UHGV virus genome: UHGV-0036853
Source of the DNA: a virus
DNA: 64,000 nt
Strand: one strand, 5' to 3'
Part shown: piece after piece, positions 1-64,000 of the stretch
Position numbering within the stretch: the first letter of the stretch is position 1
How the letters are laid out: every line of letters starts with the position of its first letter
Translations under genes and position numbers: made by a program
Notes under the pieces: model-generated
Told to the model about the DNA's origin: nothing
Database searches by the model: none
The model's input: the letters and a program-made list of their open reading frames with translations, nothing else

Positions 1-5
1 AAAAT

Positions 6-23
6 GATAAGTAAGTACTTATA
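6..23. repeat. motif family 1 (ATAAGTAnnTACTTAT-type imperfect palindrome)
   Basis: gataagtaagtacttat; other copies near 3528, 10137, 14851, 17794, 21315, 24750, 28978, 33761, 40675, 42641, 44555, 46064, 51355 and in the cores of palindromes A and B. Confidence 0.6.
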
Positions 24-66
24 TATTTTCAAGAGATAAAAAAGGCGTCCTGTGGACGCCTTGTGT

Positions 67-1140
67 TTACTCTTCTACTGACTCGGTGGGATTGTCTTTT
101 GATCTCCGGTCGTCGATTGCCTGTAAAGCCGCAATGATTTCAGCTAGTGGCTTCTCCCGATACATCTCGACGATCTGTGATTTGGTGTATTTCTTGTCAC
201 CAATTTCTACGCGCCCGCTGGCGTTCTTTGGCAGGTATCCTTCATCCAGCATGTACTCGACGAGCGATTCGATAACGTCGAGGCCACGAGTAGGATCGAA
301 GTAGAATTTCCAGGTGCACTTGCCATACGGTGGTGCAACTTTGTTTTTGATGCACTCTGCGCCTACGTCCTGACCGATCTTCTCTTTACCATCCTTCATC
401 ACCGATGCACCGAGACGGATGCGCACAGAAGCGTAAAACTTCGGTGAATCGCCGCCTGGTGACGTCGTAGGGTCGCCAAACATTACACCGATTTTTGTGC
501 GAACCTGATTCAAGAAGATGATGCAGGCGTTATATTTGCGTGCCCACAAAGCCAGAGTGGGGAAGTTCGCGCTCGTCGCACGAGCAAGCGCCGTATTGTC
601 GTTCATGTTTAGCTGATCTTTGTCTTTGGCAGTGCCTTCAGCCATCTTTTCGAACTTCTCGGCTTTGGAGTTCGGAACCATAGACGCAAGTGAGTCAGCC
701 ACGATACAGATAGGTGCTGATTCAGGAATAAGCTCTTCATCACGTACCAATTTAAGTATTGTGCCGATCAACTCTACAGAGTCTTCGAAGGTATCTGGCT
801 GCTTGTATACCCACTGACCGTCATCCTCATCTGCATTCAAGCCATTGGCTACCGCCAGGCCAACGTCAAAACTGTTCTCATGATCGAGGAATACCGCCAG
901 ACCATCTTGTTTCTGAGCGGAGATCATTGCTGCTGTTGCCAAAAAGGTTTTCCCCGCGCTTGGCGGGCCGAATACTTCTACGATACGACCACATGGGAAA
1001 CCGCCATCGTAACGACCGGAAATAGCTTTGTTTAACGGAGGAAAGCCTGTGTCAATCCAATGAGTTACTTTCTGAATTTCGTCGTTGCTACCGATTTTCT
1101 TTTTCAGAGCAAGTGCCAGTGCGGATTTTCCTTTTGCCAT
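67..1140 (-). CDS. RecA-family recombinase
   Basis: Walker A GPPSAGKT; FLNQVRTKIGVMFGDP and GGDSPKFYASVRIRLG align with the RecA core. Confidence 0.85.
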   Translation of the reverse strand: MAKGKSALALALKKKIGSNDEIQKVTHWIDTGFPPLNKAISGRYDGGFPCGRIVEVFGPPSAGKTFLATAAMISAQKQDGLAVFLDHENSFDVGLAVANGLNADEDDGQWVYKQPDTFEDSVELIGTILKLVRDEELIPESAPICIVADSLASMVPNSKAEKFEKMAEGTAKDKDQLNMNDNTALARATSANFPTLALWARKYNACIIFLNQVRTKIGVMFGDPTTSPGGDSPKFYASVRIRLGASVMKDGKEKIGQDVGAECIKNKVAPPYGKCTWKFYFDPTRGLDVIESLVEYMLDEGYLPKNASGRVEIGDKKYTKSQIVEMYREKPLAEIIAALQAIDDRRSKDNPTESVEE

Positions 1141-1142
1141 GA

Positions 1143-1415
1143 TCAGGCTCCTTTTGTTTTGTTGATTCGTTTTAAAGCGGCGGATTCGTCGAATACAATC
1201 GCATCGTGGTTAAGGAGTCTGGATACACGAGCGAGGATTTTTACGACCTGCTCGCTGACTAATCCAAACTCGCGATCTGTCGCTTTAATTCCGGCAGCGC
1301 CTAGAATTGACGGCAGTGCGATGACAGCGTACTCACCGTGATAAAAGACAATCTCTTTTGCCAGTTGGGTAGGGGTGGTTGTAGCGCCATTAATAATCGA
1401 TTTAAGCATTAGCAA
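1143..1415 (-). CDS. hypothetical protein
   Basis: ORF translationally coupled to flanking genes. Confidence 0.35.
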   Translation of the reverse strand: MLMLKSIINGATTTPTQLAKEIVFYHGEYAVIALPSILGAAGIKATDREFGLVSEQVVKILARVSRLLNHDAIVFDESAALKRINKTKGA

Positions 1416-2353
1416 TACCTTTCGAATGGAAGAACAAACACTTCAAGGTCTTCAAGGAACGAACGGAAATTCAGCTCGTAGCACAGTTGCTCGAATGCTT
1501 TCACGTCACGATTGCCTTTGATTGTTTCGATTTCGGTAGGCGGAAACTTCGTCTCAATCAGGTTCATTAGCGTGATGTTTCTCTTGAACGCTTCGAGCAT
1601 TCGACAGCCTGTTTTCTCGTTGAAGGCATTCTTCGCTAGTTTGTTGAAGGCGGTCTTATGACGCCCTTTATTAACCACGATTGAGCCGTCGTTGATGCCG
1701 CGTACCATCGTTGCGACACTTCCCCATTCATGCAGCAGCTCTTTCGCGCCGCCAGCACCAATGCCACCAACACCGCTAATGTTGTCCGAGTTATCGCCTT
1801 GTAATGCTTTTGCTTCCAAAAATGCGCGAGGCGTGGCGAATCCTGTCAGCTCCGCAAATTGCTCAAAATTAACCTGCTTGTTTTTGGCGTCTTCACGCAG
1901 GCTTACCCAGCTTACGTTTTCGCGAACTAACTGAAGCCAGTCGCTATCGCCTGTTAACAGATAGATGTGTTCAACGGTTGGCTGCGGTGCCATGCGGGAT
2001 ACCAGCAGCCCGGCCAGATCATCCGCTTCTGCATCTTTTGCAATGATTTGGTTAACACCAAGCGCGGTCATCATTTTGAGGATGTATGGCTTCTGGACAG
2101 CAAAGCCTTCCTTCATCTTTTTCATATCAGGATCGTCGTCGCGATTTGCTTTGTAGTCCGGGTAAAAGTCGCGACGCTTGTCACTAAATCCATCCCAAAG
2201 AATCATAGGTCGGGCATGGAGGATGGAGGCATAACGACGGACGTTCTTAACAAAGCCGAAAGCAGCCTGTACTTCCATTTCGCCGTTGTGCAATTTGTCA
2301 GATTGTTGGTGGTAATAACCCAGGCTATTGCCATCTACGAAGAGATAATTCAC
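1409..2353 (-). CDS. 5'-3' exonuclease / flap endonuclease (PIN plus H3TH)
   Basis: FVDGNSLGYY N-terminus, LLTGDSDWLQL and GVGGIGAGGAKELL motifs; start moved from track GTG 2404 to in-frame GTG 2353 behind GGAAGGA because a terminator hairpin lies at 2374-2397. Confidence 0.75.
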   Translation of the reverse strand: MNYLFVDGNSLGYYHQQSDKLHNGEMEVQAAFGFVKNVRRYASILHARPMILWDGFSDKRRDFYPDYKANRDDDPDMKKMKEGFAVQKPYILKMMTALGVNQIIAKDAEADDLAGLLVSRMAPQPTVEHIYLLTGDSDWLQLVRENVSWVSLREDAKNKQVNFEQFAELTGFATPRAFLEAKALQGDNSDNISGVGGIGAGGAKELLHEWGSVATMVRGINDGSIVVNKGRHKTAFNKLAKNAFNEKTGCRMLEAFKRNITLMNLIETKFPPTEIETIKGNRDVKAFEQLCYELNFRSFLEDLEVFVLPFERYC

Positions 2354-2413
2354 CGGTACATTCCTTCCAAAAAGTAAGGCGTCCGTAGACGCCTTACTGG
2401 TCACGTAATGGGA

Positions 2414-3436
2414 TTACAGAGAGTCCAGCTCTCTCAGTAGGTCATCCAGACCTTCGTCTTCCGTCGCAGATGCGGCTGCTACAGATGTCGTTGCGTCTGC
2501 TTCAGACTCTTTGGCTGATGCGGCAGCAGAACTTGTTTCTGATTTAAATTCAGATTCCATTGCTCGCAGAACTTCTTCATCAACCAGACTGGTTGGTTCA
2601 GAAGCTGGAGTGTGGGCGGTTGCTACAGCCGTCGCTCCTTCCGTATGACCAGTGATCGAGCCAAATCCAGGCAGTGCAGAGGCCGATGTTTTCGCTGTTG
2701 AGGAAATTGCTGGTGCCGATGCAGTGGCAGTTGGTGCAGCGATGCCAATCAGACGACCCATAGTGCGAACTGTCGCAAGAAGGCGAGTTTCATCGGCCTG
2801 ATTCACATAAGCAATCAGGTCATGTTGGTTGTTCCAGAATTTATCTTCGATATCACCTTTGAAGACTTTACGTTTTGGTGAAACGTCATATTCTGTATCG
2901 CGACCAGAGCCTGTGCGCTTAATTTGAAATGCGTAACCTTCCTCTTTGCTTAATGGATTGCCGATATCGTCAGCGATGTCTTCGGTGATTGCTTTGCAGA
3001 TATCATCGAACACAGTGGAAGGCAGTTCGATTAACTGACATTTCTCTGCATCGGAGAAATCCTCACGAGTTGAAAGAATGCCGTTTACCAGGTAGCGAGG
3101 GGTTGCACGCATTTGACCGATGCGCTCTTCCATTGCTTTGTTACCCTTGTGACGAGCGCGACCTTCCATCACCATTTCGCATAGCTGACAAGCGCGACCG
3201 TGAGTATGTTGCTCACAAATATAAGCATTGGTTGCTTCTTTACCTTCCTCGTTCTGATACTTAATGTAGTGCATACCAAAAGTCTGGAAGAACTTACCAT
3301 TCGGGTCGTCTTTATTAGGGAAGATGCGGATATAGTTGATGCCGTCTTTTAAGCGGGTCAAATCAGTGTTTTTGCCACGTTTGGCGGCAATGTCTTCACG
3401 AGTTTTGTTAAGCAAATCAAGTAATGTCTTAGACAT
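2414..3436 (-). CDS. gp32-like single-stranded DNA-binding protein
   Basis: YIRIFPNKDDPNGKFF N-terminal block, His-x17-Cys-x8-Cys-x2-Cys zinc pattern, acidic C-terminal tail. Confidence 0.55.
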   Translation of the reverse strand: MSKTLLDLLNKTREDIAAKRGKNTDLTRLKDGINYIRIFPNKDDPNGKFFQTFGMHYIKYQNEEGKEATNAYICEQHTHGRACQLCEMVMEGRARHKGNKAMEERIGQMRATPRYLVNGILSTREDFSDAEKCQLIELPSTVFDDICKAITEDIADDIGNPLSKEEGYAFQIKRTGSGRDTEYDVSPKRKVFKGDIEDKFWNNQHDLIAYVNQADETRLLATVRTMGRLIGIAAPTATASAPAISSTAKTSASALPGFGSITGHTEGATAVATAHTPASEPTSLVDEEVLRAMESEFKSETSSAAASAKESEADATTSVAAASATEDEGLDDLLRELDSL

Positions 3437-3553
3437 GTGTTTCTCCTTGTTGTGATTTGGCCGATGGCGCTATGCGCGTTGGGCTTTCGTTCATTCGTGG
3501 CTCTTTCGAGCTGTTAAATGATAGATCAGTACTTACTTATTATCTATCAAAAA

Positions 3554-3985
3554 TCAACGGGGAGTAATAAAGCGTTCAGAGCCTAATCGATCTAACTCAA
3601 CGATGGCCATCTTCGACGCCTGAACGATCATGTCTCGGCGATGCGAAAAGGCGGCGACAGCATGTTTGTATATGTCTGCGATGTGCCGTGCTTCATCCAA
3701 CTTCTGCCGTTTAGACAGATACTGTGGGTTTGTTTTAACCTTAGCGTCCAGTACAGACTCGTTGAACTTAATGCCGTTCATACTCAAGTTCTTACGCTCT
3801 GTGTCGTATAGCTTTGCTTCAACAGCTTCAAGGTTAAGTTTTGCCTCTGCGACACTTCTTTCTGCATGAGCGAGTTTTGAGCCATACTCCATTAAAAGGC
3901 GGGGTTGTCTACGCCAGACTTCCTCCAGATTGTCTCGGTCAAACTCGAGATCAGACATTATTTTCTCGTAAATATCGGTGATCAT
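3554..3985 (-). CDS. hypothetical protein
   Basis: ORF only. Confidence 0.4.
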   Translation of the reverse strand: MITDIYEKIMSDLEFDRDNLEEVWRRQPRLLMEYGSKLAHAERSVAEAKLNLEAVEAKLYDTERKNLSMNGIKFNESVLDAKVKTNPQYLSKRQKLDEARHIADIYKHAVAAFSHRRDMIVQASKMAIVELDRLGSERFITPR

Positions 3986-4361
3986 AGTGATATATCCATA
4001 CTTATTTTTACGTATTAATTATATCAAAGAAAGGAGTGTTATTTTGTTTAGGAGAGAGTTTTATTAGGGTGCAATAGGTCGAATGTTACATGGTTCAGTG
4101 AGTCGTAAACTTTTGCTTCATGGAGTGGTTTTCAACCTGACAATTTTTTTGTTAATATCAATGAGCTACTTGCATTTTGCTCCGATGATGCAACGTTAGT
4201 TATTGAGTACCGCAGGACATGTGGGAATTAACGCCTGTGGAGAGAACGGTCAGATAGGATCACTCATGGAAGCAGGAACTCTTGTTCGTTAGTACATAGA
4301 GAATGTCAATACTGAAATTGATTCGTAACTGCTCTTTTTCTATATAGTTGAGGATATTACG

Positions 4362-4694
4362 GTGAAAAAAGTATTAGGTGCTATTTTTGGTGGTTTGCTT
4401 CTTCTGCCAGTTGTAAGCAATGCAGCGGATGCACAAAAAGCCGTCGACAATAAAAAACCTGTTAACGCTTGGACCTGTGAAGATTTCTTGGCTGTGGACG
4501 AATCTTTCCAGCCTACAGTTGTAGGTTTTGCTGATGCTCTGAACAAGAAAGGCAAACCCGAAGATGCTGTTTTAGATATTCAGGGGGTTGCTACTGTAAC
4601 TCCTGCGGTCATTCAGGCTTGCACTCAGGATAAAAAAGCCAGCTTTAAAGATAAAGTTAAAGCCGAATGGGACAAAATTAAGAAAGATCTATAA
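4362..4694 (+). CDS. hdeA: acid-stress periplasmic chaperone HdeA homologue
   Basis: signal peptide MKKVLG..LLLLPVVSNAADA; near full-length match to the E. coli HdeA sequence as I recall it; GTG start. Confidence 0.85.
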   Translation: MKKVLGAIFGGLLLLPVVSNAADAQKAVDNKKPVNAWTCEDFLAVDESFQPTVVGFADALNKKGKPEDAVLDIQGVATVTPAVIQACTQDKKASFKDKVKAEWDKIKKDL

Positions 4695-4780
4695 TTCATA
4701 GAGTACGTTTTATCGTATTCTTATTGAATATTGAGCGAGTAAATCTCCTGTTAGGATGTTTTTCTTGAATGGGGTGTAAA

Positions 4781-5107
4781 ATGACAGTTTCATCTCTACG
4801 TAAGGCCATGATTTTTTTAGGTGCAGTAGCTGCTCTTTCGCTGGTGAATGCACAATCTGTGTTGGCTGCCGGTGGTTCAGCTAATGATATGACTTGTCAG
4901 GAATTTATTGACCTGAATCCAAAAGCGATGACGCCAGTTGCTTGGTGGATGCTCCATGAGAAAACAGTATATAAAGGCGGTGATACTGTAACTCTGACTG
5001 AAACGGATCAGACTCAGATTCCTGAAGTGGTTGAATACTGCAAGAAAAACCCACAAAAAAACTTGTATACCTTCAAAGATAAATTGGCAAATGTCCTGCC
5101 TAATTAA
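4781..5107 (+). CDS. hdeB: acid-stress periplasmic chaperone HdeB homologue
   Basis: SSLRKA.IF.GAVAALSLVNAQS..MTCQEFIDLNPKAMTPVAWWMLHE matches HdeB; start taken at internal ATG 4781. Confidence 0.85.
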   Translation: MTVSSLRKAMIFLGAVAALSLVNAQSVLAAGGSANDMTCQEFIDLNPKAMTPVAWWMLHEKTVYKGGDTVTLTETDQTQIPEVVEYCKKNPQKNLYTFKDKLANVLPN

Positions 5108-5113
5108 CTAATA

Positions 5114-5138
5114 AAACCCGCCAAATGGCGGGTTTTTT
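5114..5138. terminator. bidirectional intrinsic terminator
   Basis: hairpin cccgccaaatggcggg flanked by T-runs on both strands, between hdeB and the polymerase gene. Confidence 0.7.
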
Positions 5139-5139
5139 A

Positions 5140-8100
5140 CTATGTCTTAATAGTTTCTGCTACGTCGGCTAATATCGCTTCTAGTCGTTCTCCCTCTTCA
5201 GGTCTGAAGTAAAGAATGTTGGGGTTAAACCCGTAAAAGACAGTAACGTCAAGGTCTGGAAGATACTCCTTCCTGCCGACTAAATCGGATGGCTTGTTTT
5301 TGTTGTTAAACATTGCCGTTGCCCGGCTGCCACACGTCAGCACATAGGTCGGACGCACCAGATTGATCTCTTCACGCATAAAGTCGGTGAACTGGCCGAT
5401 CTCGTCTTTGGTGTAGTCCTTTTCTTTGTCTTTCACCTTTTTGCAAACGCCTGTGACATAGAGATCGCCCATGCGCAAATCCCCAGCCGTCAACAGCTTG
5501 GCCTTAAAATCGTCGTATCCGTTTTCCATAAAGTAACCGGTTCGAGCATCATTGCCGTTCGCATTGTCCAGAATGATCATGATTTTCGGCTTAATACCAA
5601 TGCTGGGGCGGATTAGTTCATCACCCAAGCCCATTTCAGCCGCCATCCGTGTCATGAGCACGTTAATCTCAGCCGAACGTTTGGGGTTCATCTCAAACGG
5701 ACGTGAGGCTTTAACTGCATCTATGACAAGGTTTCCCATCAATTCAGCCTGGTCGCGGAGGCGCTCTGGATCAGTTGCTGGCAGACTACCTGGCTCGATG
5801 GATGCAAACGCCCCTACTTTTTGCAGCGATTCGCGCACTCGACTATTACAGGCACGTTTCTCGACAGCTTCTTCGAATTGCGCAAGTGATTCGAATTTGC
5901 CGCCAACCTTTTCTCGCGCTCTCATGATGGCCAGGCAGCCATTCTCAGAACACCCTTTCACAGCAGAGAAGGGCGCATACAGCACCTGGCTACCATCTTC
6001 AAGCGTGCGGATCTCGATTCGGTTAGATGACACGTTAACGTCTGGTGGCAATACGCGAATACCATAGGTCAGCGCATCTTTAACCAGCCCCTGGTGTTTA
6101 TCTTCGCCAAGAATAGTGAGAGCAGCAGCGAAAAACTCTGCGGGATAATGAGTTTTCAACCACATAGATTGATAACTGATTAAGGAGTAAGCAACAGAGT
6201 GTGATTTGTTGAACTGGTAGGCACCATTCTTTTCGAATGCGGTCCAGATCTCCTTCGCTTTCATCTCTGATAGCCCTGGATGTGACGCTGTAACGCGTAC
6301 TGCGTTTATAGGTAGTTTTGCGCCGTACTCAAGTGCCTCTTCGACAGTTTTCAGAGTTCCGTCTTCGCATTTAAAATGTTCCGCACGGTGAATGCGCTGT
6401 GTAGTGCCATCTTCCAGCTCAACGTCTATCCAGCCAGCTTGAGCCTGAACGATGAACTTCTCGCCCATGCTCTTCATTTTTTCCATGTCTTTTTTGCCGA
6501 TCGCTTTACGAACGCCGTCAGCTTCAGCCATTGTGAAGCCAGCAAGCAATCGAGTCGCGTTCATCGTCTGTTCCTGATAGAGAATCACGCCATTTGTTTC
6601 TGCGGTAAGTTCATCAAGAACGGGGTGTAATGATTCCGGCGTCATAAAGCCTTTGGCGACAGAAACATAATCATCCAACATGCCTGACTGAATTGGTCCC
6701 GGCCGGAAGAGCGCAGTCGTAGCAACGACCGTTTTAAAGCTCATTGGCTCAATTCCACCACCTAAATCTTTAAGCAGCTTGCGCATTGGGCCTGATTCAA
6801 GCTGGAAAACACCTTGAGTGTACCCAGCAGCAAAACCATCCAGCACCTTGCGATCTTCAAGAGAAATGGCATCAAGATTGATATCTTCACCTCTGTTCTC
6901 TTTTATGTAGCGTTTTGCACTATCGAGCAAATCGAGAGTTGCTAGGCCAAGCACGTCCAGCTTAATTAGGCCCATAGCCTCGCAGTAACGCTTGTCAAAT
7001 GCGATACAACGCGCGTCACCACGTCGTTCAACCGGTGTACGTTCTGTCAGAGGAACACCTGCTACGATCATCCCTGCCGCATGTCTACCAAAGCCACGCA
7101 TAAGGCTTTGTAACTTGCAGGCTGCATTGAATGCATCAGGGTATTTTGTCGCGTATTTGTCGAGACTTGCCAGTTGTTCGCGCAGCTCCTCCAATGGAAG
7201 GCTATCATCCTCGACGTTCTTCAGTTCTTTTGATACCGCCATATCTGCGGACTCCACACCATAAATACGAGCGGTGTCACGTAGTGCAGAGGCCGCGCCC
7301 AGGTAGGTGAAGTTCGGAATGCCTGCAACGTAATCTTCGCCGTAGCGTTCATTCAGATACTCGATCACCTCATGGCGACGTGCCTGGCTGAAGTCCAAGT
7401 CCGCATCTGGCAAGTCGAGACGCTCAGGGTTGATGAAACGCTCAAACAGAAGACCGTGACGGATTGGGTCGACGTTGGTTATGCCTATGCACCACGCCAC
7501 CAGAGAACCGGCAGAGGAACCACGACCAGGCCCAACGGGAATGCCAGTTTCACGACTATGATTCATCAGATCGCGCACCATCAGGAAGTAACCACAGAAT
7601 CCCAGGCGAGTAAGCGTGTCCATTTCGTACTTTAGCCGCTCAACATAAACCCTGTTCTCAGAAGCTGGTGGTGTGTAGCCAAACTCTTTTGTGGTAAGAC
7701 GTTTACGCAGCCCTGCAACAGCCAGTTTCATCAGCGTTGCAGGTTCGTCGTCTGCCATCTTGGGCAGTGCTGGTGGCAATTCATGCCAGCGCCATGTACA
7801 GGCTTCGATAATGGCGTCCTGCGTTGTTGAGGCCATTGCAGCTGTTACCGGCACATCCATGCGAACGGAGAAGGCTTTAAGCGCCTCAAGGAGATGGCGG
7901 CGACCATTGACGGCGTTATCTCGCTGGTGGGGGATACGCAGACGATGCGGCTGGTCGATTTTGATGTTGTTCGTAACCATGTGCGCAATGTCTTTAATGT
8001 CTGCATCGTCGATCGATTCGTAATAAGCGGGATAAAACGCTACTGGCTCTATTTTCAGTGCGCTGGCGACTTTCATCGCCCGGAAGTTAATCTGGTCGTA

Positions 8101-8658
8101 GAATGGGGTAGGGTGCGGATAAACCACACTATAGAAGTTGTCTTTTCCACCCGCTGTAATCAGTGTGCTTATAATTTTTGCAAAATCGTTGCGTTGGAAC
8201 ACGCTACCGATGTCGGAAGTGAGCAGGATGATGTTGCCTTTGGCATATGTAGAAACCAACTGTTCGAGCGAGAGACGCGGTACAAAGTAGAACTGTTCTC
8301 GTGTGTTGGCCACCGTCATTAGTTCGCAGATGTCGCGATATCCTTGCTCATTTTTAATTAGAGCGGTAAACGAGTAGTTACGTCCTCGCTCTAATGATTC
8401 CATACATCCCTTAGACTCTTTAGCAAGTTTAGCCCGGTACTCGTATGTGGGATCATCAACGATATTTAGTTTCACACCACAAATAACCGCCATGTCGTCA
8501 CCAGCGGCACGTTGTAGTGGAATAACACTCGCAATATTCATGCTATCTGCTGAAATTACAGCGGTGTAGCCAGCTTCTCTGGCAATCTTCACCGCGTTTT
8601 CCGCTTTTAACGCCGACTCCCCAAGTGAGAAGTCAGTTCGAACCATCAGTGCCTTCAT
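5140..8658 (-). CDS. DNA polymerase III alpha-type (DnaE-like) replicative polymerase
   Basis: 1172 aa, N-terminal PHP-like region, polymerase-core conserved blocks. Confidence 0.85.
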   Translation of the reverse strand: MKALMVRTDFSLGESALKAENAVKIAREAGYTAVISADSMNIASVIPLQRAAGDDMAVICGVKLNIVDDPTYEYRAKLAKESKGCMESLERGRNYSFTALIKNEQGYRDICELMTVANTREQFYFVPRLSLEQLVSTYAKGNIILLTSDIGSVFQRNDFAKIISTLITAGGKDNFYSVVYPHPTPFYDQINFRAMKVASALKIEPVAFYPAYYESIDDADIKDIAHMVTNNIKIDQPHRLRIPHQRDNAVNGRRHLLEALKAFSVRMDVPVTAAMASTTQDAIIEACTWRWHELPPALPKMADDEPATLMKLAVAGLRKRLTTKEFGYTPPASENRVYVERLKYEMDTLTRLGFCGYFLMVRDLMNHSRETGIPVGPGRGSSAGSLVAWCIGITNVDPIRHGLLFERFINPERLDLPDADLDFSQARRHEVIEYLNERYGEDYVAGIPNFTYLGAASALRDTARIYGVESADMAVSKELKNVEDDSLPLEELREQLASLDKYATKYPDAFNAACKLQSLMRGFGRHAAGMIVAGVPLTERTPVERRGDARCIAFDKRYCEAMGLIKLDVLGLATLDLLDSAKRYIKENRGEDINLDAISLEDRKVLDGFAAGYTQGVFQLESGPMRKLLKDLGGGIEPMSFKTVVATTALFRPGPIQSGMLDDYVSVAKGFMTPESLHPVLDELTAETNGVILYQEQTMNATRLLAGFTMAEADGVRKAIGKKDMEKMKSMGEKFIVQAQAGWIDVELEDGTTQRIHRAEHFKCEDGTLKTVEEALEYGAKLPINAVRVTASHPGLSEMKAKEIWTAFEKNGAYQFNKSHSVAYSLISYQSMWLKTHYPAEFFAAALTILGEDKHQGLVKDALTYGIRVLPPDVNVSSNRIEIRTLEDGSQVLYAPFSAVKGCSENGCLAIMRAREKVGGKFESLAQFEEAVEKRACNSRVRESLQKVGAFASIEPGSLPATDPERLRDQAELMGNLVIDAVKASRPFEMNPKRSAEINVLMTRMAAEMGLGDELIRPSIGIKPKIMIILDNANGNDARTGYFMENGYDDFKAKLLTAGDLRMGDLYVTGVCKKVKDKEKDYTKDEIGQFTDFMREEINLVRPTYVLTCGSRATAMFNNKNKPSDLVGRKEYLPDLDVTVFYGFNPNILYFRPEEGERLEAILADVAETIKT

Positions 8659-8842
8659 GTGTTTTTACCTTTCTGGTTTTTTTGATTTTGTCATTGGGGA
8701 AGCCTACGAACTTCCCATGCATCGAAATCGCAACTTCTTTTGCTGATTGGTGACAATCGGGCTTGTCTGGACACACCAGACAAGCCTTACCAGTTTCAGA
8801 AGCAGCGATAAGAGAGCCGAAACATCCTTTACGCACGATCAA
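8633..8842 (-). CDS. small Cys-rich (zinc-ribbon-like) protein
   Basis: CLVCPDKPDCH; coupled between the AAA+ gene and the polymerase gene. Confidence 0.35.
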   Translation of the reverse strand: MIVRKGCFGSLIAASETGKACLVCPDKPDCHQSAKEVAISMHGKFVGFPNDKIKKTRKVKTHEGTDGSN

Positions 8843-10074
8843 CCAAATATTTTTTGAACAACTTCACGAGCCGCTTGTGCAGAAGCTGAAGGGAGTTTGT
8901 TAATGAAAGAACGCTCAATACCTGTCACGAAGTCGCCTCGCATCATTCCAATCTTGGCCGACAACAAAAGCTCACGAGGCCCAATCGGTTGGCTGATGTT
9001 GTGTTCTTCGTAACCATCGCGAACGATACCGGCAAACTTAACCATCTTTTCAGCGTATTCATCCACGATGCCGGCATTTATCAACATGTTGATCTCTGCC
9101 TCTTTGCTCATGTATTTCACATTTGAAACGATGCCAAAACGCGAAAAGTTCGCTGCGTTCTGGATGTTTGTCCCCTGGTACAAGCCAGTTTCATCACCAG
9201 AACCGTTTGTGTTGCCAGTGCCAATGAAAGCAAACCGTTCATGCGGAGTAATGCGACGCCATTCTGGTGTTGCCTCTTTGATGACCAACGCCTCACCTTC
9301 CAGCACAGGCTGATACACGCCAAGAATTTGTGGAAACGCAAAGTCGTATTCATCCGCGAGGTAAACCCAGCCATGCTTCATTGCGAGCGCAAGCAAGCCT
9401 GGCTCGAAATACGTAGAGCCATCACGCGCCAGAATTTGACCCGTAACATGAGCCTCTTCCATTGATGCTGTATGTTGGGCACGGATCAACGGACGATTGA
9501 GCAAAGCACATAGCTGTGTAGGCAATGACGATTTGCCTGTTCCTGCATGACCCCACAAATAGCCAGGTATGCCAAGTTCAAGCATCATGAAAATATCTTT
9601 GATCAGTTCGAAGTCGCCATATACGTAGCCTTTCTTCACTTCGGGAACGAACTCTGGAAACGGCGTATTGACGTTGACGCTAACCATGAGCGGCGTCCCA
9701 CGTTTTGTTCCGAGTTCTTCCACCGTTACGTCTAGCAGTTCGTGAGCTGCGACCAGATCTGTCTTGTACTCAACTGTGCCTATGTAGCCTGGGCTACTGG
9801 TCACGCCAGAAGATTTGGCCATTTCGCTTTTTTGCTCGGCACGTTTAGCTTGAATTGCATCCAGTGCCTTTTTCGATAGCGTTGGTTCATCTGGAAACTG
9901 CGTTGTGTACATTTTCAGTACGGTGTCAGGATCGGCATCTTTTACCGACTCAGGAATGCCTTCGCAATTACCATAGGCTACATGGGACTTAAAATAGTGA
10001 AATGATTTTCCGCACCACTTGCAAACAAGGTAATCAGAAGGATTTTTTTCATTTTGCAGTGCAGTAGTAGTCAT
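8839..10074 (-). CDS. MoxR/CobS-like AAA+ ATPase with N-terminal zinc finger
   Basis: Walker A GHAGTGKSSL, Walker B VYLADEYD, CKWCGKSFHYF N-terminus. Confidence 0.75.
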   Translation of the reverse strand: MTTTALQNEKNPSDYLVCKWCGKSFHYFKSHVAYGNCEGIPESVKDADPDTVLKMYTTQFPDEPTLSKKALDAIQAKRAEQKSEMAKSSGVTSSPGYIGTVEYKTDLVAAHELLDVTVEELGTKRGTPLMVSVNVNTPFPEFVPEVKKGYVYGDFELIKDIFMMLELGIPGYLWGHAGTGKSSLPTQLCALLNRPLIRAQHTASMEEAHVTGQILARDGSTYFEPGLLALAMKHGWVYLADEYDFAFPQILGVYQPVLEGEALVIKEATPEWRRITPHERFAFIGTGNTNGSGDETGLYQGTNIQNAANFSRFGIVSNVKYMSKEAEINMLINAGIVDEYAEKMVKFAGIVRDGYEEHNISQPIGPRELLLSAKIGMMRGDFVTGIERSFINKLPSASAQAAREVVQKIFG

Positions 10075-10169
10075 GCGTTTTTCCTTTGTTCTCTAATGAG
10101 CGTTCAACTTCTTATATAAATATATCATTAACTATCATAAGTAGTTACTTATCATTAAGGCTGTTTTAA

Positions 10170-12278
10170 TCACTTCAAAATGATACGAGATAGTTCAGTA
10201 ACTACAGATGAACCAAGACTATCAACGCTCGTTACCAGGGCATGATTTGCGTAAAATCTCTCCGGTGCGTCAGTCATTATGCCAATTGCCATCAAATCAA
10301 TGTCAGTCTGCGTTTCAATTTGCTTCGCAACCGAACGCAAATGAGCGTCAAAACCTCTCCCAACAGCCCACGGCGCGCCATCACTCAGAATAAGCATGAT
10401 CTTCCTGTCCTCCATGCGACCGGAAAATAACGATGCAAGGCTGGCTATGCTTTCACCATCCACGTTATTAAGAAGTGGGAATGTGTAGCCTACGCACCCC
10501 ATACGTGAGCGAACTTCGCGAGAATTTACCTTTTCATTCCAATTTTTGATGATAGGTAGCATTAAAGATTCAAAGCGAGAGAACTCATACTTGACAGCCT
10601 TAAGTTCTCCTGCCGCCATATGACTACCAAATGTAGTGAAGCCGGTGATAATGTTGGGAACATTTATTCGATCAAGGGCATCGGCGATGGTATATGCACT
10701 TGCAAGAGCCAATTGTATCGTTATACCACTCATTGAACCTGATAAATCAATCACTTGTTGAACACAGGCGTTAACGGCTTTAGATTCTTCTTTTTTACGA
10801 AACACGCGATCATCATTCATTGCTAATCTGTAGATACTAGAACCATGAATGCGCCCCCGACGCTGGCCCGGTATAAACTGAACTCTGTTTCTGCTTGCTA
10901 TTGCACGTTCCAGGTCTTTTGCTAGCGTCGACGAAACACCTGACGAAAGATGCTTTTCAATATATTTGTCGAAGAGCTGGTTGCCTTCAGGAACGATGCG
11001 ATAGCGGCTGATTGGATATCCTCCTAAATCAATATCGGAGAATGTTTTAATAAGCCGTTTGATATGGGCTTCTGCCTGATCAATCGAGCCGATGAAGTCG
11101 TATGAGCGATTGTATGGCCTGTATTCGCTTTTCGAGCTTTCTGTTAACTCGCTTTTAATCGTTTCGGATAGAGCATCTTCTGTCATGCCTCCGACTTCAT
11201 CTTCTATGCTATCCAGCTCCTCTAAAGCCTCTTCCAGACTCATTTTTGACGGAGTTGGAATATCTGAAGAGCCGTCTTCTGTCGTTTTTCTTTTTTCGTG
11301 GTCAGCGGTTAATGATTCTGACGCCGCGTTATCAGAAGCATCAGAATCTGATACCTCTTTATCATTTTCTGTATCATCGAATATTGTTTCTGATGATTCA
11401 GAATTATCTGAATCATCACTGTCGTTATTATCATGTTTGTGCTTACTATGTGATTCTGAGTTGATAGATTTGTGATTATCTAACGCTGAGGGTGTCTCAT
11501 GATCTTCGTTGTCTTCATTGTTTTCTCCAGAGGCATCCGTCTGGTCAGCGTCTGAAGGATCGGAAGTTTTTCCCGGAGCTGACTCCTTACCTTTGCTTTC
11601 ACTTTCAGTGTCTTTGAGGATCTTAGCTATGGTCGCAGCCACCTTTACACAATCCTCGGTGCAAGACATGTTACGCACGGCCACATCGATACCATGTTCT
11701 TTTAATAATGAAATTGGTTTCTCAATGACAGGCCAATATTCATCCATGAAATCTACGAACGGTGCTTGGCCATCCCAGGCTCTTACAACCGGACAGAGAA
11801 AGAAGTTTAGAAAAAGCGCGCGCTGATCTTTGCCACAATAAGCAATAGCCTCTGAAGCCTTTGGTTTAAAGACTTTTTCGATAATAAGGCGCTGAGTTGC
11901 CATCAGATTACGTCTTGTTCCGTTAAAGACCTGACCCATTTTTCGCTCGATGAACACGTCTTCTAAGGCATTCCATAGCGACCAGGAAGGAACGCGTCCT
12001 TTTCCTCTCATTTTGTTGGACACACGAATATCGGTAAACAAAATGTGAGCAACCTCATGATCGAGAAATCCGCGCACAGCATTCATCAATGCCGGTGTTG
12101 CGTTATCCGGGATTGATGGGATGTTTACGAGAATTGGCTCTCCATCATCGTTATAGCGTACATAAGCGTCGTCCCCTCGTTCTGCAACAGGGATGTTTTT
12201 ACCTGAAAGGAGAGCGACTACTCGTTTTACACTGTCACGGAAGTCCTGAACCTCTTTGATGGAACGTTTTTTAGACAT
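10170..12278 (-). CDS. CobT-like von Willebrand factor A (vWA) domain protein
   Basis: MIDAS motif DLSGSMSG; long acidic Ser/Asp-rich low-complexity insert (about 11200-11600). Confidence 0.7.
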   Translation of the reverse strand: MSKKRSIKEVQDFRDSVKRVVALLSGKNIPVAERGDDAYVRYNDDGEPILVNIPSIPDNATPALMNAVRGFLDHEVAHILFTDIRVSNKMRGKGRVPSWSLWNALEDVFIERKMGQVFNGTRRNLMATQRLIIEKVFKPKASEAIAYCGKDQRALFLNFFLCPVVRAWDGQAPFVDFMDEYWPVIEKPISLLKEHGIDVAVRNMSCTEDCVKVAATIAKILKDTESESKGKESAPGKTSDPSDADQTDASGENNEDNEDHETPSALDNHKSINSESHSKHKHDNNDSDDSDNSESSETIFDDTENDKEVSDSDASDNAASESLTADHEKRKTTEDGSSDIPTPSKMSLEEALEELDSIEDEVGGMTEDALSETIKSELTESSKSEYRPYNRSYDFIGSIDQAEAHIKRLIKTFSDIDLGGYPISRYRIVPEGNQLFDKYIEKHLSSGVSSTLAKDLERAIASRNRVQFIPGQRRGRIHGSSIYRLAMNDDRVFRKKEESKAVNACVQQVIDLSGSMSGITIQLALASAYTIADALDRINVPNIITGFTTFGSHMAAGELKAVKYEFSRFESLMLPIIKNWNEKVNSREVRSRMGCVGYTFPLLNNVDGESIASLASLFSGRMEDRKIMLILSDGAPWAVGRGFDAHLRSVAKQIETQTDIDLMAIGIMTDAPERFYANHALVTSVDSLGSSVVTELSRIILK

Positions 12279-12295
12279 GTCTAATCCTTTGTTAT

Positions 12296-12330
12296 GAAAA
12301 CAAATTGTTTACTAGTGTGTTTAATGTAGC
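12296..12330 (-). promoter_or_regulatory. conserved AAACAAnTTGTTT-type motif upstream of vWA gene
   Basis: motif family 2. Confidence 0.5.
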
Positions 12331-12376
12331 ACTGCGCGAACAGGGAACTAAGCCATTCGCGCAGGGAGAAGAGGGG

Positions 12377-12589
12377 TTAACAGATTCTGACGGCTAAAGA
12401 CCCGGAGCCGGTATTGAGAAGCGTGAAGCGTTTGTTGTTAAGTTCGAATATAAAGCCAGTTGTGTCATTCACACCAACCTGAATCTGCTCATTCGGTAGA
12501 TCGGTGAGGATGTCAGCTACACACTCATCAGCTAATTTCTGTACGTGTCCGATCTCAAGAGCGATTAGGCTGGAAATAGTGGTTTTCAT
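12377..12589 (-). CDS. hypothetical protein
   Basis: ORF only. Confidence 0.3.
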   Translation of the reverse strand: MKTTISSLIALEIGHVQKLADECVADILTDLPNEQIQVGVNDTTGFIFELNNKRFTLLNTGSGSLAVRIC

Positions 12590-12840
12590 TCAATCAATCC
12601 ATTCTAACTTATACTATGGTAAGGAATACTACTAAAATTTGTATCAATACTGAATACATCCATATCAGATGCAAGTTAATTTTCTTACCTATTTTGGGCT
12701 AGTTTTTCTCCATGCATGGACCTTTACTCGGTCTTACAAGTGCCTGCCGAAAAAAATGATAATAGCTTTACAACCCTAACCTTTGATGTAATATCGGTAA
12801 GCACTTACCAGAGAGAATTAAACGCGCAAAGGTTGTAACA

Positions 12841-13227
12841 ATGTCTGACAACAAGATTGAATTTATAGAAAGTCGCTATGCTGCTTTTATCGCAGGGCTG
12901 ATTGAATCCTCACCTATGAGTCAGGCCCAAATAGCCAGACTTATTGGTTATAAAAATGCCAACAACCTTTCTTTAATTAAAAGTGGCAAAATTCCTTTGC
13001 CTATCGATAAGGTTCGTCCGTTGGCGCTGGCGCTGGGTATTGAGCCAAGTCGTCTTATGATGATGGTGCTGGAAGAACGCCAACCTGAACTCGCAGCATT
13101 TTTATACAAAGAAGGCACCGCTCCTCTTAACGAGGACGAAAAACAGGTTCTTGCTGCATATAACGAGCGATTCGGTAAAGAGAAAGGCGCATCACAAAAG
13201 GTTGTTGAGGCCATAAAGTCTCTATGA
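12841..13227 (+). CDS. HTH (XRE-like) transcriptional regulator
   Basis: helix-turn-helix signature SQAQIARLIGYKNANNLSLIKSG; convergent with integrase. Confidence 0.55.
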   Translation: MSDNKIEFIESRYAAFIAGLIESSPMSQAQIARLIGYKNANNLSLIKSGKIPLPIDKVRPLALALGIEPSRLMMMVLEERQPELAAFLYKEGTAPLNEDEKQVLAAYNERFGKEKGASQKVVEAIKSL

Positions 13228-14325
13228 AAAATTTACACGAATAAGCTCTGTTGATAGACGATCTCCCTTGAATTTGTGGTCAATTTCGTCTAAATCCGGT
13301 TGCTCTACGATTGATGCGATGTACGTCGAGAAACTTTCTAAGGCGTCTCGCATCTCGTCCATATAATCGTGCCGGTCGTAGACCCGATCTATCCCCTCAA
13401 GACTGTGGTTCATGATTTTGCGTGATACCTCCTGGCTTATGCCTAATGCTGGGAAGTAACTACGCGCAGTACGGCGCAAATCTCGGGGTGTAAATGGCTC
13501 AAGCTCCATCAGTTCTGGTCTTTCCAGAATACGACGTAATGCCTGGGCTATTGCCACTTTGGACATAGGAAGGTCTTTCCCGATTTTTTTATTCGAAGGC
13601 ACGAGCCACTGGCTGTCTTTACCGTATTCGAACAACTCTTCAATGCATGTGCGCATTAATGTGCTTAAAGGCAGCGAATGCTCACGTGCTGACTTGTTTC
13701 TCTTGCCTTGATTCCAAACCCCACGCTTAAGATTGAACTCACTTTTTTTAGCCCGCAGTACTTCGTCAGGTCGTCTTGCTGATACAAGACACAGCCTGGC
13801 CGCCCATTTTGTACCAGCGCACACATTGAAGTAGTCCCATATATTCCAGAACACCCATACCTCTGCGTCGGTCAGCTTCCGCTCGCGAGGTGTGGGCTTT
13901 GCGCCACCGGCAACTTTGTTTAGTGACATATCGTTTAACGGTGACACGTCTATCATCCCCTGGAAGGCGCACCAGCTAAGGAACTGCTTCATCAGAGAGA
14001 AAACGCGGCGGCCCATAACAATTTTGCCATCCAGTATTAGTGGGTTGACCAGTTGGTTCACCATGAACCTATTAATGTCACTTACTTTTACATCGGCAAT
14101 GTGCGGCAAAACATGTATCAAAATACAATGAACAGCGATCTCTGGCCGACGTCTGGTTATCAGCAGAGATAAGCGAGTGAATAACATGAATGCGTCCGAG
14201 AATCTCATATCATTGCTAACCTGCGAGATCATAACGGCCTGCATTTGAGATGCTCTTTCGAGATACTCAATCGCCTCTTTTGAGGTGTTCTCCGCAGCGC
14301 GTGCTCTGTCAAAGCTATTTTTCAT
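13222..14325 (-). CDS. tyrosine recombinase / integrase
   Basis: C-terminal catalytic region with RDLRRTARS, NHSLEG and Y in DRHDYMD. Confidence 0.75.
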   Translation of the reverse strand: MKNSFDRARAAENTSKEAIEYLERASQMQAVMISQVSNDMRFSDAFMLFTRLSLLITRRRPEIAVHCILIHVLPHIADVKVSDINRFMVNQLVNPLILDGKIVMGRRVFSLMKQFLSWCAFQGMIDVSPLNDMSLNKVAGGAKPTPRERKLTDAEVWVFWNIWDYFNVCAGTKWAARLCLVSARRPDEVLRAKKSEFNLKRGVWNQGKRNKSAREHSLPLSTLMRTCIEELFEYGKDSQWLVPSNKKIGKDLPMSKVAIAQALRRILERPELMELEPFTPRDLRRTARSYFPALGISQEVSRKIMNHSLEGIDRVYDRHDYMDEMRDALESFSTYIASIVEQPDLDEIDHKFKGDRLSTELIRVNFS

Positions 14326-14413
14326 ATGACAATCACCGAGTTACGCCGATTCACTGTATAAGTAAACAGTATATTAGGCATAGATTCTTATAGGATCAAG
14401 AGTAAAAGTAACT

Positions 14414-14446
14414 CATTTTCACTAATGATTCCATACATAGTAGGTA
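14414..14446. promoter_or_regulatory. perfect 13-bp-arm inverted repeat, candidate operator
   Basis: aatgattccatac atagtag gtatggaatcatt; half-site copies near 17238-17254 and 18251-18267. Confidence 0.5.
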
Positions 14447-14509
14447 TGGAATCATTTAGACGTTGTTTTTTGAATTTTAAGGGAAACAGGAGTGAGTTTG
14501 GTGGGAATA

Positions 14510-14533
14510 AAAAAACGGCTCCTGTGAGCCGTT
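14510..14533 (-). terminator. intrinsic terminator downstream of glutaredoxin gene
   Basis: hairpin cggctcctgtgagccg followed by T-run on minus strand. Confidence 0.55.
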
Positions 14534-14537
14534 AAAA

Positions 14538-14783
14538 TCAGAGGGTGCTGACGTATGCAGCCAGTTCTGTGTATCCGCCAATCGGCTGGCCATCGATCAG
14601 CACCTGGGGGATAGTCTCTACCGGTTTACCAACAATTTCACTTAGTTTTTCCTTGTCGATACCGGCAGTGGTGATGTCGATGTACTCATAATCACCGTAG
14701 CCATGTCCCTTTAGTTGCTTCGCCAGCTCGACTGCACGTTTGCAGTATGAGCAGTTATCTCGTCCGTAGATAGTGATCGTCAT
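14538..14783 (-). CDS. glutaredoxin (GrxA/NrdH-like)
   Basis: CSYC active site; KPVETIPQVLIDGQPIGGY matches the glutaredoxin fold. Confidence 0.8.
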   Translation of the reverse strand: MTITIYGRDNCSYCKRAVELAKQLKGHGYGDYEYIDITTAGIDKEKLSEIVGKPVETIPQVLIDGQPIGGYTELAAYVSTL

Positions 14784-14956
14784 AACCTAACAAATACCTT
14801 TATAAATATTGATTCGAACATATCAGACTATACTACAAACAGATTTTTTTGATAAGTATGTAGTAACTTATTGATTGACTGGTAAACAATTGAAGTGATT
14901 ATGACAATAGATTACAGTAAGGATTGCCTTGAAATGTACATTTTATAGAGGTTTTA

Positions 14957-15865
14957 ATGATTGGTAAGTTGTCTGATTCTTTGATTGAAAATAAATACAA
15001 CGAATTTAGAGAAGAAATATCTTTACTTTTTGACTATTTAAATCAGATAAATGATACAACAAAGAAAAATATAAAACGTCTTCTAAAAGAAGTGGAGTAT
15101 GCACAGAATCCAGATACTATTATTAATATTAATGAAACTATTAAGATTAAGTGTGGCACAACGTTAGCTCGCCATTTATGTTCAAACCCATATACAGGTT
15201 CAACATTAGAGATAGGTAACAGCGCCATTGATTTAGAAGAAAAGATAAGATTGTGTAATGTTTTGAAGAATAAACAATATCAGTGGGTTATTACTGAAGC
15301 CTATGAGTTACTGGAAGACTATATTGAGGCAATATATGTCTATACTGTATGTGTTCGAAATGATTTCTGGTCCTCAAGTAATTTTGGTAAGGTTGAAGAT
15401 GATGACATTGGGAAAGGGGAAGTTTATTACAAATTATTAAAAGCAAAAAGTAACCCATCGAAAAAAATAATTAAAATTTTCAGAAATAAAATACCTGGCT
15501 TCAAAGAGATAGAAATAAACAACAAGATTGGTAAAAACTATCGCTTTAACATCAAGCTAATTGAACTACTAAGACATACAATAGTACACAATAGTGGACG
15601 ATTCAATGATACAGAAAAATTTATAAATAAGGTTTTAGATGAATCTGAAATAAACGGTAAGAAAAGAGTTATTGGAGAAAGAGCTGTTAGAAGTTACATT
15701 GCTAAAGTGCAAGAAGATGATATTGTAATGCTCTTAGAAAGACCATCTGAAATTTTTGGTTCTTTTGGTGGTTATTTTAACAGAGCAAAATTTTTACTAA
15801 GTGATATTTTAGAATACTCACTAATCATTAAAGAAGAACTAAAATCATATCTAGGCAATCATTAA
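14957..15865 (+). CDS. AT-rich accessory protein, possible HEPN-type (Abi-like) protein
   Basis: 302 aa, low GC by eye, Rx4H motif RHTIVH, own terminator; functional call is weak. Confidence 0.4.
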   Translation: MIGKLSDSLIENKYNEFREEISLLFDYLNQINDTTKKNIKRLLKEVEYAQNPDTIININETIKIKCGTTLARHLCSNPYTGSTLEIGNSAIDLEEKIRLCNVLKNKQYQWVITEAYELLEDYIEAIYVYTVCVRNDFWSSSNFGKVEDDDIGKGEVYYKLLKAKSNPSKKIIKIFRNKIPGFKEIEINNKIGKNYRFNIKLIELLRHTIVHNSGRFNDTEKFINKVLDESEINGKKRVIGERAVRSYIAKVQEDDIVMLLERPSEIFGSFGGYFNRAKFLLSDILEYSLIIKEELKSYLGNH

Positions 15866-15869
15866 CAAA

Positions 15870-15896
15870 AAAAGGGGCCGAAGCCCCTTTGAATTT
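15870..15896 (+). terminator. intrinsic terminator
   Basis: ggggccgaagcccc hairpin followed by T-rich tract. Confidence 0.7.
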
Positions 15897-16044
15897 TGCG
15901 CTGAAAAAAGTGTTGCTAGGATGTTAGCAAGCTATGGTTAAGAACGTCTGCCGTAATTGTCTATCACAGCGTTGAGCGGTCTGGTTTATGTTAGCGGAGT
16001 CTTAATCTGGGTGATTAAAAGGCCAAACCGCTCAACGCTGTGTC

Positions 16045-16131
16045 TGGCGGAGAGTAATGGAATCGAACCATCATCGCTTGCGCAATGGGACGGTTTTCAA
16101 GACCGCTTGAGCACCATGCTCCCTACTCTCC
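16045..16131 (-). tRNA. tRNA-Ser (anticodon UGA), long variable arm
   Basis: cloverleaf by hand: acceptor GGAGAGT/ACTCTCC, anticodon loop CTTGAAA, T-loop GGTTCGATTCC, encoded CCA. Confidence 0.7.
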
Positions 16132-16799
16132 GGCCGTTGTGGTGGCCGGTACTGAATCTCCGGCATACGGTGCAGCCAATTAGGACTACGGACGATCACC
16201 GCTCGCGAAAGGGAAGATTTGCGGCCGCATTTCCCTAACATCCAAGAAAGCTATCGCATCAGTCTGCGAATCCACCACAACGGAAAGAGCATTCACGTCT
16301 CGCGTGCCACCACGAATGGCAACTCAGAGAGTCGAACTCTGAAAATGCTCTTACCTGTTGTGTGCTGTGTCACTCCCTCCGCTATTACCTGGCTTTGCCT
16401 CGACCTTTTAGGTTGCGTCCGATGATAAACAGGGCTGTCGGAAATTTGTCTGTGACACAGCGATAAGAGAACTCGATGCATTTAAGCCAAGCCCCATATG
16501 GGAAGTTCTCTTATCTGTTGTGCGCTCCGTTTCGTGGAGCTAACGGCGGGTGAACAGGCCGCACCAGGTTGGACATATTTCAGCGTTATGCTGTTGCAAG
16601 AGAGCCAAATTGTGATGGTCGGTGCTGAACTCCGACACAGGGTTGTAGCAAGCCCCGCAAAGCGCGCACTACTGTAGTTGCGGCACATCAGCCTGTGCAT
16701 TCACCACAATGTTGAGAACACTGGTTGTCACGCTGCAACGCAACATTTATTCATAGATTGGGATATGACCCCGTTACGCCAATGTTCTCAATATTATGT

Positions 16800-16875
16800 T
16801 GGTGCCGGTTAACGGACTTGAACCGCTGACCATTCGCTTACAAAGCGACTGCTCTACCAACTGAGCTAAACCGGC
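16800..16875 (-). tRNA. tRNA-Thr (anticodon UGU)
   Basis: acceptor GCCGGTT/AACCGGC, D-arm TAGCTCAGTTGGTAGAGCA, anticodon loop TTTGTAA, T-loop GGTTCAAGTCC, CCA. Confidence 0.75.
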
Positions 16876-16879
16876 AATT

Positions 16880-16966
16880 TGGTGGGGAGTGATGGAGTCG
16901 AACCACCCGAGTCGCAATGACAGTAGATTTACAGTCTACCCCGCTACCCCTACGGACTAACTCCCC
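16880..16966 (-). tRNA. tRNA-Tyr (anticodon GUA), long variable arm
   Basis: acceptor GGGGAGT/ACTCCCC, anticodon arm GTAGA-CTGTAAA-TCTAC, T-loop GGTTCGACTCC, CCA. Confidence 0.7.
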
Positions 16967-16971
16967 TAAAT

Positions 16972-17046
16972 TGGCGATGGTGGGTGGATTCGAACCACCG
17001 ACCAGTTGGTTAACAGCCAACTGCTCTACCGCTGAGCTACACCATC
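16972..17046 (-). tRNA. tRNA-Asn (anticodon GUU)
   Basis: acceptor GATGGTG/CACCATC, anticodon arm GTTGG-CTGTTAA-CCAAC, T-loop GGTTCGAATCC, CCA. Confidence 0.7.
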
Positions 17047-17824
17047 AATTCGGCACTGCCAGTATTTATTACTCAACAGTGCCAATCGCGACGGTTTAGT
17101 TTCTGCCAGGAAACGCACCGCTACTTGCACTTTTCGTTAGTGCCAGACGCTTTCGACTTCGCTCAATAGTAGAAGGCAAACTCTTTAAGTAGATGATGTT
17201 TCTGAGGACAGCACCTACTTTGTAATTTATACAATGTGATGTATGGAATCATTTGTTGTGAAAACAGGCACCAATGGCAACAGTGGTTAAACCTACACAA
17301 CTATTCTGTCTTCACAACGTTGAGGCCACTACTCCGATTGAATGTTTGCCCAACATGTTACATATCAACGCTCGCCGGTATCTCTGTGAATAGAACCTTA
17401 GAATTGATAAAAATGTAATGGCCTCAACGTTGTGTGCTGGCTAACCATACCAGCCGGGCTACGTCGCCGCTTTTTAACCCAGTATAAACGACATAATTGA
17501 ACAAAATGACGTAACAGAATGGGCGGTCAGTGGCTAAGAATCCGGGAGTCATATGGAGTTGAAAATATACCGACCGCCCATTCTGTTACTTCATCGGAGG
17601 GAACACTCATGTTCCCTCCTGCGTTCTGCAATCACACTCGCTCAGTGTGTCCCATTTCGGTAACGAGGCTGGAAACTGACCTCGCTGGTGTTTGGCTTAT
17701 TAGGCTACTGCCAGATAGACTTCTTCGTTTGCACTTGTATTTAAGTTCAAACAGTCGCGTCTCAACGAAAACAAAGTCATCTTATACACAAAAGATAAGT
17801 AAGTAAATACTTATCAATATGTTT

Positions 17825-18115
17825 TTATTCGGTTGTGACTTTTTTGATCAAGGCCACTCTAGGACTAGGTGTTCTTGTAATGGTGGCAGTGAATCGTTTC
17901 GCTTGGATAGTAATGGTTTCGTTCTCCTTAAGTTGCCCGTAGCGAGTTTCCACCAGGGTGCCAAGACGCCACAGACCATCATCGATACGTTTATGACTAG
18001 CAAATTTAATCAGCAACAGTTTTACGACTAACTGACCTACGTAAAAGGCGAATGCGACTCCGGCCGCTAAGAAATAGGTGGCCAACCACCAGTCCCAAGA
18101 AGTTAAATTGCTCAT
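17825..18115 (-). CDS. small membrane protein (hypothetical)
   Basis: N-terminal hydrophobic helix WWLATYFLAAGVAFAFYV. Confidence 0.4.
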   Translation of the reverse strand: MSNLTSWDWWLATYFLAAGVAFAFYVGQLVVKLLLIKFASHKRIDDGLWRLGTLVETRYGQLKENETITIQAKRFTATITRTPSPRVALIKKVTTE

Positions 18116-18260
18116 TTTCTAACCTTTGTTTCATGAACTACCCGATACACACGCTTTCCGATGCACAGTGTTTTGGTTTTAAGTTCCTGCTTAATTAAGT
18201 CACGACAGATGCCGAAGCCGATAAGGAAGCCACCCATAAAAGCTAATGAGATGTATGGAA

Positions 18261-18476
18261 TCATTTTAACACTCCTGATTCTACTAATTGCTGTAGCAAT
18301 ACTTTCCCTTTATCAGTTAACTGGTAGTTGGCCGAACACTTCGTTTCAGAAACGTTTGCAACCAACCCTAACCGCTCTAACTTAGCCCGCGTTTTAGGCT
18401 TCCAGTACTCAGGGAACTCTGACCACTTACTGATTTCATGAAGCGTTTCCTTCTCCCGCTTACTTAATACGATCAT
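18261..18476 (-). CDS. hypothetical protein
   Basis: ORF only. Confidence 0.35.
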   Translation of the reverse strand: MIVLSKREKETLHEISKWSEFPEYWKPKTRAKLERLGLVANVSETKCSANYQLTDKGKVLLQQLVESGVLK

Positions 18477-18635
18477 CCTTAATCTCCTTCACTGTGTGGG
18501 TTATTTCTACAATGCGATAAATACGACCGCGTCGTTCTATAACACCGCTTTTAATGTAGTCATTGATGCAACTGGACATCACCACAATACCGATTAAAAA
18601 ACCAACCGCTAAAAATGCAATCATCCAGCCGAGCA

Positions 18636-19958
18636 TCATTCTTTATCTCCGATTCGATCTTCTGTATCGCGTAAGCAACGCGGCCATTTCAGTCGTGGGT
18701 GGCGTAAGCTGCCATCCGGCGTTTTCTCGTGACAATGAACCTCGACAATACGACCACGGTACTTCTCTTTATTGTTCCAGATCTCGTCCAGATATTTATG
18801 CTTAATGCCGCTCGCACGAACAATCACACCGTTTTCAAGTCGAATAACAATTTTTCCAAGCGTGTTGGCAAAACCAGAGTCCGGGTCGCCCGGCTCAAAG
18901 TCGATAATTTCACCATCTTCTGAATCTTCGTCTTTTAACTTCCACCAGCTGCGGGTACGTTTAAACTCGTAAACAGAGTTCGGATCTTTGCCCATCTCCC
19001 CTTCTTCGTTATCGTCCAGGCGTTTCATGAAGCGTTCGATGAAGTCTTCGTGGCTATGGATGATGTAGAACGGATGTAGGTGAATGTCTTGCGCGTAGTC
19101 TTCACTGCGATCGTTTTTGAACAACGCCACGAGAATAGCCAGGCGCTCTTTCAGCTTCATACCTGTCTTTGCATACTCTTTGGATTTAGCCTGTGCCCGC
19201 CATTCCGGTAGGAAGAAGTCGAAAACATGATAAATAGCGCCAATTGCCTGCACGTTCTTTTTGCGCAATGCAGATACGGACTGGTTAAATGAACCGGCTG
19301 TTCCTTCACCATCGAAGAAGATGTGTTTGTGGCCTGAAAGTTTGCCTAATTCGAGCATGGCTGGCTTTAGGTGATCGAGAGACGTGATTGGATTACCAGT
19401 ACGAGAAAGGAAGTTCACCTCTTCCTCGTCAACAATAACCTCGCAAATTACTCGCAAACCATCGAGCTTAAGGCTGCCAATCATCGGCCATTTTGCTTTA
19501 GGATTTGGCTTGAAGGGGTATTTGTCGCCTTTTTCTTTATACGGTGACGCCAGCTGCACCTCGAATTTCGGAATGGGATTTTCAAAAACCTTGTTGCATA
19601 GGCTAATCCCAACGCCAGCTTTCGGATCTTTTAAGAGGAAACGACGGAACACGTCCTGCCCATCGGCGCACATTGACGCCACGATAGACTCAACAGCAGC
19701 TATTGCTGCGTTCCCCGTCAGCTCGCGAGAGGCCAGCTTATTCAGTATATCAATGGCTTTTTCGTCACTTGGGACGGACTCACTAAGCGGCTCTGCCACT
19801 TTGTATTTCTTTACCCCAAAACGGATGAAAGGGTTGAGCATCAATGAAACCATGCTTTGCTCGAAGTCATCCATGTTGGCCAATGCCTCTTTTTTTGCAT
19901 TGGTTCCCATAGTTTTCATTTCGTCCAGCTTATGCTTAAGTGCGATCAACTTTTTCAT
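18636..19958 (-). CDS. ATP-dependent DNA ligase
   Basis: adenylation motif I KLDGLR; FFDGEG; basic C-terminal block. Confidence 0.8.
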   Translation of the reverse strand: MKKLIALKHKLDEMKTMGTNAKKEALANMDDFEQSMVSLMLNPFIRFGVKKYKVAEPLSESVPSDEKAIDILNKLASRELTGNAAIAAVESIVASMCADGQDVFRRFLLKDPKAGVGISLCNKVFENPIPKFEVQLASPYKEKGDKYPFKPNPKAKWPMIGSLKLDGLRVICEVIVDEEEVNFLSRTGNPITSLDHLKPAMLELGKLSGHKHIFFDGEGTAGSFNQSVSALRKKNVQAIGAIYHVFDFFLPEWRAQAKSKEYAKTGMKLKERLAILVALFKNDRSEDYAQDIHLHPFYIIHSHEDFIERFMKRLDDNEEGEMGKDPNSVYEFKRTRSWWKLKDEDSEDGEIIDFEPGDPDSGFANTLGKIVIRLENGVIVRASGIKHKYLDEIWNNKEKYRGRIVEVHCHEKTPDGSLRHPRLKWPRCLRDTEDRIGDKE

Positions 19959-20437
19959 TGTTGTTTTGCCTCCATATGTTGATCGATTTGCTCATGTGTT
20001 TCTTTTGTTGTTTCTTCAAGCAACGCCGCATACACGTCAGTGATCGCTGTTTGTGATGTGGTGCTCTTCTTAACCATGCTATTAATCGTTACACTGTCAC
20101 GTTTTCGTTTTATAGTTCTGGCTTGTTTATTCCGTTCTTCAACCTCCTTAATGAGCGCGGTCATATCTTCGAAATACAGAGATTCTCCTTTACGAATCTC
20201 TTCAACCATCATTTTTAACGCCTTGCATTTGCCTGCTTTGATAGCGGTTGCGCACGACTGGAATGAAGTTCGAGGAAGACGGTTTTCTTTGAAGGCAAGA
20301 ATGGTGTGCTGGCAAACGGAGTAGCTGCAATATGCCGACTCACCGTTTATCTTTACTTCCTCACAACGAAGTGAATAACCATTATTTCCTGAAATAGAGG
20401 GGATTTTTGACAAATCAGCTTTCACAACTACCGCCAT
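19955..20437 (-). CDS. hypothetical protein
   Basis: ORF coupled to ligase gene. Confidence 0.4.
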   Translation of the reverse strand: MAVVVKADLSKIPSISGNNGYSLRCEEVKINGESAYCSYSVCQHTILAFKENRLPRTSFQSCATAIKAGKCKALKMMVEEIRKGESLYFEDMTALIKEVEERNKQARTIKRKRDSVTINSMVKKSTTSQTAITDVYAALLEETTKETHEQIDQHMEAKQQ

Positions 20438-20492
20438 AAATAATCTTGTACTTACCTATCGTTATTTGCGTAAAAAACGACGCGCGGAGAGA

Positions 20493-21275
20493 TTACCAAC
20501 TTCCCCAGCTAACCATCTTGCGCTGATTGCTTTCTAAGCGATAGGGGACAAGAAGCTCTGTGACATGATTGGTGGCGTATGATTTAGCCTCTTGCTCTAT
20601 CATCGGTAATTCGTTAGCAATCCTGACCATCTTCCCAGCAAATTCCGCCATTACGCCATCACATGCCTTCCCAGCATCAATAACGATATGCACCAGATCC
20701 AACTGGCTTTTGCACATGTCGCAAAGAGACGCATACTCACTCTCTCTGATTACATTTACGGCATCATTAGCCCCTTTATTAAGCAAGACTTCCAACAGGT
20801 TTGTCGGGGTAACAAAATCGGCTTTAAGTGACAATGTTCTCTCACCTTTTATCGACCGTAAGTACTCTTCGTAGTTTTGCTTGTCTTCCAGCAAAACTAA
20901 GCTATGCATAGTTAGAAGTGATTCCTGAATAGCCTCTTCAATAATACTGTCGTTTGGCGCACAAAAAACGGTATTTGTGTAGATCACTTTTCCATCCATC
21001 CATGCACCAACCTGCACTTTAAGACTGAGCGGGTTTTCTTTGCTAATAAAAACAACTAATGCAGAACGCCGTGCACAAGAAGGTTCACCCCATACGTGTA
21101 ACTCAACCTTCAGATAAGGTAGCCCTGGTAGCGGGATCTCAACCAAACGAGTGGCGATATGATCCATTGCCGTTTTTACCGCTTTTTCAATGATGTCTAG
21201 TCGATTGCTCTCGCTGATTTCTAAACCAGTTTTATCAATGATGTCGCAGGCTAATTTCTGAATTTCGTCTTTCAT
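20493..21275 (-). CDS. hypothetical protein
   Basis: ORF only. Confidence 0.45.
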   Translation of the reverse strand: MKDEIQKLACDIIDKTGLEISESNRLDIIEKAVKTAMDHIATRLVEIPLPGLPYLKVELHVWGEPSCARRSALVVFISKENPLSLKVQVGAWMDGKVIYTNTVFCAPNDSIIEEAIQESLLTMHSLVLLEDKQNYEEYLRSIKGERTLSLKADFVTPTNLLEVLLNKGANDAVNVIRESEYASLCDMCKSQLDLVHIVIDAGKACDGVMAEFAGKMVRIANELPMIEQEAKSYATNHVTELLVPYRLESNQRKMVSWGSW

Positions 21276-21350
21276 ACCAACTCCTAGCTAACAGATGAAA
21301 GTATTCTTACAGAAAGATAAGTAATCATCTACTTATTTTAGCGGCACTTG

Positions 21351-22604
21351 TTACGATAGCGCCTTAATGCCCAAAACCTTGCTTTGCAACTCCAACTGTT
21401 TGGTATACGGTTTTGCCCGATAATAGGCTTTGATAATTTGTTCTGGCGTTGCACCGCCCGGGTCGAGTCCTTCCTCACCCAAACACGCAACTTTGACATT
21501 AAGACCGATACTGGTCAGTCGCCTGGCTGCGGCCATAGTGTTGCGTATAGCTTGCTTTTCACTATCCCACATCATGATCACATTACGTAACCCACGCGCC
21601 TTGAGCGTCAGGAACGCGCCTAACTGATCTTCTGCATCCTGAGTGGTGTTACCAGATAGATGCATCCCGAACGTTCCTATCGGTTCCACGTAATCACGTA
21701 ATGTTTCTTCATCAAAAATAGCTCGTTTAACCCCCATAACATCGAACGCCCCCTCACAGACAACTACAGTCTGTTTGCCGACCGCATTATGGCCGTTGTA
21801 GAGAAACTTACCTGAAGCTGGAAGCTGCATAGGAAAGAGGTAGCGGCGTTCTGCTGTACCGGTAATGTCTCGTCCCTGAAATGTCTTCATTACCCCATCC
21901 AGATCGTAAACCGGTATCAGTATTCGCATATCGAATATCTGTCCTTTAACCTGATCTGTATACGGATCTACATAAGCGTGCTTGCCTTCGACGCAGTATC
22001 GTAGGTCAAAATACTTTGCCATTTCAGGCGATATGTTTCGTTCAACCAGATAGTCTGGAAGACGGCCATCTATAGGAAGTTCGTAATGACGAGGGAGTGC
22101 AAGTGGTCCCTCTAACTCGACTGTGCTTGTAAGCACTATCTCTTCTTTCTTTGGTGCCCACCCCTGGGAAAGAAGAGCGTTCTGCACATATTCCTCGAAC
22201 TGTCGTCGTGATTTACCGCTGTAGTGCTTGAGGAAGACCAGCTTATTGAACTGAATCTCTTCGGGATGATCACCAGCGAAGCATTTGCCGACGCCACTGG
22301 TCAGATTGAAATATACCTTCCAGTTGGAGCTGCCGCATACCGGACACTCCTTGATATTCACTTCACGACCGCGAGCACTCACGCCTCCACGTCGATAAAC
22401 GATACCTTCAGTGTCCAACCATTGTTCAAAATCTAATTCGGTAATTAGCTCTTTCAGCTCGCTCACGATAATTCCACTTTTAACAGGCAATATTGTGACC
22501 AACCTAAATGTTGATATAACATAAAGGCTCATGTGTTTTTCTTTTGTGGTTTGGCAAAAGAAAAGTTGTTTCACCAATGAATCAAGCGTGGAGGTGTTCT
22601 CCAC
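21351..22604 (-). CDS. DNA primase (zinc finger plus TOPRIM)
   Basis: CPVCGSS..KCFAGDHPE zinc motif; TOPRIM VVVCEGAFDVMG. Confidence 0.75.
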   Translation of the reverse strand: MENTSTLDSLVKQLFFCQTTKEKHMSLYVISTFRLVTILPVKSGIIVSELKELITELDFEQWLDTEGIVYRRGGVSARGREVNIKECPVCGSSNWKVYFNLTSGVGKCFAGDHPEEIQFNKLVFLKHYSGKSRRQFEEYVQNALLSQGWAPKKEEIVLTSTVELEGPLALPRHYELPIDGRLPDYLVERNISPEMAKYFDLRYCVEGKHAYVDPYTDQVKGQIFDMRILIPVYDLDGVMKTFQGRDITGTAERRYLFPMQLPASGKFLYNGHNAVGKQTVVVCEGAFDVMGVKRAIFDEETLRDYVEPIGTFGMHLSGNTTQDAEDQLGAFLTLKARGLRNVIMMWDSEKQAIRNTMAAARRLTSIGLNVKVACLGEEGLDPGGATPEQIIKAYYRAKPYTKQLELQSKVLGIKALS

Positions 22605-22613
22605 GCTTATTTT

Positions 22614-23954
22614 TTAGGTAACGTCTAAGATCCGCTCAATGAAGCGCATTTGTTCGAGGTTTTGTTTAACACGAATGCTGATCCCTCCCTGCTGGTTACG
22701 TGAACCAGCAAAGTAGAGACGAGCCTCTCCTTTCGCTTCTTCTTCTTCGGTTTTGTTGATCGTTATTACCAGGTCAGCAATACGTACTTTTTCGATGTTG
22801 TCGGCGGCGTGCATCATTGTGGCAACTTCTGACGCGCCACCTTCACGGTTTGTCTGCGATGCCGTGATTCCAGCAACGTTATGTTTGTCATAAAGAGCAC
22901 GTAAATCGGTGTAGATACTACGAATGTTGGCGCGATCATCACGAAGGTCATAACTGGCACGCATCAAATCTGCGTAGTCGACAACAAGCATGTCAGGCAC
23001 CATGCCATTGGCTTTCATACTGTTAAGCATACGGTCCAGATCTGCCGGTGACATACTTCCTGACGGACGCTCAACAACCCACAAACTACCAATCCCCTTA
23101 GTGGCTCCCAACTCTGCCAACTTACGATGAACTTCATCGCGCCGTTCCACCAGCTTGGACATTTCCGTCTCCGACAATCTTGCATCAAAGCGGTCGGACA
23201 AAATGTTGGTGTGAACCTCCAGCGAGAGATACAGAACATTGTAGCCAGCAAGCGTTGCGTTTATGGAAAACTCACCCATTGCGGTCGATTTACCGGATTT
23301 AGCGAACCCCATGAAGAGCACCATTTCGCGCTTTGCCCAGCCTTTTTGGTACAGCAACCTATCGAGAAGAGGGAGTCCTGTTGTAATACTGTTTGGTACA
23401 TACTCCTCTGAAGCCTCATATTCACGCGCTTTCAATCGCTCACTTGCGGAGGTGTAGTAGTCATAGATTCCGGTCGCTTCGTTCGATCCAATCTGCTGAA
23501 CCTTGGCCATGATTGCCATCGCCCCCTGAAAGTCGCCTTTCTCTTTCAGTTCAGCAGCCTTAATCAGAGCATCATCAAACGCTACGCTTTTTGCGAAGGT
23601 TGATACCTGGTCAACCATGTACGAGGTATCGGACAATTTTTCTGCAAGGATGCGCTTAAACGCAGCAACAACATCGGCGAATAGTTCCTCACGGATAGTC
23701 TTATCGCGTTTCGCACGCTTAAGCATATCCAGAATTGCAGATGAAGAGGGCGCGCTCTTGTACATACGGTAATAGCCCGAAACCATATTAACCAATATGG
23801 CATTGGCCGCATTGGCAAATTGGCTAGGTACAACAAGATCTCCCGCACGAGTAAGAAACTCGTGATCACGACAAAAATAGGCCGTCAATCTGTTCTGAAA
23901 ATCTTCATCAAACTCTTCGGACAGCCCGCGTCCTGTATGGCAAAGTTCTGTCAT
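22614..23954 (-). CDS. DnaB-like replicative helicase
   Basis: Walker A GFAKSGKST, Walker B LVVDYADLM, RecA-fold C-terminal domain. Confidence 0.7.
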   Translation of the reverse strand: MTELCHTGRGLSEEFDEDFQNRLTAYFCRDHEFLTRAGDLVVPSQFANAANAILVNMVSGYYRMYKSAPSSSAILDMLKRAKRDKTIREELFADVVAAFKRILAEKLSDTSYMVDQVSTFAKSVAFDDALIKAAELKEKGDFQGAMAIMAKVQQIGSNEATGIYDYYTSASERLKAREYEASEEYVPNSITTGLPLLDRLLYQKGWAKREMVLFMGFAKSGKSTAMGEFSINATLAGYNVLYLSLEVHTNILSDRFDARLSETEMSKLVERRDEVHRKLAELGATKGIGSLWVVERPSGSMSPADLDRMLNSMKANGMVPDMLVVDYADLMRASYDLRDDRANIRSIYTDLRALYDKHNVAGITASQTNREGGASEVATMMHAADNIEKVRIADLVITINKTEEEEAKGEARLYFAGSRNQQGGISIRVKQNLEQMRFIERILDVT

Positions 23955-23970
23955 GTGCTTTCCTTTGTTT

Positions 23971-24002
23971 TTTAAACAAATTGTTTTCTAGTATTAGTTA
24001 AT
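23971..24002 (-). promoter_or_regulatory. motif family 2 copy upstream of DnaB-like gene
   Basis: ttaaacaaattgttttctagtattagttaatt. Confidence 0.5.
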
Positions 24003-24747
24003 TAGATAGGGGATCAATAAACCGCCGTGCTTCTTCCAGTTCTTCTGGAAAGTGGGCGGAAATAAGGCGCTCTGGAACTATTTCCATTAGCCAGATAGCG
24101 GAGAAAATTGCGCGTATGCGCTTGCTGCGGGGGATGGTGCGTAAACGCTCCAGAATCCACTCAAAATAGCTTTCCTGGATCGGGTTAAACTGCATGTCTC
24201 CCATATGCTTAAAACTAACCAGAGAGTCATCCAGACGGGTTGTTGCGCGTCTGGCTAATTTCTCTTCAAATATCTCAATCAGTTCTGGCTGCCACAAATG
24301 CTGTGGGCGAGGCAGCTTGTCCCACAGACGTCGTGCAGCTGCGGAAAGCACGGTGGAGATAAAGTAGTCGTATGAGCAGCAATAGCGGTCAGCAAACTGG
24401 CGTGCTTTCCATAGCGACGTTTTATTGGCAGTCGACAACTCCTGATAAGGCAGGCGTTTTAACCCGGTGGTGAACGGAGCTGTTTCAAAGTGTTCACGAC
24501 CGTGCGTCAGCATAATATTTGAGTACTGACGTTTGTATGCCTCCGTAAAAAGACAGGTGGCCATCAGAGGATGCATGTCGCGGTAATCAAACCACTTCGT
24601 CTCGAAGAGTTCAGCCTCGTCTTTACAGCGCGACAAGCCAATGTTTTCAGCGACCCACTTGTCCATAACAGCGGTATTCCACTCTGTCATGAAGTCGTAC
24701 TGGTCGTTGTCGATGGTATCGAAAAAGATTTGGCTCATGTGGCTCAC
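23998..24747 (-). CDS. hypothetical protein (replication-module associated)
   Basis: ORF only. Confidence 0.45.
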   Translation of the reverse strand: MSHMSQIFFDTIDNDQYDFMTEWNTAVMDKWVAENIGLSRCKDEAELFETKWFDYRDMHPLMATCLFTEAYKRQYSNIMLTHGREHFETAPFTTGLKRLPYQELSTANKTSLWKARQFADRYCCSYDYFISTVLSAAARRLWDKLPRPQHLWQPELIEIFEEKLARRATTRLDDSLVSFKHMGDMQFNPIQESYFEWILERLRTIPRSKRIRAIFSAIWLMEIVPERLISAHFPEELEEARRFIDPLSN

Positions 24748-24855
24748 CTGGTAGGTAGTTACTTACTTATCACAATGAGCGGATGATAGCGACTGGTGTC
24801 AGTTTTTGGAAGTGAAAACGGAAGGGAGTTGTTCTGGTGGGTGTCTTTTAAAAGA

Positions 24856-24910
24856 CCTGCTTCCGTATATATATTTAATAAGTTACTTATTATTTAAATA
24901 CAGAAACAGG
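24856..24910. repeat. large imperfect palindrome A with flanking conserved tail (agctgccagaccgg)
   Basis: arms cctgcttccgtatatat / atacagaaacagg around the TAAGTTACTTA core. Confidence 0.7.
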
Positions 24911-24940
24911 TTCTGATTGAAGCTGCCAGACCGGAAGTTG

Positions 24941-25300
24941 TCAGCCTTTTTTCATGAGTTCTCGCTTGATTTCATCGGTACGCATCGTTACATCGGCAGC
25001 TGTGATCGCCTCGTTAAGTTTCACGATGTCCTCGATTTCCTGCGGTGTCTTCTCCGCAAGATGGAAAATAGCAGCACGAATCACATCAGAGCGGGTGAAT
25101 TTCTCGAAGCGAGGGATGAACTTCATCATCTCCAGCAGTTCGAAGTATTCGTCTTCCAGTGACATTGTGCGGCTTTTAATTTTCTCTTTGCCACGAGTCG
25201 GGCGTCCCTGTGGTCTGACTGGTTGGCGCAAAGGAGTTGTGTTCTTAGCCGGTGCATCAGGCTCTTTGCGCTTTGCTAGGTCACCCATTTTCATGGACAT
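24941..25300 (-). CDS. small partition-associated DNA-binding protein (ParG-like, putative)
   Basis: small basic protein immediately downstream of and coupled to the ParA gene. Confidence 0.4.
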   Translation of the reverse strand: MSMKMGDLAKRKEPDAPAKNTTPLRQPVRPQGRPTRGKEKIKSRTMSLEDEYFELLEMMKFIPRFEKFTRSDVIRAAIFHLAEKTPQEIEDIVKLNEAITAADVTMRTDEIKRELMKKG

Positions 25301-25968
25301 TATTCTTCTTCCTCCAGACTCAACAGATAATCTACAAATTCTTCAAACTCGGCTTCCGCCTTTTTGTCGCGCTCGCTACCGGTCATTTCAAAGATAGAAC
25401 GACCAGACTCTTCCGCATCATCGTAGACGTTGCGGTTATATAGATTGACAGGCGCAGACTCGATGCCAAACGTCTCAACAATCTCTTTAGCCGCCAGAAT
25501 GCGAGACACTTGTGATGGCAAAGCCGGGCACTGGTTCATGACCGCGCGGACCTTCACTTTATCGTTTACATTGCGAACATTGTCGATAATAGGATCGATG
25601 TCACGTAAAGATTTCAAATCACGACGCTTAGGACGCAGCGGGATAATGATAACGTCGGCCATCAGCATCGCTTGTCGCTGAATTTCGGAGTCAAAGCCAC
25701 CAGCATCTACCACTACAAACTCAGCTCTACCCTGAAGCGATTTTAGGTGCTTAATGATGTCATCCTGAACGTATGCAAAAGGAATCAGCTCAAGATCTTC
25801 GTTCTGTCGACGGTCTTCACACCAGCTTGTTGTAGTGCGCTGAATATCTATATCAGTGATATAAACCTTCTTCTTCTTTTTGACTTTCAGGCAAACGGCA
25901 ATTTGCTGGGCAACAGTAGATTTGCCAGGCCCGCCCTTTGTGCCGCCAACCACAAAGATCTTGGTCAT
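25300..25968 (-). CDS. ParA/ParF-type partition ATPase
   Basis: deviant Walker A GGTKGGPGKST. Confidence 0.8.
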   Translation of the reverse strand: MTKIFVVGGTKGGPGKSTVAQQIAVCLKVKKKKKVYITDIDIQRTTTSWCEDRRQNEDLELIPFAYVQDDIIKHLKSLQGRAEFVVVDAGGFDSEIQRQAMLMADVIIIPLRPKRRDLKSLRDIDPIIDNVRNVNDKVKVRAVMNQCPALPSQVSRILAAKEIVETFGIESAPVNLYNRNVYDDAEESGRSIFEMTGSERDKKAEAEFEEFVDYLLSLEEEE

Positions 25969-25986
25969 TGGAGAGTTCCCTTTGCG

Positions 25987-26035
25987 TATATAATTATCGT
26001 CTGAAACAACTTGTTTTCTTATATGTGATATAGCC
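25987..26035 (-). promoter_or_regulatory. motif family 2 copy upstream of ParA gene
   Basis: gaaacaacttgttttcttatatg. Confidence 0.5.
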
Positions 26036-26105
26036 TAAATGCCTACGGCTGTGGTGTAAAGGTTTAATGATAGGTACATAGATTTGGTAAGGACTTAATA
26101 ACAAA

Positions 26106-26125
26106 AAACCCGCCGTAGCGGGTTT
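26106..26125 (-). terminator. intrinsic terminator
   Basis: cccgccgtagcggg hairpin followed by T-run on minus strand. Confidence 0.6.
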
Positions 26126-26130
26126 AGGAA

Positions 26131-26907
26131 TTAGTGGTTGGTAGACCTGGCATCAAATGTTGTAACGCCCACTTCAATGTGGCGGTCTTCTTTGGAGATG
26201 ATGGTGAGAATCTGACTAGATGGGTCTATGCTGACAGCCATAGGGTTCCAGTGACGTAACTGAGCCTCGCTGTTCAATAGCAGCGCATCCCACGGTTTGA
26301 CGCCATTCTGCCCAATACCACCTTCAACAAGGACATCTATAAATTCTTTATTTAAATTGTCATAGATTTGGACACGCCCGACCAGAAGCATACCGACCGC
26401 CCAAATTCTGGCACCGTAAACCGTCTGATGGTCATCACATACCACATGGTCATGCCAATTGAGAAGGAAATTGTAAACTCTTCTAGCAAGTCCCTTTTGT
26501 TCCTTTGAAGGGGTTACAAATGCCCCTTTGATCTGGACCCCAAGGTGAGAGCCTTTTTGTGAGCGAAACTGGAAACGTTTGTAGACGAACCTGGCAATCT
26601 GAATGCCGTCATCATCTTCTTGTTCATCACCAACTAACTCACGAACACTATGAACTATCTCTGCTTCTGAATACCCCTGCTCGTCAAGATCCATTGCATG
26701 TTCTTGAAGCCAATCTGCATCAGGGTCGCCTACAAATGATACTGTCAAACAGTAATCATAATTAGATCCCGTCAAGGACCATTCTGTGAGCCGTAAAACA
26801 GAAAAATCAGAGTTAACCATGTAGCCAACTCTGATTTTTTCTCTTGTTTCACATTCAGGGAAATCAGACAGTACTTTTGAATACTCTGCTATGAATGATG
26901 GTGACAT
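26131..26907 (-). CDS. hypothetical protein
   Basis: ORF only. Confidence 0.45.
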   Translation of the reverse strand: MSPSFIAEYSKVLSDFPECETREKIRVGYMVNSDFSVLRLTEWSLTGSNYDYCLTVSFVGDPDADWLQEHAMDLDEQGYSEAEIVHSVRELVGDEQEDDDGIQIARFVYKRFQFRSQKGSHLGVQIKGAFVTPSKEQKGLARRVYNFLLNWHDHVVCDDHQTVYGARIWAVGMLLVGRVQIYDNLNKEFIDVLVEGGIGQNGVKPWDALLLNSEAQLRHWNPMAVSIDPSSQILTIISKEDRHIEVGVTTFDARSTNH

Positions 26908-27306
26908 TTAGTTCGCTAGCCGCATATCCGTAGGTGAATCCAGTTTCGCTATTTTAACATCTACGCGGTATTTATCTTTGATAAATTTAGCTATTTTGCT
27001 TTCAATCTCATAGAAAGCATCCGGTTCACAACGCACAACATCGGGAAACTGTTTTTCTGGCTTAACAAGGAAACGTAACCGATTGTTGAGCACCATCATT
27101 TCTGCAAACAATTTGATGGTAAACTTGCCTTCTTCAACGTCACTTTTAAGGTTAACGATGAAACGCTGATCCTTAAGCATACCTGGTTTGTTCATTTCAC
27201 GAATTTGGAGCGAGTCATCCCAGTACCGCAACGGAACCGATGCGATCATCTTGGTACAGTCTCTTATCGTCTGAATAGAACGAGATGCGTTAAGTGCAGT
27301 ATGCAT
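26908..27306 (-). CDS. hypothetical protein
   Basis: ORF only. Confidence 0.45.
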   Translation of the reverse strand: MHTALNASRSIQTIRDCTKMIASVPLRYWDDSLQIREMNKPGMLKDQRFIVNLKSDVEEGKFTIKLFAEMMVLNNRLRFLVKPEKQFPDVVRCEPDAFYEIESKIAKFIKDKYRVDVKIAKLDSPTDMRLAN

Positions 27307-27480
27307 GTTTCCACCTTAGCCGGTAATAACTTTATGTCATAGCGGCGACCTTGTCGGTTTAGAGGCTACGAGTATGCGTCGATTTATTAAAACAAGGTAT
27401 GATTTACTTGACATCCATGCATCAAATCTACCTTGTGCTCTAATAATATGCAAATTTTATGTTAGAAAACGCCACTTTTG

Positions 27481-27711
27481 TTATGGCACTTTTCTGCCCC
27501 ATCCACACAATCGCTCCCCAATCATATTGTGAAAAAGCACCTCTCTTTCAGTCTCTTCGGTCATGAGATCATCACGGCTGATGTATAGCGGTGTAGCCGC
27601 ATCGCAGAAAAGCACACCAGCGGGTTGAGGCTTAATCACGCAACCACTTATTGTGCAACTCATGATGAACAGTAGAAGCATCCTTGCGCCGTAACTCATC
27701 AAGTGTTTCAT
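27481..27711 (-). CDS. putative o-spanin (Rz1-like lipoprotein)
   Basis: lipobox ISGC after MKHLMSYGARMLLLFIMS; start taken at the internal Met of track ORF 27481..27789. Confidence 0.4.
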   Translation of the reverse strand: MKHLMSYGARMLLLFIMSCTISGCVIKPQPAGVLFCDAATPLYISRDDLMTEETEREVLFHNMIGERLCGWGRKVP

Positions 27712-27883
27712 TTTTGACGTCCACTGTGCTTTGAAGTCGTTTCCTGTCTTCCTGTTTTGCCTTCTCTTCCATTGCTCGTCGCGCCGCATTTCCGCCCATC
27801 GTGTAAGCGCCGACCAGAACGAAAAGAACGGCAGCCAGCGTAATCAAAGCAACTTTTAGCTTTGTCATCAGGCTGCCTAGCAT
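27632..27883 (-). CDS. putative i-spanin (Rz-like)
   Basis: N-terminal TM helix then charged coiled-coil region; overlaps lipoprotein ORF in another frame. Confidence 0.4.
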   Translation of the reverse strand: MLGSLMTKLKVALITLAAVLFVLVGAYTMGGNAARRAMEEKAKQEDRKRLQSTVDVKNETLDELRRKDASTVHHELHNKWLRD

Positions 27884-27884
27884 A

Positions 27885-28604
27885 TTAGACCATCCCTTTC
27901 TGGTGTCTTCTCACCTGCGACCAGGCGATAAATCCAGCCACAACAATAGTGGCAATACCGAAGATGATGCGTACTGTATCCCCGCTAGAGATATGACCTT
28001 GTGCTTTATCCATAGCAGCGGAAACCTGCGGCATAACATCGGCCAGCTGCGCCAGACCAATACCTGCTGTAACAGTTGCGCCTGCTGTTTCTTTAGTTAC
28101 AGGAACAGCCTTCACGGTTTTCACCGGCTTAACGACGCCAGCTCGACGCAGACCTTCCTCAATAACTTCTGCCGCATACCAGGTGTTCAGCGTTTTTAGC
28201 GGACCTCGCCCATTCTCATGGCGAATGATTGCCTCAACCAAAGGTCGAAGAATGTCGTAATCATGCAGATCGATAATCATGTCTGCGGTTACACCAACGG
28301 CTTTAGACACCTCATTAATGTAGGCGTCAGTGTTGTTTTCATTCGGCGGTGCCCAACGTTCAATAACTTCACGAATGGTATCGATACTTGAGCCGTCTTT
28401 TGCGCGACGTTTGTCGTGGTAGGTAATTAGAGTCACCGCCAGCGCACGAATCCCCCAAACAGGGTCTTTAAACGTGCAAAAGCGCGGTTCGTCTGGATTC
28501 GCAACCAGACCTTGCCACGGTGATCCTTTATCAAGATTACCGGGGTTATTATTACGAATGCCTCTCGGAGTCTTCATCCTTGATCTCCTGTTATTGCAGT
28601 CCAT
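27885..28604 (-). CDS. lysis-cassette protein with C-terminal membrane anchor (endolysin-like, uncertain)
   Basis: position next to spanins; hydrophobic C-terminal helix; no catalytic motif recognised. Confidence 0.3.
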   Translation of the reverse strand: MDCNNRRSRMKTPRGIRNNNPGNLDKGSPWQGLVANPDEPRFCTFKDPVWGIRALAVTLITYHDKRRAKDGSSIDTIREVIERWAPPNENNTDAYINEVSKAVGVTADMIIDLHDYDILRPLVEAIIRHENGRGPLKTLNTWYAAEVIEEGLRRAGVVKPVKTVKAVPVTKETAGATVTAGIGLAQLADVMPQVSAAMDKAQGHISSGDTVRIIFGIATIVVAGFIAWSQVRRHQKGMV

Positions 28605-28926
28605 TTTTTACGCCATACGCGGCTAACCCCAAAAGCAGTGCAGTAATAATGAACGACGTTATTTTAGAAACAATGCCGCCAAAGAACCCACTGGAGATGG
28701 AATCTAACCGGTTAAGGAGCTTGTCCAGATTGGAGTGTTGAATACTATGTTGCGCCGGGGTCATATCACCAAAGTAGGTTTTCAGCTGATCATTGACCTC
28801 CTGGCCAATTTCTTCACGTAGCTCTTTACCTAATTTGCCAACAACCTCCCGAGCAACGATCGCGGCAATACGCTCAACTTGCTCTGTTGTAACGCCCGCC
28901 ATCTCGTTCGACATGTTTTCCTCCAT
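28591..28926 (-). CDS. small membrane protein (C-terminal TM)
   Basis: hydrophobic C-terminal helix ITSFIITALLLGLAAYGV. Confidence 0.35.
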   Translation of the reverse strand: MEENMSNEMAGVTTEQVERIAAIVAREVVGKLGKELREEIGQEVNDQLKTYFGDMTPAQHSIQHSNLDKLLNRLDSISSGFFGGIVSKITSFIITALLLGLAAYGVKNGLQ

Positions 28927-28995
28927 GAAAAGTCAAATCGGGATGGCGGATTTATATCACATTTCACCCTTTTGTTGTAGGTGTGTACTTACCTA

Positions 28996-29229
28996 TCATT
29001 CAGCATTGCAACGGACTGATGAGAAAGCACCTACTCCTACCCATCGCCAGTTATAGATGCTACCCGCTTTGTATAAGGTATAGTCGTTCACTTTTTTAAC
29101 AGCATATATGGGTATGACTGTCTCCTGTCCACCAATGATAGCCTCACCATAACATATAGGTGTCGGCAATTTCTGGCAGCCAGTAAGAGAGAGAACAACA
29201 GCTATTGTTAGAAATAATCTTTTCATCAT
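28996..29229 (-). CDS. small lipoprotein
   Basis: signal peptide with lipobox LTGC. Confidence 0.5.
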   Translation of the reverse strand: MMKRLFLTIAVVLSLTGCQKLPTPICYGEAIIGGQETVIPIYAVKKVNDYTLYKAGSIYNWRWVGVGAFSSVRCNAE

Positions 29230-29236
29230 TTACTCA

Positions 29237-29845
29237 TCAGTTATACAGATTTCTATTTATTACCGGTACTCTGCCATTTACGCTAAAACTATGGCCGCCA
29301 TTAAGTTGGTTTACGAATATCGAGCTAACAGTATTTCCATATGCCGCATATCCATAAACCATTGTCATGGCTCCGCCCGGTACTGGAACAGCGAACACAT
29401 TCGCATATGTTGGGATTATCGCTGGTGGGTAATCAAAAACATGCCCTCCAGAGCTGTTCCACTCCGTATTATTAAGAAAGGTAAATGAAAGTGGGATATT
29501 TGCCGTATTATAGATTTCCTCCCCTTGTGCATTGAAAAAACTCATGCCCCAAGTTTCTTTTTTGGCTATACCTTTCGAAAATACGTATATCGTGGCACTA
29601 GAGTCGCTACCCTGACCTCCGAAACTGTAAATCACCTGGTTGTTACGCACTATTCTGTTGGCTATTAATGAAACAGCTTTCGAATAGGCAACAAAAATCA
29701 TCGGTGAACGATCTGGAGATATTTGGGTGTTAAACTCTGTCCCGCCGGACAAAGAAACAACCTGCTTTCTCTGAAAAACGATAGGAGACAAAGAAGGAGA
29801 CATCCAGACCTTCCCGTCAGATCGATATATCTTGCTTCCGTACAT
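29237..29845 (-). CDS. hypothetical protein downstream of tail fibre
   Basis: ORF; start overlaps upstream stop (TAATG). Confidence 0.4.
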   Translation of the reverse strand: MYGSKIYRSDGKVWMSPSLSPIVFQRKQVVSLSGGTEFNTQISPDRSPMIFVAYSKAVSLIANRIVRNNQVIYSFGGQGSDSSATIYVFSKGIAKKETWGMSFFNAQGEEIYNTANIPLSFTFLNNTEWNSSGGHVFDYPPAIIPTYANVFAVPVPGGAMTMVYGYAAYGNTVSSIFVNQLNGGHSFSVNGRVPVINRNLYN

Positions 29846-30099
29846 TATTTTTGAAAAACCAATATGTTTAAATTACCACTAGCTCCAGACCATGAAATGG
29901 TATTTCCAGAAACCGTAAGACTTGTGTATTTCCCATTGGTTACGTCCATTATGTAATAGTCGATTCCCAATCCCGCCTCAACATCATATGTTCTACTTCC
30001 AGAACCAGAGGGAGTAAAATAATCGAGGTAATAAACAGGGGCCAACGCATCGACCATCTCCTGTCTTGATGGCGACCAAACCTGTGCACCATAGCTCAT
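29845..30099 (-). CDS. hypothetical protein downstream of tail fibre
   Basis: ORF. Confidence 0.4.
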   Translation of the reverse strand: MSYGAQVWSPSRQEMVDALAPVYYLDYFTPSGSGSRTYDVEAGLGIDYYIMDVTNGKYTSLTVSGNTISWSGASGNLNILVFQK

Positions 30100-30189
30100 A
30101 AATATATCCTTATAACTGCGGTTGTGAGGCCATATTTATCGACCTCACAACCATCTTATAAATTATCCTTATTAGAAATAATGTCTAAA

Positions 30190-33100
30190 TCAGTTGCTTG
30201 TTGCCCCAACAGTACCGGCAAATTTCAGCCATTGACCTGACGGACTTCTATTACTACGGTAGTGATAAACGAGGATTGCGTTTGTCACTCCACCGTAGTC
30301 AGCTTTATGTGACGTTGTTAAACGAATTGTATAATCACCGTTAGGTAGATTAAAAACTTCGATTATAGATTCTGCTAATTCTACAGCACCAAATCCCGTT
30401 ATATTGTTGATACTGCCAGCATTGAATCCCATAGCATCGCCAAAGCCAATCCAATAACTTTTGCTAAATGCCCCATTTGATTTAAGGTGGCTAATGAATG
30501 TGGACAAACTCATGCCCATATCCCCACCAGAAACAGAGGAAGTTCGCACAGTCATGCTTGGAAGAGAACTACTCTTCACATAGGAACTGAGAAGGTTTGT
30601 TACCTCTGTTTTCGTATAAGCATTAAGGTTAGCCGCAGTCAAAGTTATATCGGCAGAGCCATCAAACGCCACACCAGCAATTTTCCTTGCTGTCTGCAAT
30701 TTTGTGGCGGTTGCAGCATTACCAGTAGTGTTCTGATTACCGGTCGTATTCACACCAGGTAAGTTAATATTGGCTGTACCGTTAAAACTAACACCACCGA
30801 TAGTACGAGCCGTTTGTAACTTCGTGGCTGAAGCTGCGTTACCAGTCGTATTCTGATTACCCGCTATATTAACACCCGGCAAGTTAATATTGGCGGTACC
30901 ATTAAACGACACACCTCCAATTGTTCTGGCTGTCTGCAACTTCGTTGCAGAGGCTGCGTTGCCAGTAGTGTTCTGATTACCGGTGGCATTGACACCTGGA
31001 ATAGAGTCTTTGGACGTATAAACTTGCGCCCATTCAGACCAACTGGATGCATCCGTATCTCGTCGCGAACGTACATGTACAGGCGCATGAGCACCACTTG
31101 TACCGCTCCAACCTATGAACAACTCACCTTCACCAACGGCCGTTGCGCCCTTAAGATGAAGCACATTCCCGTAAGTCGAAGGGTAGCCATTGTTATATGC
31201 CTCGTACATCTGCAATCCAGTCGCAGCACCTTGTGTTGTACCGGTGAGCGCAGTAACGCGTCCTCTGGACGTAATTGTTGGTATTGAAATATTCGCAGAG
31301 CCGTTAAACGACACCCCGTTAATAGTTCTAGCAGTTTGCAACTTGGTCGCTGTGGCCGCGTTACCGGTAGTGTTCTGATTACCGGCAGCATTAACACCAG
31401 GCAAATTAATATTCGCAGTGCCATCGAAGCTAACACCACCGATGGTTCTTGCTGTCTGCAATTTAGTAGCTGTAGCAGCATTACCTGTGGTGCTTTGGTT
31501 GCCAGCTTTGTTAACTCCGGGCAAGTCGATGTTGGCAGTTCCGTTAAATGAAACGCCACCAATCGTTCTTGCCGTTTGAAGTTTTGTAGCGGTTGCGGCA
31601 TTACCAGTAGTGCTCTGATTACCTGCCGTGTTTACACCAGGCAAATTTATGTTCGCAGATCCATCGAAGGCCACGCCGCCGATAGTTCTTGCAGTCTGCA
31701 ATTTCGTGGCGGTACTCGCATTGCCATTCAATGAACCAGTTAATCCACCAGTAACAGACAACGGACCTGAAACCGTCCCTCCTGATGTTGATAATGCACC
31801 TATATCCGATGGCGTAGGTTTGTATTTTGTATTGTAGTCTCGTCGCCAGCCTGGAGAATAATCTGTCCCGTGGTTAATATAAGTAAATTGAGCGTTAGCA
31901 GTACCACCACCGCTAGATGTTGTTGGTGTGGTAACGCGGATCGTCATTGCTGACTTTATCCCCATTACCTCAATTACTGCCCCGGCAAGATGAATATTGC
32001 CACAACCAGTATCAGTAATGATTTTGTTGTTGCCATACGACCATGAGCCTTTACACATCCAGTACGGATGATTAAACGCCCCTTGAGAGTCCAACCATTC
32101 GACAAACTGTGCCGTAGTCCAGTTTCCTGCTGTTGTACTTACAGAGCCTCCAAATGCTCGCCCAGCGCCAATATTTTTCGTGAAGGTATCCTTACCTGGT
32201 ATATCAGCACCATTCTGGTTCTTCGCCAATCGGCTATTCGCATTGTCATTCGCAGCTTTAACTGCCTTTGGAGTTGCAGCCAGTGATTCGCTGGTGCTAT
32301 CGACAGCACTGCTAAGTTTCACAACACCTTTAGTTGTAAGGCTTGCGTCTTCCATCGCAACTGCACCGGCAATCTCTTCAGCACGATCAGCGGCAGCTTC
32401 TGCACGGGTCGCAGCGGATTCAGCAGCAGTTTTGCTCTGAGATGCAGCCGTCGCACTGCCTGCCGCCTCTGTTGCTTTCGTGGATGCCGTTGAAGCACTA
32501 CCCTTCGCAGCTGATGCCTGCTTGGTCGCCTCATCCTTTGAAGCAGACGCCGAGGTGGCTGATGCTGACGCAGAACTTGCAGATTCAGCAGCCGCAGTCT
32601 TAGAGGAAGCGGCATTGTCTTCTGAAGACTTTGCATTTGTTTCAGAGGTTTTCGCTGCTGATGCTGAATTTTTAGCGGCTGTAGCCTGATTCGTCGCCTC
32701 AGTCGCTTTTGCGGTAGCTGTTGCCGCTGATGACGACGCGCTTTCCGCAGATTTTCCTGCCGCAGTTGCACTTGATGAAGCACTATCCGCACTTGCTGAG
32801 GCTGCGCTTGCTGACGCTTCTGCCGCAGATTTCGAACTGTTTGCAGACGATGCACTCTGCCCGGCTGCCGTTTCAGATGCTTTTGCGTTTGTCTCTGACG
32901 CTTTTGCTGCCTTAGACGAATTTTCAGCTTCTGTTGCAAATGATGCCGCCGCGTTTGCACTCGATGAAGCGTTAGCCTCTGATGCTTTAGCCGCATCCTT
33001 AGATGCAGAGGCACTGGACGCAGATGTGGCCGCCTCCGATGCTTTAGTCGACGCTACAGATGCTGATTCTGCTGCCGCGACATATGCTGATTCTGCGTTC

Positions 33101-33717
33101 GTTTCAGATTTTTTCGCAGCAGTTGCACTCGCACTTGCAGCACTTTGTGAGGATTCCGCAGCGGATGCACTTTGAGACGCTTGAGAGGCTTTTTCTCCAG
33201 CGGTATTGGCGCTTTCTGCTGCTGCGGCAGCACTGGCCGCCGCCTCACGAGCTTTGTCGCCAGCAGCGTCAATCGCATCGGTGTTATTTTTATACCACTC
33301 AACGTTTTCGTTGTGCTCGTTGACGATCTGCATCAGCGGCTTAACGGTCACTTCTGTACCGTCTTCACGCTCGATTGTCACCTCATCCAGCGCAGTCAAC
33401 CAACTGCGCATGGACTTGGAATCAGCCGACATACGCGACATTAGCGCAGTAAAGCGCGCGCTAAACTGTGTTAAGTCGCCTTCATAGGTCGTAATGATTC
33501 GGCACGGAACTTCAGACTGAGTTTCGCCGGTATAAGGTTCTGAGAGAACAATATTCGTATCGCTTGTTACGCGCTTGATCTCATACAGCTTATTGTCGGG
33601 GCCAATGACGATCATCCCCGGCAACACACCATTAGCTGTTACGTTCCAGGCTGTCCCAACCCCAACCAGAGTATTGCTACCCTGTGTAAATGTGATAGTA
33701 CCTTCCCTGTACCACAT
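30190..33717 (-). CDS. long tail fibre protein with Ala/Ser-rich stalk and tandem repeat units
   Basis: 1175 aa; about 8 copies of GVSFNGTANINLPGVN..GNQNTTGNAA.ATKLQTARTIGG; long A/S/E-rich low-complexity region. Confidence 0.75.
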   Translation of the reverse strand: MWYREGTITFTQGSNTLVGVGTAWNVTANGVLPGMIVIGPDNKLYEIKRVTSDTNIVLSEPYTGETQSEVPCRIITTYEGDLTQFSARFTALMSRMSADSKSMRSWLTALDEVTIEREDGTEVTVKPLMQIVNEHNENVEWYKNNTDAIDAAGDKAREAAASAAAAAESANTAGEKASQASQSASAAESSQSAASASATAAKKSETNAESAYVAAAESASVASTKASEAATSASSASASKDAAKASEANASSSANAAASFATEAENSSKAAKASETNAKASETAAGQSASSANSSKSAAEASASAASASADSASSSATAAGKSAESASSSAATATAKATEATNQATAAKNSASAAKTSETNAKSSEDNAASSKTAAAESASSASASATSASASKDEATKQASAAKGSASTASTKATEAAGSATAASQSKTAAESAATRAEAAADRAEEIAGAVAMEDASLTTKGVVKLSSAVDSTSESLAATPKAVKAANDNANSRLAKNQNGADIPGKDTFTKNIGAGRAFGGSVSTTAGNWTTAQFVEWLDSQGAFNHPYWMCKGSWSYGNNKIITDTGCGNIHLAGAVIEVMGIKSAMTIRVTTPTTSSGGGTANAQFTYINHGTDYSPGWRRDYNTKYKPTPSDIGALSTSGGTVSGPLSVTGGLTGSLNGNASTATKLQTARTIGGVAFDGSANINLPGVNTAGNQSTTGNAATATKLQTARTIGGVSFNGTANIDLPGVNKAGNQSTTGNAATATKLQTARTIGGVSFDGTANINLPGVNAAGNQNTTGNAATATKLQTARTINGVSFNGSANISIPTITSRGRVTALTGTTQGAATGLQMYEAYNNGYPSTYGNVLHLKGATAVGEGELFIGWSGTSGAHAPVHVRSRRDTDASSWSEWAQVYTSKDSIPGVNATGNQNTTGNAASATKLQTARTIGGVSFNGTANINLPGVNIAGNQNTTGNAASATKLQTARTIGGVSFNGTANINLPGVNTTGNQNTTGNAATATKLQTARKIAGVAFDGSADITLTAANLNAYTKTEVTNLLSSYVKSSSLPSMTVRTSSVSGGDMGMSLSTFISHLKSNGAFSKSYWIGFGDAMGFNAGSINNITGFGAVELAESIIEVFNLPNGDYTIRLTTSHKADYGGVTNAILVYHYRSNRSPSGQWLKFAGTVGATSN
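30680..31700 (-). repeat. intragenic tandem repeats (~110 bp units) in tail fibre gene
   Basis: near-identical DNA units encoding the repeated fibre motif. Confidence 0.7.
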
Positions 33718-33809
33718 GTTGAATATGCTCCTTGATTTGGCGGGCTATCCTTGCCCGCCATTAAGTAAGTACATACTTATTTTTACCGATGTAAATATTT
33801 TTTTCTACA

Positions 33810-36800
33810 TTACAGAAGGCCAATTCTTACTCGTAGGACGTTGTTATCGTCATAAACGTCAATCCGCTGACCATTTATGACCAGTCGCCCATTACCTCCG
33901 CTATTACCGTTGATCTCAAGCGTTCCATTTTTGCCGAACCGCCATCCAGATCTACCGCTAACAAAATTGGTAGATTGCAGATCGCCTACTTTTGCATTGG
34001 TGATTGTGCCATCCTTGATATACGCACCATTCATATAGGCGATACTGTTTTCGATAACAAATGGCGTGGTGATCTTCCCGTTAACAGAGTTGACCAAACC
34101 AAATCTGTCCGCCTGCACCAAAAACTGAGAAAGACCGGTGGTGTCGATACCAAGCGCAATACCGGCAACATACTTCTGCCCTCCGCTCGTTGAAGTCTCC
34201 ATTTTCAACGTCCACGCGGTTGAGACTTTTTTGTTGGTATCAGCAATGGCCGTTGCCTGCTGTTGAATTGTCGCGGTATTTCCATCCACCTCTGCTTTCA
34301 GAGTATCGATTCGCCCACTTAGAGCATTATCTGCCTGCGTTCTCGCTGTCGTTTCAGTTGTGACCGCCGCAGAAATGTTGGCTGCTGTTTGAGACTCTAA
34401 GTTTGTGATTTGAGTCGCCAGTGCCGCATCTTGCTCTGTACGCGTTTTCGTTTCGGTTGCTACAGCCGCTTTAATATCCTCTTTGTATTGAGAGGTCAGC
34501 TTGGTGATCTGAGATGACAACGCCGAGTCAGCATCAGTTCGAGCCTGCGTTTCAACTGCAACGGCCGCACTAATATCTTTCGCAGTCTGTGCTTTTAAAC
34601 TTGAAACCTCTTTTGTTAAAGCGGTATCACCATCTGCACGAGCCGTTGTTTCTCTGGCAAGAGATGCCTCGAGATCATTAGCTTTTGCTGTAAGAGACGT
34701 AATCTGAGTGGACAATGCACTATCGGCATCAGTCCTTGCCTTTGTCTCTACAGCAACCGCTGCGGCAATATCAGTTCCGGTCTGTGCTCGCAGGCTGTTA
34801 ATTTCTCGTGAGAGCGCCTGGTCAGCACTTGCCCTGGCCTCCTGCTCCTGAGTGATGGCAGCGGATATATCACCGTCAACCTTTGACTGAAGCTGGTTTA
34901 TTTGTTTGGCTAATGCAGAGTCCCCGCTTGCTCGAGCCTCCTGCTCACTACGTATTGCAGCAGAAATATCATCATCAACCTTTGCCTGAAGTTGGGTGAT
35001 CTGACTTGCCAGAGCCGAATCTTCCGTTGCTCGGGCTTCTTGCTCTTCCTTAATAGCTGCGACGATATCGTTGCTTACTTTCGACTCAAGCTGAGTGATC
35101 TGTGTCGTCAGAGCTTCATCGGCAGATGTACGAGCCTCCTGCTCTGTACTAATCGCCGCGCTGATATCTCCTTCAAACTTAGATTGCAGCTGAGTGACAC
35201 GCTTTGCCAACGCTTCATCGCCATCGGCACGAGCGGTGGACTCTTCCAGAATACTGGCCTTAATGTCTTCGCCAATTTCTACGCGAATTTCCTCAACCTT
35301 CGTGGCCATTGCAGACATATCATCAGCAAAGGTTTTCTGTGTTGTTGCGATCTTCGCGTTATTGACCATCTGCTTGTGCTGGTCTTCATCTTGACGAAGA
35401 GCCAGGTCAATATTTGTTTTGGCTAACGCCTCAATGTTCGTAGTCAGTTCTGCACTGGCACGATCGACCTCTGCAACCGTCTTTTTCATTTCTTCAACAG
35501 CAGCGGAGCTTTCCTCTACCGTTGACTGCAACACTTCCAGTTGTTTAGCGTTTGCAGCATCGCCTTCAACACGAGCCTCGCTTTCCTTAGCAATAAGAGC
35601 TGCTGCTTCATCTCTTGCAGCCTTTATTGCCTCGACTGTATTAGCGAGAGCTTTATCGTGTTCAGATACGGTGTTTTCGATTTCAACAATTGCAGCATCA
35701 GTAGCATCAATTTTTTCAAACGCTTCATTGACCTTGTCGATCGTTGCCGAAACCTCACCTTTAAGCTCGGTTTGTGCGTTCTCCAAAGCATCGCTACGCT
35801 CGTTGAATTTTATTTCAAAATCCGCGAGGTTATCGCTGAACTGCTTATCTAATTCAGCTATATCTTCCTTAACGTCGTTTACCGACCCCTCCAAAGATTC
35901 GACGCTCTGGTTGATATGCTCATTTAACTCGTCAACTGCTTCTTGAGAGGCTTTGCTGTTGATGTCCTCAAGCAGAGCCTGACCAAGCTCAGACGATGTA
36001 ATCTTACCTTCCAGGAACGACAGTACATCGCGAGTTGTCGCCTCTGTACCCAAGTTTGAGTTCGGAGGACTTAACATGCCGCGCTTGTTCGATGCTCGAA
36101 CCCAGTAATACCACGTTTCACTATCCCCAAGACCAGCATGTGTAAAGGTGGTGCTTGCAGACTCCGCGATCAGTTTCGCCGTATCCAGATTGTTGGTCTG
36201 GGATGCGTAAACATTAATGTGATCAAGGTCTACCGAATCTGGATTAACCCAATTTAGTATCACATTACGATAGTCTCCAACGGCCGTTAATGACGTTGGT
36301 GCATCCGGCGGTGTCATTGTGCCCAGCACCTGATAAACGGTACTGATAATTTCTGTTTTTTTACCGTTGAATGAAACCGCATACAGTTGGAAGTCGTAGC
36401 GTCCATTCTCCGCGACATTAACGATTTCGTATTGCTCTTCGGTTACACGCGCCGATTGCCAGTTCGATACATTGTTTTCATCAGAACGTCGCCAACTGAT
36501 CCAATACTCTGGAGATTTCCCTTCCCATGTTGCAGTCAGTTTTACTGACAGGTTTCCCGGGCTTGAGAGATAAGTCCCTTCAGTGATTTGCAAATTAGAT
36601 GGCTTGGAGTAAGTCGGGTCCAATACCGTCGTATTCTGCGGGATAAGCGTTGCACCATTGTCGATTGCCTCATATTTAGACGGATTGTTCTCAACAGCGG
36701 TGATGTCAAAGCTACCCGGCGTTTCCCCCTGCGCGATGTTAACGATGCGAACGCGCATAGGTTCGAGATCTGGTTCTGTAATTGTCCAGACACCGTTCAA

Positions 36801-38540
36801 AACAGGCGTTTCCGCTGACGACAGGGCTTTTGAAAACGTAACCTTTGTTATGTTTTCGCCAGTTTCAAGAACATCGCGTTCAACGATTTTGCCTTCCTGA
36901 TTCAATATCCGAATAAAGCTGCCGCTTTTAGCTAACGACACAGGCGCATCGAGAGTGATGCTGTTTTTGGTAAACTCCACAATTCGACCGGAGTTACGTT
37001 TACCTGCACGATATTTGTTCTGAATCAGAACGGTTTCACCGGGCATCAGAAATGAGGCGTCTAAGCCGGCAGTAAATGTAATTACATCCGACTCCATTCT
37101 GGCGGTATACAAAAGCCACAAACCAACTCGGTGAGCCTGGCCTCGGCTTGTACATCCAAATGCTACGACTTCTGTTTTACGCTCACCATAACGGCGCATT
37201 GCGTCCTGATCTTCAACGTACTCGATGTTTTGCTTATAACCGTCCTCCTTGTTGTTGTAGGTCACGAGCGCAACGGATGGGCGATCTTTACGCGCAGAAC
37301 CTTTATAGGTAAACAGTCCATCTTTGACGTTGGAGTTGGTAAACATCATTACCGGATCTGATGGGCTATCCTGCATGATGTTAACCATGCCACCAGCCCA
37401 AAACACCATGCCGCGGAATGCACCGGCAATATCCTGAATTAATCGGTATGCGTCTTGTCGACTGGTGATCTGCGTATTGATTGCAAAGCGTTTCTCTTTA
37501 CCCCCAAAGCCATCATCGACCTCTTCGTCACAATATCGACCAATCAGGTAGAGCTGGCCGAGGTCAATCATGGATTCCGACACAAATTGCCCAAGACCAT
37601 ACCGAGTATTGGTAAGCAAATCGTAGAGAATCCACGCAGGGTTTGAAGAAGACAACAGCTTAAAAGTACCGTCCCATACGCCGACATAAGTATTGGTGTA
37701 TTCGTTGTAGTTTGACGGCACTCGAATTTTGATACCGCGCACCAAATACGAACGAGAAGGCATTGTGCTACCAAACTGCTCTGAATTGACCTTTAAGCCA
37801 ACAAGTGCAGAGTTAGGGTAGTTCATGGGTGTATCTACAATCTCACCTATGGAATCAACCCATGTGTCGTTGTAGAGGTACTGGCTACTGTTATCATCTG
37901 TAAGACGAATCACCCTAACCTTGTATGCACGACCAGGCTTAGGTAGTTTCAGCTCATAGCTACGGTAATACACTCCTGTTTTCTTTGCCGTTAGCGTGAT
38001 ATCAACGCTTTTCTCACCTTCTGCCACTACATCAGAAAATGTTGCGTCTCCGTTGGCGATCTGGAATTTGTACTTCACCGTAGTGCCATTTGTATCGCCA
38101 GAGCTTTTATCAACGCTACGTAAAGAGGGGAATTTCATGATGACACGAACGCGATCAGCTTCATCGTTATCGATTGAAACCGTAACGTCGTGTGTTTTTT
38201 TAAGCTGAATATTTACGGACTTAGGCGTTTCAACAAAATCAAAACCAGCCATTGGCGTCTGGTCTTGTGAGCCGTCACGAAAATCCCATGTAATACCGCT
38301 GAAGTTGGAAGAGCCATCTTCATTCAAGATCGGTAAATCGTCGATGAAGATCGACTTTGCGCCATTTACCAGGCCACCGATAACCCCCTCACCAAGAAGG
38401 TCGAGGATGGCTGCCATAGCACGAGAATTGACAGTATCATCAGCTTCAACCGGGGTACGGCTGGAGCTTTTACTTTTCTTGCCACCAGCACCGGCAATAA
38501 GAAGCGGTAATTTTTTCTTCTTGAACTGTTCCATGTCCAA
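33810..38540 (-). CDS. lambda J-like tail tip / host specificity protein with C-terminal coiled-coil repeat extension
   Basis: NPAWILYDLLTNTRYGLG block typical of J-family; C-terminal ~30-aa repeats DISAAV..E..ART.AD.AL. Confidence 0.8.
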   Translation of the reverse strand: MDMEQFKKKKLPLLIAGAGGKKSKSSSRTPVEADDTVNSRAMAAILDLLGEGVIGGLVNGAKSIFIDDLPILNEDGSSNFSGITWDFRDGSQDQTPMAGFDFVETPKSVNIQLKKTHDVTVSIDNDEADRVRVIMKFPSLRSVDKSSGDTNGTTVKYKFQIANGDATFSDVVAEGEKSVDITLTAKKTGVYYRSYELKLPKPGRAYKVRVIRLTDDNSSQYLYNDTWVDSIGEIVDTPMNYPNSALVGLKVNSEQFGSTMPSRSYLVRGIKIRVPSNYNEYTNTYVGVWDGTFKLLSSSNPAWILYDLLTNTRYGLGQFVSESMIDLGQLYLIGRYCDEEVDDGFGGKEKRFAINTQITSRQDAYRLIQDIAGAFRGMVFWAGGMVNIMQDSPSDPVMMFTNSNVKDGLFTYKGSARKDRPSVALVTYNNKEDGYKQNIEYVEDQDAMRRYGERKTEVVAFGCTSRGQAHRVGLWLLYTARMESDVITFTAGLDASFLMPGETVLIQNKYRAGKRNSGRIVEFTKNSITLDAPVSLAKSGSFIRILNQEGKIVERDVLETGENITKVTFSKALSSAETPVLNGVWTITEPDLEPMRVRIVNIAQGETPGSFDITAVENNPSKYEAIDNGATLIPQNTTVLDPTYSKPSNLQITEGTYLSSPGNLSVKLTATWEGKSPEYWISWRRSDENNVSNWQSARVTEEQYEIVNVAENGRYDFQLYAVSFNGKKTEIISTVYQVLGTMTPPDAPTSLTAVGDYRNVILNWVNPDSVDLDHINVYASQTNNLDTAKLIAESASTTFTHAGLGDSETWYYWVRASNKRGMLSPPNSNLGTEATTRDVLSFLEGKITSSELGQALLEDINSKASQEAVDELNEHINQSVESLEGSVNDVKEDIAELDKQFSDNLADFEIKFNERSDALENAQTELKGEVSATIDKVNEAFEKIDATDAAIVEIENTVSEHDKALANTVEAIKAARDEAAALIAKESEARVEGDAANAKQLEVLQSTVEESSAAVEEMKKTVAEVDRASAELTTNIEALAKTNIDLALRQDEDQHKQMVNNAKIATTQKTFADDMSAMATKVEEIRVEIGEDIKASILEESTARADGDEALAKRVTQLQSKFEGDISAAISTEQEARTSADEALTTQITQLESKVSNDIVAAIKEEQEARATEDSALASQITQLQAKVDDDISAAIRSEQEARASGDSALAKQINQLQSKVDGDISAAITQEQEARASADQALSREINSLRAQTGTDIAAAVAVETKARTDADSALSTQITSLTAKANDLEASLARETTARADGDTALTKEVSSLKAQTAKDISAAVAVETQARTDADSALSSQITKLTSQYKEDIKAAVATETKTRTEQDAALATQITNLESQTAANISAAVTTETTARTQADNALSGRIDTLKAEVDGNTATIQQQATAIADTNKKVSTAWTLKMETSTSGGQKYVAGIALGIDTTGLSQFLVQADRFGLVNSVNGKITTPFVIENSIAYMNGAYIKDGTITNAKVGDLQSTNFVSGRSGWRFGKNGTLEINGNSGGNGRLVINGQRIDVYDDNNVLRVRIGLL

Positions 38541-38551
38541 AAAATCCTTGA

Positions 38552-39142
38552 TTACATAAGCTGGTCGATGGTGATAGAAGAACTCACGACCTGTGAGCCA
38601 ACTAAAATTTCCTCGCCATAGATAAGCTGTACAGGGTTCCCCTGGTTTGTTGTGTTTTGAGGTCCATCAAAGTAATAAGAGTTCGAGTTATCCGCCTGCC
38701 TCACACTTTCGTTAGTGGCTTGCGGAGATATGATTTGCGCTATACCGCCCATCATCAGTGACAAACCGAGAGGCGCAAGAGCGGGCACCCATATCGAGGC
38801 AACCATTAATACTGCTCCAACAACCGTCTGAAACCATCCAAAAGCAGATCCACCACTTCCTCGCGGAACAGGGGTAATGCGGATTTTTGCAATATTGTCA
38901 GACTGCCCCATCATCTGATATTCACTCTCGTCCACAGACCACTTGTGGCCCTGTTTATTGGTGATCTGGATGTGGTATCTGTCATAGGTTTTGATATTGC
39001 GCTTCATCCATGCTTTAAACCCAGGCTTGTTGGCCTCAATTAAATCCAGAGCCTGTTTTGTATTGCGCACCTTTAGATGCCAGTGGCGGCCAAAATGTTT
39101 GGCCATAGGGCCGCCAAGCTGCACATGAACTAACTCAGACAC
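38552..39142 (-). CDS. tail assembly protein I-like
   Basis: position and hydrophobic C-terminal region. Confidence 0.6.
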   Translation of the reverse strand: MSELVHVQLGGPMAKHFGRHWHLKVRNTKQALDLIEANKPGFKAWMKRNIKTYDRYHIQITNKQGHKWSVDESEYQMMGQSDNIAKIRITPVPRGSGGSAFGWFQTVVGAVLMVASIWVPALAPLGLSLMMGGIAQIISPQATNESVRQADNSNSYYFDGPQNTTNQGNPVQLIYGEEILVGSQVVSSSITIDQLM

Positions 39143-39954
39143 GTCTCATCTCCCTTGAGCAAGTCTTTGTGACGCAAGTGATGCGTCGTATGTTTCTGAT
39201 ACATCCCGCCGTAATAAGCACGACAACTTAGGCGGTCGATCTGGTGATGAAGAATCATTCCATCACCGATATAAACCGCGCAGTGGTCAGGCATTTTCCC
39301 GTATTGGATAAAGAAGATGTCCCCACGTTGAGGCTCTGTTCCGGGTGCAAGCCGTACCAATCCTTCGTTTCGGTAGTTCTGGTCGAGAATGTCGTTATCG
39401 CCGGTGTACCATGATGGAATATGCAGGTGTGCGTTCGGGTTTAGTTCGACGTTAAACTCACGCTTCAAATAGTCCCGACACAACATCCAGCAATCGAATA
39501 CGCCAAATACATACGGTCTGCCCAGGTATGGCATTTCGAAACCATCAGGAGTGATCACATTCATCTCGCTAAAATGGAAAGGGGCATCTCCCTCAACATT
39601 CTTGCGAATAGCCAGAATCATCCACGGAACTTCCGTCGCTTCGCAGCCTGCACGATCGGCATCAGATGCTTCTGCTGATTCATCAGTATGTGAATGCCAG
39701 ATTGCGATAACATCACCCGCATCCTCTGCCGCCATAATGTCGTCAACGTGCATTACAAAAGTGTTCTGCGGGTTCTCCGAAACATTCCGCGCTTCCATAA
39801 AGCGATATTTGTCGCCATTAGTTCTAACCAGAAAGCCACACGCTTCATTAGGGTAGCGATTTATGGCGCAGAGATAGATTTGCTGCATAACGTCAGAGCC
39901 AAGCTCAGGGATTGCTTTATTACCCATACCGCGTAGCTCCAATAAATCCGCCAA
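39130..39954 (-). CDS. tail assembly protein K-like (JAMM/MPN plus NlpC/P60)
   Basis: HSHTDESAEASDADR metal motif; Cys-His peptidase-like region; true start may be internal. Confidence 0.75.
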   Translation of the reverse strand: MADLLELRGMGNKAIPELGSDVMQQIYLCAINRYPNEACGFLVRTNGDKYRFMEARNVSENPQNTFVMHVDDIMAAEDAGDVIAIWHSHTDESAEASDADRAGCEATEVPWMILAIRKNVEGDAPFHFSEMNVITPDGFEMPYLGRPYVFGVFDCWMLCRDYLKREFNVELNPNAHLHIPSWYTGDNDILDQNYRNEGLVRLAPGTEPQRGDIFFIQYGKMPDHCAVYIGDGMILHHQIDRLSCRAYYGGMYQKHTTHHLRHKDLLKGDETCLS

Positions 39955-40618
39955 AATGGATCACACCGTCGGCAAAATAATTCCGACGCGCATTACAGGC
40001 GTCATAACGTTTTGTGCAGTAATCCGCACCAGACATAGACGTCTGCTGGTTATTTTTGTCGAAATATGGACCGGTATAGCCGCATTCTGGCCCTCGGTAT
40101 TTCCACGGGCAGGTGTTTTTAATGATCTGACGATACGGCAGTTGCACCCCCATCAAATCGAACACACTGGACAATTCAAACTCGACAACCTGATGAGTTT
40201 CGAGAGTTTTCTGTTCGATAAACCACATTTCATCCGGGAAATGTTGGTTTGGATCTGCTGTTGGGTTGCCGTCTTTAAAATTAACGGCATCGAGGAAGCG
40301 AGCCAGCGTCATCTTGCGAATAATGCGGCAGCCAACAAGATCGTCGTTTGCCTGAACTTCCGCAGAGACGGTTCCGGCAAAGTTCGATACCTGAATTTTT
40401 GGACGTGGCAACGTTCCCTGGCCAGTTTTATCAAAGCCTGATGCTTTGATTGGCCACGGCTCGTATGTCACTCCTTGCCAGACGACCGGTTGCATCAGTT
40501 CGTTTGTTCCGGCGTGGAAGAATAGCTTCCCCCCTGAAGTTGTGTTCGACATATCCAGTACGAACAACTCAATGAGTGCAGAGGGAGATAAGCTCTGAAT
40601 ATCAGCTTTAATTCCCAT
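39920..40618 (-). CDS. minor tail protein L-like
   Basis: VVWQG..Y.P.PIK.SGF and C-terminal CPWKYRGPECGY cysteine cluster; start moved to ATG 40618 behind AAGGA. Confidence 0.8.
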   Translation of the reverse strand: MGIKADIQSLSPSALIELFVLDMSNTTSGGKLFFHAGTNELMQPVVWQGVTYEPWPIKASGFDKTGQGTLPRPKIQVSNFAGTVSAEVQANDDLVGCRIIRKMTLARFLDAVNFKDGNPTADPNQHFPDEMWFIEQKTLETHQVVEFELSSVFDLMGVQLPYRQIIKNTCPWKYRGPECGYTGPYFDKNNQQTSMSGADYCTKRYDACNARRNYFADGVIHFGGFIGATRYG

Positions 40619-40700
40619 TGTTTCATCCTTGAAATAAGTAGGCGCTAACATCCTGTCAGCGCCACAATGATAGTAAATTAGTACTTACTTATCCAGATAC

Positions 40701-41036
40701 TTAAGCCTCAAATACTTGTCTGAATGGAGCGGTTAATACTGCGTACCCCTGATATCGCTTGACCGTATGACTGTCACATACAACTACAATCCGTTTTCCT
40801 CTTGGATTAACCCAATAGAACGACTCAACGCCTGCTCGCTCAGTCAGGAAGTCATCGATTGCATTAATTTCGTTGTATGATCTGGTAAAGGTTAACGACC
40901 ATTCTTCTTTAATACGATTAAGACCTTGAGCTTGTCGCTGCTCGTAGTCATCACCAAAATTAAGTACCGTTACATTCGGTTTTACGCTTTTTTCAGATTC
41001 GTAATCTGGATACCAATTAAACGTTTGTCTTTCCAT
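40701..41036 (-). CDS. minor tail protein M-like
   Basis: size, position, FGDDYEQRQAQGLN block. Confidence 0.7.
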   Translation of the reverse strand: MERQTFNWYPDYESEKSVKPNVTVLNFGDDYEQRQAQGLNRIKEEWSLTFTRSYNEINAIDDFLTERAGVESFYWVNPRGKRIVVVCDSHTVKRYQGYAVLTAPFRQVFEA

Positions 41037-41078
41037 CTCACATCCTTGTGAGACTGCCCCGGTCGGGGCAGTCGATAG

Positions 41079-41828
41079 TTAGTTACGTTGAGTGTTTGGG
41101 TTGAGTGATCCGCCAGGGCGTTTCTCTTGAGCGATAGTCTCAAGCGCGATTGCTTTCATCCGTTGAGCGGCATTGTTCCATATGCTTTCTGTATCGCCGG
41201 ATTCAGTTGTGCTACCGTCACTATGGACGTTGATCTCAATTGATACCGGAGAAAGAACATTTCCTCCTCCACTCATACCATCGGTACTGAGCGTTACAGG
41301 GATTGTTCGACCATCAGGCAATGGAACATACGCCTCATTCATAGAACCTTCCCCAAACAACGCTAATTGAGGTGAGTTAGCAATACCGCCTTTCTGGTAT
41401 GCCCGGAGCGGGATCACGCCGTCTTTTCCGAATATTCCTCCATTTGCAAACTTCGGGATTGCAGGAATGCCTTTAGTTCCGTCAGCCACACTGCTGGTTG
41501 CGGTTTTAGCAGAGCTTGATGTCACGCTGTCGAAACCACCGCCAGCCCAAGCTGAAACAAGACCAGATGCAACCGTTGCTCCAAAACTCAACCACTTATT
41601 ACCAGAGCCGGAAGCATTAGCTCCAAGCATTGCAAACGCGGCAGACAGCGCGCCGGTAACAGAGCTGAGGTTCTGCATCGAGAAGATGGAGTCCTTCACG
41701 GCTTTTGTCTCGGCATCTTTGGCTTCAGTGCTATCAAATAGCCCTGATACCCAGCTACCAATCGCATTTGTTGCTGTGCCAATTGCGCTGGTGGTCTGCT
41801 GTGTTGTTTGCCCCAATCCAGTTCCCAA
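41079..41828 (-). CDS. Gly/Ser/Ala-rich structural protein resembling the C-terminal part of a tape measure protein
   Basis: FANGGIFGKDGV..EGSMNEAYVPLPDG; overlaps upstream ORF by ~130 nt in another frame. Confidence 0.4.
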   Translation of the reverse strand: MGTGLGQTTQQTTSAIGTATNAIGSWVSGLFDSTEAKDAETKAVKDSIFSMQNLSSVTGALSAAFAMLGANASGSGNKWLSFGATVASGLVSAWAGGGFDSVTSSSAKTATSSVADGTKGIPAIPKFANGGIFGKDGVIPLRAYQKGGIANSPQLALFGEGSMNEAYVPLPDGRTIPVTLSTDGMSGGGNVLSPVSIEINVHSDGSTTESGDTESIWNNAAQRMKAIALETIAQEKRPGGSLNPNTQRN

Positions 41829-42595
41829 GTAACGGTTTTATTTGTTGCTCCTGCCGGCTCGACATTTGCGGTCAGCTGAACAGTTTTGTTTGCCTCAACG
41901 GTTGTGCTATTTGGGTCGATTTCGACGCCGGTAACAGCCACAACAGGCGCAGTTACTTCCACCGTTGCAGTTGCCTTTTTGCTGCCATCTTGGGAAACGA
42001 TCTCAATCGTCGCAGTGCCAACTTCTACACCAGTAACGTTCCCGCTCTGGTCTACCGTTGCCTTATCTTCATTTTTGGAAGACCAGGTAACAGCCTTATT
42101 CGTCGCATTTGACGGCTGAACATTCGCTTTCAGACTGACTGATTTCCCTTTCTCAACAGAGGTTGAGTCTGGCGTTACCGTTACGGATTGAACGGCTACC
42201 GGATTTACGGTGACTTCCACTGAAGCGGAAAGCTGGGTTTCCTGATCAGTTGCAGTAATTTTTACTTTGCCTGGTGCTACGCCAGTTACTAATCCAGTGC
42301 CGTTAACGGTTGCAATTTGATCATTGGCTGACTTCCAGGTGAATGAACTGGCACTCTTACCCATACTAATACCTGCACTAAGTTGAACAGTTTTCCCAAC
42401 CAAAACTGACGGTGAAGCCGGGGTTATGTTTACGGATTGGGAGAGGGGAACCGCCTGCAAACAAGCAGATAGCTGACTTTGTTGCCGCTCGGTTAAAGGT
42501 TCATCGGAGATAGAATTGGTAAATCCGGCGCGACACATATGCCCCGTAAAATCCGAAAATGCCTCTTCCGTAATCTTCATCTTTTGTTCTGGCAT
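41696..42595 (-). CDS. virion protein with three bacterial Ig-like (Big_2) domains
   Basis: three repeats of the type VTV.P.S.SV..GK.V.L.A.V.P..ATNK.VTWSS. Confidence 0.6.
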   Translation of the reverse strand: MPEQKMKITEEAFSDFTGHMCRAGFTNSISDEPLTERQQSQLSACLQAVPLSQSVNITPASPSVLVGKTVQLSAGISMGKSASSFTWKSANDQIATVNGTGLVTGVAPGKVKITATDQETQLSASVEVTVNPVAVQSVTVTPDSTSVEKGKSVSLKANVQPSNATNKAVTWSSKNEDKATVDQSGNVTGVEVGTATIEIVSQDGSKKATATVEVTAPVVAVTGVEIDPNSTTVEANKTVQLTANVEPAGATNKTVTWELDWGKQHSRPPAQLAQQQMRLVAGYQGYLIALKPKMPRQKP

Positions 42596-42612
42596 TTCTT
42601 GCTCCTACAAAA

Positions 42613-42637
42613 AGGGTGGGCGTATAGCCCACCCTTA
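42613..42637 (-). terminator. intrinsic terminator after capsid gene
   Basis: gggtgggc...gcccaccc hairpin followed by TTTTTGT on minus strand. Confidence 0.7.
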
Positions 42638-42668
42638 AACTTAGATAATTACTTATCTACCGCACTGA

Positions 42669-43544
42669 TTAAATTTTTACATTGGTCAGTGCAGCGATAG
42701 CCTTATCGTGCTTATTCGCCAGAGAGCAGTACCACTTCACACGGGTACGTACTGCGTCTTTGTTCTGTACAGTACCAATGTTTTCAACAACGATACCTGC
42801 GTTATCGCCGCCATACAGACCAGTAACGCCGTTCTCTTCTGACAGATGCAAGCAGTAGATGCTTGCTTTGCCAGCATCGGTCGGGATGAAGTCGTTGATG
42901 ATGAACGGAACGCCGTTATGACACAGCATCGGACGACCGAAGTTCTCCATCATGATTTCAGACGGACCTACATTTACTGTACGCAGCAGCGCACGGTAAG
43001 CACGAAGGTGCTCTGAACGCATCATGATGCAGTCAGCACCAAGATCTTTCACCGCATCGACCAGTTCGTCGAACATAGAGAAAGTCATAGATGCACCGGC
43101 GATATCGATCTTCTGATCTGCGTGCATCAGGCGTGGAATACCGTCGAACGCTTTGTTGTTGGAGCTGGAGTCACCCAAAATCAGGTTGCGGCGGAACGCA
43201 CGAGCCAGACCTTTAACTTTCTGACGAACCTGAATAGCCAACTGGTTATTGGTGTCGGCCATAGTGGTTGCCAGGAATTTATCAACGTCTACGTCACCAG
43301 CCAGAATACGCAGTTTCGCAACGCATTCTTCGAAGGTTGCTGCACCTTCAGGGATGGTGTCGTTAACGTCGATGAAGGTAGCTTCACTCAGCGTTTTTTC
43401 ACGGTTGTACAGATATGCCTTTGAATTAATTTTCATAAAAGGCAGGATGGCAAACAGGTCATCGCGATCGATGATAGTTTCGATCACACCCTGTTCAAGT
43501 TCGTTGTTAGACAGCTTTTCAGCTTCTTCACGCAGTAATGGCAT
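42669..43544 (-). CDS. putative major capsid protein
   Basis: position after scaffold-like protein, followed by strong terminator; no direct fold evidence. Confidence 0.45.
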   Translation of the reverse strand: MPLLREEAEKLSNNELEQGVIETIIDRDDLFAILPFMKINSKAYLYNREKTLSEATFIDVNDTIPEGAATFEECVAKLRILAGDVDVDKFLATTMADTNNQLAIQVRQKVKGLARAFRRNLILGDSSSNNKAFDGIPRLMHADQKIDIAGASMTFSMFDELVDAVKDLGADCIMMRSEHLRAYRALLRTVNVGPSEIMMENFGRPMLCHNGVPFIINDFIPTDAGKASIYCLHLSEENGVTGLYGGDNAGIVVENIGTVQNKDAVRTRVKWYCSLANKHDKAIAALTNVKI

Positions 43545-43569
43545 CTATCAATTCCCTTTGATTTAGATG

Positions 43570-44457
43570 TTACTTAAGTCCAATTTTCCCCAGACCGGAG
43601 GCCAACTTATCCATAGTCGACTTGTTCTTCGGTTGGGATATTGTGTAGGTCGATTTGGAATGTGAGCCTACACCCTGCTTGGCTTCGCTACGCATCAATG
43701 CGTCAGCTTCCGGATCTGCCCGCACAATGCGTTCAATCGCGGATTCAAACGGCAACGGCTTACCTTCACCGTCAACCAGAACAGCTCGTTCTTTATGACC
43801 TGCCGGTTTGTCATAACCCACTACGCTACCGTCTTCACCCACTTCAAAATGAGAACCGTAGATCACGCGGGCTTTTGCCGGAGTCATCAGAACTTTGTCA
43901 CGTAGGAAGAGAGAGTTACTGAAGGAAGCGCCCACGGTCATCTCGACTAATTGAGATTTCAGTGATGCGTTTTCACTTTCCAGTGCTGCATAACGTTCGT
44001 CACGCTGTGCCAGCTCTGCCTGGTGTGCTTCGATCATCTGTTTTTTAACAGCATCGAACTCACCACGACGCTCCAGTTCAGCTTGCTCCGCCTCACGACG
44101 TGCGTTTTCTGCGGCCTGTTCAGCTTCTAAAAGCTGGCGAGCACGCGCCGGGTCGATATCACCGTACTGAGCAAGCTGATCGGCCAATGTGCGCTCTTTC
44201 TCTTTGCGCTTCATGTTCTCTTTCAGCAGTTCAGCACCAGCTTTCTTGGTTTTGCGAAGTTCGACCAGTAACTCTTCATGAGTCATGCCAGCGTATTCGT
44301 CATCACCCTTCGGCTGCTCTTTTTGTTCACCCTGCTTGTCAGGATCTTGTGTACTCTGCTCATTATCAGCAGCTACACCGCCAGCGCCCCCACGCTCATG
44401 CGCTTCAGCAACATCCATCAGACCACGACGGGCCAAAAGCATTTGCCACAGTTTCAT
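43570..44457 (-). CDS. putative scaffolding protein (coiled-coil, charged)
   Basis: E/A/R/Q-rich heptad region between portal and capsid genes. Confidence 0.45.
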   Translation of the reverse strand: MKLWQMLLARRGLMDVAEAHERGGAGGVAADNEQSTQDPDKQGEQKEQPKGDDEYAGMTHEELLVELRKTKKAGAELLKENMKRKEKERTLADQLAQYGDIDPARARQLLEAEQAAENARREAEQAELERRGEFDAVKKQMIEAHQAELAQRDERYAALESENASLKSQLVEMTVGASFSNSLFLRDKVLMTPAKARVIYGSHFEVGEDGSVVGYDKPAGHKERAVLVDGEGKPLPFESAIERIVRADPEADALMRSEAKQGVGSHSKSTYTISQPKNKSTMDKLASGLGKIGLK

Positions 44458-44478
44458 AAAAATTCCCTTTGTTACTTA

Positions 44479-46053
44479 TCACTCGTTCTCTTGAGTAGAT
44501 GAGTCCCCATTCCCTCGGGGTTGATCTTGCCCGCTTTCTTGGGCCACACCACGATCATAAGTAAGTACTGACTTATTTTCAAGGGTATTTAGATCATTTT
44601 TTGGCGGAAAATTCAAGAGATCTTTATCAAATTCCTTTTTCATCGCCTCAGTAATGTTCGGGAAAATCTTCTCAATAAGCATTTCCATCTGGTGACGACG
44701 TACAGAGTCCGGTGCCTGAAGTAATGACAGTTTCTCGGCAACAGAAAATTCATCTGTAAGGCCACGAATATCGAAACTTTCTGGATACGCAATTAAAGAG
44801 TGGTCTTCGTCCAGATCTACCCCCATCCATTTCGCAACCAGTAGCATGATTTGGCGTTCAGCCCTTTCCAGACGCTCTGCTTTTGTGACAAGCAAGCTAT
44901 TTACACGCTGGAAGTCATACATTTTTGCGGCACCAGATGAGTTATCGATTCCCTGTGCGTTGTCCTGCTTCGTTCGCTCACCAGCTACACCAACTGAATG
45001 GTAGATTTCGTTAATCACCGTCTTAATCGTAGTGATGATCATCTGAGCTTGTTTCGGGTCTGGTGACAGATAAAACGGCTGGTTTCCACCTTCAGAATCG
45101 TAGGTGAAGACTCGCTTTGTGCCCATTTCAAGCACTTTAGTGTGGTTTTCATCACCAGGTAAAAGCGACTGTACCGGTATAGCCAACTGGCTAAATGTCT
45201 GATCCTGAATAATGGCATCAAGGTTTGACAGATAGTTTGCAACCGCACGATCAAGATAAGCGATATCATCGATCAACGATGGGCTGAAATACGGTGATTC
45301 ACTTTCTCCAATACAATCAACAGGAAACACAGGAACTACGCCGAGATTATGCTCACCGCTATCCTCTAAAATAACTTTTGCCTGACGGCGACCTGCTCCA
45401 CCAGCGCCCTTCTTCACTTCCTCACGGAACAGATACCACTCGTTTTGTGTCCACAGACGATAACGTTGGTATTCCTGACCTGTAGAAGTAAAAGGATCTG
45501 CGTCATCACGAGCGACTTCCACAATTAACGCCCACAACATATTCCCGTCGTCGTCCCATGCCACATCCAGCATTTGCTGAGGTGAAATCCAGTAGGCGTA
45601 GGCGCGAGCATCTTTCTTTTTCTCGTCAGCTACTGACTCAACATCACCACTCATCGTGCTATCGACAACAACCCATATGCGACCGTAAATAGACGACTGC
45701 AAATCAATAGCGGCCATAAATGAGTCAATAGAGGCATTCTGGCGAGTCGCACGTTTCCAGAAATTGCGGATCTGCTCTGGTGCCTCTTCGATATTTCTAT
45801 GAATGTCTTCTTTAAAGAGATATTTGTTGATGAGGTTTACCACCTCACGAGTGTGGTTGAAGCGATAAGCACGTTCAACTCGCTCCTTAAACTCCTGATC
45901 TCCCTCTTTAAAGTAACGAAAGATATTGTCTGTAAACCAACCACGCCCGCCAGCGTAAGTGCTGGCGAGGAAGTCCCAATGTTCTTTTTTCTTTTCGTAT
46001 TCCGGGTGGCGTCGCGCCACCAGATCCTTAATTTGTTTGTCGTTCAATTCCAT
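44479..46053 (-). CDS. putative portal protein
   Basis: 524 aa directly downstream of terminase large subunit. Confidence 0.55.
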   Translation of the reverse strand: MELNDKQIKDLVARRHPEYEKKKEHWDFLASTYAGGRGWFTDNIFRYFKEGDQEFKERVERAYRFNHTREVVNLINKYLFKEDIHRNIEEAPEQIRNFWKRATRQNASIDSFMAAIDLQSSIYGRIWVVVDSTMSGDVESVADEKKKDARAYAYWISPQQMLDVAWDDDGNMLWALIVEVARDDADPFTSTGQEYQRYRLWTQNEWYLFREEVKKGAGGAGRRQAKVILEDSGEHNLGVVPVFPVDCIGESESPYFSPSLIDDIAYLDRAVANYLSNLDAIIQDQTFSQLAIPVQSLLPGDENHTKVLEMGTKRVFTYDSEGGNQPFYLSPDPKQAQMIITTIKTVINEIYHSVGVAGERTKQDNAQGIDNSSGAAKMYDFQRVNSLLVTKAERLERAERQIMLLVAKWMGVDLDEDHSLIAYPESFDIRGLTDEFSVAEKLSLLQAPDSVRRHQMEMLIEKIFPNITEAMKKEFDKDLLNFPPKNDLNTLENKSVLTYDRGVAQESGQDQPRGNGDSSTQENE

Positions 46054-46079
46054 TTGAATAACCTTAGATAATTACTTAC

Positions 46080-47336
46080 CTATCGAGAACCACCAAGAAT
46101 AACACGGTTTTTGACTGGATACCTACGATGTACTGGATAGCCCAATGCGTCTGCACTATGCTCAATGCCACCTGTCTTATCCATATCTCGTGTTCCAGGC
46201 TTGTAGATGACTTTTTCCAGTGAATCAATCAAATGCTTGCACTTCGGATCGATATACAACCGGATATCTCCAGATGCGGTCATCAGCATTCGGTTAACAG
46301 CATTAACACGATCCGCAATTGGCGGGTGCTTTTTCGAATAATCGACACGTAAGAATCCCTTCTCTTTGAAAATGTCGACGTCAGACTCCCCGCGAGCATG
46401 TTGGCGATAAGCACCTGCCGGATCTGGAAATACCGTTATCTGTGATTTCCAGCGCCAGAAGCGTCTCTCAAGCTCATCACAAACCTCTGCCGTGTTAGAG
46501 GAAAAGAGCACCAATTCATCAATTGCCCATAGCTCGCCGTTTGGCTGAGGTTGCAAAATTACGGAAGACATCGGGTCAATGTTGAAGTCCTGTCCTACCC
46601 ATATAGGCAACCGAGGGTTGAATTGAAGCGGTTTAACATGCACGTTACGATCGAACGGGTAGTAAACGCGACCGGACATGTTCTCAAAGCTGGCTAGGTA
46701 CTCCTGAGCGAACGATTTGGGGTCCATATCGTTCTTAGCAGCTTCAATTTCCGCCGTAGGTACAAACGGAGAATCGGCAGTTACAAACTGCCAGCTCTTC
46801 CACTGTCCCTTTCGTTGCAGCTCTACGTTCTGACCTATAGTCCACAGTTTGTGAAATTCCGAGAAGCCTTTTGGCGTTCCAATGATCAGTGCACCGCCGC
46901 GTGTCGATGAAAGAGTTGGTCGTAGTACCTTGTACCAGGTATCAGCCTTCATATCCTGAAATTCATCAAGCACTACAAAATGCAACGCAACGCCGCGCAG
47001 AGTGTCAGGCTTATCAGCACCTTTAAGGGCGATCTCCGAACCGTTCTTCAACACGATTGTCATCGTGGTGTCGTTCTTTTTCCTAACCCACTTACGAGGC
47101 AGAACTTCCTGTAGATCGTCCCACAAAATCTGACGAGCCATCTGATAAGTCGGGGCGACATACCAGACCCTTTGCTTTTTTTCCTTTGCAGCCGCACGAA
47201 TAATAGTTGAGATCGACAACCGGGATTTCCCCCAGCGTCGACCAGCACAAACAACTTTAAATCGATGCGGTGACTGGAAGACTTTCATCTGTCCAGAATG
47301 CAACTGCACAAGACTTAGAGAGGACGGGATTGCCAT
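46080..47336 (-). CDS. terminase large subunit
   Basis: Walker A CAGRRWGKS, Walker B FVVLDEF, C-terminal nuclease-like region. Confidence 0.8.
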   Translation of the reverse strand: MAIPSSLSLVQLHSGQMKVFQSPHRFKVVCAGRRWGKSRLSISTIIRAAAKEKKQRVWYVAPTYQMARQILWDDLQEVLPRKWVRKKNDTTMTIVLKNGSEIALKGADKPDTLRGVALHFVVLDEFQDMKADTWYKVLRPTLSSTRGGALIIGTPKGFSEFHKLWTIGQNVELQRKGQWKSWQFVTADSPFVPTAEIEAAKNDMDPKSFAQEYLASFENMSGRVYYPFDRNVHVKPLQFNPRLPIWVGQDFNIDPMSSVILQPQPNGELWAIDELVLFSSNTAEVCDELERRFWRWKSQITVFPDPAGAYRQHARGESDVDIFKEKGFLRVDYSKKHPPIADRVNAVNRMLMTASGDIRLYIDPKCKHLIDSLEKVIYKPGTRDMDKTGGIEHSADALGYPVHRRYPVKNRVILGGSR

Positions 47337-47968
47337 TATTCGTCCTCCCCTTCACTTCCATCATCTGTCGCATCAAATTCGCTTAGAGCTTCTTCTTCCA
47401 AAGTCTCAAGCAATTCGTCATCGATGATTTCAGGCTCGTCGTCTTCCTGACGTAATTTCGCCACCTGGGAAGGTGTAAGCTCACCAAATACCAAGTTCGG
47501 AATTTCTTCCTCGTCATTTTCTGCATGATCCATACCCAACGCTTTGGACGAAACTTCAAAGCATTTTGCAAGGGTATTACTTGCTCTCTGTAAGCTCTTG
47601 AGAGAATCCTCAATCGCCCCTAAAGGCTTACCCTCACGTTTGGCCGTAGTGACTTCGACCATCACCATCTGCCCCAACGCATACGCCCAGCCGTCATAAC
47701 GTGTACGACGTTCTTCTATCTTTTCCGCACGGGCTTTAGCGCGAAGCTCTGCGTCAGATTTAAGAGACTCACGAACCATCTTCCCAACAGAGTCCGCGCC
47801 TTTCTCTAATCCTCGCTTTTTGAAATGTCTGGAGAGTGTTTCACGACGAATGCCGTACTCTTCCTCCAGCTTTGAGAGTGTATATTCGCCTGACGTCCAT
47901 TTGGCTTCAGCTTCGGCCCACTCAGCTGGTGTCAGGCGAGTTTTTACCTCGTCTTTTTCGACCGTCAT
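47336..47968 (-). CDS. putative terminase small subunit
   Basis: HTH-like N-terminus, acidic C-terminal tail, coupled to large subunit. Confidence 0.45.
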   Translation of the reverse strand: MTVEKDEVKTRLTPAEWAEAEAKWTSGEYTLSKLEEEYGIRRETLSRHFKKRGLEKGADSVGKMVRESLKSDAELRAKARAEKIEERRTRYDGWAYALGQMVMVEVTTAKREGKPLGAIEDSLKSLQRASNTLAKCFEVSSKALGMDHAENDEEEIPNLVFGELTPSQVAKLRQEDDEPEIIDDELLETLEEEALSEFDATDDGSEGEDE

Positions 47969-48007
47969 AGATCCCTCTAAAACACACAGAGCGCGTCCAT
48001 GCGCTCT

Positions 48008-48066
48008 AAAACAACTTGTTTACTGCATCTGCTAACCAACTTGTTTTCTGGGGTGTTTAATTAGGT
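48008..48066 (-). promoter_or_regulatory. two motif family 2 copies upstream of terminase small subunit gene
   Basis: aaaacaacttgtttac and ccaacttgttttctgg. Confidence 0.5.
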
Positions 48067-48085
48067 CTGGGCATATCTTACTAAG

Positions 48086-48140
48086 CCTGCTTCCGTATAT
48101 ATTTAATAAGTTACTTATTATTTATATATACAGAAGCAGG
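48086..48140. repeat. large near-perfect palindrome B, second copy of element A
   Basis: arms cctgcttccgtatatat / atatatacagaagcagg around the TAAGTTACTTA core; followed by agctcccagaccg. Confidence 0.75.
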
Positions 48141-48164
48141 TCTTTAAATAAGCTCCCAGACCGA

Positions 48165-48431
48165 TTACATCACCAGTAACTTCGCTTTGGCTCGACCTAA
48201 AGTGGTTAACCCAAGAGTCCGGCGGTGATAGCGATTGTCACTGCGTTGGCGCGTATGCCCTTTCTCCACCAGCCCCTTTTTTATCAGAGCGCGAATTGAG
48301 AACTGGATACTTTGCTTGGTTGTCTTGTACGGCAAAACTTCAAGCAATTCGTCCAGATCAAGTAGATGACCTCGCTCATAACCGAGATTGAGCGTTTTGA
48401 TGATGTCCTTTTGTTTATCGGTTAACGTCAT
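48165..48431 (-). CDS. small winged-HTH-like DNA-binding protein
   Basis: SIQFSIRALIKKGLVEK helix pattern; last gene of operon. Confidence 0.35.
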   Translation of the reverse strand: MTLTDKQKDIIKTLNLGYERGHLLDLDELLEVLPYKTTKQSIQFSIRALIKKGLVEKGHTRQRSDNRYHRRTLGLTTLGRAKAKLLVM

Positions 48432-48440
48432 GGCAAATCC

Positions 48441-49331
48441 TTATGCCGGTAAAGCAATTTCTAACGGTTTATCCAAAGGTTGTTTGTCGAATGCCAGCAG
48501 TGGCAGCGTGTCAGGCAGTCGACGGCCAAAGTCAGGGTTTCGGTACACACCATACAACGGAGACGTAAAGCTCAGGTTGTGAATGTCCTTGAGCAGCTTC
48601 ACAATGCTGGCCTCGTCCACCAGACTGTCGGCAATGTCCTGAATCGTCGTGCCACGATTCCGCCCAGCTTTTGCCAGGGAACTGTTCTTGTGGTAGTCCG
48701 CCACCAGATCACGCAGTGCACGGCGACGACGAGACTCGCTCATTGCGAACAACTCTTTGACGATCGCCTCGTTATCACCCGGGTCAGAACGGAAATGGCG
48801 CTGGAATACACGCAGTGCACTTTCATAGCTCTTCGGTCGCTCAGGGCGGATGAACTTAAACCCTGCTTTCATGGCGAAGGGATTGTATTTGCTCATCGAG
48901 GACTGGATCTCAATGATTGGCCGGTCATGCATCCTGCTAACCAGGTTAATCATTCGATAAGAGACGCCTACGCCACGATACTGAGTATCCACAACTGAGC
49001 GACTGATCACCGCAAAGTTGTTATTCACGTACCGACCCCAGTACTGGTTAGCCACGGTGGTATTAGTGGTTGGTTTCAACTTAGGAAACATGCGGTGGCG
49101 AGGTGCCAACAGTAGTTTCGGGTAAGCCATAACCACGACGCCCACCAGACGGTCATCAAGTTCGCAGCGATAGTAAGTTGGCGCGAAAGGTTTGCCGTCT
49201 GTTTTGTAGTGAAGCGACTTAAGAGCGTGCCAGTCCTCTACAGTTCCCTTTGTAACAGTCATTCGCTCCAGAAAGTCCAGATGACGCGGAAACTCTTCAG
49301 GGCGGTAGCGTTTAATGATGATGTCCGTCAT
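48441..49331 (-). CDS. GNAT-family acetyltransferase-like protein
   Basis: QYRGVGVSYRMIN resembles the GNAT acetyl-CoA binding motif. Confidence 0.45.
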   Translation of the reverse strand: MTDIIIKRYRPEEFPRHLDFLERMTVTKGTVEDWHALKSLHYKTDGKPFAPTYYRCELDDRLVGVVVMAYPKLLLAPRHRMFPKLKPTTNTTVANQYWGRYVNNNFAVISRSVVDTQYRGVGVSYRMINLVSRMHDRPIIEIQSSMSKYNPFAMKAGFKFIRPERPKSYESALRVFQRHFRSDPGDNEAIVKELFAMSESRRRRALRDLVADYHKNSSLAKAGRNRGTTIQDIADSLVDEASIVKLLKDIHNLSFTSPLYGVYRNPDFGRRLPDTLPLLAFDKQPLDKPLEIALPA

Positions 49332-49993
49332 GAATGGACCTCATCGTGACTACCATTGTGATATTCCACCTTCACGCGTTCTTTGTAGTGCTTGGTGATC
49401 TGCATATCCGGGCGCAGCGCGTTCTTCAGGTCTTCGTGAGTCGTCGCCACCATTACCGTCGCACCAACCTTTCGAGCGGCACGCTGGAGGTTAGACGCCA
49501 CAACCTGAGCGGTTACACGGTCGAGAACAGCGCCGAACTCGTCAGCAGCCCACACTTTAGCGCCTGACTCAATCAGTTTGGCAATCTTGAGACGATATTT
49601 CTGGCCGTCTGACATTTCAGAAGGCTTGCGAACAAACAGATATGCATCGTTCAGACCAGCCATAGATAACAACCCAAGCGCATCACTGGTCGTTTTGCCC
49701 AACTGATCGATGACGTTAACCTCATTATCGAAGGTAAAATCATCGATGGAGGCTACAGACAGCCCTTCATCCTTCATCTGTCGTTGCAACTCGCGCAGCA
49801 CAACGGATTTGCCGGAACCGGATTGGCCGGTGATGTACACCACATCGCCCTGCTTCACTTCCAGCTCCAGATTGTCGTAAAGCGTCCACTCTTTTTCGTC
49901 CAGGCCAAGCCCGAACGACTCAGCGATTTCCAACGTGCGCGTGGTTTTATTTACGCGTGTCTGAAACGATACGTTGATGATGTATTTGCTCAT
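49328..49993 (-). CDS. stand-alone ABC-type ATPase
   Basis: Walker A GQSGSGKS, signature-like MSDGQKYR, Walker B VWAADEF, H-loop TTHE. Confidence 0.7.
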   Translation of the reverse strand: MSKYIINVSFQTRVNKTTRTLEIAESFGLGLDEKEWTLYDNLELEVKQGDVVYITGQSGSGKSVVLRELQRQMKDEGLSVASIDDFTFDNEVNVIDQLGKTTSDALGLLSMAGLNDAYLFVRKPSEMSDGQKYRLKIAKLIESGAKVWAADEFGAVLDRVTAQVVASNLQRAARKVGATVMVATTHEDLKNALRPDMQITKHYKERVKVEYHNGSHDEVHS

Positions 49994-50691
49994 GCAGCCA
50001 TCTCCCCGGAAGAGATCTTCTCCGCATATGCCACAAATGCGTCTACCCCGCTTTCTCCCGTCATTTCTTCCATGTGGGCAAGCAAATCACCAACAACAAT
50101 GGCAGAGCCAGCAGGGAGCGTTTTAAAGCCCAATACGTCGACAACACGTACTTCTTCCGCTGCAACTTCACGACTGATCTCGGTGTGTTCATCCTTCTGT
50201 CGTTTAGTTTCTTCGCCAAGATCGATAACTAGCGAGTCGGTGTCCATTTCTTCTGTCATACTGCCAACGAGAACATTCAACTCACGCTCTTCAAAGCCGA
50301 AAACCTCGATATCGTCCAGAACAAGCGACTCAAGCTCTTTCTGTAGCTTAATTGCATCGTAATCAATGCTGGCAAGTCGGTTATCTTCAAGGCGCTTCGC
50401 ACGAACCTCGTCATCACTGAGATCATCGCGAACAATAACCGGTACGCGCTCAAGTCCAGCAAAAATTGCAGCCTCACGGCGGCCGTGGCCAGTAATAATT
50501 ACGTCGTTCTTATCGACCGTAATTGGCTGGTCAAATCCGCGCTTTTTAATGGCTGCGGCTAGATCTCGGATCTGCTGTTCATCATGCTTTTTGGCATTCA
50601 TCTCATAGGGAATAAGATCTGCCGGGTCGCGATATACGATTTCAAACTTTTTGGTCATTACATACGCTCCTTGTAGTAGTCGACCAGCCAC
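49990..50691 (-). CDS. ParB/Srx-like domain protein
   Basis: ParB N-domain motif ITGHGRREAA. Confidence 0.65.
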   Translation of the reverse strand: MAGRLLQGAYVMTKKFEIVYRDPADLIPYEMNAKKHDEQQIRDLAAAIKKRGFDQPITVDKNDVIITGHGRREAAIFAGLERVPVIVRDDLSDDEVRAKRLEDNRLASIDYDAIKLQKELESLVLDDIEVFGFEERELNVLVGSMTEEMDTDSLVIDLGEETKRQKDEHTEISREVAAEEVRVVDVLGFKTLPAGSAIVVGDLLAHMEEMTGESGVDAFVAYAEKISSGEMAA

Positions 50692-51356
50692 ACCAGAGCC
50701 TCACCAGCGTTCTCCATTTCATTACCGGTGTTAATAGCCTGTTCTTTGATGATGTTTTTTATGGTTTCTGCAACACGATCTGACGCATCGAAAGTTACTT
50801 TGAAGCGCATGGTCTGATGTTCCGCACCCACACGTTCGGTTTTCTCCCGTTTGTCGGTATCGACAGGCTCATCACTACCACGAGACAACGCCTCCAGTGC
50901 TTCAAGGTCGATTGCCGCCTCTTTTGCTAAAACCATCGAGATTTCGTCGTCATACGGGGCGATTTCAGACAGTTGATAGTCAAGTTCTGACTGAATTTCT
51001 TCAATGAAGCGTTGCAATGCGATTTGGTCGTCTTCACCGTATCGCTCGTTGTCCACCAGTGACATCTGTTTAGCTACGACATCGCTAATTTTGCCCACAG
51101 AAAGCACTGGAACCGTTGAAATTCCTTGCTCAATAGCGGCACGCCAGCGATGTTCACCGCCGAGGATTTCAAAAAATCCATCTTCAAGTTCACGAGCCAA
51201 AATTGGCTTAAAAAAGCCCAATTTTTCGATAGAACCTTTCAGTTTTTCAAAATTCTGCGCACCAACCGAATTGGTGTTCCAGGTATTCGGGCGAAGGTTG
51301 GCAACATCAACCTGCAAAATCGTGATTTTTACATCCATTTTATTGCTACAATCCAC
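50658..51356 (-). CDS. ParB/Srx-like domain protein
   Basis: ParB N-domain motif ILGGEHRWRAA. Confidence 0.65.
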   Translation of the reverse strand: MDCSNKMDVKITILQVDVANLRPNTWNTNSVGAQNFEKLKGSIEKLGFFKPILARELEDGFFEILGGEHRWRAAIEQGISTVPVLSVGKISDVVAKQMSLVDNERYGEDDQIALQRFIEEIQSELDYQLSEIAPYDDEISMVLAKEAAIDLEALEALSRGSDEPVDTDKREKTERVGAEHQTMRFKVTFDASDRVAETIKNIIKEQAINTGNEMENAGEALVWLVDYYKERM

Positions 51357-51420
51357 TAAGTAATCACTTACTTATTATAATAGCCAAATAACATACAAAA
51401 GGCACTAAGGAAAGAGGTTT

Positions 51421-52980
51421 ATGACTGTTCGGATTGTATCTAACGCAGTAAATGCGCTTATTTCTGGCGCAGATGACAAGGTAAAGCAACTGGTGCAGCA
51501 AATGTTGAGCTACGAAGTCGAGACTGGCGACTGGAAGGGCACAAGCACGATGTTCAACTGGAGTAAAAACTCGTTCCCTGCTGGCTTTGCCAAGCCTGTA
51601 GCGGCGAACTTGAACAAGGCGGGCATCAAATGTGTTCATATCCGCAAAGACAAAGCCCCGGCGCTTGGTAAACCAAATCCGGCGGTTAACCCATTCCCAT
51701 ACAATCCTGATTATGCGTATCAGGATCAGACTGTGGAAACACTGGTTCGAGAGGGAATGATGATTGCGCAGATCGCTACTGGTGGCGGGAAATCTAACGT
51801 TGCCTGCAAAGCAGCTGCACGTATCGGTCGAATGACATTATTTTTAACAACCCGCTCTGTTCTGATGTTTCAAATGGCCGAAAACTTCCAGAGATCCATC
51901 GACTACCGCGCCGAAAATGGCGAACCGTGGTTAAAAGACCAAAAGGTTGGAGTCATTGGCTCGGGTGAGTTCCAGGTATCACGACATATCAACGTCGCTA
52001 CAGTTCAAACTCTTGCAAGTTTCCTCGAAGAACCACCACGCGATGCAACACCAGATAAGAAAAGCTACCACCTCAAACGTCGGGAGTTGGTGAAACGCTT
52101 CCTTTCAAGTGTCTCTCTTCTTATTCTGGAAGAGGCGCATGAGTCTTCAGGCTCAAATTTCTATGACATCGCCAGATTATGTGTGAACGCAGACTATCGT
52201 CTGGCGCTTACAGCCACGCCGTTCATGAAGGATTCGACGGAAGCCAACATGCGCCTGATGGCGGTGGCCGGGCGAATTGAAATTAAAGTCACAGAAAAGT
52301 ACCTGATTGATCGAGGCATTCTGGCAAAGCCGTACTTCCTTTATCATAAAGTTGCCTACAAGCCAGACGAGGCCAGAATCAAGGCCGAACTTGCCAACAA
52401 ACACCTAAATTTTAGAGTAGGTATGAGCACTGCCTACCAAAAGGCTTATCAGCTGGGCATCGTGTATAATTTGGGACGTAACGAGGCCATAGTACGAGAT
52501 GCATTGCTCTATAAGCAACATTCTCTCAATTGTATGACTCTGGTTCGTCTTAAACGCCACGGGCAAATCCTGATGGAAATGATGAAAGAGTCCGGCCTTA
52601 GAGTTGACTTCATCTATGGGGAATCTAACCAGGCCACAAGGCAAGCAAAGCTGAACAGTTTAGCGTCTGGAGAAATAGATGTTTTAATAGGCTCGACTAT
52701 TCTGGATGTCGGTGTTGATGTGCCAAGCGTTGGCGCGGTCATTCTTGCTGGTGGTGGGAAAGCAGAAGTTGAAATGAGGCAGCGTGTCGGTCGTGGCTTA
52801 CGAGCCAAGAAGAATCAGGCAAACGTATGTTTTATCACTGATTTTATTGACATTAGCAACAAATATCTGTTGTCTCACTCTTATGAGCGAAAACACATCA
52901 TCGACACCACACCTGGCTTTGCAGAAGGTGTATTGCCTATTGATGGCGCATTCGATTTTGGAGTTCTGAAACGAGATTAG
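51421..52980 (+). CDS. SF2 (DEAD/DEAH-like) helicase
   Basis: Walker A ATGGGKS, motif II LILEEAH, C-terminal helicase domain. Confidence 0.75.
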   Translation: MTVRIVSNAVNALISGADDKVKQLVQQMLSYEVETGDWKGTSTMFNWSKNSFPAGFAKPVAANLNKAGIKCVHIRKDKAPALGKPNPAVNPFPYNPDYAYQDQTVETLVREGMMIAQIATGGGKSNVACKAAARIGRMTLFLTTRSVLMFQMAENFQRSIDYRAENGEPWLKDQKVGVIGSGEFQVSRHINVATVQTLASFLEEPPRDATPDKKSYHLKRRELVKRFLSSVSLLILEEAHESSGSNFYDIARLCVNADYRLALTATPFMKDSTEANMRLMAVAGRIEIKVTEKYLIDRGILAKPYFLYHKVAYKPDEARIKAELANKHLNFRVGMSTAYQKAYQLGIVYNLGRNEAIVRDALLYKQHSLNCMTLVRLKRHGQILMEMMKESGLRVDFIYGESNQATRQAKLNSLASGEIDVLIGSTILDVGVDVPSVGAVILAGGGKAEVEMRQRVGRGLRAKKNQANVCFITDFIDISNKYLLSHSYERKHIIDTTPGFAEGVLPIDGAFDFGVLKRD

Positions 52981-52982
52981 TT

Positions 52983-53261
52983 ATGAGCGAAAAGAAAACA
53001 ACTTATTGTCAGGTGGCATTGTCTGATAAGGCCAATGACAAACTTGGAAAGTTTCAAATGAAACTAAAAGAAAAAAACATCAAAATGTCTAAGGCTGAAG
53101 TTATCAATACCATCCTAGAGGCGATGACGATGGCTGAGTTTGATAAAGTTTCCTCTGCCGTTGGAGTCTCTGCTAAGGCTCGTGAGAAAATCATGCGCAT
53201 CTATGAAAACTCTAATATGACAAAGGAAGACCTAGAACAAATTCTAAGCAAACTGCCATAA
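52983..53261 (+). CDS. small hypothetical protein coupled to helicase gene
   Basis: ORF. Confidence 0.4.
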   Translation: MSEKKTTYCQVALSDKANDKLGKFQMKLKEKNIKMSKAEVINTILEAMTMAEFDKVSSAVGVSAKAREKIMRIYENSNMTKEDLEQILSKLP

Positions 53262-53515
53262 CATTTCGCATTCCCTCCATCCGCCAATTCCAAGATGTGC
53301 TTACTTGTAAAAGGAGCACATCAATTGATGCGGCCTAGAGAATGAATTTAATCAAGACAAACATTGAATGATTAATAGACTACGATAGTGTCCAACAGGG
53401 CATTCTCATGTGACATTTGTCACATTTTTAACCGCATAAGTCTCCGGCTGAAAAAAGTTCTTGATTGGCTGAATGATATTTGTAGGCTTATCAATGTTTA
53501 TAGCCGGAGGTGTGA

Positions 53516-54058
53516 ATGGGTGTACTTGACATTGATAGTAATTACTTAAGTGCAAGGCGAATAAAGGAATGTGTTCATATCTATTGTAAATCAAAGCAGT
53601 CTTGTTTAGAAAAGCAGGCGTACCTAACATCTTCTCAAAAAGGAGAGCACAAACTCATCAAATATAAACTAAAGGCTTCGCGCAAAGATCGTTATGAGCA
53701 CTATATATACGTAAAGGATATTGAAGGTACCAAGACAAATTGCGGTATTATCTTTTATCCCTATGATATATCAAGACTGTTCTCCATTATGAAATCCTGT
53801 GTCGGCGTAGCTCCAGGTAAATTAGAGTTGCATTCAAACTTATACGATTACCCAAATGCTCAAAAACTGATAAACGATAGCACTTCGTCCTATGGATTTT
53901 CGTTTCTCTTTAAGAATCATCTCGCATTGAAAGATTTCATCGAAAAATACAATGAAGGAATAATATCAGGCGAATTAAATTTCAACAAAATCTGCGGAGA
54001 TATAAAAAGGGACGACCTCTTAATAGATATTTACAACAGAACCCAAGTTAACGTGTAA
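53516..54058 (+). CDS. hypothetical protein (AT-rich island)
   Basis: ORF, low GC. Confidence 0.45.
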   Translation: MGVLDIDSNYLSARRIKECVHIYCKSKQSCLEKQAYLTSSQKGEHKLIKYKLKASRKDRYEHYIYVKDIEGTKTNCGIIFYPYDISRLFSIMKSCVGVAPGKLELHSNLYDYPNAQKLINDSTSSYGFSFLFKNHLALKDFIEKYNEGIISGELNFNKICGDIKRDDLLIDIYNRTQVNV

Positions 54059-54085
54059 CCATCCATTAATCATAGCCAGACAAAT

Positions 54086-54505
54086 ATGAAAGTAACAAAC
54101 CTAATTATTTTAACACTAGCCACATCACTAATTGGGTGTTCATCTTCATCTATATCTGTTTCAAAGGCAAAGTATGCACCTCAAAGCAGAATATTTAAAT
54201 ATCAAACACCACATGAGTCTAGTCTAACAATAGTTAGAGACAAAGGGCTGGTTGGTTCTGGATGTAACGCTTCCATATTCATCAATGGAGAAACGGCAGC
54301 AAAATTGGAACCTGGTGAAAAAGCAACTTTCTATCTTAATGAAGGAGATTGGATCGTTGGGACATCAATTGAAAGTTCAGGTCTTTGCGCATTTAACCCC
54401 TCTAGGATGGAGCGAGAAATAAAACTAAAGCAAGGCGACGCGAAAACATATCGGGTTTTCACTACCTGGGATGGTACAATGGATATATTGCCAACCACTT
54501 TATAA
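54086..54505 (+). CDS. lipoprotein (AT-rich island)
   Basis: lipobox LIGC. Confidence 0.5.
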   Translation: MKVTNLIILTLATSLIGCSSSSISVSKAKYAPQSRIFKYQTPHESSLTIVRDKGLVGSGCNASIFINGETAAKLEPGEKATFYLNEGDWIVGTSIESSGLCAFNPSRMEREIKLKQGDAKTYRVFTTWDGTMDILPTTL

Positions 54506-54509
54506 TGAT

Positions 54510-55034
54510 ATGACGACGAAAGACATCACCTACGGTGTGCCAGCAGAAGTCTGGCCTCGAGATTACACTAACGTTGAAAAACTACTGATGTTCTGGCGCA
54601 GAGAACAAATTCCTGTAAGGGCCACTCTCGAAGATGGTCAGGCGTTTTGCATGTACGTTTATGGCCTCATGCCATCTCGTAACAAAGTTGACCTTTGCCC
54701 AGCCCCTTTTGACAAAGAAAATCGTATAAGGCTCCCAATTGAACGCATTAGTACAATTGAATCAGGTGTGGTTGACAGTATCGCTCACGATTTCAAAGGT
54801 CGACTAACAGTTCACCCTGATTATGTCGATAATCGGCCATCACGCCGCGATTTTTTTGCAATTTGCAACCAAGCCTACAAAGCAAACAAATCTATAAGGG
54901 TGTACATGGCGGATGGCCGTGAAATTGAGGGGGTGTCAGCAGGCGCAGATGCTTGTCAGGTTACACTACGTGTCGAGAACGGTAGAAAAATAGTTGTTTT
55001 GTTCGATTGGGTTGAACGAATTTTGCCTTTTTGA
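54510..55034 (+). CDS. hypothetical protein (AT-rich island)
   Basis: ORF; start moved to ATG after upstream stop. Confidence 0.45.
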   Translation: MTTKDITYGVPAEVWPRDYTNVEKLLMFWRREQIPVRATLEDGQAFCMYVYGLMPSRNKVDLCPAPFDKENRIRLPIERISTIESGVVDSIAHDFKGRLTVHPDYVDNRPSRRDFFAICNQAYKANKSIRVYMADGREIEGVSAGADACQVTLRVENGRKIVVLFDWVERILPF

Positions 55035-55037
55035 GTT

Positions 55038-55346
55038 ATGAAATCGATATTGTTACCACCATTATTTTTACTTTGCTCAGTTGCGGCAAATGCAATGGAC
55101 TATAAGCCTGTCATTCAGTCGCTGATGAATGACGTGTGCTCAACGTCTCAGAATGTATCAGTTTGCATGTATCAATTTTCGGCAGCCGTAAAAGCAGGAA
55201 AAGCGATAGGTGAGAATGTGGAACTGTGTAAGAAAGTGGCAAATGAAGAACGAGCAATGTTGGATTGCGAATCTAGCGAGTCATCGGCACAGTTCGTTGA
55301 TGCGCTATTTGACACCAATCGTAAGGCTGTAGAGTCTGTCCAATAA
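55038..55346 (+). CDS. small secreted Cys-containing protein
   Basis: signal peptide ending ANA. Confidence 0.5.
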   Translation: MKSILLPPLFLLCSVAANAMDYKPVIQSLMNDVCSTSQNVSVCMYQFSAAVKAGKAIGENVELCKKVANEERAMLDCESSESSAQFVDALFDTNRKAVESVQ

Positions 55347-55536
55347 ATCTATAAGGTTAATAACCGGCTAAGTCCGGTTATTATTTTTCACATCACTTCT
55401 TTATATCTATAAATCAAATAATCTAAATATATATAAGGTCGAAAGCCGTAATCGATTATTTATTTAGGGAACACCTTCGACGATCTCGCTTTTATTTCTA
55501 GGACTTTCATCCCTGCAAAAAATTTTAAAAAAACAC

Positions 55537-55564
55537 TTGCAATCTTTTTTCGCGTATCGATAAT
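55537..55564 (+). promoter_or_regulatory. sigma70-like promoter for 55630 gene
   Basis: TTGCAA, 16-bp spacer, GATAAT; strong RBS AAGGA before ATG. Confidence 0.5.
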
Positions 55565-55629
55565 TGAACTCGTCGAAAGCGAAGACGCTAACGACAATAA
55601 ATTTTAAATTTACATAAGGAAAAATTATC

Positions 55630-56280
55630 ATGGCTAACATTATCATTTCTAAAAAATCCATCATTGAAGCTGCTTCCATTGTATCCGATGAACTGCGCGA
55701 AAAAGCAGATCTGGCAACTCAAACATATAACGAACATTATAAAAATGGTACGCACACTAAAGCAGACAAAGCAAATATGCAAGCTGCGACCACTAAACTT
55801 GCTTACTTCATCAACAACGTCGTAAACGCAGTAGAAGACGAAAAATTATGCTCTGTTTTCTACTATGCGATTAAAGCAAGCAAACAAGCGCCAGAAGTAT
55901 TTTTCCGTGATGCAATGACTAATAGTTATTCACTGGAAAAACTGGTTTATCTGGTTAAATCCATTAAAGCTGGTAAATGCGTTTATTCCGTCGCTGATAT
56001 GTCAGGATCTCGTGTATTCGCTTTAATCGATATGATTAACGACGAGATCGACACGTTCACTAATGGCGCTGTTTTCGATTTAATGAATGAAGCTAAAAAA
56101 GCGTGCGAAATTAAATTGGACGCTGGCTATACTCAAGCCAACCAGTTGATCAATCTTTGCGAACGTCTCGGACTTGTTGAGAAAGTCAAAGGAGCTGGGA
56201 GCGCAAAAGCTGGTACTCAGCAATATCGCTTCATTAAAAATGATTTCTACAATTATTTAGCTGATGCTTTCAAAGCGTAA
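55630..56280 (+). CDS. hypothetical protein with own strong promoter
   Basis: 216-aa ORF. Confidence 0.55.
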   Translation: MANIIISKKSIIEAASIVSDELREKADLATQTYNEHYKNGTHTKADKANMQAATTKLAYFINNVVNAVEDEKLCSVFYYAIKASKQAPEVFFRDAMTNSYSLEKLVYLVKSIKAGKCVYSVADMSGSRVFALIDMINDEIDTFTNGAVFDLMNEAKKACEIKLDAGYTQANQLINLCERLGLVEKVKGAGSAKAGTQQYRFIKNDFYNYLADAFKA

Positions 56281-56292
56281 TTAATGGAATCA

Positions 56293-56311
56293 AGCGCCCA
56301 CTATGGGCGCT
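56293..56311 (+). terminator. hairpin, copy 1 of two identical ones
   Basis: agcgcccactatgggcgct. Confidence 0.5.
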
Positions 56312-56328
56312 TTAAAGGAGCTTTAAAA

Positions 56329-56532
56329 ATGGTCAGCTATGACAAGATCCGCGCAGAATATCGCGCAAAGTATCGCGCTTATAAACTGGAATTAATCGAT
56401 GATTTGATCGCGCAACGCGACCAATTAAATTTTACGTTTTCTGATTTGCTTAACAGCAAGCGAGATTGCAAGCGCAAACGTGAATACTTACGTTTAAGCA
56501 CATTAATCGGAAAACTTCAAAATTCTATTTAA
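56329..56532 (+). CDS. small hypothetical protein
   Basis: start after AAAGGAG. Confidence 0.45.
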   Translation: MVSYDKIRAEYRAKYRAYKLELIDDLIAQRDQLNFTFSDLLNSKRDCKRKREYLRLSTLIGKLQNSI

Positions 56533-56553
56533 TTTTTTTTAAGGAGCTTAATC

Positions 56554-56784
56554 ATGTTTGTTCTTATCGCTGGCGTTAACGTCCATAATGAATATTATGT
56601 TAATCGCATCGCTGGGATCGCTGGTTACGCTGGGCGCTCAGTCGAGCTTATAGATGAAACGACGCGCAAAATTGACTTATTGAGCGACCAGGAGCGAAAA
56701 AAAGCAGACGTGAACGACGCTGATATATTTTTAATGTTAAAAGCGTTTGTAGAAATGGGATTTGAAATCAGTTTACATAAATAA
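56554..56784 (+). CDS. small hypothetical protein
   Basis: RBS AAGGAG. Confidence 0.45.
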   Translation: MFVLIAGVNVHNEYYVNRIAGIAGYAGRSVELIDETTRKIDLLSDQERKKADVNDADIFLMLKAFVEMGFEISLHK

Positions 56785-56788
56785 AATC

Positions 56789-56815
56789 GAGCGCCCACTA
56801 TGGGCGCTTTTTTCG
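56789..56815 (+). terminator. intrinsic terminator, copy 2 of identical hairpin
   Basis: agcgcccactatgggcgct followed by TTTTTT. Confidence 0.65.
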
Positions 56816-57400
56816 TTTCCAATACTTCCACCATAACGCGCCATCATTGGCGCGTTTTTTATTGTCTTTGACTCACTCCAACAACATAAAAATAAGCGCC
56901 AAAATAACGCCATAGACGCGCTTTTATATCCTTGCCAGTACATACCCATTACTTAACGCATTAACGCGCTTAAAACGCGTTATATTGCGCTATAACGTAT
57001 GGCTAATCATTAATTTTTATTCTTGCTATGTGATCCGCGTTTATTTGTCGGCGCGGATCGGCATTTTGTGTTGTTCTGTGTCCGCTCGCGTATTATGTGC
57101 GCGTGATTTTTCACATAATCACACCACTTAATCACGTATGTGATTACGCTACGAAAGAAATCTGGATGTCTCAGGCGACGAAAGTCATCATGATTTTCCC
57201 CGCTCGCCTGTCCGACAACCGCTGGTTGGATTCCACCAGCTTCCCGATGTTTTTTCTACATAAAGGCGAATGCAGCCGTTTCCCGAAAAAATCCTGGCCG
57301 TTTCCCGTCGGCTCATGAATACGTTCCTCGCCGTTTCTGAAAATTTCCCTGCGGCAGCTGGTGGCTATAGAGAAAGGGCCGTTTCTGGCCCTCTTCTCAG

Positions 57401-57883
57401 TTACACGCCATCAAGGATGTGGATGCGGTTGCTTGTGTATACATTCAACATAAAGTTAGCGCAAAACAGTTTCCATGTATCAACGCCAGCGGTATACGTA
57501 ATGTTTTTGCATTTAATTGCATTGTTGGCGATCCGCATCCCCTGCGATACTGCTTCATCGTCGGAAAATTTGAACGACGATTGAGTTTTAATCCAGACAG
57601 AAATCTGCGTAGCGAACTCAATCAGCTTGGACTGGCAGAATCGCCCGGAGCGCACCGGAAAGACGAACGTTCCGAATCCAGAATTTACCACATACGCTTT
57701 CTCAAATACCCGCGAGTAACGACGATTGCCAATGATGTCGCGTGCAATAATGCATTTTTCTTGTGCTGACAGTTCTACCGTCTCATTGTCGCGCCATGCA
57801 CCAAGTACTCGTTTTTCAATGTCAGAGAACGTTACAGCGATATTGCCATGTGCGGGTGCGTTTACAGTAGCGATAAAATTCAT
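57401..57883 (-). CDS. hypothetical protein
   Basis: ORF with conserved upstream motif. Confidence 0.5.
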   Translation of the reverse strand: MNFIATVNAPAHGNIAVTFSDIEKRVLGAWRDNETVELSAQEKCIIARDIIGNRRYSRVFEKAYVVNSGFGTFVFPVRSGRFCQSKLIEFATQISVWIKTQSSFKFSDDEAVSQGMRIANNAIKCKNITYTAGVDTWKLFCANFMLNVYTSNRIHILDGV

Positions 57884-57900
57884 GATTAATTCCTTATAGT

Positions 57901-57950
57901 AAATAACAAATTGTTTTCTTGTTGGTGTTAATTATCGTTGTACGAATAAG
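57901..57950 (-). promoter_or_regulatory. motif family 2 copy
   Basis: aaataacaaattgttttcttgttggtgttaattatcg. Confidence 0.5.
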
Positions 57951-58087
57951 GCGTCAAAGTGGAAAGTTGCGGTAGCCGGACGGGAACAGGTGGGTTTGTC
58001 GGTTGCCTGGAGGTAAGAGGTTGGTGTTTTTAGCCTGCGGGAAACAGGATGGTCATTTAAGGCCACCAGCATTGGTGACCTTATTCT

Positions 58088-58369
58088 TCAGTGGAGCAGA
58101 CCGATGTCGATGGTATCCCCTGAATCATCCACACGGATCATCAGCATGGCGAAGGCGTTTAGTGGATAGCTTGCGTGCCATTCAGGGAAGCGGTCATCTC
58201 GCATGAAGTCGGCAATGTCGTAAACGATGCCCTCAAAGTGAAAGAATCTCGTGCTTACCTGCTCGTCATATTCCACATGATCCATTTCTTGCTGTTCTGT
58301 TTCCGGCAAGTCCAGCCATGATTCGAGTAATACATTTTGTGCTTTGGTGGTAATGGTGAAATCAGTCAT
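58088..58369 (-). CDS. small acidic protein
   Basis: start moved to ATG 58369 behind AGGA; the track N-terminus would overlap the upstream motif. Confidence 0.45.
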   Translation of the reverse strand: MTDFTITTKAQNVLLESWLDLPETEQQEMDHVEYDEQVSTRFFHFEGIVYDIADFMRDDRFPEWHASYPLNAFAMLMIRVDDSGDTIDIGLLH

Positions 58370-58388
58370 GAGCATATCCTCACTGCGT

Positions 58389-58440
58389 AAACATGTTGTT
58401 TTCTTGTTGGTGTAATTATCGCAGTGTAGATAAGGCATAA
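58389..58440 (-). promoter_or_regulatory. motif family 2 copy
   Basis: aaacatgttgttttcttgttggtgtaattatcg. Confidence 0.5.
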
Positions 58441-58704
58441 AAGAAGTTAATACAGGCTGAATACACAAGAAAGGTTCTCGAAGTTGATAGCCAGGTTTCA
58501 AACTAACCTTCGGTTATTAAAAGTCATTTAAGACCACCAATGCTGGTGGCCTTAATAATTATCGCCCGATTACGCTAAGGATCTTTTCCTCAACTGATTT
58601 GTTGTTGCGACTAAACTGCCTTGCGTATCTAATGACAGAAGAGGCGTTTCGCTTTCTGACCATTTCGGCTCTTTCCTTCAGGCGTTTCTTGAAATCGCCC
58701 ATAT

Positions 58705-59079
58705 TTACCACCAGGCGCAGAACGTCAGTCTGTTATTGTGAAAGTCGTGGTTCCTGATCAGGTCTTCCACAAGTTTTTTCAGCTTGTCCACGTCATGCCA
58801 GTAACCTTCATCGTACTCCTGACTGCCGAAGAAAAAACCTTCCCGGGTAGGCAAGTACTCTTCGCAATTACTTTCGTTTATGTGCATCAAATGAGCCTTC
58901 AGAAAACAAATGTCATTCATCGTTAATTCTAAAAGCTCACAATTTTCGACTTCACCTACGTTGCGCTCCATCCACCCAACGAGCGCATTGAACTTACGGA
59001 AGTAAGCAACCCGCTTTCTGGATGCCTCATTATTCAGATCGTTTTTTGGCTGCGTCTCAATGTAAATATCAAGCCCCAT
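58705..59079 (-). CDS. hypothetical protein
   Basis: start at ATG 59079 behind AAGGAA. Confidence 0.45.
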   Translation of the reverse strand: MGLDIYIETQPKNDLNNEASRKRVAYFRKFNALVGWMERNVGEVENCELLELTMNDICFLKAHLMHINESNCEEYLPTREGFFFGSQEYDEGYWHDVDKLKKLVEDLIRNHDFHNNRLTFCAWW

Positions 59080-59125
59080 GATGGTTTCCTTATTAAGTTG
59101 CTTCAGTGAAATCATTTTCACAAAT

Positions 59126-59160
59126 CAGATAAGGCAGAAAACAAATTGTTATCGGGTATA
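59126..59160. promoter_or_regulatory. motif family 2 copy, apparent opposite orientation
   Basis: agataaggcagaaaacaaattgttatcgg. Confidence 0.4.
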
Positions 59161-59164
59161 AGAA

Positions 59165-59187
59165 AATGGCGCGGTTTACGCGCCATT
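59165..59187 (-). terminator. intrinsic terminator
   Basis: ggcgcg..cgcgcc hairpin downstream of 59197 gene. Confidence 0.5.
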
Positions 59188-59196
59188 TAAAGAGGA

Positions 59197-59592
59197 TTAA
59201 GCGAATACGCTTTCAGGGATTAAGGTGTCAGCAGGAATGCCGGAGGTAATACGCAGACCGTACTGACCAATCCAGGTGGTGCTGGTGTTCAGGCTGGAGG
59301 TGAATACGGAATTAACCATATTCATCATGGTTTCAAACACCTCTTCATCAACCTGGCGGAAGTAGTTCTCGATTTTCAGCAGCAGCGGGTCAGTTGCATC
59401 GAGAATGGACTGGTATTGAGTCGCGTACTCGCCGCCGGAGGCATCACCTTTACGCACGATCGTACTGGCCTGTACTTCGGCACCAGTTTCGGTGTTGTAC
59501 GTAACAACGGTGATTTTTGCCACATTCTTACCTTCGGCGGTTTCAGAGGCATAGTAAACATCAACTGTCAGTTTTTCGCGTTTAACGGTCAT
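59197..59592 (-). CDS. hypothetical protein
   Basis: ORF. Confidence 0.45.
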   Translation of the reverse strand: MTVKREKLTVDVYYASETAEGKNVAKITVVTYNTETGAEVQASTIVRKGDASGGEYATQYQSILDATDPLLLKIENYFRQVDEEVFETMMNMVNSVFTSSLNTSTTWIGQYGLRITSGIPADTLIPESVFA

Positions 59593-59656
59593 TTCACTCT
59601 CCGTAGTGTCTTGGTTATTTTTCTATTTTATAGTCGTAGGTATGTACTTACAATAC

Positions 59657-59684
59657 AAAAAAGCCCCGTAATGATGGCGGGGCT
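59657..59684 (-). terminator. intrinsic terminator
   Basis: agccccgccatcattacggggct followed by TTTTTT on minus strand. Confidence 0.65.
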
Positions 59685-59718
59685 GTCGTACTGTCGACTA
59701 ATTACCACTTGCACATTA

Positions 59719-60030
59719 TCAGGCTATTGCCATCACTGATGCTCTCTGAATTTCTTGCTGGGCCACGCGGTTAACTTCCATCAAAGCCAGTTCGAGCTGA
59801 TGTTCCGGCCACATTCTTTGAAATGCCACCCAGCCTTTTCCACGCTGGCGACGAACATTCATTACATAACGAGTAAAGGTGTTTTTATCGAAAGACACCG
59901 CTGTTTCACGGAACAGACGAATAGAGGTTCCATTGGCAACGATGTCCAGCAAAGTTAATTGAGCAACCAGCGCAGGCTTCTCTTTTCTCTTCTGGTCTTT
60001 GTCCAGACCAAGAACCAATGATTTTTTCAT
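59719..60030 (-). CDS. small basic hypothetical protein
   Basis: start at ATG 60030 behind GGAG. Confidence 0.45.
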   Translation of the reverse strand: MKKSLVLGLDKDQKRKEKPALVAQLTLLDIVANGTSIRLFRETAVSFDKNTFTRYVMNVRRQRGKGWVAFQRMWPEHQLELALMEVNRVAQQEIQRASVMAIA

Positions 60031-60040
60031 CACAACTCCG

Positions 60041-60080
60041 TAAACAACTTGTTTTCTCAATGGCGTAAATAATACCAGTG
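60041..60080 (-). promoter_or_regulatory. motif family 2 copy
   Basis: taaacaacttgttttctcaatggcgtaaataata. Confidence 0.5.
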
Positions 60081-60184
60081 AGAAAACGGCTACAAAGCAT
60101 ATTGATCAGGTACATGAGCGATATGCAGGTTCTTCCCTGCGGCTACAGATGAAGTTAAGCCAGCATTGCTGGCTTTGGTTGGGT

Positions 60185-60514
60185 TTACTCGAATACTTCA
60201 AGAAACTCCTGAACATCCCAATGCTGGACAAGGTGAAGATAGACCTTAGAAATCACGTCATTCTCGCTATCGCATGTGAAGTAGTACTTCTGGCTGCGGT
60301 TGTATGTGTCCACACAAAATTCGCTCATATCCATAAAGTCAGCATCTTCACCCATGTCGCAAATCATCAAAGCAGGTGCATCATCACGAGTCATCAGCTC
60401 AAGCACCCACCGCGAATTGATCAGAGTGGAAGACCAACCTTCTAACTCATAAAACTGATCAAACTCTTTTTGAGTCAATTTCTTGATTTGGTTGATGTCG
60501 ATATGTGCAAACAT
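60185..60514 (-). CDS. small acidic protein
   Basis: start at ATG 60514 behind AAGGA; D/E-rich. Confidence 0.45.
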   Translation of the reverse strand: MFAHIDINQIKKLTQKEFDQFYELEGWSSTLINSRWVLELMTRDDAPALMICDMGEDADFMDMSEFCVDTYNRSQKYYFTCDSENDVISKVYLHLVQHWDVQEFLEVFE

Positions 60515-60526
60515 AAAGCAATCCTT

Positions 60527-60580
60527 AAACAACATGTTTTCTTATTGGTGTTATTATCGCAATAACACACAGGCGAAAAA
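60527..60580 (-). promoter_or_regulatory. motif family 2 copy
   Basis: aaacaacatgttttcttattggtgttattatcg. Confidence 0.5.
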
Positions 60581-60699
60581 GGATTTTATTCCGGTGAATG
60601 TGGTTTTGGCAGTGAGTTTTCAGGTTCAGTACCGAGTACAATTTTTACATTATTCTGATTTAGTGGCCGAAGATGGCTGGTGGGCAGAATAATCCTCTC

Positions 60700-62000
60700 C
60701 CCGAAAACCTACTGAAATCGATTGTGACCCGCTGGCTGTCTGGCACAATTACGCTGTAGCTGGGCATTCAGAGGGAATCCAGCGGTAAGTAAGTCCGCCT
60801 GCACGTGAGCGTCTCTCTCCTTCCCGCACATTACAGGTGGGCAGCCGCAACTCTCCCTCACGCTATACCGGTACGCCACCGTTCCTGAACCGGCATCGAA
60901 CCTTTTCCCGAAATCCACACAGGCAACTCGACCGTTTCCCTGAAAACCTCCAGCCGTTCCCCGAAGGCAACCCAGCCGTTTCTGTAGCGGGATGCAGCCT
61001 TTTCCCTGTATGGACCGAAGGCTGACCGTAGGGGTGTTACGGGGGATAAAATCAGGAGTTGAATAAATACGAAAAAGGAGGCGACACCCCTCCTTCCCTC
61101 CCCACTTATACATACCTGGCTTCTTCGCTATACATGTTGTGTTTTATTCGTGTTTTATCTGTCTCAACCTCTCTATAGGCGTTAATGCTCACTCCTTCCA
61201 GAGCGTTCTATACGGCGACTATTCCTGTTGGTGAATTGGGTGTGTTGTTCTCTCTGTCGGTGTAAATGGTTTCGTTCGTTTTGCGGTGGTTCTTCTGTGG
61301 GGGTGTTCTCGTCGTTTTGGTGATTGTTCTTCTCCGTGTATGGAGTAATGGCAGGTGGGCGATTCCTTTCGTTATTGTGTTTGAGTTGTTTGTCTGGAGT
61401 GCGTGAAGGGCTTTTGTAGTTATTCGTGTATTGGGTAATGGCGTTTCCCGTGATTGTTATGTTTCGTGTCTTTTGGGATTGAGAGAATCCTTGCGGTTAC
61501 AGGCTTCGTTGGGTTTTCAGTGATTCTGGTGTTCTTCGCTGTTTGGGGAATGGCGTGTCGTGGGTATCGCGCGTGTGAATGTTTTCGGATTGCCTGTGAA
61601 AGTTAGGTTGGTTGTCCGGTAGCCTGGGAAGAAGAGGTGGGTCTTTTCGGTGGCCTGCCATAAAGAGGTTGGTTGTTTTTGGGAATGGCATGTGTGTTAT
61701 TTAGTTGTTTTGTTATGCCTGAAAATAAGTTGTTTATATGGTTGTGTAACGCAACGGGAGCGATTTTGAGCGTGTGTTTTTGTTGGTAGTGTGTTGAGTT
61801 GTCTGTGGTGAAAATTGGACGCTGTGGAGCTGTCTGCTGCGTAGGATTACGGGTATAAGAAGTGATGTGTGAAAACGTCAATTTTTTAGACCAAATCGGG
61901 TGAAAGCGTTGACGTTTCGTTGATCTGTTATTCAGTTGTTTTCTTGTTTGTATAAACAACTATAACCTATTGATATTTAAGGATGTGATTGCAGGCATGG
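60700..62000. other. ~1.3-kb gene-poor, strongly G+T-skewed (plus strand) region with spaced short repeats
   Basis: TTCCCnGAAA-like repeats at 60.70-61.0 kb; four spaced GGGnAATGGC-like repeats at about 61336, 61427, 61540 and 61681. Confidence 0.5.
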
Positions 62001-62087
62001 AAGGGGAGTAGTGGCGATCAACGGATTCTTATAGAAAAGAATCAAATTGTGACCGCCATTATCAACGGTTTGAATATGTTTTCAGAT

Positions 62088-62396
62088 TTACCAGTTCCAG
62101 CACTCTAGCCCTTCAACGACTGGTGCACCACAATCAAAATGTACAGAGTCAAAGCCTACATCAAGTACCTTCTGAATGTTAGCAATCGCGCCTTCGGATA
62201 TACCATATCGACGCAAGTTGTCTTTCCAGACATCATCCTGTAACCCGGCGTGGACAATACAACCGCCGTCAATTTGCGAAACCCAATCCAGCTCATTGCT
62301 TGCGATCATGAACCGGCGAGCATCTTCCTCTGATGTATGAGATGAACTGATCAATGCCACCTGGTAGGCTTGGGTAATGTTCAACATTTCAACCAC
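62088..62396 (-). CDS. hypothetical protein (last gene before chromosome junction)
   Basis: ORF with two upstream motif copies. Confidence 0.45.
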   Translation of the reverse strand: MVEMLNITQAYQVALISSSHTSEEDARRFMIASNELDWVSQIDGGCIVHAGLQDDVWKDNLRRYGISEGAIANIQKVLDVGFDSVHFDCGAPVVEGLECWNW

Positions 62397-62400
62397 TCCG

Positions 62401-62470
62401 AAACAATTTGTTTTCTTATATGGCTTATTATCTCAATTAACAAAAGTCAGAAAACAAATTGTTTTAGGCA
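62401..62470 (-). promoter_or_regulatory. two motif family 2 copies
   Basis: aaacaatttgttttcttatatggcttattatc and agaaaacaaattgtttta. Confidence 0.5.
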
Positions 62471-62547
62471 TATGTAAATCAGAAGGGATTGCGTCTATAT
62501 GAAAATGCCCAGCGTGTTGCCGGGCATTGCGAACAGAGGTTGTTTAG

Positions 62548-64000
62548 TTACTTAACCTGGTGGCCTGGTTTAGCGCCAGCATCCGGGCTTAACAGGAAGA
62601 TATCTTTCCCGCCAGGGCCAGCAGCCATCACCATGCCTTCGGAGATACCGAAGCGCATTTTACGCGGAGCCAGGTTAGCCACCATAATGGTGTGACGACC
62701 AATCAGTGCCTGTGGGTCTGGATAAGCAGAACGGATGCCTGAGAAGACATTGCGTTTTTCACCACCGAGATCCAGTGTCAGACGCAACAGTTTGTCAGAA
62801 CCTTCAACAAACTCCGCGTTTTCAATCAGCGCCACACGCAGGTCAACTTTGGCGAAGTCGTCAAAGGTGATGGTTTCCTGAATCGGGTCGTCAGCCAGTG
62901 GGCCAGTTACCGGTGCGGCTGTGGCTTTCACTTCTTCTTTGGATGCTTCCACCAGTGCTTCCACCTGTTTCATATCGATACGGTTATACAGTGCTTTGAA
63001 CGGATTCACTTTATGGCTCAACAGCGGTTGCTGAATACCATCCCAGGTCAGTTCTGTATTCAGGAATGCTTCTGCACGTTCAGTCAGTTTCGGCAGTACC
63101 GGTTTCAGGTAAGTCATCAGCACGCGGAACAGGTTAATGCCCATAGAGCAAATCGCCTGCAGATCTGCATCGCGACCTTCCTGCTTCGCCACCACCCACG
63201 GAGCCTGTTCATCGACATAGCGGTTAGCCAGGTCAGCCAATGCCATGATTTCACGGATAGCTTTACCAAATTCGCGGCTTTCCCATGCTTCGCCAATCAC
63301 TTCAGCGGCATCAGTAAAGGTTTTGTACAGTTGCGGGTCAGCCAGTTCGCTTGCCAGCACGCCGTCAAAACGCTTGTTGATAAAGCCCGCATTACGGGAG
63401 GCCAGGTTAACCACTTTGTTCACGATATCGGCATTCACACGCTGAACGAAATCCTCCAGGTTGAGATCGATATCATCAATGCGCGAAGACAGTTTGGCGG
63501 TGTAGTAGTAACGCAGGCTGTCAGCGTCAAAATGATTCAGCCAGGTGCTGGCTTTAATAAAGGTGCCGCGAGACTTGGACATCTTCGCGCCGTTCACCGT
63601 CACATAGCCGTGAACAAACAGGTTGGTCGGCTTGCGGAAGTTGCTGCCTTCCAGCATGGCAGGCCAGAACAGGCTGTGGAAGTAAACAATATCTTTACCG
63701 ATGAAGTGGTACAGCTCGGCGGTGGAGTCTTTCTTCCAGTATTCATCGAAGCTGGTGGTATCGCCGCGCTTGTCGCACAGATTCTTGAAGGAACCCATGT
63801 AGCCAATCGGTGCGTCCAGCCAGACGTAGAAATATTTACCCGGCGCGTTCGGAATTTCAAAACCGAAGTACGGCGCATCGCGGGAGATATCCCACTGTTG
63901 CAGGCCAGATTCAAACCACTCCTGCATTTTATTTGCCACTTGCTCCTGCAACGCGCCGCTGCGGGTCCATGCCTGCAACATTTCGCTGAAAGAAGGCAGA
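62548..64000 (-). CDS. metG: methionine--tRNA ligase, C-terminal two-thirds (partial, continues past window end)
   Basis: KMSKS motif, anticodon-binding and C-terminal tRNA-binding regions read as E. coli MetRS. Confidence 0.9.

Follow-up and report, generated by a model that had tools for sequence, protein, structure and literature searches.

A CobT-CobS-like AAA+/vWA pair in the early replication operon of an SSU5-type phage-plasmid

Introduction

What do phages use "cobS" and "cobT" for? Marine myocyanophages carry cobS as a core gene, with roughly one copy in each genome, and viromics routinely counts it as a vitamin-B12 "auxiliary metabolic gene". The cobT-cobS pair is also core in the SSU5, pHCM2 and pMT1 phage-plasmid family of E. 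coli, Salmonella, Klebsiella and Yersinia pestis. Here we analyse one such pair in the virus genome UHGV-0036853 (the window, meaning the whole 64,000-nt stretch of DNA that was analysed). A first-pass annotation had grouped the two genes with a small Cys-rich ORF as a triad next to the DNA polymerase gene, and had called the role of AAA+/vWA pairs in phages unresolved, a description with which the literature agrees (PMC9983427; PMC8651126). With a confidence a little above even, we read the locus as a phage-type "cobT-cobS" module, probably a MoxR-class AAA+/vWA cochaperone pair of the lytic cycle and not a working cobaltochelatase.

Results

The window is an SSU5-like phage-plasmid, as indicated by near-identity and synteny with SSU5, Cyrano and pHCM2/pMT1-type elements. 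It is 98% identical to phages Cyrano and PhiR41_1 (the host on record for the latter is E. coli K-12 MG1655) and is matched by 464 plasmid records; over 3646 nt, identity to Cyrano, PhiR41_1 and CMS-2020a is 97.6-98.1%. The locus is a known object, the "cobS/cobT" pair of an SSU5-type E. coli phage-plasmid, situated in an early/replication operon with the following features:

5140..8658, minus strand: DnaE-type (C-family) DNA polymerase, 1172 aa (Pfam PHP, DNA_pol3_alpha, finger and HHH_6)
8633..8842, minus strand: small Cys4 ORF, 69 aa from a TTG start (phrog_6337, 2e-45)
8839..10074, minus strand: CobS-like MoxR-class AAA+ ATPase, 411 aa (AAA_5, phrog_249, match to solved CobS)
9982..10023, minus strand: C-x2-C-x4-H-x4-H zinc knuckle of the CobS-like protein, residues 18-31, CKWCGKSFHYFKSH
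10170..12278, minus strand: CobT-like cochaperone, 702 aa (N-domain, acidic linker and vWA-MIDAS domain)
10173..10808, minus strand: vWA domain of the CobT-like protein, with the MIDAS motifs
11154..11633, minus strand: length-variable linker of the CobT-like protein, residues ~216-375, acidic and rich in Ser, Asp and Glu by composition
11634..12278, minus strand: N-domain of the CobT-like protein, residues 1-215 (HEVAH at 12045-12059, N-x2-ED-x3-E at 11946-11972)
12377..12589, minus strand: 70-aa ORF upstream of cobT (phrog_2627, 6e-41)
12841..13227, plus strand: HTH repressor-like gene, divergent from the cobT operon (weak HTH_19 and HTH_37 matches)

As first annotated, the ORFs of 69, 411 and 702 aa all lie on the minus strand directly upstream of dnaE and are co-oriented with it. 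They had also been described as coupled, which holds for cobS, the small ORF and dnaE: there is a 4-nt overlap (TTGA) between the stop of cobS and the start of the small ORF, or a gap of 2 nt if a GTG is used as the start, and the first 26 nt of dnaE lie within the small ORF. The cobT and cobS genes do not overlap, being separated by a 95-nt AT-rich spacer. Relative to SSU5, all the genes are under purifying selection, with dN/dS of 0.04 for cobS, 0.18 for the small ORF and 0.04 for dnaE, and a pN of 0.14-0.22 against a pS of about 0.8-0.86 for the cobT domains. The 70-aa ORF, for which a Pfam search gave no match, may open the leftward lytic operon; three metagenomic relatives (L031, L032 and L034) have an ORF of 56-67 aa at this position, divergent from an HTH gene. 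The Cyrano orthologue of the HTH gene, CYRAN_45, is annotated as a "putative repressor".

HMM searches with AAA_5, CobT and CobT_C bore out the identities proposed for the two larger proteins. The CobS-like protein matches Pfam AAA_5 (E 2e-15) and phrog_249 (3e-106), and retains intact Walker A (GHAGTGKS, residues 175-182, 9529-9552) and Walker B (VYLADE, residues 237-242, 9349-9366) motifs. Solved CobS (9ujv_A) matched its residues 142-411 at E 4e-26, and Midasin, CbbQ and NorQ structures were matched as well. The N-terminal zinc finger noticed at first pass is the C-x2-C-x4-H-x4-H knuckle, part of a ~140-aa N-terminal extension that genuine CobS lacks and whose knuckle region had no match in a Pfam search. 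This knuckle is conserved in gamma-, beta- and alphaproteobacterial relatives and was readable in 13 of the 18 related loci scanned, a count that omits L004 through a wrong start codon, although the annotated ZY21 protein does carry it; two alphaproteobacterial loci have C-x2-D.

The CobT-like protein falls well inside the Pfam families CobT (PF06213, E 8e-27, 94.8 bits for a cut-off of 26.1) and CobT_C (PF11775, E 2e-82, 276.3 bits for a cut-off of 21), and matches phrog_1576 (3e-301). Its C-terminal half matches solved CobT (9uka_G and 21vt_A) and contains a complete MIDAS site, D511-x-S513-x-S515, T548/T549 and D633 (DLSGS at 10734-10748, GFTT at 10632-10643, LSDG at 10377-10388). These columns are invariant in our CobT alignment, and D.SGSM is found in 142 of 146 representatives clustered at 50% identity. 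The long acidic insert is likewise present, as a linker of 17% Ser, 16% Asp and 14% Glu with a net charge of -34; it is the fastest-evolving part of the protein (pN 0.41 against SSU5), and homologues range from 588 to 843 aa in length. It is no peculiarity of the phage protein, however, since solved genuine CobT has one too. An AAA_5 ATPase with both Walker motifs intact thus adjoins a vWA protein with a complete DxSxS...T...D MIDAS, which places the two among the MoxR-class AAA+/vWA pairs. The same arrangement of an AAA_5/MoxR-class ATPase next to a MIDAS vWA partner is seen in CbbQ-CbbO (Rubisco activase), NorQ-NorD, RavA-ViaA, Midasin and BchI-BchD, whose clients, in contrast, are known and encoded nearby, and whose vWA partners lack an HExxH domain.

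In the phage protein, that motif (HEVAH) occupies residues 74-78 of the N-domain and is followed by the glutamates E106 and E111. Of 18 full-length copies of the locus, 17 have HExxH, as do 142 of 146 diverse representatives (again clustered at 50% identity), and the motif occurs with the downstream Glu in the cyanophage, ICP2 and CRP-810 copies. It is missing from ZY21 and from four of the 146 representatives, so proteolysis cannot be universally essential. In the N-domain of solved genuine CobT (21vu_H), the H, E and H positions are held by S, M and Q, a comparison with one solved protein aligned at E 0.45. An HExxH in a helix with a conserved downstream Glu is the gluzincin-type pattern, the helices here being taken from an AF2 model of low confidence (pLDDT 50, too low for a fold search). 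No peptidase family in Pfam matched the N-domain, the best hit being DUF2268 at E 0.17 and in one member. We regard the domain as a candidate zincin, which may cleave a client.

Could the pair nevertheless be a cobaltochelatase motor? With the solved complexes (9ujv/9uka and 21vu/21vt) it shares the AAA+ core, the C-terminal vWA/MIDAS domain, the acidic linker, the N-domain family PF06213 and a Y-x-x-F-T-R-x-x-D motif (more loosely, Y-x-x-F/Y-x-R-x-x-D). It departs from them in the knuckle extension of CobS, in the retained HExxH of CobT, in having no CobN partner in the element and in being embedded in a phage replication operon. The NCBIfam equivalog models gave 87.1 bits for CobS (TIGR01650, cut-off 558.55) and 67 bits for CobT (TIGR01651, cut-off 759.05). 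Both phage proteins score about ten-fold below these cobaltochelatase cut-offs. No CobN-sized or CobN-like gene was found in the window or in Cyrano (98% identical, with 126 annotated genes), and no B12-dependent enzyme was found in the element; Cyrano has neither NrdJ nor MetH and encodes class Ia NrdAB, ThyX and DHFR. Neither E. coli nor V. cholerae (in which ICP2 grows) is known to have CobN or to make corrins de novo. The pair almost certainly makes no vitamin B12 here. Relatives in Rhizobium, Pseudomonas and cyanobacteria may have a chelatase-related role there, because those hosts have CobN-type proteins.

As for the small ORF, its true product is probably 67 aa long (8633-8836, GTG start), because homologues begin at the GTG two codons downstream of the TTG. 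These homologues, 61-90% identical, occur in Salmonella, Yersinia, Klebsiella, Citrobacter and Cronobacter. Four cysteines (C7, C21, C24 and C30) and one glycine are invariant in 12 lineages of the protein. We rejected the label "zinc ribbon", as the spacing is C-x13-C-x2-C-x5-C and not two CxxC knuckles. It does agree with the C-x(n)-C-x2-C-x5-C motif of Wbl [4Fe-4S] proteins, a Citrobacter orthologue is labelled "4Fe-4S Wbl-type domain-containing" in UniRef, and the sigma-factor gene that adjoins it in relatives is a further likeness. Against this, the G[VI]WGG turn is missing from the long forms, the protein occurs in proteobacterial hosts, Pfam gave no Whib match at E up to 10 and a PDB profile search found no WhiB chain. 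The C-x2-C-x5-C spacing is also common to the N-terminal zinc domain of DnaI, a match that is not significant (E 0.68). An AF2 model of the protein (pLDDT 48) was unusable. In relatives, the Cys4 domain heads a protein of ~180-240 aa, whose gene comes after one for a phage sigma-70-family factor and directly adjoins DnaE, while the small Cys protein is absent from the cobST loci of cyanophage, ICP2 and CRP-810. The Cys4 protein therefore tracks DnaE and the sigma factor, not the AAA+/vWA pair, and the idea of a triad does not stand. It would be a separate metal-binding factor, coupled translationally here and not an obligate partner of the pair.

The pair itself keeps constant company. CobT-CobS-DnaE order is preserved in 15/15 informative genome loci and 4/4 informative metagenomic relatives, and the longer order ligase-CobT-CobS-(sigma)-(Cys4)-DnaE-gp32-exonuclease-RecA persists at 30-40% identity in alpha-, beta- and gammaproteobacterial elements. 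In the podovirus ICP2, cobT-cobS adjoins primase/helicase/PolA, and in a T4-like cyanophage it lies between gp46 and gp45/44/62. Three unrelated phage lineages, whose polymerases belong to the C, A and B families, thus have the two genes in a replication module, a placement that could reflect expression timing only. The viral cobST cluster in general (the core cobS and "peptidase" of T4-like cyanophages, and its counterparts in haloarchaeal, Vibrio and Roseobacter phages) resembles the pair studied here in having two genes, the same domain order, a retained HExxH and MIDAS, and a location inside replication modules. It differs in an identity of only 20-30%, in CobS copies without the C-x2-C-x4-H-x4-H N-domain, in having neither a Cys4 nor a sigma gene alongside, and in polymerases of the A or B family in place of DnaE. 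The first-pass annotation had also considered whether the pair might be orthologous to a replication factor of established function; it is core throughout the related phages, but no characterised replication role goes with it.

Published expression data bear on timing. In cyanophage P-HM2, cobS is classed as Early (A) in the light and Mid (B) in the dark, its neighbours as Mid and the structural genes as Late (PMC5082946, supplement). In Cyrano lysogens, the published list of genes above background includes the adjacent repressor CYRAN_45 and does not include CYRAN_46-49 (PMC9928086).

Discussion

The two proteins are most likely an early-lytic AAA+/vWA remodeller and possibly a protease. The CobS-like protein, with its intact Walker motifs, would form an ATP-hydrolysing ring, by homology to solved CobS, on which the CobT-like protein would dock through its C-terminal half as in the solved CobS-CobT complexes. 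By the general MoxR-vWA mechanism, the MIDAS would capture an acidic residue or peptide of a client, ATP-driven force would remodel that client, and the flexible acidic linker would present it to the putative zincin-like HExxH domain, which may cleave it. Because the pair lies in the first leftward operon, beside the repressor gene and ahead of DnaE, and because the cyanophage homologue is early/middle, the data point to a task in host takeover or when phage DNA replication begins, and away from virion building. Apart from the replication genes, the locus offers no obvious candidate for a client gene.

A virion-assembly chaperone or protease, in which a MoxR-vWA-peptidase pair folds or processes structural proteins, has been proposed for group 2.2 jumbo phages (Iyer et al. 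2021, PMC7824862). As described there, a MoxR ATPase is paired with a vWA cochaperone fused to an N-terminal metallopeptidase, which is the architecture predicted here; moreover, work cited in that paper and in PMC7159879 is described there as showing MoxR-vWA in tail development of the archaeal Acidianus two-tailed virus (ATV). We consider this role distinctly unlikely for the present pair, whose context and timing point to early or replication functions: in Cyrano and SSU5 it is co-oriented with ligase and DnaE, with ~15-40 kb between it and the genes for head, tail and lysis, and the early/middle cyanophage homologue contrasts with late structural genes. E. albertii 62-kb derivatives, moreover, keep annotated cobT, cobS and the small ORF although the 50 kb inspected contain no gene annotated for the virion, a weak argument since the deletion may be recent.

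We also regard as very unlikely the conflict or counter-defence role raised at first pass, in which the pair would capture and then inactivate or degrade a host defence or housekeeping protein, or defend the plasmid prophage. Predicted conflict systems do use MoxR-vWA cores (PMC7159879), an early operon beside the immunity region would suit host takeover, and the CobT N-domain profile weakly matches the anti-CRISPR AcrIIA26 (E 0.0027 over 50 residues). However, that match is limited to one short motif, and PADLOC gave no meaningful match, the sole one being DrmE, with 15 bits in the acidic linker. The pair has replication genes as neighbours, and no VMAP, effector or other third component of the ternary systems (Kaur et al. 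2020) is among them. In addition, the pair is conserved, core and under strong purifying selection, unlike a variable island gene, and its absence from the Cyrano lysogen list argues against a prophage-encoded defence.

Highly improbable is the auxiliary metabolic reading, the standard annotation and a published hypothesis (PMC8651126), in which viral CobS-CobT recruits host CobN (or a CobN-like chelatase H subunit) and so raises the synthesis of cobalamin to the benefit of the phage. In its favour, the phage proteins are truly homologous to solved CobS and CobT and have the common CobT architecture, but equivalog scores far under the cut-offs, an element without CobN or a B12-dependent enzyme, enterobacterial and Vibrio hosts that are not known to have CobN, core status in replication modules with early/middle timing, and an HExxH and a knuckle extension missing from the genuine proteins all speak against it.

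Returning to the early-lytic remodeller, it is tempting to speculate more broadly, although we doubt that the following holds as a whole. Phage CobS-CobT would not be metabolic but a widespread ATP-driven, MIDAS-targeted metalloprotease or remodeller acting at the start of DNA replication in tailed phages with A-, B- or C-family replisomes, for example by stripping or cleaving a protein of either host or phage origin at the machinery of replication or transcription. Genuine cobaltochelatase CobT would be a derivative without the peptidase site, and in the supergroup of DnaE phages the pair would act from a single operon, together with a phage-encoded sigma factor and a Cys4 (Fe-S or Zn) partner of sigma or DnaE.

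Since the host of the window is not known to have CobN, the role of the pair becomes a clean genetic question. If the pair is a dispensable passenger, the locus is ordinary. Should it indeed act early in the lytic cycle as a remodeller or protease, readings of the abundance of viral cobS in terms of vitamin B12 would need revision, and the pair would represent a new kind of phage replication or takeover factor.

Results

The block in an SSU5-type phage-plasmid

Across the 3.6-kb segment spanning cobT, cobS and a small cysteine-rich ORF, identity is 97.6-98.1% to Escherichia phages Cyrano, PhiR41_1 and CMS-2020a and 74% to Salmonella phage SSU5. The segment is also matched by 464 plasmid records from Escherichia, Enterobacter, Yersinia, Salmonella, Citrobacter and others. 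On these matches, the window is an SSU5-type phage-plasmid. On the minus strand, cobT is followed by cobS, the small ORF and then dnaE.

Genes of the block in the window
10170-12278, minus: cobT, 702-aa ORF (ORF call)
8839-10074, minus: cobS, 411-aa ORF (ORF call)
8633-8842, minus: small Cys4 ORF, 69 aa (ORF call)
5140-8658, minus: DnaE, 1172 aa, with PHP, pol3-alpha, finger and HHH_6 domains
12841-13227, plus: HTH repressor-like gene, divergent from a 70-aa ORF and cobT

The gap between cobT and cobS is 95 AT-rich bases. The small ORF opens with a TTG that overlaps the cobS stop (TTGA), and at its other end it overlaps the dnaE ATG by 26 nt. Orthologues of the small ORF start at a GTG two codons further in, from which its product is probably 67 aa. 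A promoter and terminator scan gave fewer sites than shuffled sequences and was uninformative on operon structure, and the sequence upstream of cobT showed no operator-like repeats.

With SSU5 as the reference, all four genes are under purifying selection: dN/dS is 0.04 for both cobS and dnaE and 0.18 for the small ORF, while cobT, saturated at synonymous sites, has a pN of 0.14-0.22 in its domains and 0.41 in its linker. CobT is the most diverged from SSU5 (67% amino-acid identity), followed by CobS (81%), the small ORF (90%) and DnaE (94%); dS is far lower in the last two. Such strongly mosaic divergence between neighbouring genes suggests recombination breakpoints within the cobT-to-DnaE block.

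In databases the two large genes go under the names 'porphyrin biosynthesis protein', 'cobaltochelatase CobT-related protein' or 'AAA family ATPase'. In the Cyrano record (12207-15646), the CobT-like CYRAN_47 is a 'dimethylbenzimidazole phosphoribosyltransferase' and the CobS-like CYRAN_48 a 'cobalamin synthetase'. These labels seem to come from confusion with the unrelated genes that bear the names cobT and cobS in Salmonella nomenclature; the small Cys4 ORF has no annotation in the Cyrano record.

An intact ATPase paired with an HExxH-bearing CobT

HMM searches bore out the AAA+ and CobT-like identities proposed in the first-pass annotation. The 411-aa protein matches AAA_5 (E 2e-15) and phrog_249 (E 3e-106), and by these profiles it is a MoxR-class AAA+ protein; the 702-aa protein has strong Pfam matches to CobT (N-domain) and CobT_C (vWA). 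The solved cobaltochelatase CobS, 9ujv_A, matches the ATPase at E 4e-26 over residues 142-411 only, and the Midasin, CbbQ and NorQ structures match it more weakly. The ATPase has intact Walker A (175-182) and Walker B (237-242) motifs. Residues 1-140 form an N-terminal extension with no match in a Pfam search; it carries a C-x2-C-x4-H-x4-H knuckle (residues 18-31) that is kept in gamma-, beta- and most alphaproteobacterial relatives.

In CobT, the MIDAS, the metal site of the vWA domain, is complete (D511, S513, S515, T548/549, D633), and a 160-residue linker of Ser, Asp and Glu has a net charge of -34. This long acidic insert had been pointed out in the first-pass annotation; it is present, but solved genuine CobT also has an acidic linker, followed as here by a Y-x-x-F/Y-x-R-x-x-D motif, and the insert is therefore a family trait.

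The N-domain reads HEVAH at residues 74-78, then N103-x2-E106-D107-x3-E111. While the first homologue search returned close relatives only, an exhaustive HMMER search yielded 5027 representatives at E up to 1e-3; among the best 150 of these, clustered at 50% identity, HExxH is present in 142 of 146 full-length CobTs. It is also found in 17 of 18 full-length copies from the fetched loci. Of six viral CobTs that are very distant from one another, five carry it (SSU5-type, Rhizobium phage, Vibrio phage ICP2, Roseobacter phage CRP-810 and cyanophage S-ShM2), and that of Pseudomonas phage ZY21 has lost it.

A phmmer search of the PDB with the N-domain gave noise only. A profile of 11 viral N-domains reaches the N-domain of solved genuine CobT, 21vu_H, weakly (E 0.45, residues 8-139), and both belong to the same Pfam family. 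In contrast to the viral proteins, 21vu_H reads G-D-S-M-A-L-R-Q at the HExxH site, with S, M and Q replacing H, E and H, and it keeps the two downstream Glu. Viral CobTs thus appear to retain a zincin-like signature that the single solved cobaltochelatase CobT lacks. A cyanophage CobT homologue is annotated 'peptidase', and a pair of MoxR and metallopeptidase-vWA proteins has been described in jumbo phages (Iyer et al. 2021; PMC7824862). The AF2 model of the N-domain (pLDDT 50, shallow alignment), read for secondary structure only, has two short strands and then consecutive helices that hold HExxH and the Glu motif.

Separately, profile A6 of the viral N-domain (residues ~87-137) matches the anti-CRISPR AcrIIA26 (PDB 9zq6_B, E 0.0027) across 50 residues around an N-x2-ED-x2-IE...G-x3-N motif (window 11946-11972), which may be chance or a common helical element.

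The small Cys4 protein is linked to a sigma gene and DnaE

The small protein has the spacing C-x13-C-x2-C-x5-C, and its four Cys, together with the Gly one residue after the first, are invariant in 12 lineages. In most lineages the motif heads a ~180-240-aa protein ending immediately before DnaE, and in at least 12 of these a 209-259-aa sigma-70-family gene lies between CobS and the Cys4 protein. The Pfam Sigma70_r2 gathering score is exceeded by all seven newly tested sigma proteins (7/7) and by the Rhizobium phage copy, and further copies are annotated on metagenomic contigs.

Sigma70_r2 genes between cobS and the Cys4 gene (fetched loci of distant relatives)
L005: 10209-10844
L015: 2197-2835
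L016: 9161-9802
L017: 3862-4587
L018: 9094-9795
L020: 9194-9823
L021: 9229-9876
L023: 9192-9971
L031: 10397-11044
L032: 11347-11994
L034: 11490-12131

These arrangements make CobT-CobS-sigma-Cys4-DnaE the ancestral block; on this comparison, the enterobacterial SSU5 branch, including the window, has lost the sigma gene and been left with a 57-69-aa Cys4 stub. No Cys4 protein was found beside cobST in ICP2, CRP-810 or the cyanophage. The small protein thus goes with sigma and DnaE, and its proposed place as third member of a zinc-ribbon, AAA+ and vWA triad is not supported.

UniRef names a Citrobacter orthologue '4Fe-4S Wbl-type domain-containing protein', and the Cys spacing fits the Wbl motif. 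Neither the short nor the long Cys4 form matched Pfam, Whib included, and a PDB profile search with the family returned no solved WhiB; its best match, not significant at E 0.68, was the zinc-binding N-domain of the helicase loader DnaI. Single-sequence and 12-lineage profile searches of a 5.8-billion-protein set recovered enterobacterial orthologues only, and the AF2 model of the 69-aa protein has a pLDDT of 48 (shallow alignment). We conclude that the small ORF encodes a genuine, conserved protein that binds metal and is linked to sigma and DnaE, perhaps as a partner of sigma, an anti-sigma or an accessory of the replisome.

The pair recurs in replication modules

SSU5, Pseudomonas Nickievirus ZY21, Rhizobium phage RHph_N1_10 and the frameshifted record of Xanthomonas phage JGB6 share the gene order helicase-primase-ligase-CobT-CobS-(X)-DnaE-gp32-like SSB-exonuclease-RecA. 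This order is likewise kept in 15/15 informative genome loci, mostly on 96-113 kb contigs (Kluyvera, Yersinia, Buttiauxella, Morganella, Photobacterium, Roseospira, Oxalobacter, Chitinibacter, Faunimonas, Paraburkholderia, Massilia and others), and in 4/4 informative metagenomic relatives at 30-35% identity. The genome-locus scan used CobS-alignment patterns and retrieved the DnaE-phage clade alone, genuine bacterial cobST loci lying outside the sample. Since these carriers all come from one phage supergroup, the kept order is conservation within that supergroup and not independent evidence.

Unrelated phages supply the independent evidence. In podovirus ICP2, cobT-cobS precedes primase, helicase and an A-family polymerase, and T4-like cyanophage S-ShM2 has the order gp46 ... 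'peptidase' (CobT)-nrdC-cobS-hyp-gp45-gp44-gp62. Taken with the DnaE phages, these contexts place the pair with replisomes of the C, A and B families. In CRP-810, a Roseobacter phage, cobT-cobS is not beside replication genes.

An apparent CobS-DnaE fusion in JGB6 was rejected as an artefact of its frameshift-ridden record (OQ436456.1): CobT and CobS fragments at 5899-8651 carry the labels 'DNA polymerase III subunit alpha' or 'PHP domain', and true DnaE fragments lie at 10134-13285 under other labels. A glutaredoxin gene (NrdH/NrdC-like; window 14538-14783, minus) lies 2.2 kb upstream of cobT, and the S-ShM2 nrdC (6797-7039 of the fetched locus) sits directly between the cobT-like 'peptidase' and cobS, making a redox link possible.

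An E. albertii plasmid (CP043243.1) and similar records (H17-H21, H31) are ~62-kb deletion derivatives; the 50 kb inspected contain no gene annotated as a virion component, and there are gaps at the RecA and SSB places. They still have annotated cobT, cobS and small-ORF genes, and their shortened DnaE adjoins a CDS of its own labelled 'uracil-DNA glycosylase'. The C-terminus of DnaE in relatives has a weak UDG-like Pfam match (L031 11211-15467; L029 13128-16565), and in L031, a metagenomic relative, an HNH/NUMOD3 homing-endonuclease gene splits DnaE into a 785-aa and a 395-aa part (HHH_6 and UDG). UDG was not matched in the window DnaE at E up to 0.001.

Early or middle timing in a cyanophage and a possible immunity region

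In cyanophage P-HM2, cobS is Early (A) in light and Mid (B) in dark; its neighbours, g45 among them, are classed as Mid and the structural genes as Late (PMC5082946 supplementary file 3); from synteny, PHM2_134 would be the CobT homologue. A table of genes above prophage background in a Cyrano lysogen lists the adjacent repressor CYRAN_45, and CYRAN_46-49 (70-aa ORF, CobT, CobS, DnaE) are absent from it (PMC9928086). An HTH gene divergent from a 56-67-aa ORF, then CobT, recurs in three distant metagenomic relatives. Together, this layout, its recurrence and the timing data suggest that cobT-cobS belongs to the first lytic operon, and the region resembles an immunity region leading into an early operon whose first gene is cobT.

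Possible immunity regions (HTH gene divergent from a 56-70-aa ORF)
Window: 12377-13227
L031: 6705-7413
L032: 6373-7807
L034: 6598-7877

An integrase often lies beside this region (window 13222-14325), and SSU5, without the insert, has a tRNA-Asn gene at that place. The window has four minus-strand tRNA genes at 16045-17046 (Ser-TGA, Thr-TGT, Tyr-GTA, Asn-GTT); the Cyrano annotation has Ser, Thr and Asn only. Beside this cluster, 14000-16000 is probably a cargo or moron hotspot: its GC content is 0.36, against about 0.46 elsewhere, and it holds a 302-aa ORF with no Pfam match (14957-15865, plus), at whose spot Cyrano has a different gene, CYRAN_43, highly expressed in lysogens.

Discussion

We lean towards reading the pair as an early-lytic AAA+/vWA remodeller with an HExxH N-domain. 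Its ATPase motifs and MIDAS are intact, HExxH is conserved, the acidic tether is flexible, the context is a lytic module, and timing is early or middle in one homologous system. CobT would dock on the CobS ring, as in the solved cobaltochelatase motor, and its MIDAS would capture an acidic residue of a client, as in other MoxR-vWA systems (PMC7159879). ATP-driven remodelling of the client would then follow, with cleavage by the CobT N-domain in most lineages.

Set beside the replication-module context and the early or middle timing, a role of the pair in virion assembly is unlikely. A conflict or counter-defence role is quite unlikely, a PADLOC search having returned nothing meaningful. The cobaltochelatase function implied by the database labels and the 9ujv_A match meets several difficulties. 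Scores against the NCBIfam equivalog models are 87 bits for CobS (cut-off 558) and 67 bits for CobT (cut-off 759). The element has no CobN: besides DnaE, the window has only two ORFs above 1000 aa (1175 and 1576 aa), which correspond by size and order to Cyrano tail fibre, tape-measure or host-specificity genes. The annotated Cyrano genome has class Ia NrdAB, ThyX, DHFR, MazG and MetRS and no B12-dependent enzyme. E. coli is known to lack both CobN and a de novo corrin pathway. The hijacking of host CobN hypothesized for viral CobST (PMC8651126) would therefore have no target in E. coli. Thus, CobS-CobT is probably not a cobaltochelatase here, and we regard a true chelatase as highly improbable.

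In the literature, we found no experimental study of phage cobS/cobT function. The gene pair is already known as an object, and is said to be present also in the original pMT1 and pHCM2 descriptions. It is annotated in SSU5 record JQ965645 and related plasmid records, and both the viral cobST cluster (PMC8651126) and the peptidase-vWA/MoxR architecture (PMC7824862) are published. Three points may be modestly new: viral CobTs carry HExxH where genuine CobT has S/M/Q, the pair turns up repeatedly in replication modules of each of the three polymerase families, and CobT-CobS-sigma-Cys4-DnaE forms a block. This is an ordinary, well-annotated locus, yet it makes phage cobS/cobT function testable in E. 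coli K-12.

What the first reader, a model, noticed from the sequence alone, without database searches (positions are those of the whole stretch)
12296..62470. Motif family 2: conserved ~30-bp element with palindromic core AAAACAAnTTGTTTT upstream of many genes
At least 12 copies, nearly all 10-60 bp upstream of minus-strand start codons: the vWA gene, the DnaB-like helicase, ParA, the terminase small subunit (two copies), and each of the small genes at 57.4-62.4 kb. The better-conserved copies extend to a TAATTAACACCAAnAAG-like flank. The symmetric core suggests a dimeric DNA-binding regulator; the directional flank suggests an element-specific promoter.
Basis: seen in the sequence. Interest (0 to 1): 0.6.

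Follow-up and report, generated by a model that had tools for sequence, protein, structure and literature searches.

The report
Dispersed repressor operator of phage-plasmid promoters
A 13-bp palindrome (AAACAAnTTGTTT) sits on top of about a dozen ordinary bacterial-type promoters in this SSU5-like phage-plasmid and most likely is the docking site of one element-encoded repressor that keeps replication, packaging and many small early genes switched off while the phage lives as a plasmid.

Summary
AAAACAAnTTGTTTT (≤2 mismatches) occurs 15 times against 0.78 expected. A matrix trained only on copies outside the window finds 12 sites against 0.13 expected.

The window is an SSU5-like phage-plasmid, about 98% identical to E. 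coli phage Cyrano. The whole replicon has about 18 sites, 15 of them intergenic (P=3e-11).

The motif is not a special promoter. It lies in two fixed registers on sigma-70 extended -10 promoters (TGnGATAAT): centred near +14 or near -38, sometimes both, 51 bp apart.

In relatives with only 69% helicase identity the palindrome is invariant while flanks drift. Orthologous genes switch register, and sites are gained and lost. Copies at -38 lie between a terminator and the -10, so recognition is on DNA.

In published Cyrano lysogen RNA-seq, 12 of 15 motif-preceded first genes sit near background. The parA operon is the clear exception.

Best reading: an occluding operator regulon of an element-encoded repressor. 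The leading but unproven candidate binder is the ribbon-helix-helix-like partner of ParA (24941-25300).

I found no description of this motif in the papers I could search.

The parts
12297..12311 (-). Operator copy (TAAACAATTTGTTTT), register A, 18 nt before the vWA/CobT-like start codon. Extended -10 TGCTACATT at 12323-12331.
   Evidence: orthologous perfect copy in Y. pestis pMT1
23973..23987 (-). Operator copy upstream of the DnaB-like helicase (18 nt to ATG). -35 TTGATC at 24012-24017, 16-nt spacer, -10 AATACT at 23990-23995, which ends 2 nt before the 15-mer. The site therefore overlaps the predicted transcription start.
   Evidence: the palindrome and TTGA(T/G)C are invariant down to 69% helicase identity, although the upstream gene's reading frame and stop codon differ between clades
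26003..26017 (-). Operator copy in the parA promoter: TTTACA (26055-26060), N17, TAGGCT (26032-26037), N14, core; 34 nt to ATG.
   Evidence: the whole block is conserved down to 67-75% ParA identity. This operon is the clearest motif-bearing one above background in lysogens.
48008..48022 (.). Proximal operator copy before the small terminase subunit (39 nt to ATG).
   Evidence: the same pair, 25 bp apart, occurs in Cyrano and pMT1
48033..48047 (-). Distal operator copy before the small terminase subunit, 25 bp (centre to centre) from the proximal one.
57903..57917 (-). Operator copy, register A, 19 nt before gene 57401-57883. -10 GATAAT at 57931-57936; TTGACG at 57952-57957.
   Evidence: the orthologue in the divergent Klebsiella genome carries the site in register B instead
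58388..58402 (-). Operator copy, register A. Extended -10 TGCGATAAT at 58415-58423.
59138..59152 (+). Operator copy in reverse orientation, register B (centre about -38). It overlaps the -35 region of the promoter with extended -10 TGTGAAAAT at 59114-59122, and lies 11 nt after a strong terminator hairpin.
60041..60055 (-). Operator copy, register A, 10 nt before the ATG of gene 59719-60030. Extended -10 TGGTATTAT at 60069-60077.
60526..60540 (-). Operator copy, register A, 11 nt before the ATG of gene 60185-60514. Extended -10 TGCGATAAT at 60553-60561.
62400..62414 (-). Operator copy, register A, 12 nt before the ATG of gene 62088-62387. Extended -10 TGAGATAAT at 62427-62435.
62451..62465 (+). 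The only perfect palindrome in the window. Register B on the same promoter as 62400; the two centres are 51 bp apart and flank the -10.
   Evidence: the same double arrangement and spacings occur in the divergent Klebsiella genome
61722..61736 (-). Degenerate copy (TAAACAACTTATTTT). Status uncertain.
   Evidence: score about 11, within the range of shuffles
24941..25300 (-). Leading candidate binder: a 119-aa protein directly after ParA. It has a basic disordered N-tail (conserved MGDLAKR) followed by IKSRTMSLEDEY...FTRSDVIRAAI, which looks like a ribbon-helix-helix.
   Evidence: sub-threshold RHH_1 and aCcr1 hits; expression 89 in lysogens; elimination table. Binding to the motif is inferred, not shown.
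25300..25968 (-). Small Walker-type ParA (222 aa), first gene of the motif-bearing operon that stays on in lysogens.

Best explanation
The element is the operator of a dispersed repressor regulon of an SSU5-like phage-plasmid.

The site. Each copy is a 13-bp palindrome, AAACAA-n-TTGTTT. The promoter-proximal arm is usually extended to AGAAAACAA.

Where it sits (inferred from sequence). It lies on an ordinary sigma-70 promoter, typically of the extended -10 type TGnGATAAT. There are two registers:
- Centred about +14, in the DNA that RNA polymerase must occupy and clear.
- Centred about -38, over the -35 region.
Some promoters carry both, 51 bp apart (about five helical turns).

How it works (inferred). 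A sequence-specific dimer, or dimer of dimers, encoded by the element binds these sites in the plasmid (lysogenic) state. It blocks polymerase binding or escape. That silences the packaging/late operon (TerS), replication genes (helicase, CobT-like/PolIII, NrdB in Cyrano) and an array of small genes that each have their own promoter.

The parA operon carries the same site and runs at a moderate, presumably self-limited level.

Who binds (inferred, about 0.3-0.35 absolute probability). The ribbon-helix-helix-like centromere-binding partner of ParA, at 24941-25300.

Shown versus inferred. Shown: enrichment, placement relative to promoter-like boxes, conservation and turnover of sites, and silence of the target genes in lysogens. 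Inferred: transcription starts, repression itself, and the identity of the binder.
For: 1. Enrichment and placement. 15 hits against 0.78 expected. 12 against 0.13 with an independently trained matrix. 15 of 18 sites intergenic, P=3e-11.

2. Two exact registers relative to TGn[T/G]AnnWT. The gap from the -10 to the core is +12 to +14, or -38. This holds for 7 of 13 sites in the window, 8 of 18 in Cyrano and 8 of 20 in the divergent Klebsiella genome. Random placement gives 0.15-0.23 on average and never more than 3 in 2000 trials.

3. Phylogenetic footprints. The palindrome plus -35 and -10 boxes are conserved at the helicase and parA promoters while the intervening sequence diverges. The helicase TTGATC box is kept although it falls in different reading frames.

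4. Regulon behaviour.
- The Klebsiella clade with 69% helicase identity has 20 sites.
- Orthologues of Cyrano genes 106 and 111 carry the site at +14 in E. coli and at -38 in Klebsiella.
- Sites are gained or lost at NrdB, TciA and gene 59.

5. DNA level. Register-B copies lie between a terminator hairpin and the -10. The site occurs in both orientations. The leaders show no RNA structure (z about 0).

6. Targets are off in lysogens. In Cyrano RNA-seq (PMC9928086, S1 table) the median is 9.8.
- Motif-preceded first genes read 5.7-12.9.
- The exceptions are ParA 50 (with the next genes at 89 and 55), helicase 21 and gene 111 at 26.

7. Binder candidate by elimination. Among proteins expressed in lysogens and conserved in every motif-bearing genome, six remain: ParA, its RHH-like partner, the CI-like HTH, RepA, integrase and UvsW. 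The CI-like HTH has its own palindrome family.

8. The RHH-like core is invariant across homologues that are only 47% identical overall, as the motif is. Half-site centres 7-8 bp apart suit RHH proteins better than HTH dimers (my own knowledge).
Against: General gaps:
- No transcription start, footprint or binding data exist. The -10 and -35 assignments are predictions.
- The simple consensus scan did not call these promoters, because they lack a canonical -35.
- The TerS sites and some other sites have no clear -10 nearby.

Against the RHH as binder:
- Moellerella's relative keeps the RHH (45% identity) but has no regulon.
- Y. pestis pMT1 lost ParA and the RHH yet keeps six good sites. This is explicable by a recent IS100-bounded deletion, but it gives no support.
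- There is no array of four or more contiguous repeats, which a functional RHH centromere needs in pSM19035 (PMC9499535).
- In Acinetobacter relatives the parA-proximal repeats differ from their dispersed palindrome.
Confidence: 0.7

Rival explanations
1. The operator reading is right but the binder is different. It could be another element-encoded DNA-binding protein: a small unannotated protein, the 71-aa winged-helix-like protein at 18261-18476, the Cra-like 70-aa protein outside the window, or an autoregulated product of one of the small array genes. It could also be a host factor found in Enterobacteriaceae and Yersiniaceae.
For: - The RHH fold and its binding are unproven.
- Moellerella has the RHH but no regulon. 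pMT1 has the regulon but no RHH.
- The 18261-18476 protein and the Cra-like protein are present in the motif-bearing Klebsiella genome and absent from motif-less Moellerella.
- A host factor missing from Morganellaceae would also explain the Moellerella result.
Against: - The 18261-18476 protein (6.4) and the Cra-like protein (13) are near background in lysogens, where the targets are silent. The 18261-18476 protein is also missing from pMT1.
- With only one motif-less genome, 18 proteins share the same presence/absence pattern.
- From my own knowledge, no E. coli regulator has an AAACAAnTTGTTT consensus.
- Regulons of about 20 phage promoters are normally run by phage proteins.
Confidence: 0.3
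2. The element acts in RNA. As part of the 5' leader (AAGAAAACAAnUUGUUUA, 10-40 nt before the start codon), it would be bound by the element's FljA-family protein at 54510-55034. That family is known to block translation of fliC mRNA.
For: - Most copies lie in predicted leaders just before the ribosome-binding site.
- The window encodes a full-length FljA-family protein (PF03614, E=1e-83).
- That protein is built of two Sm/Hfq-like repeats.
- It is present in 831 related plasmids, including pMT1, and absent from motif-less Moellerella.
- FljA-type proteins prevent fliC mRNA translation (PMC2652032).
Against: - Register-B copies lie between a terminator and the -10, so they are not in the regulated transcript.
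- The site occurs in both orientations and has exact dyad symmetry with a free centre.
- The leaders show no RNA structure.
- The E. coli fliC leader has no similar sequence.
- The protein diverges fast (78% identity between window and Cyrano, against 97-100% for most backbone proteins) while the motif is invariant.
- Its absence from Moellerella may simply reflect a host I recall as non-motile (my own knowledge).
Confidence: 0.08
3. The element is part of a dedicated promoter, or the site of an activator needed for lytic-cycle transcription. This is the first reader's 'element-specific promoter', comparable to T7-type promoters or P1 Lpa-dependent late promoters.
For: - About 30 bp are conserved among the copies of the small-gene array.
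- The targets are silent in lysogens. That would also fit a missing activator.
- The register at -38 is near the position used by class II activators (my own knowledge).
Against: - The flank is not conserved at orthologous sites.
- The site occurs at +14 or overlapping the start, at -38, or at both, in both orientations, and orthologues switch between registers.
- The distance to the start codon (10-12 nt at three sites) leaves no room for a start downstream of the core.
- Good extended -10 boxes should not need an activator.
- No RNA polymerase or sigma gene is annotated in Cyrano. I did not search for one exhaustively.
- The mix of early, replication and late genes does not fit one temporal class.
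Confidence: 0.07

Closest known systems
Phage-plasmid P1: C1 repressor and its operators dispersed over the genome
   Same: One repressor holds many separate lytic promoters of a plasmid-prophage silent through operators scattered around the replicon, overlapping or near the promoters (PMC8198154).
   Different: - P1 operators are asymmetric 17-mers read by a large monomeric repressor (my own knowledge). Here the site is a 13-bp perfect palindrome.
- P1 late genes depend on a separate activator, Lpa. Here the TerS late operon carries the same site as replication and early genes.
- No C1 homologue is annotated in Cyrano.
Omega (RHH ParB) of pSM19035 and other type Ib centromere-binding proteins such as ParG of TP228
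   Same: - A small RHH protein with a flexible N-tail is encoded directly after a small Walker ParA.
- It binds short 7-bp units in direct or inverted orientation and represses its own and other promoters (PMC9499535; the rest from my own knowledge).
- The candidate binder here has the same gene position and layout, and the motif is in the parA promoter.
   Different: - Omega needs four or more contiguous heptads for a working centromere, and two inverted heptads are poor cofactors. Here each site has only two inverted half-sites with a 1-bp gap, and no array was found.
- About 18-20 sites control phage lytic genes, against three plasmid promoters for omega.
- The RHH fold is not confirmed.
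KorB operators (OB) of IncP-1 plasmid RK2
   Same: A 13-bp palindrome repeated about a dozen times around the replicon, at varying positions relative to promoters. It is bound by the partition protein, which doubles as a global repressor (my own knowledge).
   Different: KorB is a large HTH ParB that spreads and acts at a distance with co-repressors. Here the sites are strictly promoter-proximal in two registers, and the candidate binder is a small RHH-like protein.
Flanking dual operators of lac/gal-type repression
   Same: Two identical operators bracket one promoter on the same helical face (51 bp apart), at 62451/62400 and in the Klebsiella orthologue.
   Different: This is only an architectural analogy. 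No looping has been shown, and most promoters here have a single site.

Membership tests
Sigma-70 extended -10 promoter | TGn immediately upstream of a -10 hexamer with A2 and T6. A -35 box is dispensable. | tested here: met
   TGn[T/G]AnnWT lies at a fixed distance from 7 of 13 sites in the window, 8 of 18 in Cyrano and 8 of 20 in Klebsiella. Random placement gives <=0.23. The parA and helicase promoters instead have -35/-10 pairs with 17- and 16-nt spacers.
Sigma-70 extended -10 promoter | Transcription starts 6-8 nt downstream of the hexamer. | not testable with these tools
   I found no start-site data for this element or for Cyrano.
Repressor operator regulon (occlusion type) | A recurrent specific sequence, enriched over chance and confined to promoter regions. 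| tested here: met
Repressor operator regulon (occlusion type) | The site overlaps the region occupied by RNA polymerase (-45 to +20). Its position is flexible between promoters. | tested here: met
   Predicted centres are about +14, -38, or on the start. Orthologues switch register. This rests on predicted promoters.
Repressor operator regulon (occlusion type) | Target genes are silent in the state where the repressor is made. | tested here: met
   Cyrano lysogen RNA-seq: 12 of 15 motif-preceded first genes read 5.7-12.9 against a median of 9.8.
Repressor operator regulon (occlusion type) | Demonstrated binding of a defined protein, and derepression on its loss. | not testable with these tools
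   Needs EMSA or footprinting, and genetics.
Type Ib partition centromere-binding protein (ParG/omega type) as the binder | The gene lies directly downstream of a small Walker-type ParA. The protein is small and has a flexible basic N-terminus. | tested here: met
   (residues 1-23 mostly have pLDDT <50; MGDLAKR is invariant)
Type Ib partition centromere-binding protein (ParG/omega type) as the binder | Ribbon-helix-helix fold. | tested here: inconclusive
   - NCBIfam aCcr1 (an RHH family by my knowledge): E about 2e-4 in 11 of 11 homologues.
- Pfam RHH_1: 17.1 bits against a cut-off of 20.5 in a remote member.
- The AlphaFold monomer shows the two helices but no strand.
Type Ib partition centromere-binding protein (ParG/omega type) as the binder | A binding site in its own parA promoter (autoregulation). 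| tested here: met
   The motif is conserved in the parA promoter in all clades. The operon is moderately on in lysogens.
Type Ib partition centromere-binding protein (ParG/omega type) as the binder | A centromere made of a cluster of contiguous repeats. | tested here: not met
   There is no array near par. The DNA downstream of the gene is hypervariable. Each site has two half-sites only.
Type Ib partition centromere-binding protein (ParG/omega type) as the binder | Protein and motif occur together across relatives. | tested here: inconclusive
   - Both present in E. coli, Klebsiella, Salmonella-type and other clades.
- Moellerella has the protein but no regulon.
- pMT1 has the regulon but no protein.
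Dedicated phage promoter (single-subunit RNA polymerase or phage sigma type) | One orientation and one fixed distance to the transcription start. The extended sequence is conserved at orthologous sites. | tested here: not met
P1 Lpa-type late promoter | A -10 box plus an inverted repeat centred near -22 (my own knowledge). Restricted to late genes. | tested here: not met
   Centres are at about +14 and -38. The targets include replication, partition and early-type genes.
FljA-type leader-RNA operator | The site lies in the transcribed leader in the sense orientation and resembles the fliC leader target. | tested here: not met
   Register-B sites are untranscribed. The site occurs in both orientations. 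The fliC leader has no similar sequence.

The most novel reading that the evidence does not exclude
The partition system's small ribbon-helix-helix-like centromere-binding protein (24941-25300) may double as the master silencer of the lytic programme of SSU5-like phage-plasmids. It would bind about 20 dispersed palindromes, which would then serve both as operators and as a distributed centromere. Plasmid segregation or copy number and the lysis-lysogeny state would be read through one protein. It would act alongside a second regulon: the CI-like repressor with its GTAAGnnCTTAC sites.
Probability: 0.3. Interest if true: 0.75.

Novelty: new member of a known kind. Interest (0 to 1): 0.5.

Why it matters
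SSU5-like phage-plasmids include pHCM2 of S. Typhi, many E. coli, Klebsiella and Enterobacter plasmids that carry resistance genes, and the ancestor of Y. pestis pMT1. They are abundant. I found no description of how they control the choice between plasmid life and lytic growth.

This regulon maps a large share of their lytic promoters at base-pair resolution. It predicts those promoters' architecture. It shows that two separate palindrome families divide the intergenic regions between them. It also gives a short list of binders that one EMSA and one reporter experiment could test.

If the partition protein is the binder, that would be an unusual coupling of segregation and lysogeny. If it is not, the finding is a well-defined but conventional operator regulon.

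Tried and rejected
1. RNA hairpin or structured leader. Five predicted leaders fold no better than shuffles, and the palindrome never pairs with itself.

2. Protein at 52983-53261 (Cyrano gene 117) as an autoregulated binder.
- The apparent site at 52995 is just codons 3-9 and drifts at synonymous positions.
- The gene is absent from the motif-bearing Klebsiella genome.

3. Cyrano 'LexA-like' gene 98. It is a UmuD-like peptidase without a DNA-binding domain, judged from its sequence. It is also absent from the motif-bearing Klebsiella genome.

4. CI-like HTH at 12841-13227. Its control region has no copy of this motif. It has a perfect GGTAAGnnCTTACC, which belongs to a second dispersed family.

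5. Cyrano genes 43 and 102, which are highly expressed in lysogens. They are absent from the window's element, which nevertheless has the regulon.

6. Toxin-antitoxin antitoxins, the MinD-like gene, and genes 81 and 109. All are absent from the motif-bearing Klebsiella genome.

7. FljA-family protein. It has a tandem Sm-like RNA-binding architecture, and the fliC leader lacks the motif.

9. A centromere-like repeat array near par. None was found.

10. A replacement motif in Moellerella that would co-vary with its RHH. None is convincing. It has a different recurrent 13-mer, CCTAGCTCCCATA, not near parA.

11. The exact-pattern scan of viral contigs only re-found SSU5-like contigs, plus singletons that are likely chance.

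12. The simple sigma-70 scan missed these promoters because they lack a canonical -35.

13. A 2026 bioRxiv preprint on an SSU5/pHCM2-type phage-plasmid that mentions promoters could not be opened.

Full report
**What the window is.** Megablast places it in the SSU5 group of phage-plasmids. [quoted passage not shown] It is about 80% identical to Klebsiella and Salmonella SSU5-type elements, and hundreds of enterobacterial plasmids match it. I fetched the annotated Cyrano record whole. The window's minus strand corresponds to Cyrano's plus strand.

- AAAACAANTTGTTTT with up to 2 mismatches occurs 15 times against 0.78 expected (maximum 3 in shuffles).
- To avoid circularity I trained a 20-nt matrix only on five Cyrano sites that lie outside the window. 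It finds 12 window sites at score >=16 against 0.13 in dinucleotide shuffles.
- In Cyrano, 15 of 18 sites (13-mer, up to 1 mismatch) are fully intergenic although 86.8% of the replicon is coding (P=3e-11). Two of the other three overlap start codons that are probably annotated too far upstream.
- AAGAAAACAA is the most recurrent 10-mer of the whole replicon.
- The hits at 52995 and 54986 lie in plus-strand coding sequence and are probably chance. The first drifts at synonymous positions in relatives.

**Anatomy.** Aligned in the direction of the downstream genes, the conserved block reads aaTtA.ac.aa.aAG-AAAACAA-n-TTGTTTa.
- Only the 13-bp palindrome and the preceding AG are general.
- The AT-rich box upstream is a -10 hexamer. 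In most copies of the small-gene array it reads TGnGATAAT, an extended -10 promoter.
- Tested formally, sites occupy two exact registers relative to TGn[T/G]AnnWT. In register A the 13-mer starts 12-14 nt after the hexamer (centre about +14 if transcription starts 7 nt after the hexamer). In register B it starts 38 nt before the hexamer's end (centre about -38).
- This holds for 7 of 13 sites in the window, 8 of 18 in Cyrano and 8 of 20 in a divergent Klebsiella genome. Random placement gives 0.15-0.23 on average and never more than 3 in 2000 trials.
- In register B the site is reversed, so the AG-extended arm is always the one nearer the core promoter.
- The promoter of gene 62088-62387 has both registers, at 62451 and 62400, 51 bp apart.
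- parA has TTTACA-N17-TAGGCT-N14-site. The helicase has TTGATC-N16-AATACT-AG-site, so there the site overlaps the predicted start.
- TerS has two sites 25 bp apart.

**Comparative evidence.**
- Upstream of the helicase, in clades with 93%, 80% and 69% protein identity, the palindrome is invariant and the centre base varies.
- At that site the 'TAATTAAC' flank is replaced by other sequence.
- The TTGA(T/G)C box 25 nt upstream is kept even though it falls in different reading frames, or in the stop codon, of the upstream gene. It is therefore a DNA-level signal.
- The parA promoter block is conserved down to 67-75% ParA identity.
- A complete Klebsiella plasmid of the most divergent clade (NZ_CP101792) has 20 sites of the same sequence.
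- Orthologous genes carry the site in different registers in the two clades. Orthologues of Cyrano genes 106 and 111 have +14 in E. coli and -38 in Klebsiella. Gene 101 has both in E. coli and only -38 in Klebsiella.
- Sites are gained or lost at NrdB, TciA and gene 59.
- This is how transcription-factor operators evolve. It is not how a promoter element with a fixed geometry evolves.

**DNA or RNA?**
- Register-B copies lie between a strong terminator-like hairpin of the upstream gene and the -10. They are therefore not part of the regulated transcript.
- Predicted leaders fold no better than shuffles, and the palindrome never pairs with itself.
- Together with the exact dyad symmetry and the use of both orientations, this places recognition on double-stranded DNA.

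**Repressor or activator?**
- A site at +14, on the start, at -38, or on both sides of one promoter is what an occluding repressor tolerates and an activator does not.
- The distance from the core to the start codon is 10-12 nt at three promoters. That leaves no room for a start downstream of the core.
- Published lysogen RNA-seq for Cyrano (PMC9928086, S1 table) gives a median of 9.8. TerS reads 7.1, CobT 7.8, gene 58 5.7, NrdB 12.9, TciA 7.0, gene 87 7.1, Eae 6.3, and genes 101, 105, 106, 108 and 110 read 5.7-12.8.
- The exceptions are ParA at 50 (with the next genes at 89 and 55), helicase at 21 and gene 111 at 26.
- Promoters with good extended -10 boxes that are silent in the plasmid state, with this palindrome as their only shared extra element, point to repression at the palindrome.

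**Who binds? This is inference.**
- The CI-like HTH (12841-13227) has no copy of the motif in its own control region. It has a perfect GGTAAGnnCTTACC. That sequence belongs to a second dispersed family: 7 copies in the window, 12 in Cyrano, 13 in Klebsiella and 9 in pMT1. Acinetobacter relatives also carry it. It occupies a mostly complementary set of intergenic regions.
- The gene after ParA (24941-25300) is annotated 'RelE/ParE' in Cyrano. It has the layout of a type Ib centromere-binding protein: a basic disordered tail, then IKSRTMSLEDEY...FTRSDVIRAAI.
- All 11 homologues give sub-threshold hits to the RHH family aCcr1. Remote members nearly reach Pfam RHH_1 (17.1 against 20.5 bits).
- The operon that encodes this protein is the clearest motif-bearing operon that is on in lysogens. 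That is the pattern expected of autoregulation.
- By elimination, six proteins are expressed in lysogens and conserved in every motif-bearing genome: ParA, this protein, the CI-like HTH, RepA, integrase and UvsW.

**Tests that could have confirmed the RHH link did not.**
- Moellerella's SSU5-like plasmid shares 68 of 123 Cyrano proteins, including this one at 45% identity. It has no regulon: 3 hits against 18 in Cyrano.
- Y. pestis pMT1 lost ParA and this protein in an IS100-bounded deletion. It still keeps six good sites at orthologous promoters. To my knowledge pMT1 is a recent derivative, so this neither supports nor excludes the link.
- No contiguous repeat array is present. RHH centromeres such as that of pSM19035 need one (PMC9499535).
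- I therefore give the operator model 0.7 and the RHH identity about 0.3-0.35.

**The RNA-level rival deserved a second look.**
- The FljA-family protein at 54510-55034 is not a sporadic accessory gene. It occurs in 831 plasmids, including pMT1.
- Its alignment shows two Sm/Hfq-like repeats. FljA proteins act on the fliC leader (PMC2652032).
- However, the E. coli fliC leader has nothing like the motif, and the register-B sites are untranscribed.
- The protein also evolves much faster than the invariant motif.
- It more likely targets host flagellin.

**Comparison with known systems.**
- Functionally this is closest to the dispersed C1 operators of phage-plasmid P1 (PMC8198154).
- If the ParA partner is the binder, it is closest to omega of pSM19035 and to KorB of RK2, where a partition protein is also a global repressor.
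- It fails the tests for a dedicated phage promoter, for a P1 Lpa-type late promoter, and for an FljA-type RNA operator.
- Five of the seven literature searches I ran targeted this group or its regulation, and none found a description of this motif or of lysogeny control there. One recent preprint could not be opened.

**Verdict.** The motif is real and strongly non-random. It is a dispersed operator placed on sigma-70 promoters in two registers. It most likely serves a repressor that silences lytic functions in the plasmid state. The binder is unresolved. The ParA-linked RHH-like protein is the best but unproven candidate.

Noticed in passing
window 12797-12808 (perfect), 26087, 33765, 44561, 51360, 59640; also Cyrano, NZ_CP101792, pMT1 and L250: A second dispersed palindrome family, about ATAgGTAAGTgCTTACcTAT. 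There are 7 copies in the window (up to 1 mismatch in GTAAGNNCTTAC), 12 in Cyrano, 13 in Klebsiella and 9 in pMT1. Acinetobacter relatives carry 7 in 24 kb. In Cyrano most copies are intergenic and at other gene junctions than the AAACAAnTTGTTT family. The perfect copy lies in the control region of the CI-like HTH repressor, so it is probably that repressor's operator.
   Followed up: partly
window 54510-55034 (+): A full-length FljA-family protein ('repressor of phase-1 flagellin', PF03614, E=1e-83) built of two Sm/Hfq-like repeats. It is conserved in 831 related plasmids, including Y. pestis pMT1. It diverges fast (78% identity between window and Cyrano). It may silence host flagellin from the phage-plasmid.
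   Followed up: partly
window 47988-48007 (-), plus the following GTGTGTTTT: A GC-rich hairpin followed by a T-rich run lies in the TerS leader, between the two operator copies and the start codon. It looks like a leader terminator. It is conserved in pMT1 but not clearly in the divergent Klebsiella clade.
   Followed up: no
window 14352-14371 (+): CACTGTATAAGTAAACAGTA, one mismatch from a LexA-box consensus, lies 27 nt upstream of the integrase start. As a count it is not significant (1 hit against 1.9 expected). It is of interest because Cyrano is induced by ciprofloxacin.
   Followed up: no
window 24748-24940, and the equivalent position in loci L124-L243: The DNA immediately downstream of the ParA-partner gene is a hotspot. 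47 different sequences were seen among relatives, usually starting with a terminator hairpin followed by unrelated cargo genes.
   Followed up: partly
window 14957-15865 (+), low-GC block 14.0-16.0 kb: A 302-aa ORF with no family hit lies in a 36% GC stretch near the integrase. At the neighbouring position Cyrano carries a different gene, CYRAN_43, which is by far the most highly expressed gene in lysogens (about 700 times background). This looks like a swappable cargo slot.
   Followed up: no
window 16045-17046 (-) and 62548-63981 (-): A tRNA cluster (Ser, Thr, Tyr, Asn), and a methionyl-tRNA synthetase gene that runs off the end of the window.
   Followed up: no
Cyrano OV696614: CYRAN_29, CYRAN_105, CYRAN_110: Likely annotation errors in the public record. 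CYRAN_29 is called 'RelE/ParE toxin' but looks like the ParA partner. The start of CYRAN_110 is annotated upstream of the operator, so the operator falls inside the ORF. The annotated start of CYRAN_105 falls inside the operator. For both, ATG codons with good ribosome-binding sites follow the operator.
   Followed up: partly
L251/L252 (Y. pestis pMT1, NZ_CP009841): 30616, 66065, 66090, 74979, 75471, 87634: pMT1 keeps six copies of the motif and nine of the second family, although an IS100-bounded deletion removed lysis, parA-RHH and helicase-primase-ligase genes. Existing Y. pestis transcriptomes could be used as a natural knockout test.
   Followed up: partly
L244-L246 (Moellerella plasmid NZ_CP093251): This SSU5-like plasmid lacks both palindrome families. 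It has its own recurrent 13-mer, CCTAGCTCCCATA (7 copies, some in inverted pairs), and carries umuDC, a fimbrial operon and a ClpP-like gene.
   Followed up: no

Follow-up and report, generated by a model that had tools for sequence, protein, structure and literature searches.

What does a perfect inverted repeat do just upstream of the integrase gene of a phage-plasmid? The window analyzed here, 64,000 nucleotides of the virus genome UHGV-0036853, is a phage-plasmid of the SSU5/pHCM2 type. An earlier note on its sequence had proposed that the repeat is either a repressor operator or a recombination site, serving the adjacent integrase and HTH regulator. We favor a version of the second proposal and estimate a probability of roughly 70% that the palindrome is a loxP-like core recombination site of the adjacent recombinase, used most likely for multimer resolution and serving also as a junction for cargo exchange.

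The palindrome and its flanks

The palindrome was described correctly in the earlier note: its 13-bp arms match perfectly and enclose the 7-bp spacer ATAGTAG, which reads CTACTAT in the direction of the integrase gene (Table 1). The left arm AATGATTCCATAC occupies positions 14424-14436, the spacer 14437-14443, and the right arm GTATGGAATCATT 14444-14456. The gap to the integrase ATG is 98 nt, which agrees with the previous estimate of about 90 bp. No second 13-7-13 site exists within the window at up to three mismatches, and a comparable site was absent from all 100 shuffles.

Table 1. Positions of the features discussed, in coordinates of the window
Feature	Position	Strand	Basis or context
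Tyrosine recombinase (integrase) gene, 367 aa; core-binding and catalytic domains, no arm-binding domain	13222-14325	minus	Pfam
HTH regulator gene, convergent with the integrase gene, 6-nt overlap	12841-13227	plus	Travels with the integrase in phage-plasmids
Candidate core site, 13-7-13 perfect inverted repeat AATGATTCCATAC-ATAGTAG-GTATGGAATCATT	14424-14456		Read from sequence
Candidate integrase promoter: -35 TTGATC (14399-14394), 17-nt spacer, -10 TAATAT (14376-14371)	14371-14399	minus	Read from sequence
LexA-box-like palindrome TACTGTTTACTTATACAGT	14353-14371	minus	Abuts the -10 element, one-base overlap
Cargo-side accessory element: A-run, then TAAAAT (window variant of YAGAWT)	14466-14479	minus	Fixed phase
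Intrinsic terminator of the glutaredoxin gene	14514-14533	minus	Sequence prediction
Variable cargo region, bounded by the palindrome	14457-17046		Relatives compared
Single copy h1, AATGATTCCATACATC	17238-17253	minus	Non-coding, ~195 nt upstream of tRNA-Asn; faces the palindrome
Single copy h2, AATGATTCCATACATC	18250-18265	minus	ATG and first four codons (MIPYI) of a 50-aa ORF (18112-18264); faces the palindrome
Single copy h3, AATGATTCCATACATC	8393-8408	plus	Antisense within the dnaE-like gene, codons CMESL; faces the palindrome from the opposite side
Degenerate copy CTTGATTCCAAAC in the integrase gene	13707-13719	plus	Codons VWNQG; faces the palindrome

On the integrase side, about 24 nt separate the palindrome from the -35 element of a candidate promoter that is conserved in the E. 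coli and Klebsiella groups and scores 8 of 12, under the threshold of the scanning tool. The adjoining TACTGTTTACTTATACAGT is the sole LexA-box match in the window (0.01 expected) and holds the same position in 69 of 76 ATGATTCCATAC-type loci. With a CTGT-N8-ACAG box that overlaps it and is conserved in relatives, the predicted integrase promoter fits the LexA (SOS) class. With this promoter on one side and the glutaredoxin terminator on the other, the palindrome is probably untranscribed.

The cargo-side flank carries an accessory element of about 15 bp that starts ~23-25 nt from the arm (25 nt counted from the arm's TGA). Of 28 independent cargo-side flank families, 16 contain its YAGAWT motif, compared with 1 of 28 on the integrase side, and 14 of the motif's 18 occurrences begin at position -25.

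The recombinase and its association with the site

The recombinase matches Pfam PF00589 and, in part, PF22022. A Pfam search did not find the arm-binding domain PF13356 in it, and this domain is missing from every homologue at 44% identity or above. PF13356 is present in outgroup recombinases at 34% identity or below, and one outgroup locus (L098) adjoins what appears, judged by eye and outside the tRNA finder, to be the 3' end of a tRNA gene. The catalytic residues R185, K208/K211, R281-x-x-R284, H307, and Y316 are invariant across 30 homologues, and the active site, tyrosine included, is unchanged in a family that diverges down to 25% identity. In an AlphaFold model of the protein (pLDDT 84), residues 1-40 form short helices, and the best structural matches are lambda Int residues 75-356, Xer, and Tn1549 Int. 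By sequence and structure together, the closest relatives are P4-type and lambda-type integrases (lambda Int residues 102-342; PF22022). We rejected membership in the Cre family, as single-sequence and profile searches against PDB sequences gave no Cre match at E up to 1, and Foldseek placed Cre (E 0.02-0.2, versus 2e-6 for lambda Int) below lambda Int, Xer, Tn1549 Int, and IntI.

Of the first 79 loci, 76 have the palindrome upstream of the integrase gene with invariant arms; the exceptions are one locus whose integrase match begins at residue 54 and two whose proteins share just 24-27% identity. All 12 additional family members also have a site upstream of the gene. Family-wide, inverted arms of 11-13 bp enclose a 7-bp AT-rich spacer and are located 35-180 nt upstream of the recombinase gene; the spacer, which is 80% A+T and takes 16 different sequences, has the same length in all 91 sites. 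Arms of the form (A)ATGATTCCATAC accompany integrases of 56-100% identity, and (A/G)TGACTCCAGAC arms accompany those of 44-52% identity (Photorhabdus, Xenorhabdus, Providencia, Pantoea, Rahnella, and Erwinia). Two positions differ between these types, altered symmetrically in both arms, and the 7-bp spacing is retained. The sequence of the site tracks the specificity of its recombinase. Four loci, on Pantoea, Rahnella, and Erwinia plasmids, combine site and integrase but lack the HTH gene, a 70-aa gene, and the phage genes; in Pantoea, just 19 nt separate the site from the start codon, and there is no LexA box. In every genomic context examined, the palindrome accompanies the integrase gene.

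Similarity between relatives breaks exactly at the edges of the site, on either side. In 305 locus pairs, identity reaches 95% or more on the integrase side and stays under 80% on the cargo side, and seven pairs show the reverse, a conserved cargo side with a diverged integrase side. Loci L058 and L042 agree at every position through the final base of the site; a 1-kb patch of ~80% identity begins there and ends within the integrase gene. Megablast homology of the window to PhiR41_1 and Klebsiella phages stops at 14455-14456. Linkage, co-variation of the arms, and homology breakpoints at the site edges thus support the original proposal of a recombination site for the adjacent integrase. Such sharp breakpoints could in principle stem from some other fragility of a palindrome. 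The spacer can point either way with respect to the integrase, and in one case (L002 versus L033) it is reversed between flanks that stay the same. Site-specific recombination alone cannot flip a spacer between unchanged flanks, so this case calls for another cause, for example template switching at the hairpin.

The cargo region measures 1.2-6.7 kb across relatives; in the window, it comprises a glutaredoxin gene, a 302-aa low-GC ORF of unknown function, and four tRNA genes (16045-17046). PhoH and ligase genes are located within or beside it in relatives, and resistance genes have been described next to PhoH and ligase in SSU5_pHCM2 elements (PMC9600943). Distinct inserts of 0.9-1.3 kb abut the arm in five relatives. 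An integron-like capture platform was rejected because no motif copy was found at the far ends of the variable inserts and none of the loci examined held two full sites. A palindrome acting as an exchange junction would explain why the variable region has a single fixed start point.

We surveyed 5426 complete E. coli genomes for chromosomal and plasmid copies of the region. It was present in 214, in one copy each and always on a plasmid; none of the 214 was chromosomal, and no integrated copies with hybrid att sites were found. A search for the palindrome at prophage junctions, the check suggested in the earlier note, therefore came out empty, and the enzyme does not behave as a chromosomal integrase. 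The region also occurs in Yersinia pestis (108-kb contig) and on Klebsiella and Enterobacter plasmids, and the element encodes replication and partition genes of its own.

The palindrome has the features of a core site of the loxP, FRT, or dif type, namely inverted arms, a spacer in the 6-8 bp range, a recombinase with a complete active site encoded nearby, and matched specificity. We infer that the recombinase binds the arms and exchanges strands in the spacer, and that the system is selected for multimer resolution. One subunit would occupy each 13-bp arm, and strand exchange would take place across the AT-rich spacer, as at loxP, FRT, and dif. Multimers of the plasmid would be converted back to monomers, and incoming DNA might also be circularized, as by Cre/loxP of P1; resolution is the likeliest task since the element is maintained as a plasmid. 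Recombination between the sites of co-resident related plasmids would, as a side effect, swap cargo or integrase segments and leave a sharp junction. Counting against this reading, none of the loci carried two sites, as a dimer or co-integrate would, a housekeeping resolution system does not need a LexA box on the integrase promoter, and a plain Cre/loxP model gives no role to a fixed-phase accessory motif or to single copies kilobases away.

Single copies of the arm

Exact single copies of the 13-mer arm lie at 17241, 18253, and 8393. Two of these are the half-sites previously placed near 17238 and 18251, which we find as ATGTATGGAATCATTT at 17239-17254 and 18251-18266; the fifth exact copy (8393-8405, plus strand), in a dnaE-like DNA polymerase gene (5140-8658), had been overlooked. 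The half-sites had been said to flank the tRNA cluster. Both in fact lie on one side of the tRNA genes, whereas the palindrome and the copies together do bracket the tRNA/cargo region. The longer motif common to the three single copies is AATGATTCCATACATC, with a 15-mer seen three times against 0.00 expected. The window holds no further copies with one or two mismatches. In the whole 108-kb genome of the relative Cyrano, a scan allowing up to two mismatches gives these five arms and nothing else; none is more than 10 kb from the integrase gene, and two fall in coding sequence.

The single copies are confined to one clade. Copy h1 is conserved among clade-1 relatives, h2 keeps its silent positions fixed whereas the flanking sequence varies, and the 13-mer of h3 is invariant across 30 distinct sequences, three silent positions included; the peptide loop that carries h3 is missing from clade-2 DnaE. 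The degenerate copy CTTGATTCCAAAC within the integrase gene is exactly TGATTCCATACATC in the Klebsiella group and in a relative of 56% identity. Its significance is uncertain because the conserved W-N-Q codons force part of the match.

A recombining role for the single copies was not borne out. No discordance was detected at h1, h2, or h3 in ~700 locus pairs each, and none of the three ever coincided with a homology breakpoint. Gene order is constant in ~90 loci, with no inversion or other rearrangement between the copies, and on these grounds we rejected a shufflon of the Rci/sfx kind. Most simply, the three or four single copies (consensus TGATTCCATACATC) would be extra, non-recombining binding sites for the same protein. 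We regard it as unlikely, if worth considering, that these inward-facing copies, up to 6 kb away, pair with the core through bound recombinase. Such pairing might gate recombination at the core, or it might couple the SOS-induced recombinase to expression of replication genes and, via convergent transcription, to the gene for the HTH repressor; this would make the recombinase a component of a lysogeny/lytic switch and not only a resolvase.

Alternative readings and known systems

It is also rather improbable that the recombinase binds the palindrome for regulation only, acting on its own SOS promoter or a cargo promoter, with the single copies as regulatory or roadblock sites and recombination not the selected function. 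Such a role would suit a site just upstream of an integrase promoter with a conserved LexA box, as well as single copies that are conserved yet never recombine, and the convergent, overlapping arrangement of the integrase and HTH genes means that integrase transcription could interfere with the repressor gene. It does not account for catalytic residues, tyrosine included, that persist down to 25% identity, for an AT-rich spacer held at 7 bp, or for exact breakpoints at both edges, and the Pantoea site, close to its start codon, has no LexA box.

We consider it very unlikely that the palindrome and single copies are operators of the HTH protein or of another repressor. The operators of P1 C1 are one-sided and paired, and a palindromic pair with one-sided singles resembles them. 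The HTH gene is adjacent, the lysogen expresses it (PMC9928086), the virulent phage SSU5 lacks it, and the palindrome sits close to the integrase -35 element. Against this, the HTH gene is dispensable for conservation of the palindrome, which is kept at integrase homologues in plasmids that lack the gene, and the motif is not spread over genome promoters: there are just three or four single copies in 108 kb, and two of these lie in coding sequence, not at promoters. The HTH gene also has candidate operators of its own (GGTAAG/CTTACC repeats at 12618-12809), and edge-exact homology breakpoints would not be expected of an operator. The earlier proposal of a repressor operator for the HTH regulator is hence not supported, and dispersed operators of the P1 C1 type were rejected, with all five arms in 108 kb at most 10 kb from the integrase gene and the palindrome retained in four plasmid loci without the HTH gene.

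That the palindrome is an attP for chromosomal integration is more improbable still. In its favor, the gene carries an integrase annotation and has P4-type and lambda-type enzymes as distant relatives. The arms, however, are perfectly symmetric, arm-type sites were not found, and the element replicates and partitions by its own genes; we rejected a lambda- or P4-type integrase with an attP on the absence of PF13356 at 44% identity or above and of any chromosomal copy among the 214 E. coli occurrences. Least probable of all is that the element acts as RNA, the palindrome being a terminator or processing hairpin and the single copies antisense partners (h1/h2 against h3 in dnaE mRNA and the copy in integrase mRNA): the hairpin is stable (the 141-nt stretch around it, 14400-14540, folds with a z-score of -6), h1/h2 on minus-strand transcripts are perfectly complementary to the dnaE copy over 16 nt, and silent-position conservation fits selection on RNA as well as DNA, but a strong terminator precedes the palindrome and the integrase promoter follows it, its stem has no following U-run, no Rfam family matches, and both the recombinase linkage in unrelated plasmids and the breakpoints at the site would go unexplained.

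For the favored reading, a core recombination site, a close parallel is Cre/loxP of P1 (also Flp/FRT and Dre/rox), in which a recombinase without an arm-binding domain is found beside two 13-bp inverted elements with a short asymmetric spacer; P1 is likewise a plasmid-maintained prophage, and the known role of Cre/loxP is multimer resolution and circularization. The present spacer has 7 bp where loxP has 8, the protein falls outside the Cre family, and the fixed-phase flanking motif, the single copies kilobases off, and the LexA box on the promoter have no counterpart there. The recombinase and palindrome very probably form a Cre/loxP-like pair that has not been described before.

XerCD/dif and cer/psi share a core with 11-bp arms and a 6-8 bp spacer, a function in multimer resolution, and a one-sided accessory sequence that gives directionality. 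They use two host enzymes on different half-sites, in contrast to one plasmid-encoded recombinase on identical arms, and the cer/psi accessory sequence spans ~180 bp bound by PepA, ArgR, or ArcA, compared with ~15 bp at 23 nt from the arm here. P4- and lambda-type integrases, the closest relatives in sequence and structure, differ in that PF13356 is absent from the whole present family, the site is symmetric and not an attP with arm sites, and chromosomal integration is not seen. As in TnpI/IRS of Tn4430 and the third FRT repeat, the extra motif copies beyond the core arms would be accessory and non-exchanging; those lie within ~100 bp of the core, whereas the present ones lie 0.7-6 kb away and partly in coding sequences. 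The sfx sites of the R64 shufflon resemble them in having one conserved arm and a 7-bp spacer inside coding sequence, but no inversion occurs here, and one between h2 and h3 would destroy dnaE.

Phage-plasmids of the SSU5/pHCM2 type are common, and some carry resistance genes. Their "integrase" has so far been without a known target or obvious job because the element does not integrate, and identification of its probable site gives the gene a testable function. The two natural recombinase/site specificities, ATGATTCCATAC and TGACTCCAGAC, are candidate tools for genome engineering without cross-reaction with existing ones, and the oriented single copies, together with LexA control, may point to a regulatory role.

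The palindrome and its surroundings

The region matches SSU5/pHCM2-type phage-plasmids. Its closest records by Megablast are Escherichia phage CMS-2020a, Cyrano (pLF82), and PhiR41_1, followed by Klebsiella elements and Salmonella phage SSU5. Almost all genes around the palindrome lie on the minus strand.

Features around the palindrome, in window coordinates
Feature	Coordinates	Strand	Placement
dnaE-like polymerase	5140-8658	minus	
Single copy h3, exact 13-mer	8393-8405	plus	in the dnaE-like gene
CobS-like and CobT-like genes			between dnaE-like gene and 70-aa ORF
70-aa ORF			divergent from HTH gene
GGTAAG/CTTACC hexamers, four	12618-12809		250-bp gap between HTH gene and 70-aa ORF
Palindrome GGTAAGCACTTACC	12796-12809		among the hexamers
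HTH gene	12841-13227	plus	
Tyrosine recombinase, annotated "integrase"	13222-14325		
LexA-box-like palindrome	14353-14371	minus	
Candidate integrase promoter	14399-14371		
Palindrome	14424-14456		between integrase and glutaredoxin genes
YAGAWT variant TAAAAT	14474-14479		
Glutaredoxin gene with own terminator			beyond palindrome, cargo side
302-aa low-GC ORF	14957-15865	plus	
Long hairpins	15965-16042, 16702-16801, 17313-17434, 17506-17594		
tRNA genes, four	16045-17046		
Small membrane-protein ORFs			past tRNA genes
Single copy h1, exact 13-mer	17241-17253	minus	
50-aa ORF	18112-18264	minus	
Single copy h2, exact 13-mer	18253-18265	minus	
59-aa ORF	18460-18639	minus	
DNA ligase gene			past small membrane-protein ORFs

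The palindrome is as the earlier note described it, with arms AATGATTCCATAC and GTATGGAATCATT around the spacer ATAGTAG, and it lies 98 nt from the integrase ATG. The exact 13-mer occurs five times in the window, as the two arms and three single copies (h1, h2, and h3), and no copy with 1–2 mismatches was found there. Both half-sites that the earlier note placed near 17238 and 18251 are present; the copy in the dnaE-like gene had been overlooked. The three single copies share the motif AATGATTCCATACATC, with 3 occurrences of the 15-mer core observed versus 0.00 expected. Cyrano's complete 108-kb genome likewise contains these five arms and nothing else within 2 mismatches. Allowing ≤3 mismatches in both Cyrano and the 64-kb window yielded no further copies, and a global operator was rejected; a replication origin or terminus at the palindrome was also rejected, as GC skew does not switch there.

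The 302-aa ORF lies in a patch with a GC content of 0.36 versus about 0.46. Assigned to PHROG 35492, a function-unknown family, it has no match in Pfam or NCBIfam and is likely a cargo ("moron") gene. Its slot in Cyrano is filled by CYRAN_43, reported at 723-fold over background in the lysogen (PMC9928086). Positions 16022-16815 are 91–95% identical to the tRNA/upl-plp region of the phage-plasmids P1, P7, and D6, a module common to otherwise unrelated phage-plasmid families. The tRNA-Ser to tRNA-Thr gap (16132-16800, about 660 nt) contains no convincing ORF. The long hairpins have related stems (CACAGCGTTGAGCGG, CACCACAATGTTGAGAAC, and CACAACGTTGAGGCC); two lie directly 3′ of tRNA-Ser and tRNA-Thr and one upstream of h1. 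This hairpin family has no Rfam match, a search for known RNA families found tRNAs alone, and the hairpins may have a processing or structural role in the tRNA region. The 50-aa and 59-aa ORFs are paralogous, each with one hydrophobic helix and the C-terminal motif G-[KR]-R-[VI]-Y-R-[VI]-V, and the former starts within h2 (MIPYI).

Linkage of the site to the recombinase and probable footprints of recombination

A search of viral and genome collections with the integrase protein as query gave 79 loci. In 76 of these, a 13-7-13 site precedes the integrase gene by ~100 nt; the three site-less loci are an integrase match starting from residue 54 and two proteins of 24–27% identity. The arms are invariant to 84% protein identity, and their inner 11 nt are kept at 56%. 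From a protein search with 134 homologues, twelve further loci were inspected. Nissabacter and Serratia loci (60% identity) retain the arm ATGATTCCATAC. Clade 2, with recombinases of 44–52% identity, carries arms of the form (A/G)TGACTCCAGAC - 7 nt - GTCTGGAGTCA and includes Photorhabdus, Xenorhabdus, Providencia, Pantoea vagans (507-kb contig), Rahnella, Erwinia, and two metagenomic contigs. The two arm groups differ at two positions, altered in both arms, and both retain the 7-bp spacer and a placement 35–180 nt upstream of the gene. The palindrome is also kept in Pantoea, Rahnella, Erwinia, and one additional locus (L097), all of which lack the HTH gene, the 70-aa gene, and phage genes; it therefore belongs with the recombinase rather than with the phage backbone or the HTH regulator. 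Of the two functions proposed in the earlier note, a recombination site for the integrase is supported, and an operator for the HTH protein is not.

The HTH and recombinase genes are convergent, overlapping by 6 nt (13222-13227). Every phage-plasmid relative retains this pair plus the 70-aa ORF, and they travel as a module, which adjoins Rep3/ParA in Photorhabdus; the virulent phage SSU5 lacks the entire module. The HTH protein may use the GGTAAG/CTTACC hexamers, with their internal palindrome, as operators.

Among loci with near-identical integrase-side flanks, the cargo-side flanks (away from the integrase gene) belong to ten or more unrelated families, which start from the arm's outer edge. 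Pairs of loci were compared over 250 bp on each side of the palindrome and called discordant when one side was ≥95% and the other <80% identical. In 305 pairs the integrase side was ≥95% and the cargo side <80%; 7 pairs showed the reverse. One pair (L058 and L042) is 100% identical to the last base of the site, ~80% identical for 1 kb, and then 98% identical inside the integrase gene. Megablast homology to PhiR41_1 and Klebsiella phages stops at 14455-14456. The same test at h1, h2, and h3 returned 0 discordant pairs versus 312 at the palindrome, ruling out the single copies as recombination breakpoints. The palindrome, unlike the single copies, is a crossover point in evolution. Five relatives contain differing inserts of 0.9–1.3 kb between the glutaredoxin terminator and the arm. 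Cassette capture by the recombinase was rejected: at its far end each insert shows no motif, just a diverged 3′ end of the glutaredoxin gene.

The spacer is seen both ways round relative to the integrase (CTACTAT / ATAGTAG; CTATTAA / TTAATAG). Loci L002 and L033 have opposite spacers and identical flanks on both sides, so spacer inversion was dropped as proof of site-specific inversion; their spacer flipped in place, as short-hairpin loops can. A YAGAWT motif followed by an A-run is present on the cargo side in 16/28 independent flank families and on the integrase side in 1/28, and it starts 25 nt from the arm TGA in 14 of 18 occurrences.

Single copies of the arm

The single copies have the consensus TGATTCCATACATC. 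Silent codon positions are conserved in h3 across 30 distinct dnaE sequences and in h2 across groups. Single copies are confined to the clade whose palindrome arms they resemble: the DnaE loop bearing h3 (GCMESL) is missing from clade-2 proteins, and clade-2 loci have no copy of the clade-2 arm within 6–8 kb of the integrase. All copies face the palindrome, with h2 and h1 on one side and an integrase-internal copy and h3 on the other. PhiR41_1 carries a copy where its 5.9-kb cargo ends, on the far side, a third context unrelated to the others.

The simplest reading is that the single copies are single, non-recombining putative binding sites of the same recombinase. We dropped the possibility that they are scars at the ends of an integrase island, which predicted outward-facing copies where inward-facing ones are seen. 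Hybrid sites with a degenerate second arm were also dropped: comparison of the bases 7–8 nt beyond each copy with the arm gave ≤6/11 matches, and these only for the E. coli-group h1. SSU5 lacks the whole island (70-aa ORF, HTH gene, integrase, palindrome, and cargo) and keeps h2 and h3 as well as h1, the last with one mismatch. The SSU5-type junction is absent from plasmids that share 99% identity with SSU5 across the matched stretch (for example Enterobacter asburiae plasmid NZ_CP103753.1), indicating that the island loss is recent. Being recent, this loss is uninformative, and SSU5 was dropped as evidence that single copies work without the recombinase.

In PhiR41_1 (L084, 14067-14334), just 33 codons of the ligase gene are left, followed by a mobile-element protein fragment; the 5.9-kb cargo replaces the small-gene and tRNA block and includes a GadW-like regulator. 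In the dnaE gene of L032, about 6058 nt downstream of that locus's palindrome, a 9-bp tandem duplication (gagatgtat gagatgtat) directly beside h3 adds three codons to the polymerase loop bearing the motif.

The recombinase, its predicted regulation, and plasmid lifestyle

In the recombinase, Pfam recognises the whole catalytic domain but the central domain in part. The arm-binding domain PF13356 is found in no family member of ≥44% identity and is present in the next outgroup (≤34%); one outgroup locus (L098) has no such palindrome and adjoins an apparent tRNA 3′ end, read by eye. The AlphaFold model (pLDDT 84) contains a core-binding and a catalytic domain, and its closest structural matches are lambda Int 75-356, Xer, and Tn1549 Int, with Cre weaker; a profile search of PDB sequences matched lambda Int residues 102-342. 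Catalytic residues are kept among homologues. The enzyme belongs to the lambda/P4 lineage of recombinases, has shed the arm-binding domain, and is paired with a simple symmetric site. By analogy, recombinase and site would resemble Cre/loxP in working mode, yet the protein is no relative of Cre.

The candidate integrase promoter is TTGATC-17-TAATAT. A LexA-box-like palindrome, TACTGTTTACTTATACAGT, abuts its −10 element with a one-base overlap; the 64-kb window has no other match (0.01 expected), and 69/76 ATGATTCCATAC-type loci carry the element at the same position. This arrangement predicts an SOS-inducible recombinase, and transcribing the integrase gene during SOS could disturb the HTH gene. 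Cyrano has a second such box just upstream of a LexA-like S24 peptidase gene (L082, about 39275).

The region is present in 214/5426 complete E. coli genomes, always on a plasmid, always in single copy, and never on the chromosome. This plasmid-only location favours a part in plasmid maintenance, for instance in resolving multimers, over chromosomal integration. Integrated copies were considered for one protein cluster with 0.2–1 Mb contigs and rejected; the retrieved contigs were 7–106 kb, with the usual phage-plasmid gene order. No site is named in PMC7969092, neither arm sequence occurs in any relevant paper in the literature searched, and the phage-plasmid papers among them treat tyrosine recombinases in general terms alone. 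Overall, this plasmid-prophage carries a simple tyrosine recombinase and a lox-like site, a pairing of a known kind, with extras beyond a plain lox-like site: the accessory motif, the spacer orientations, the LexA box, and the single copies.
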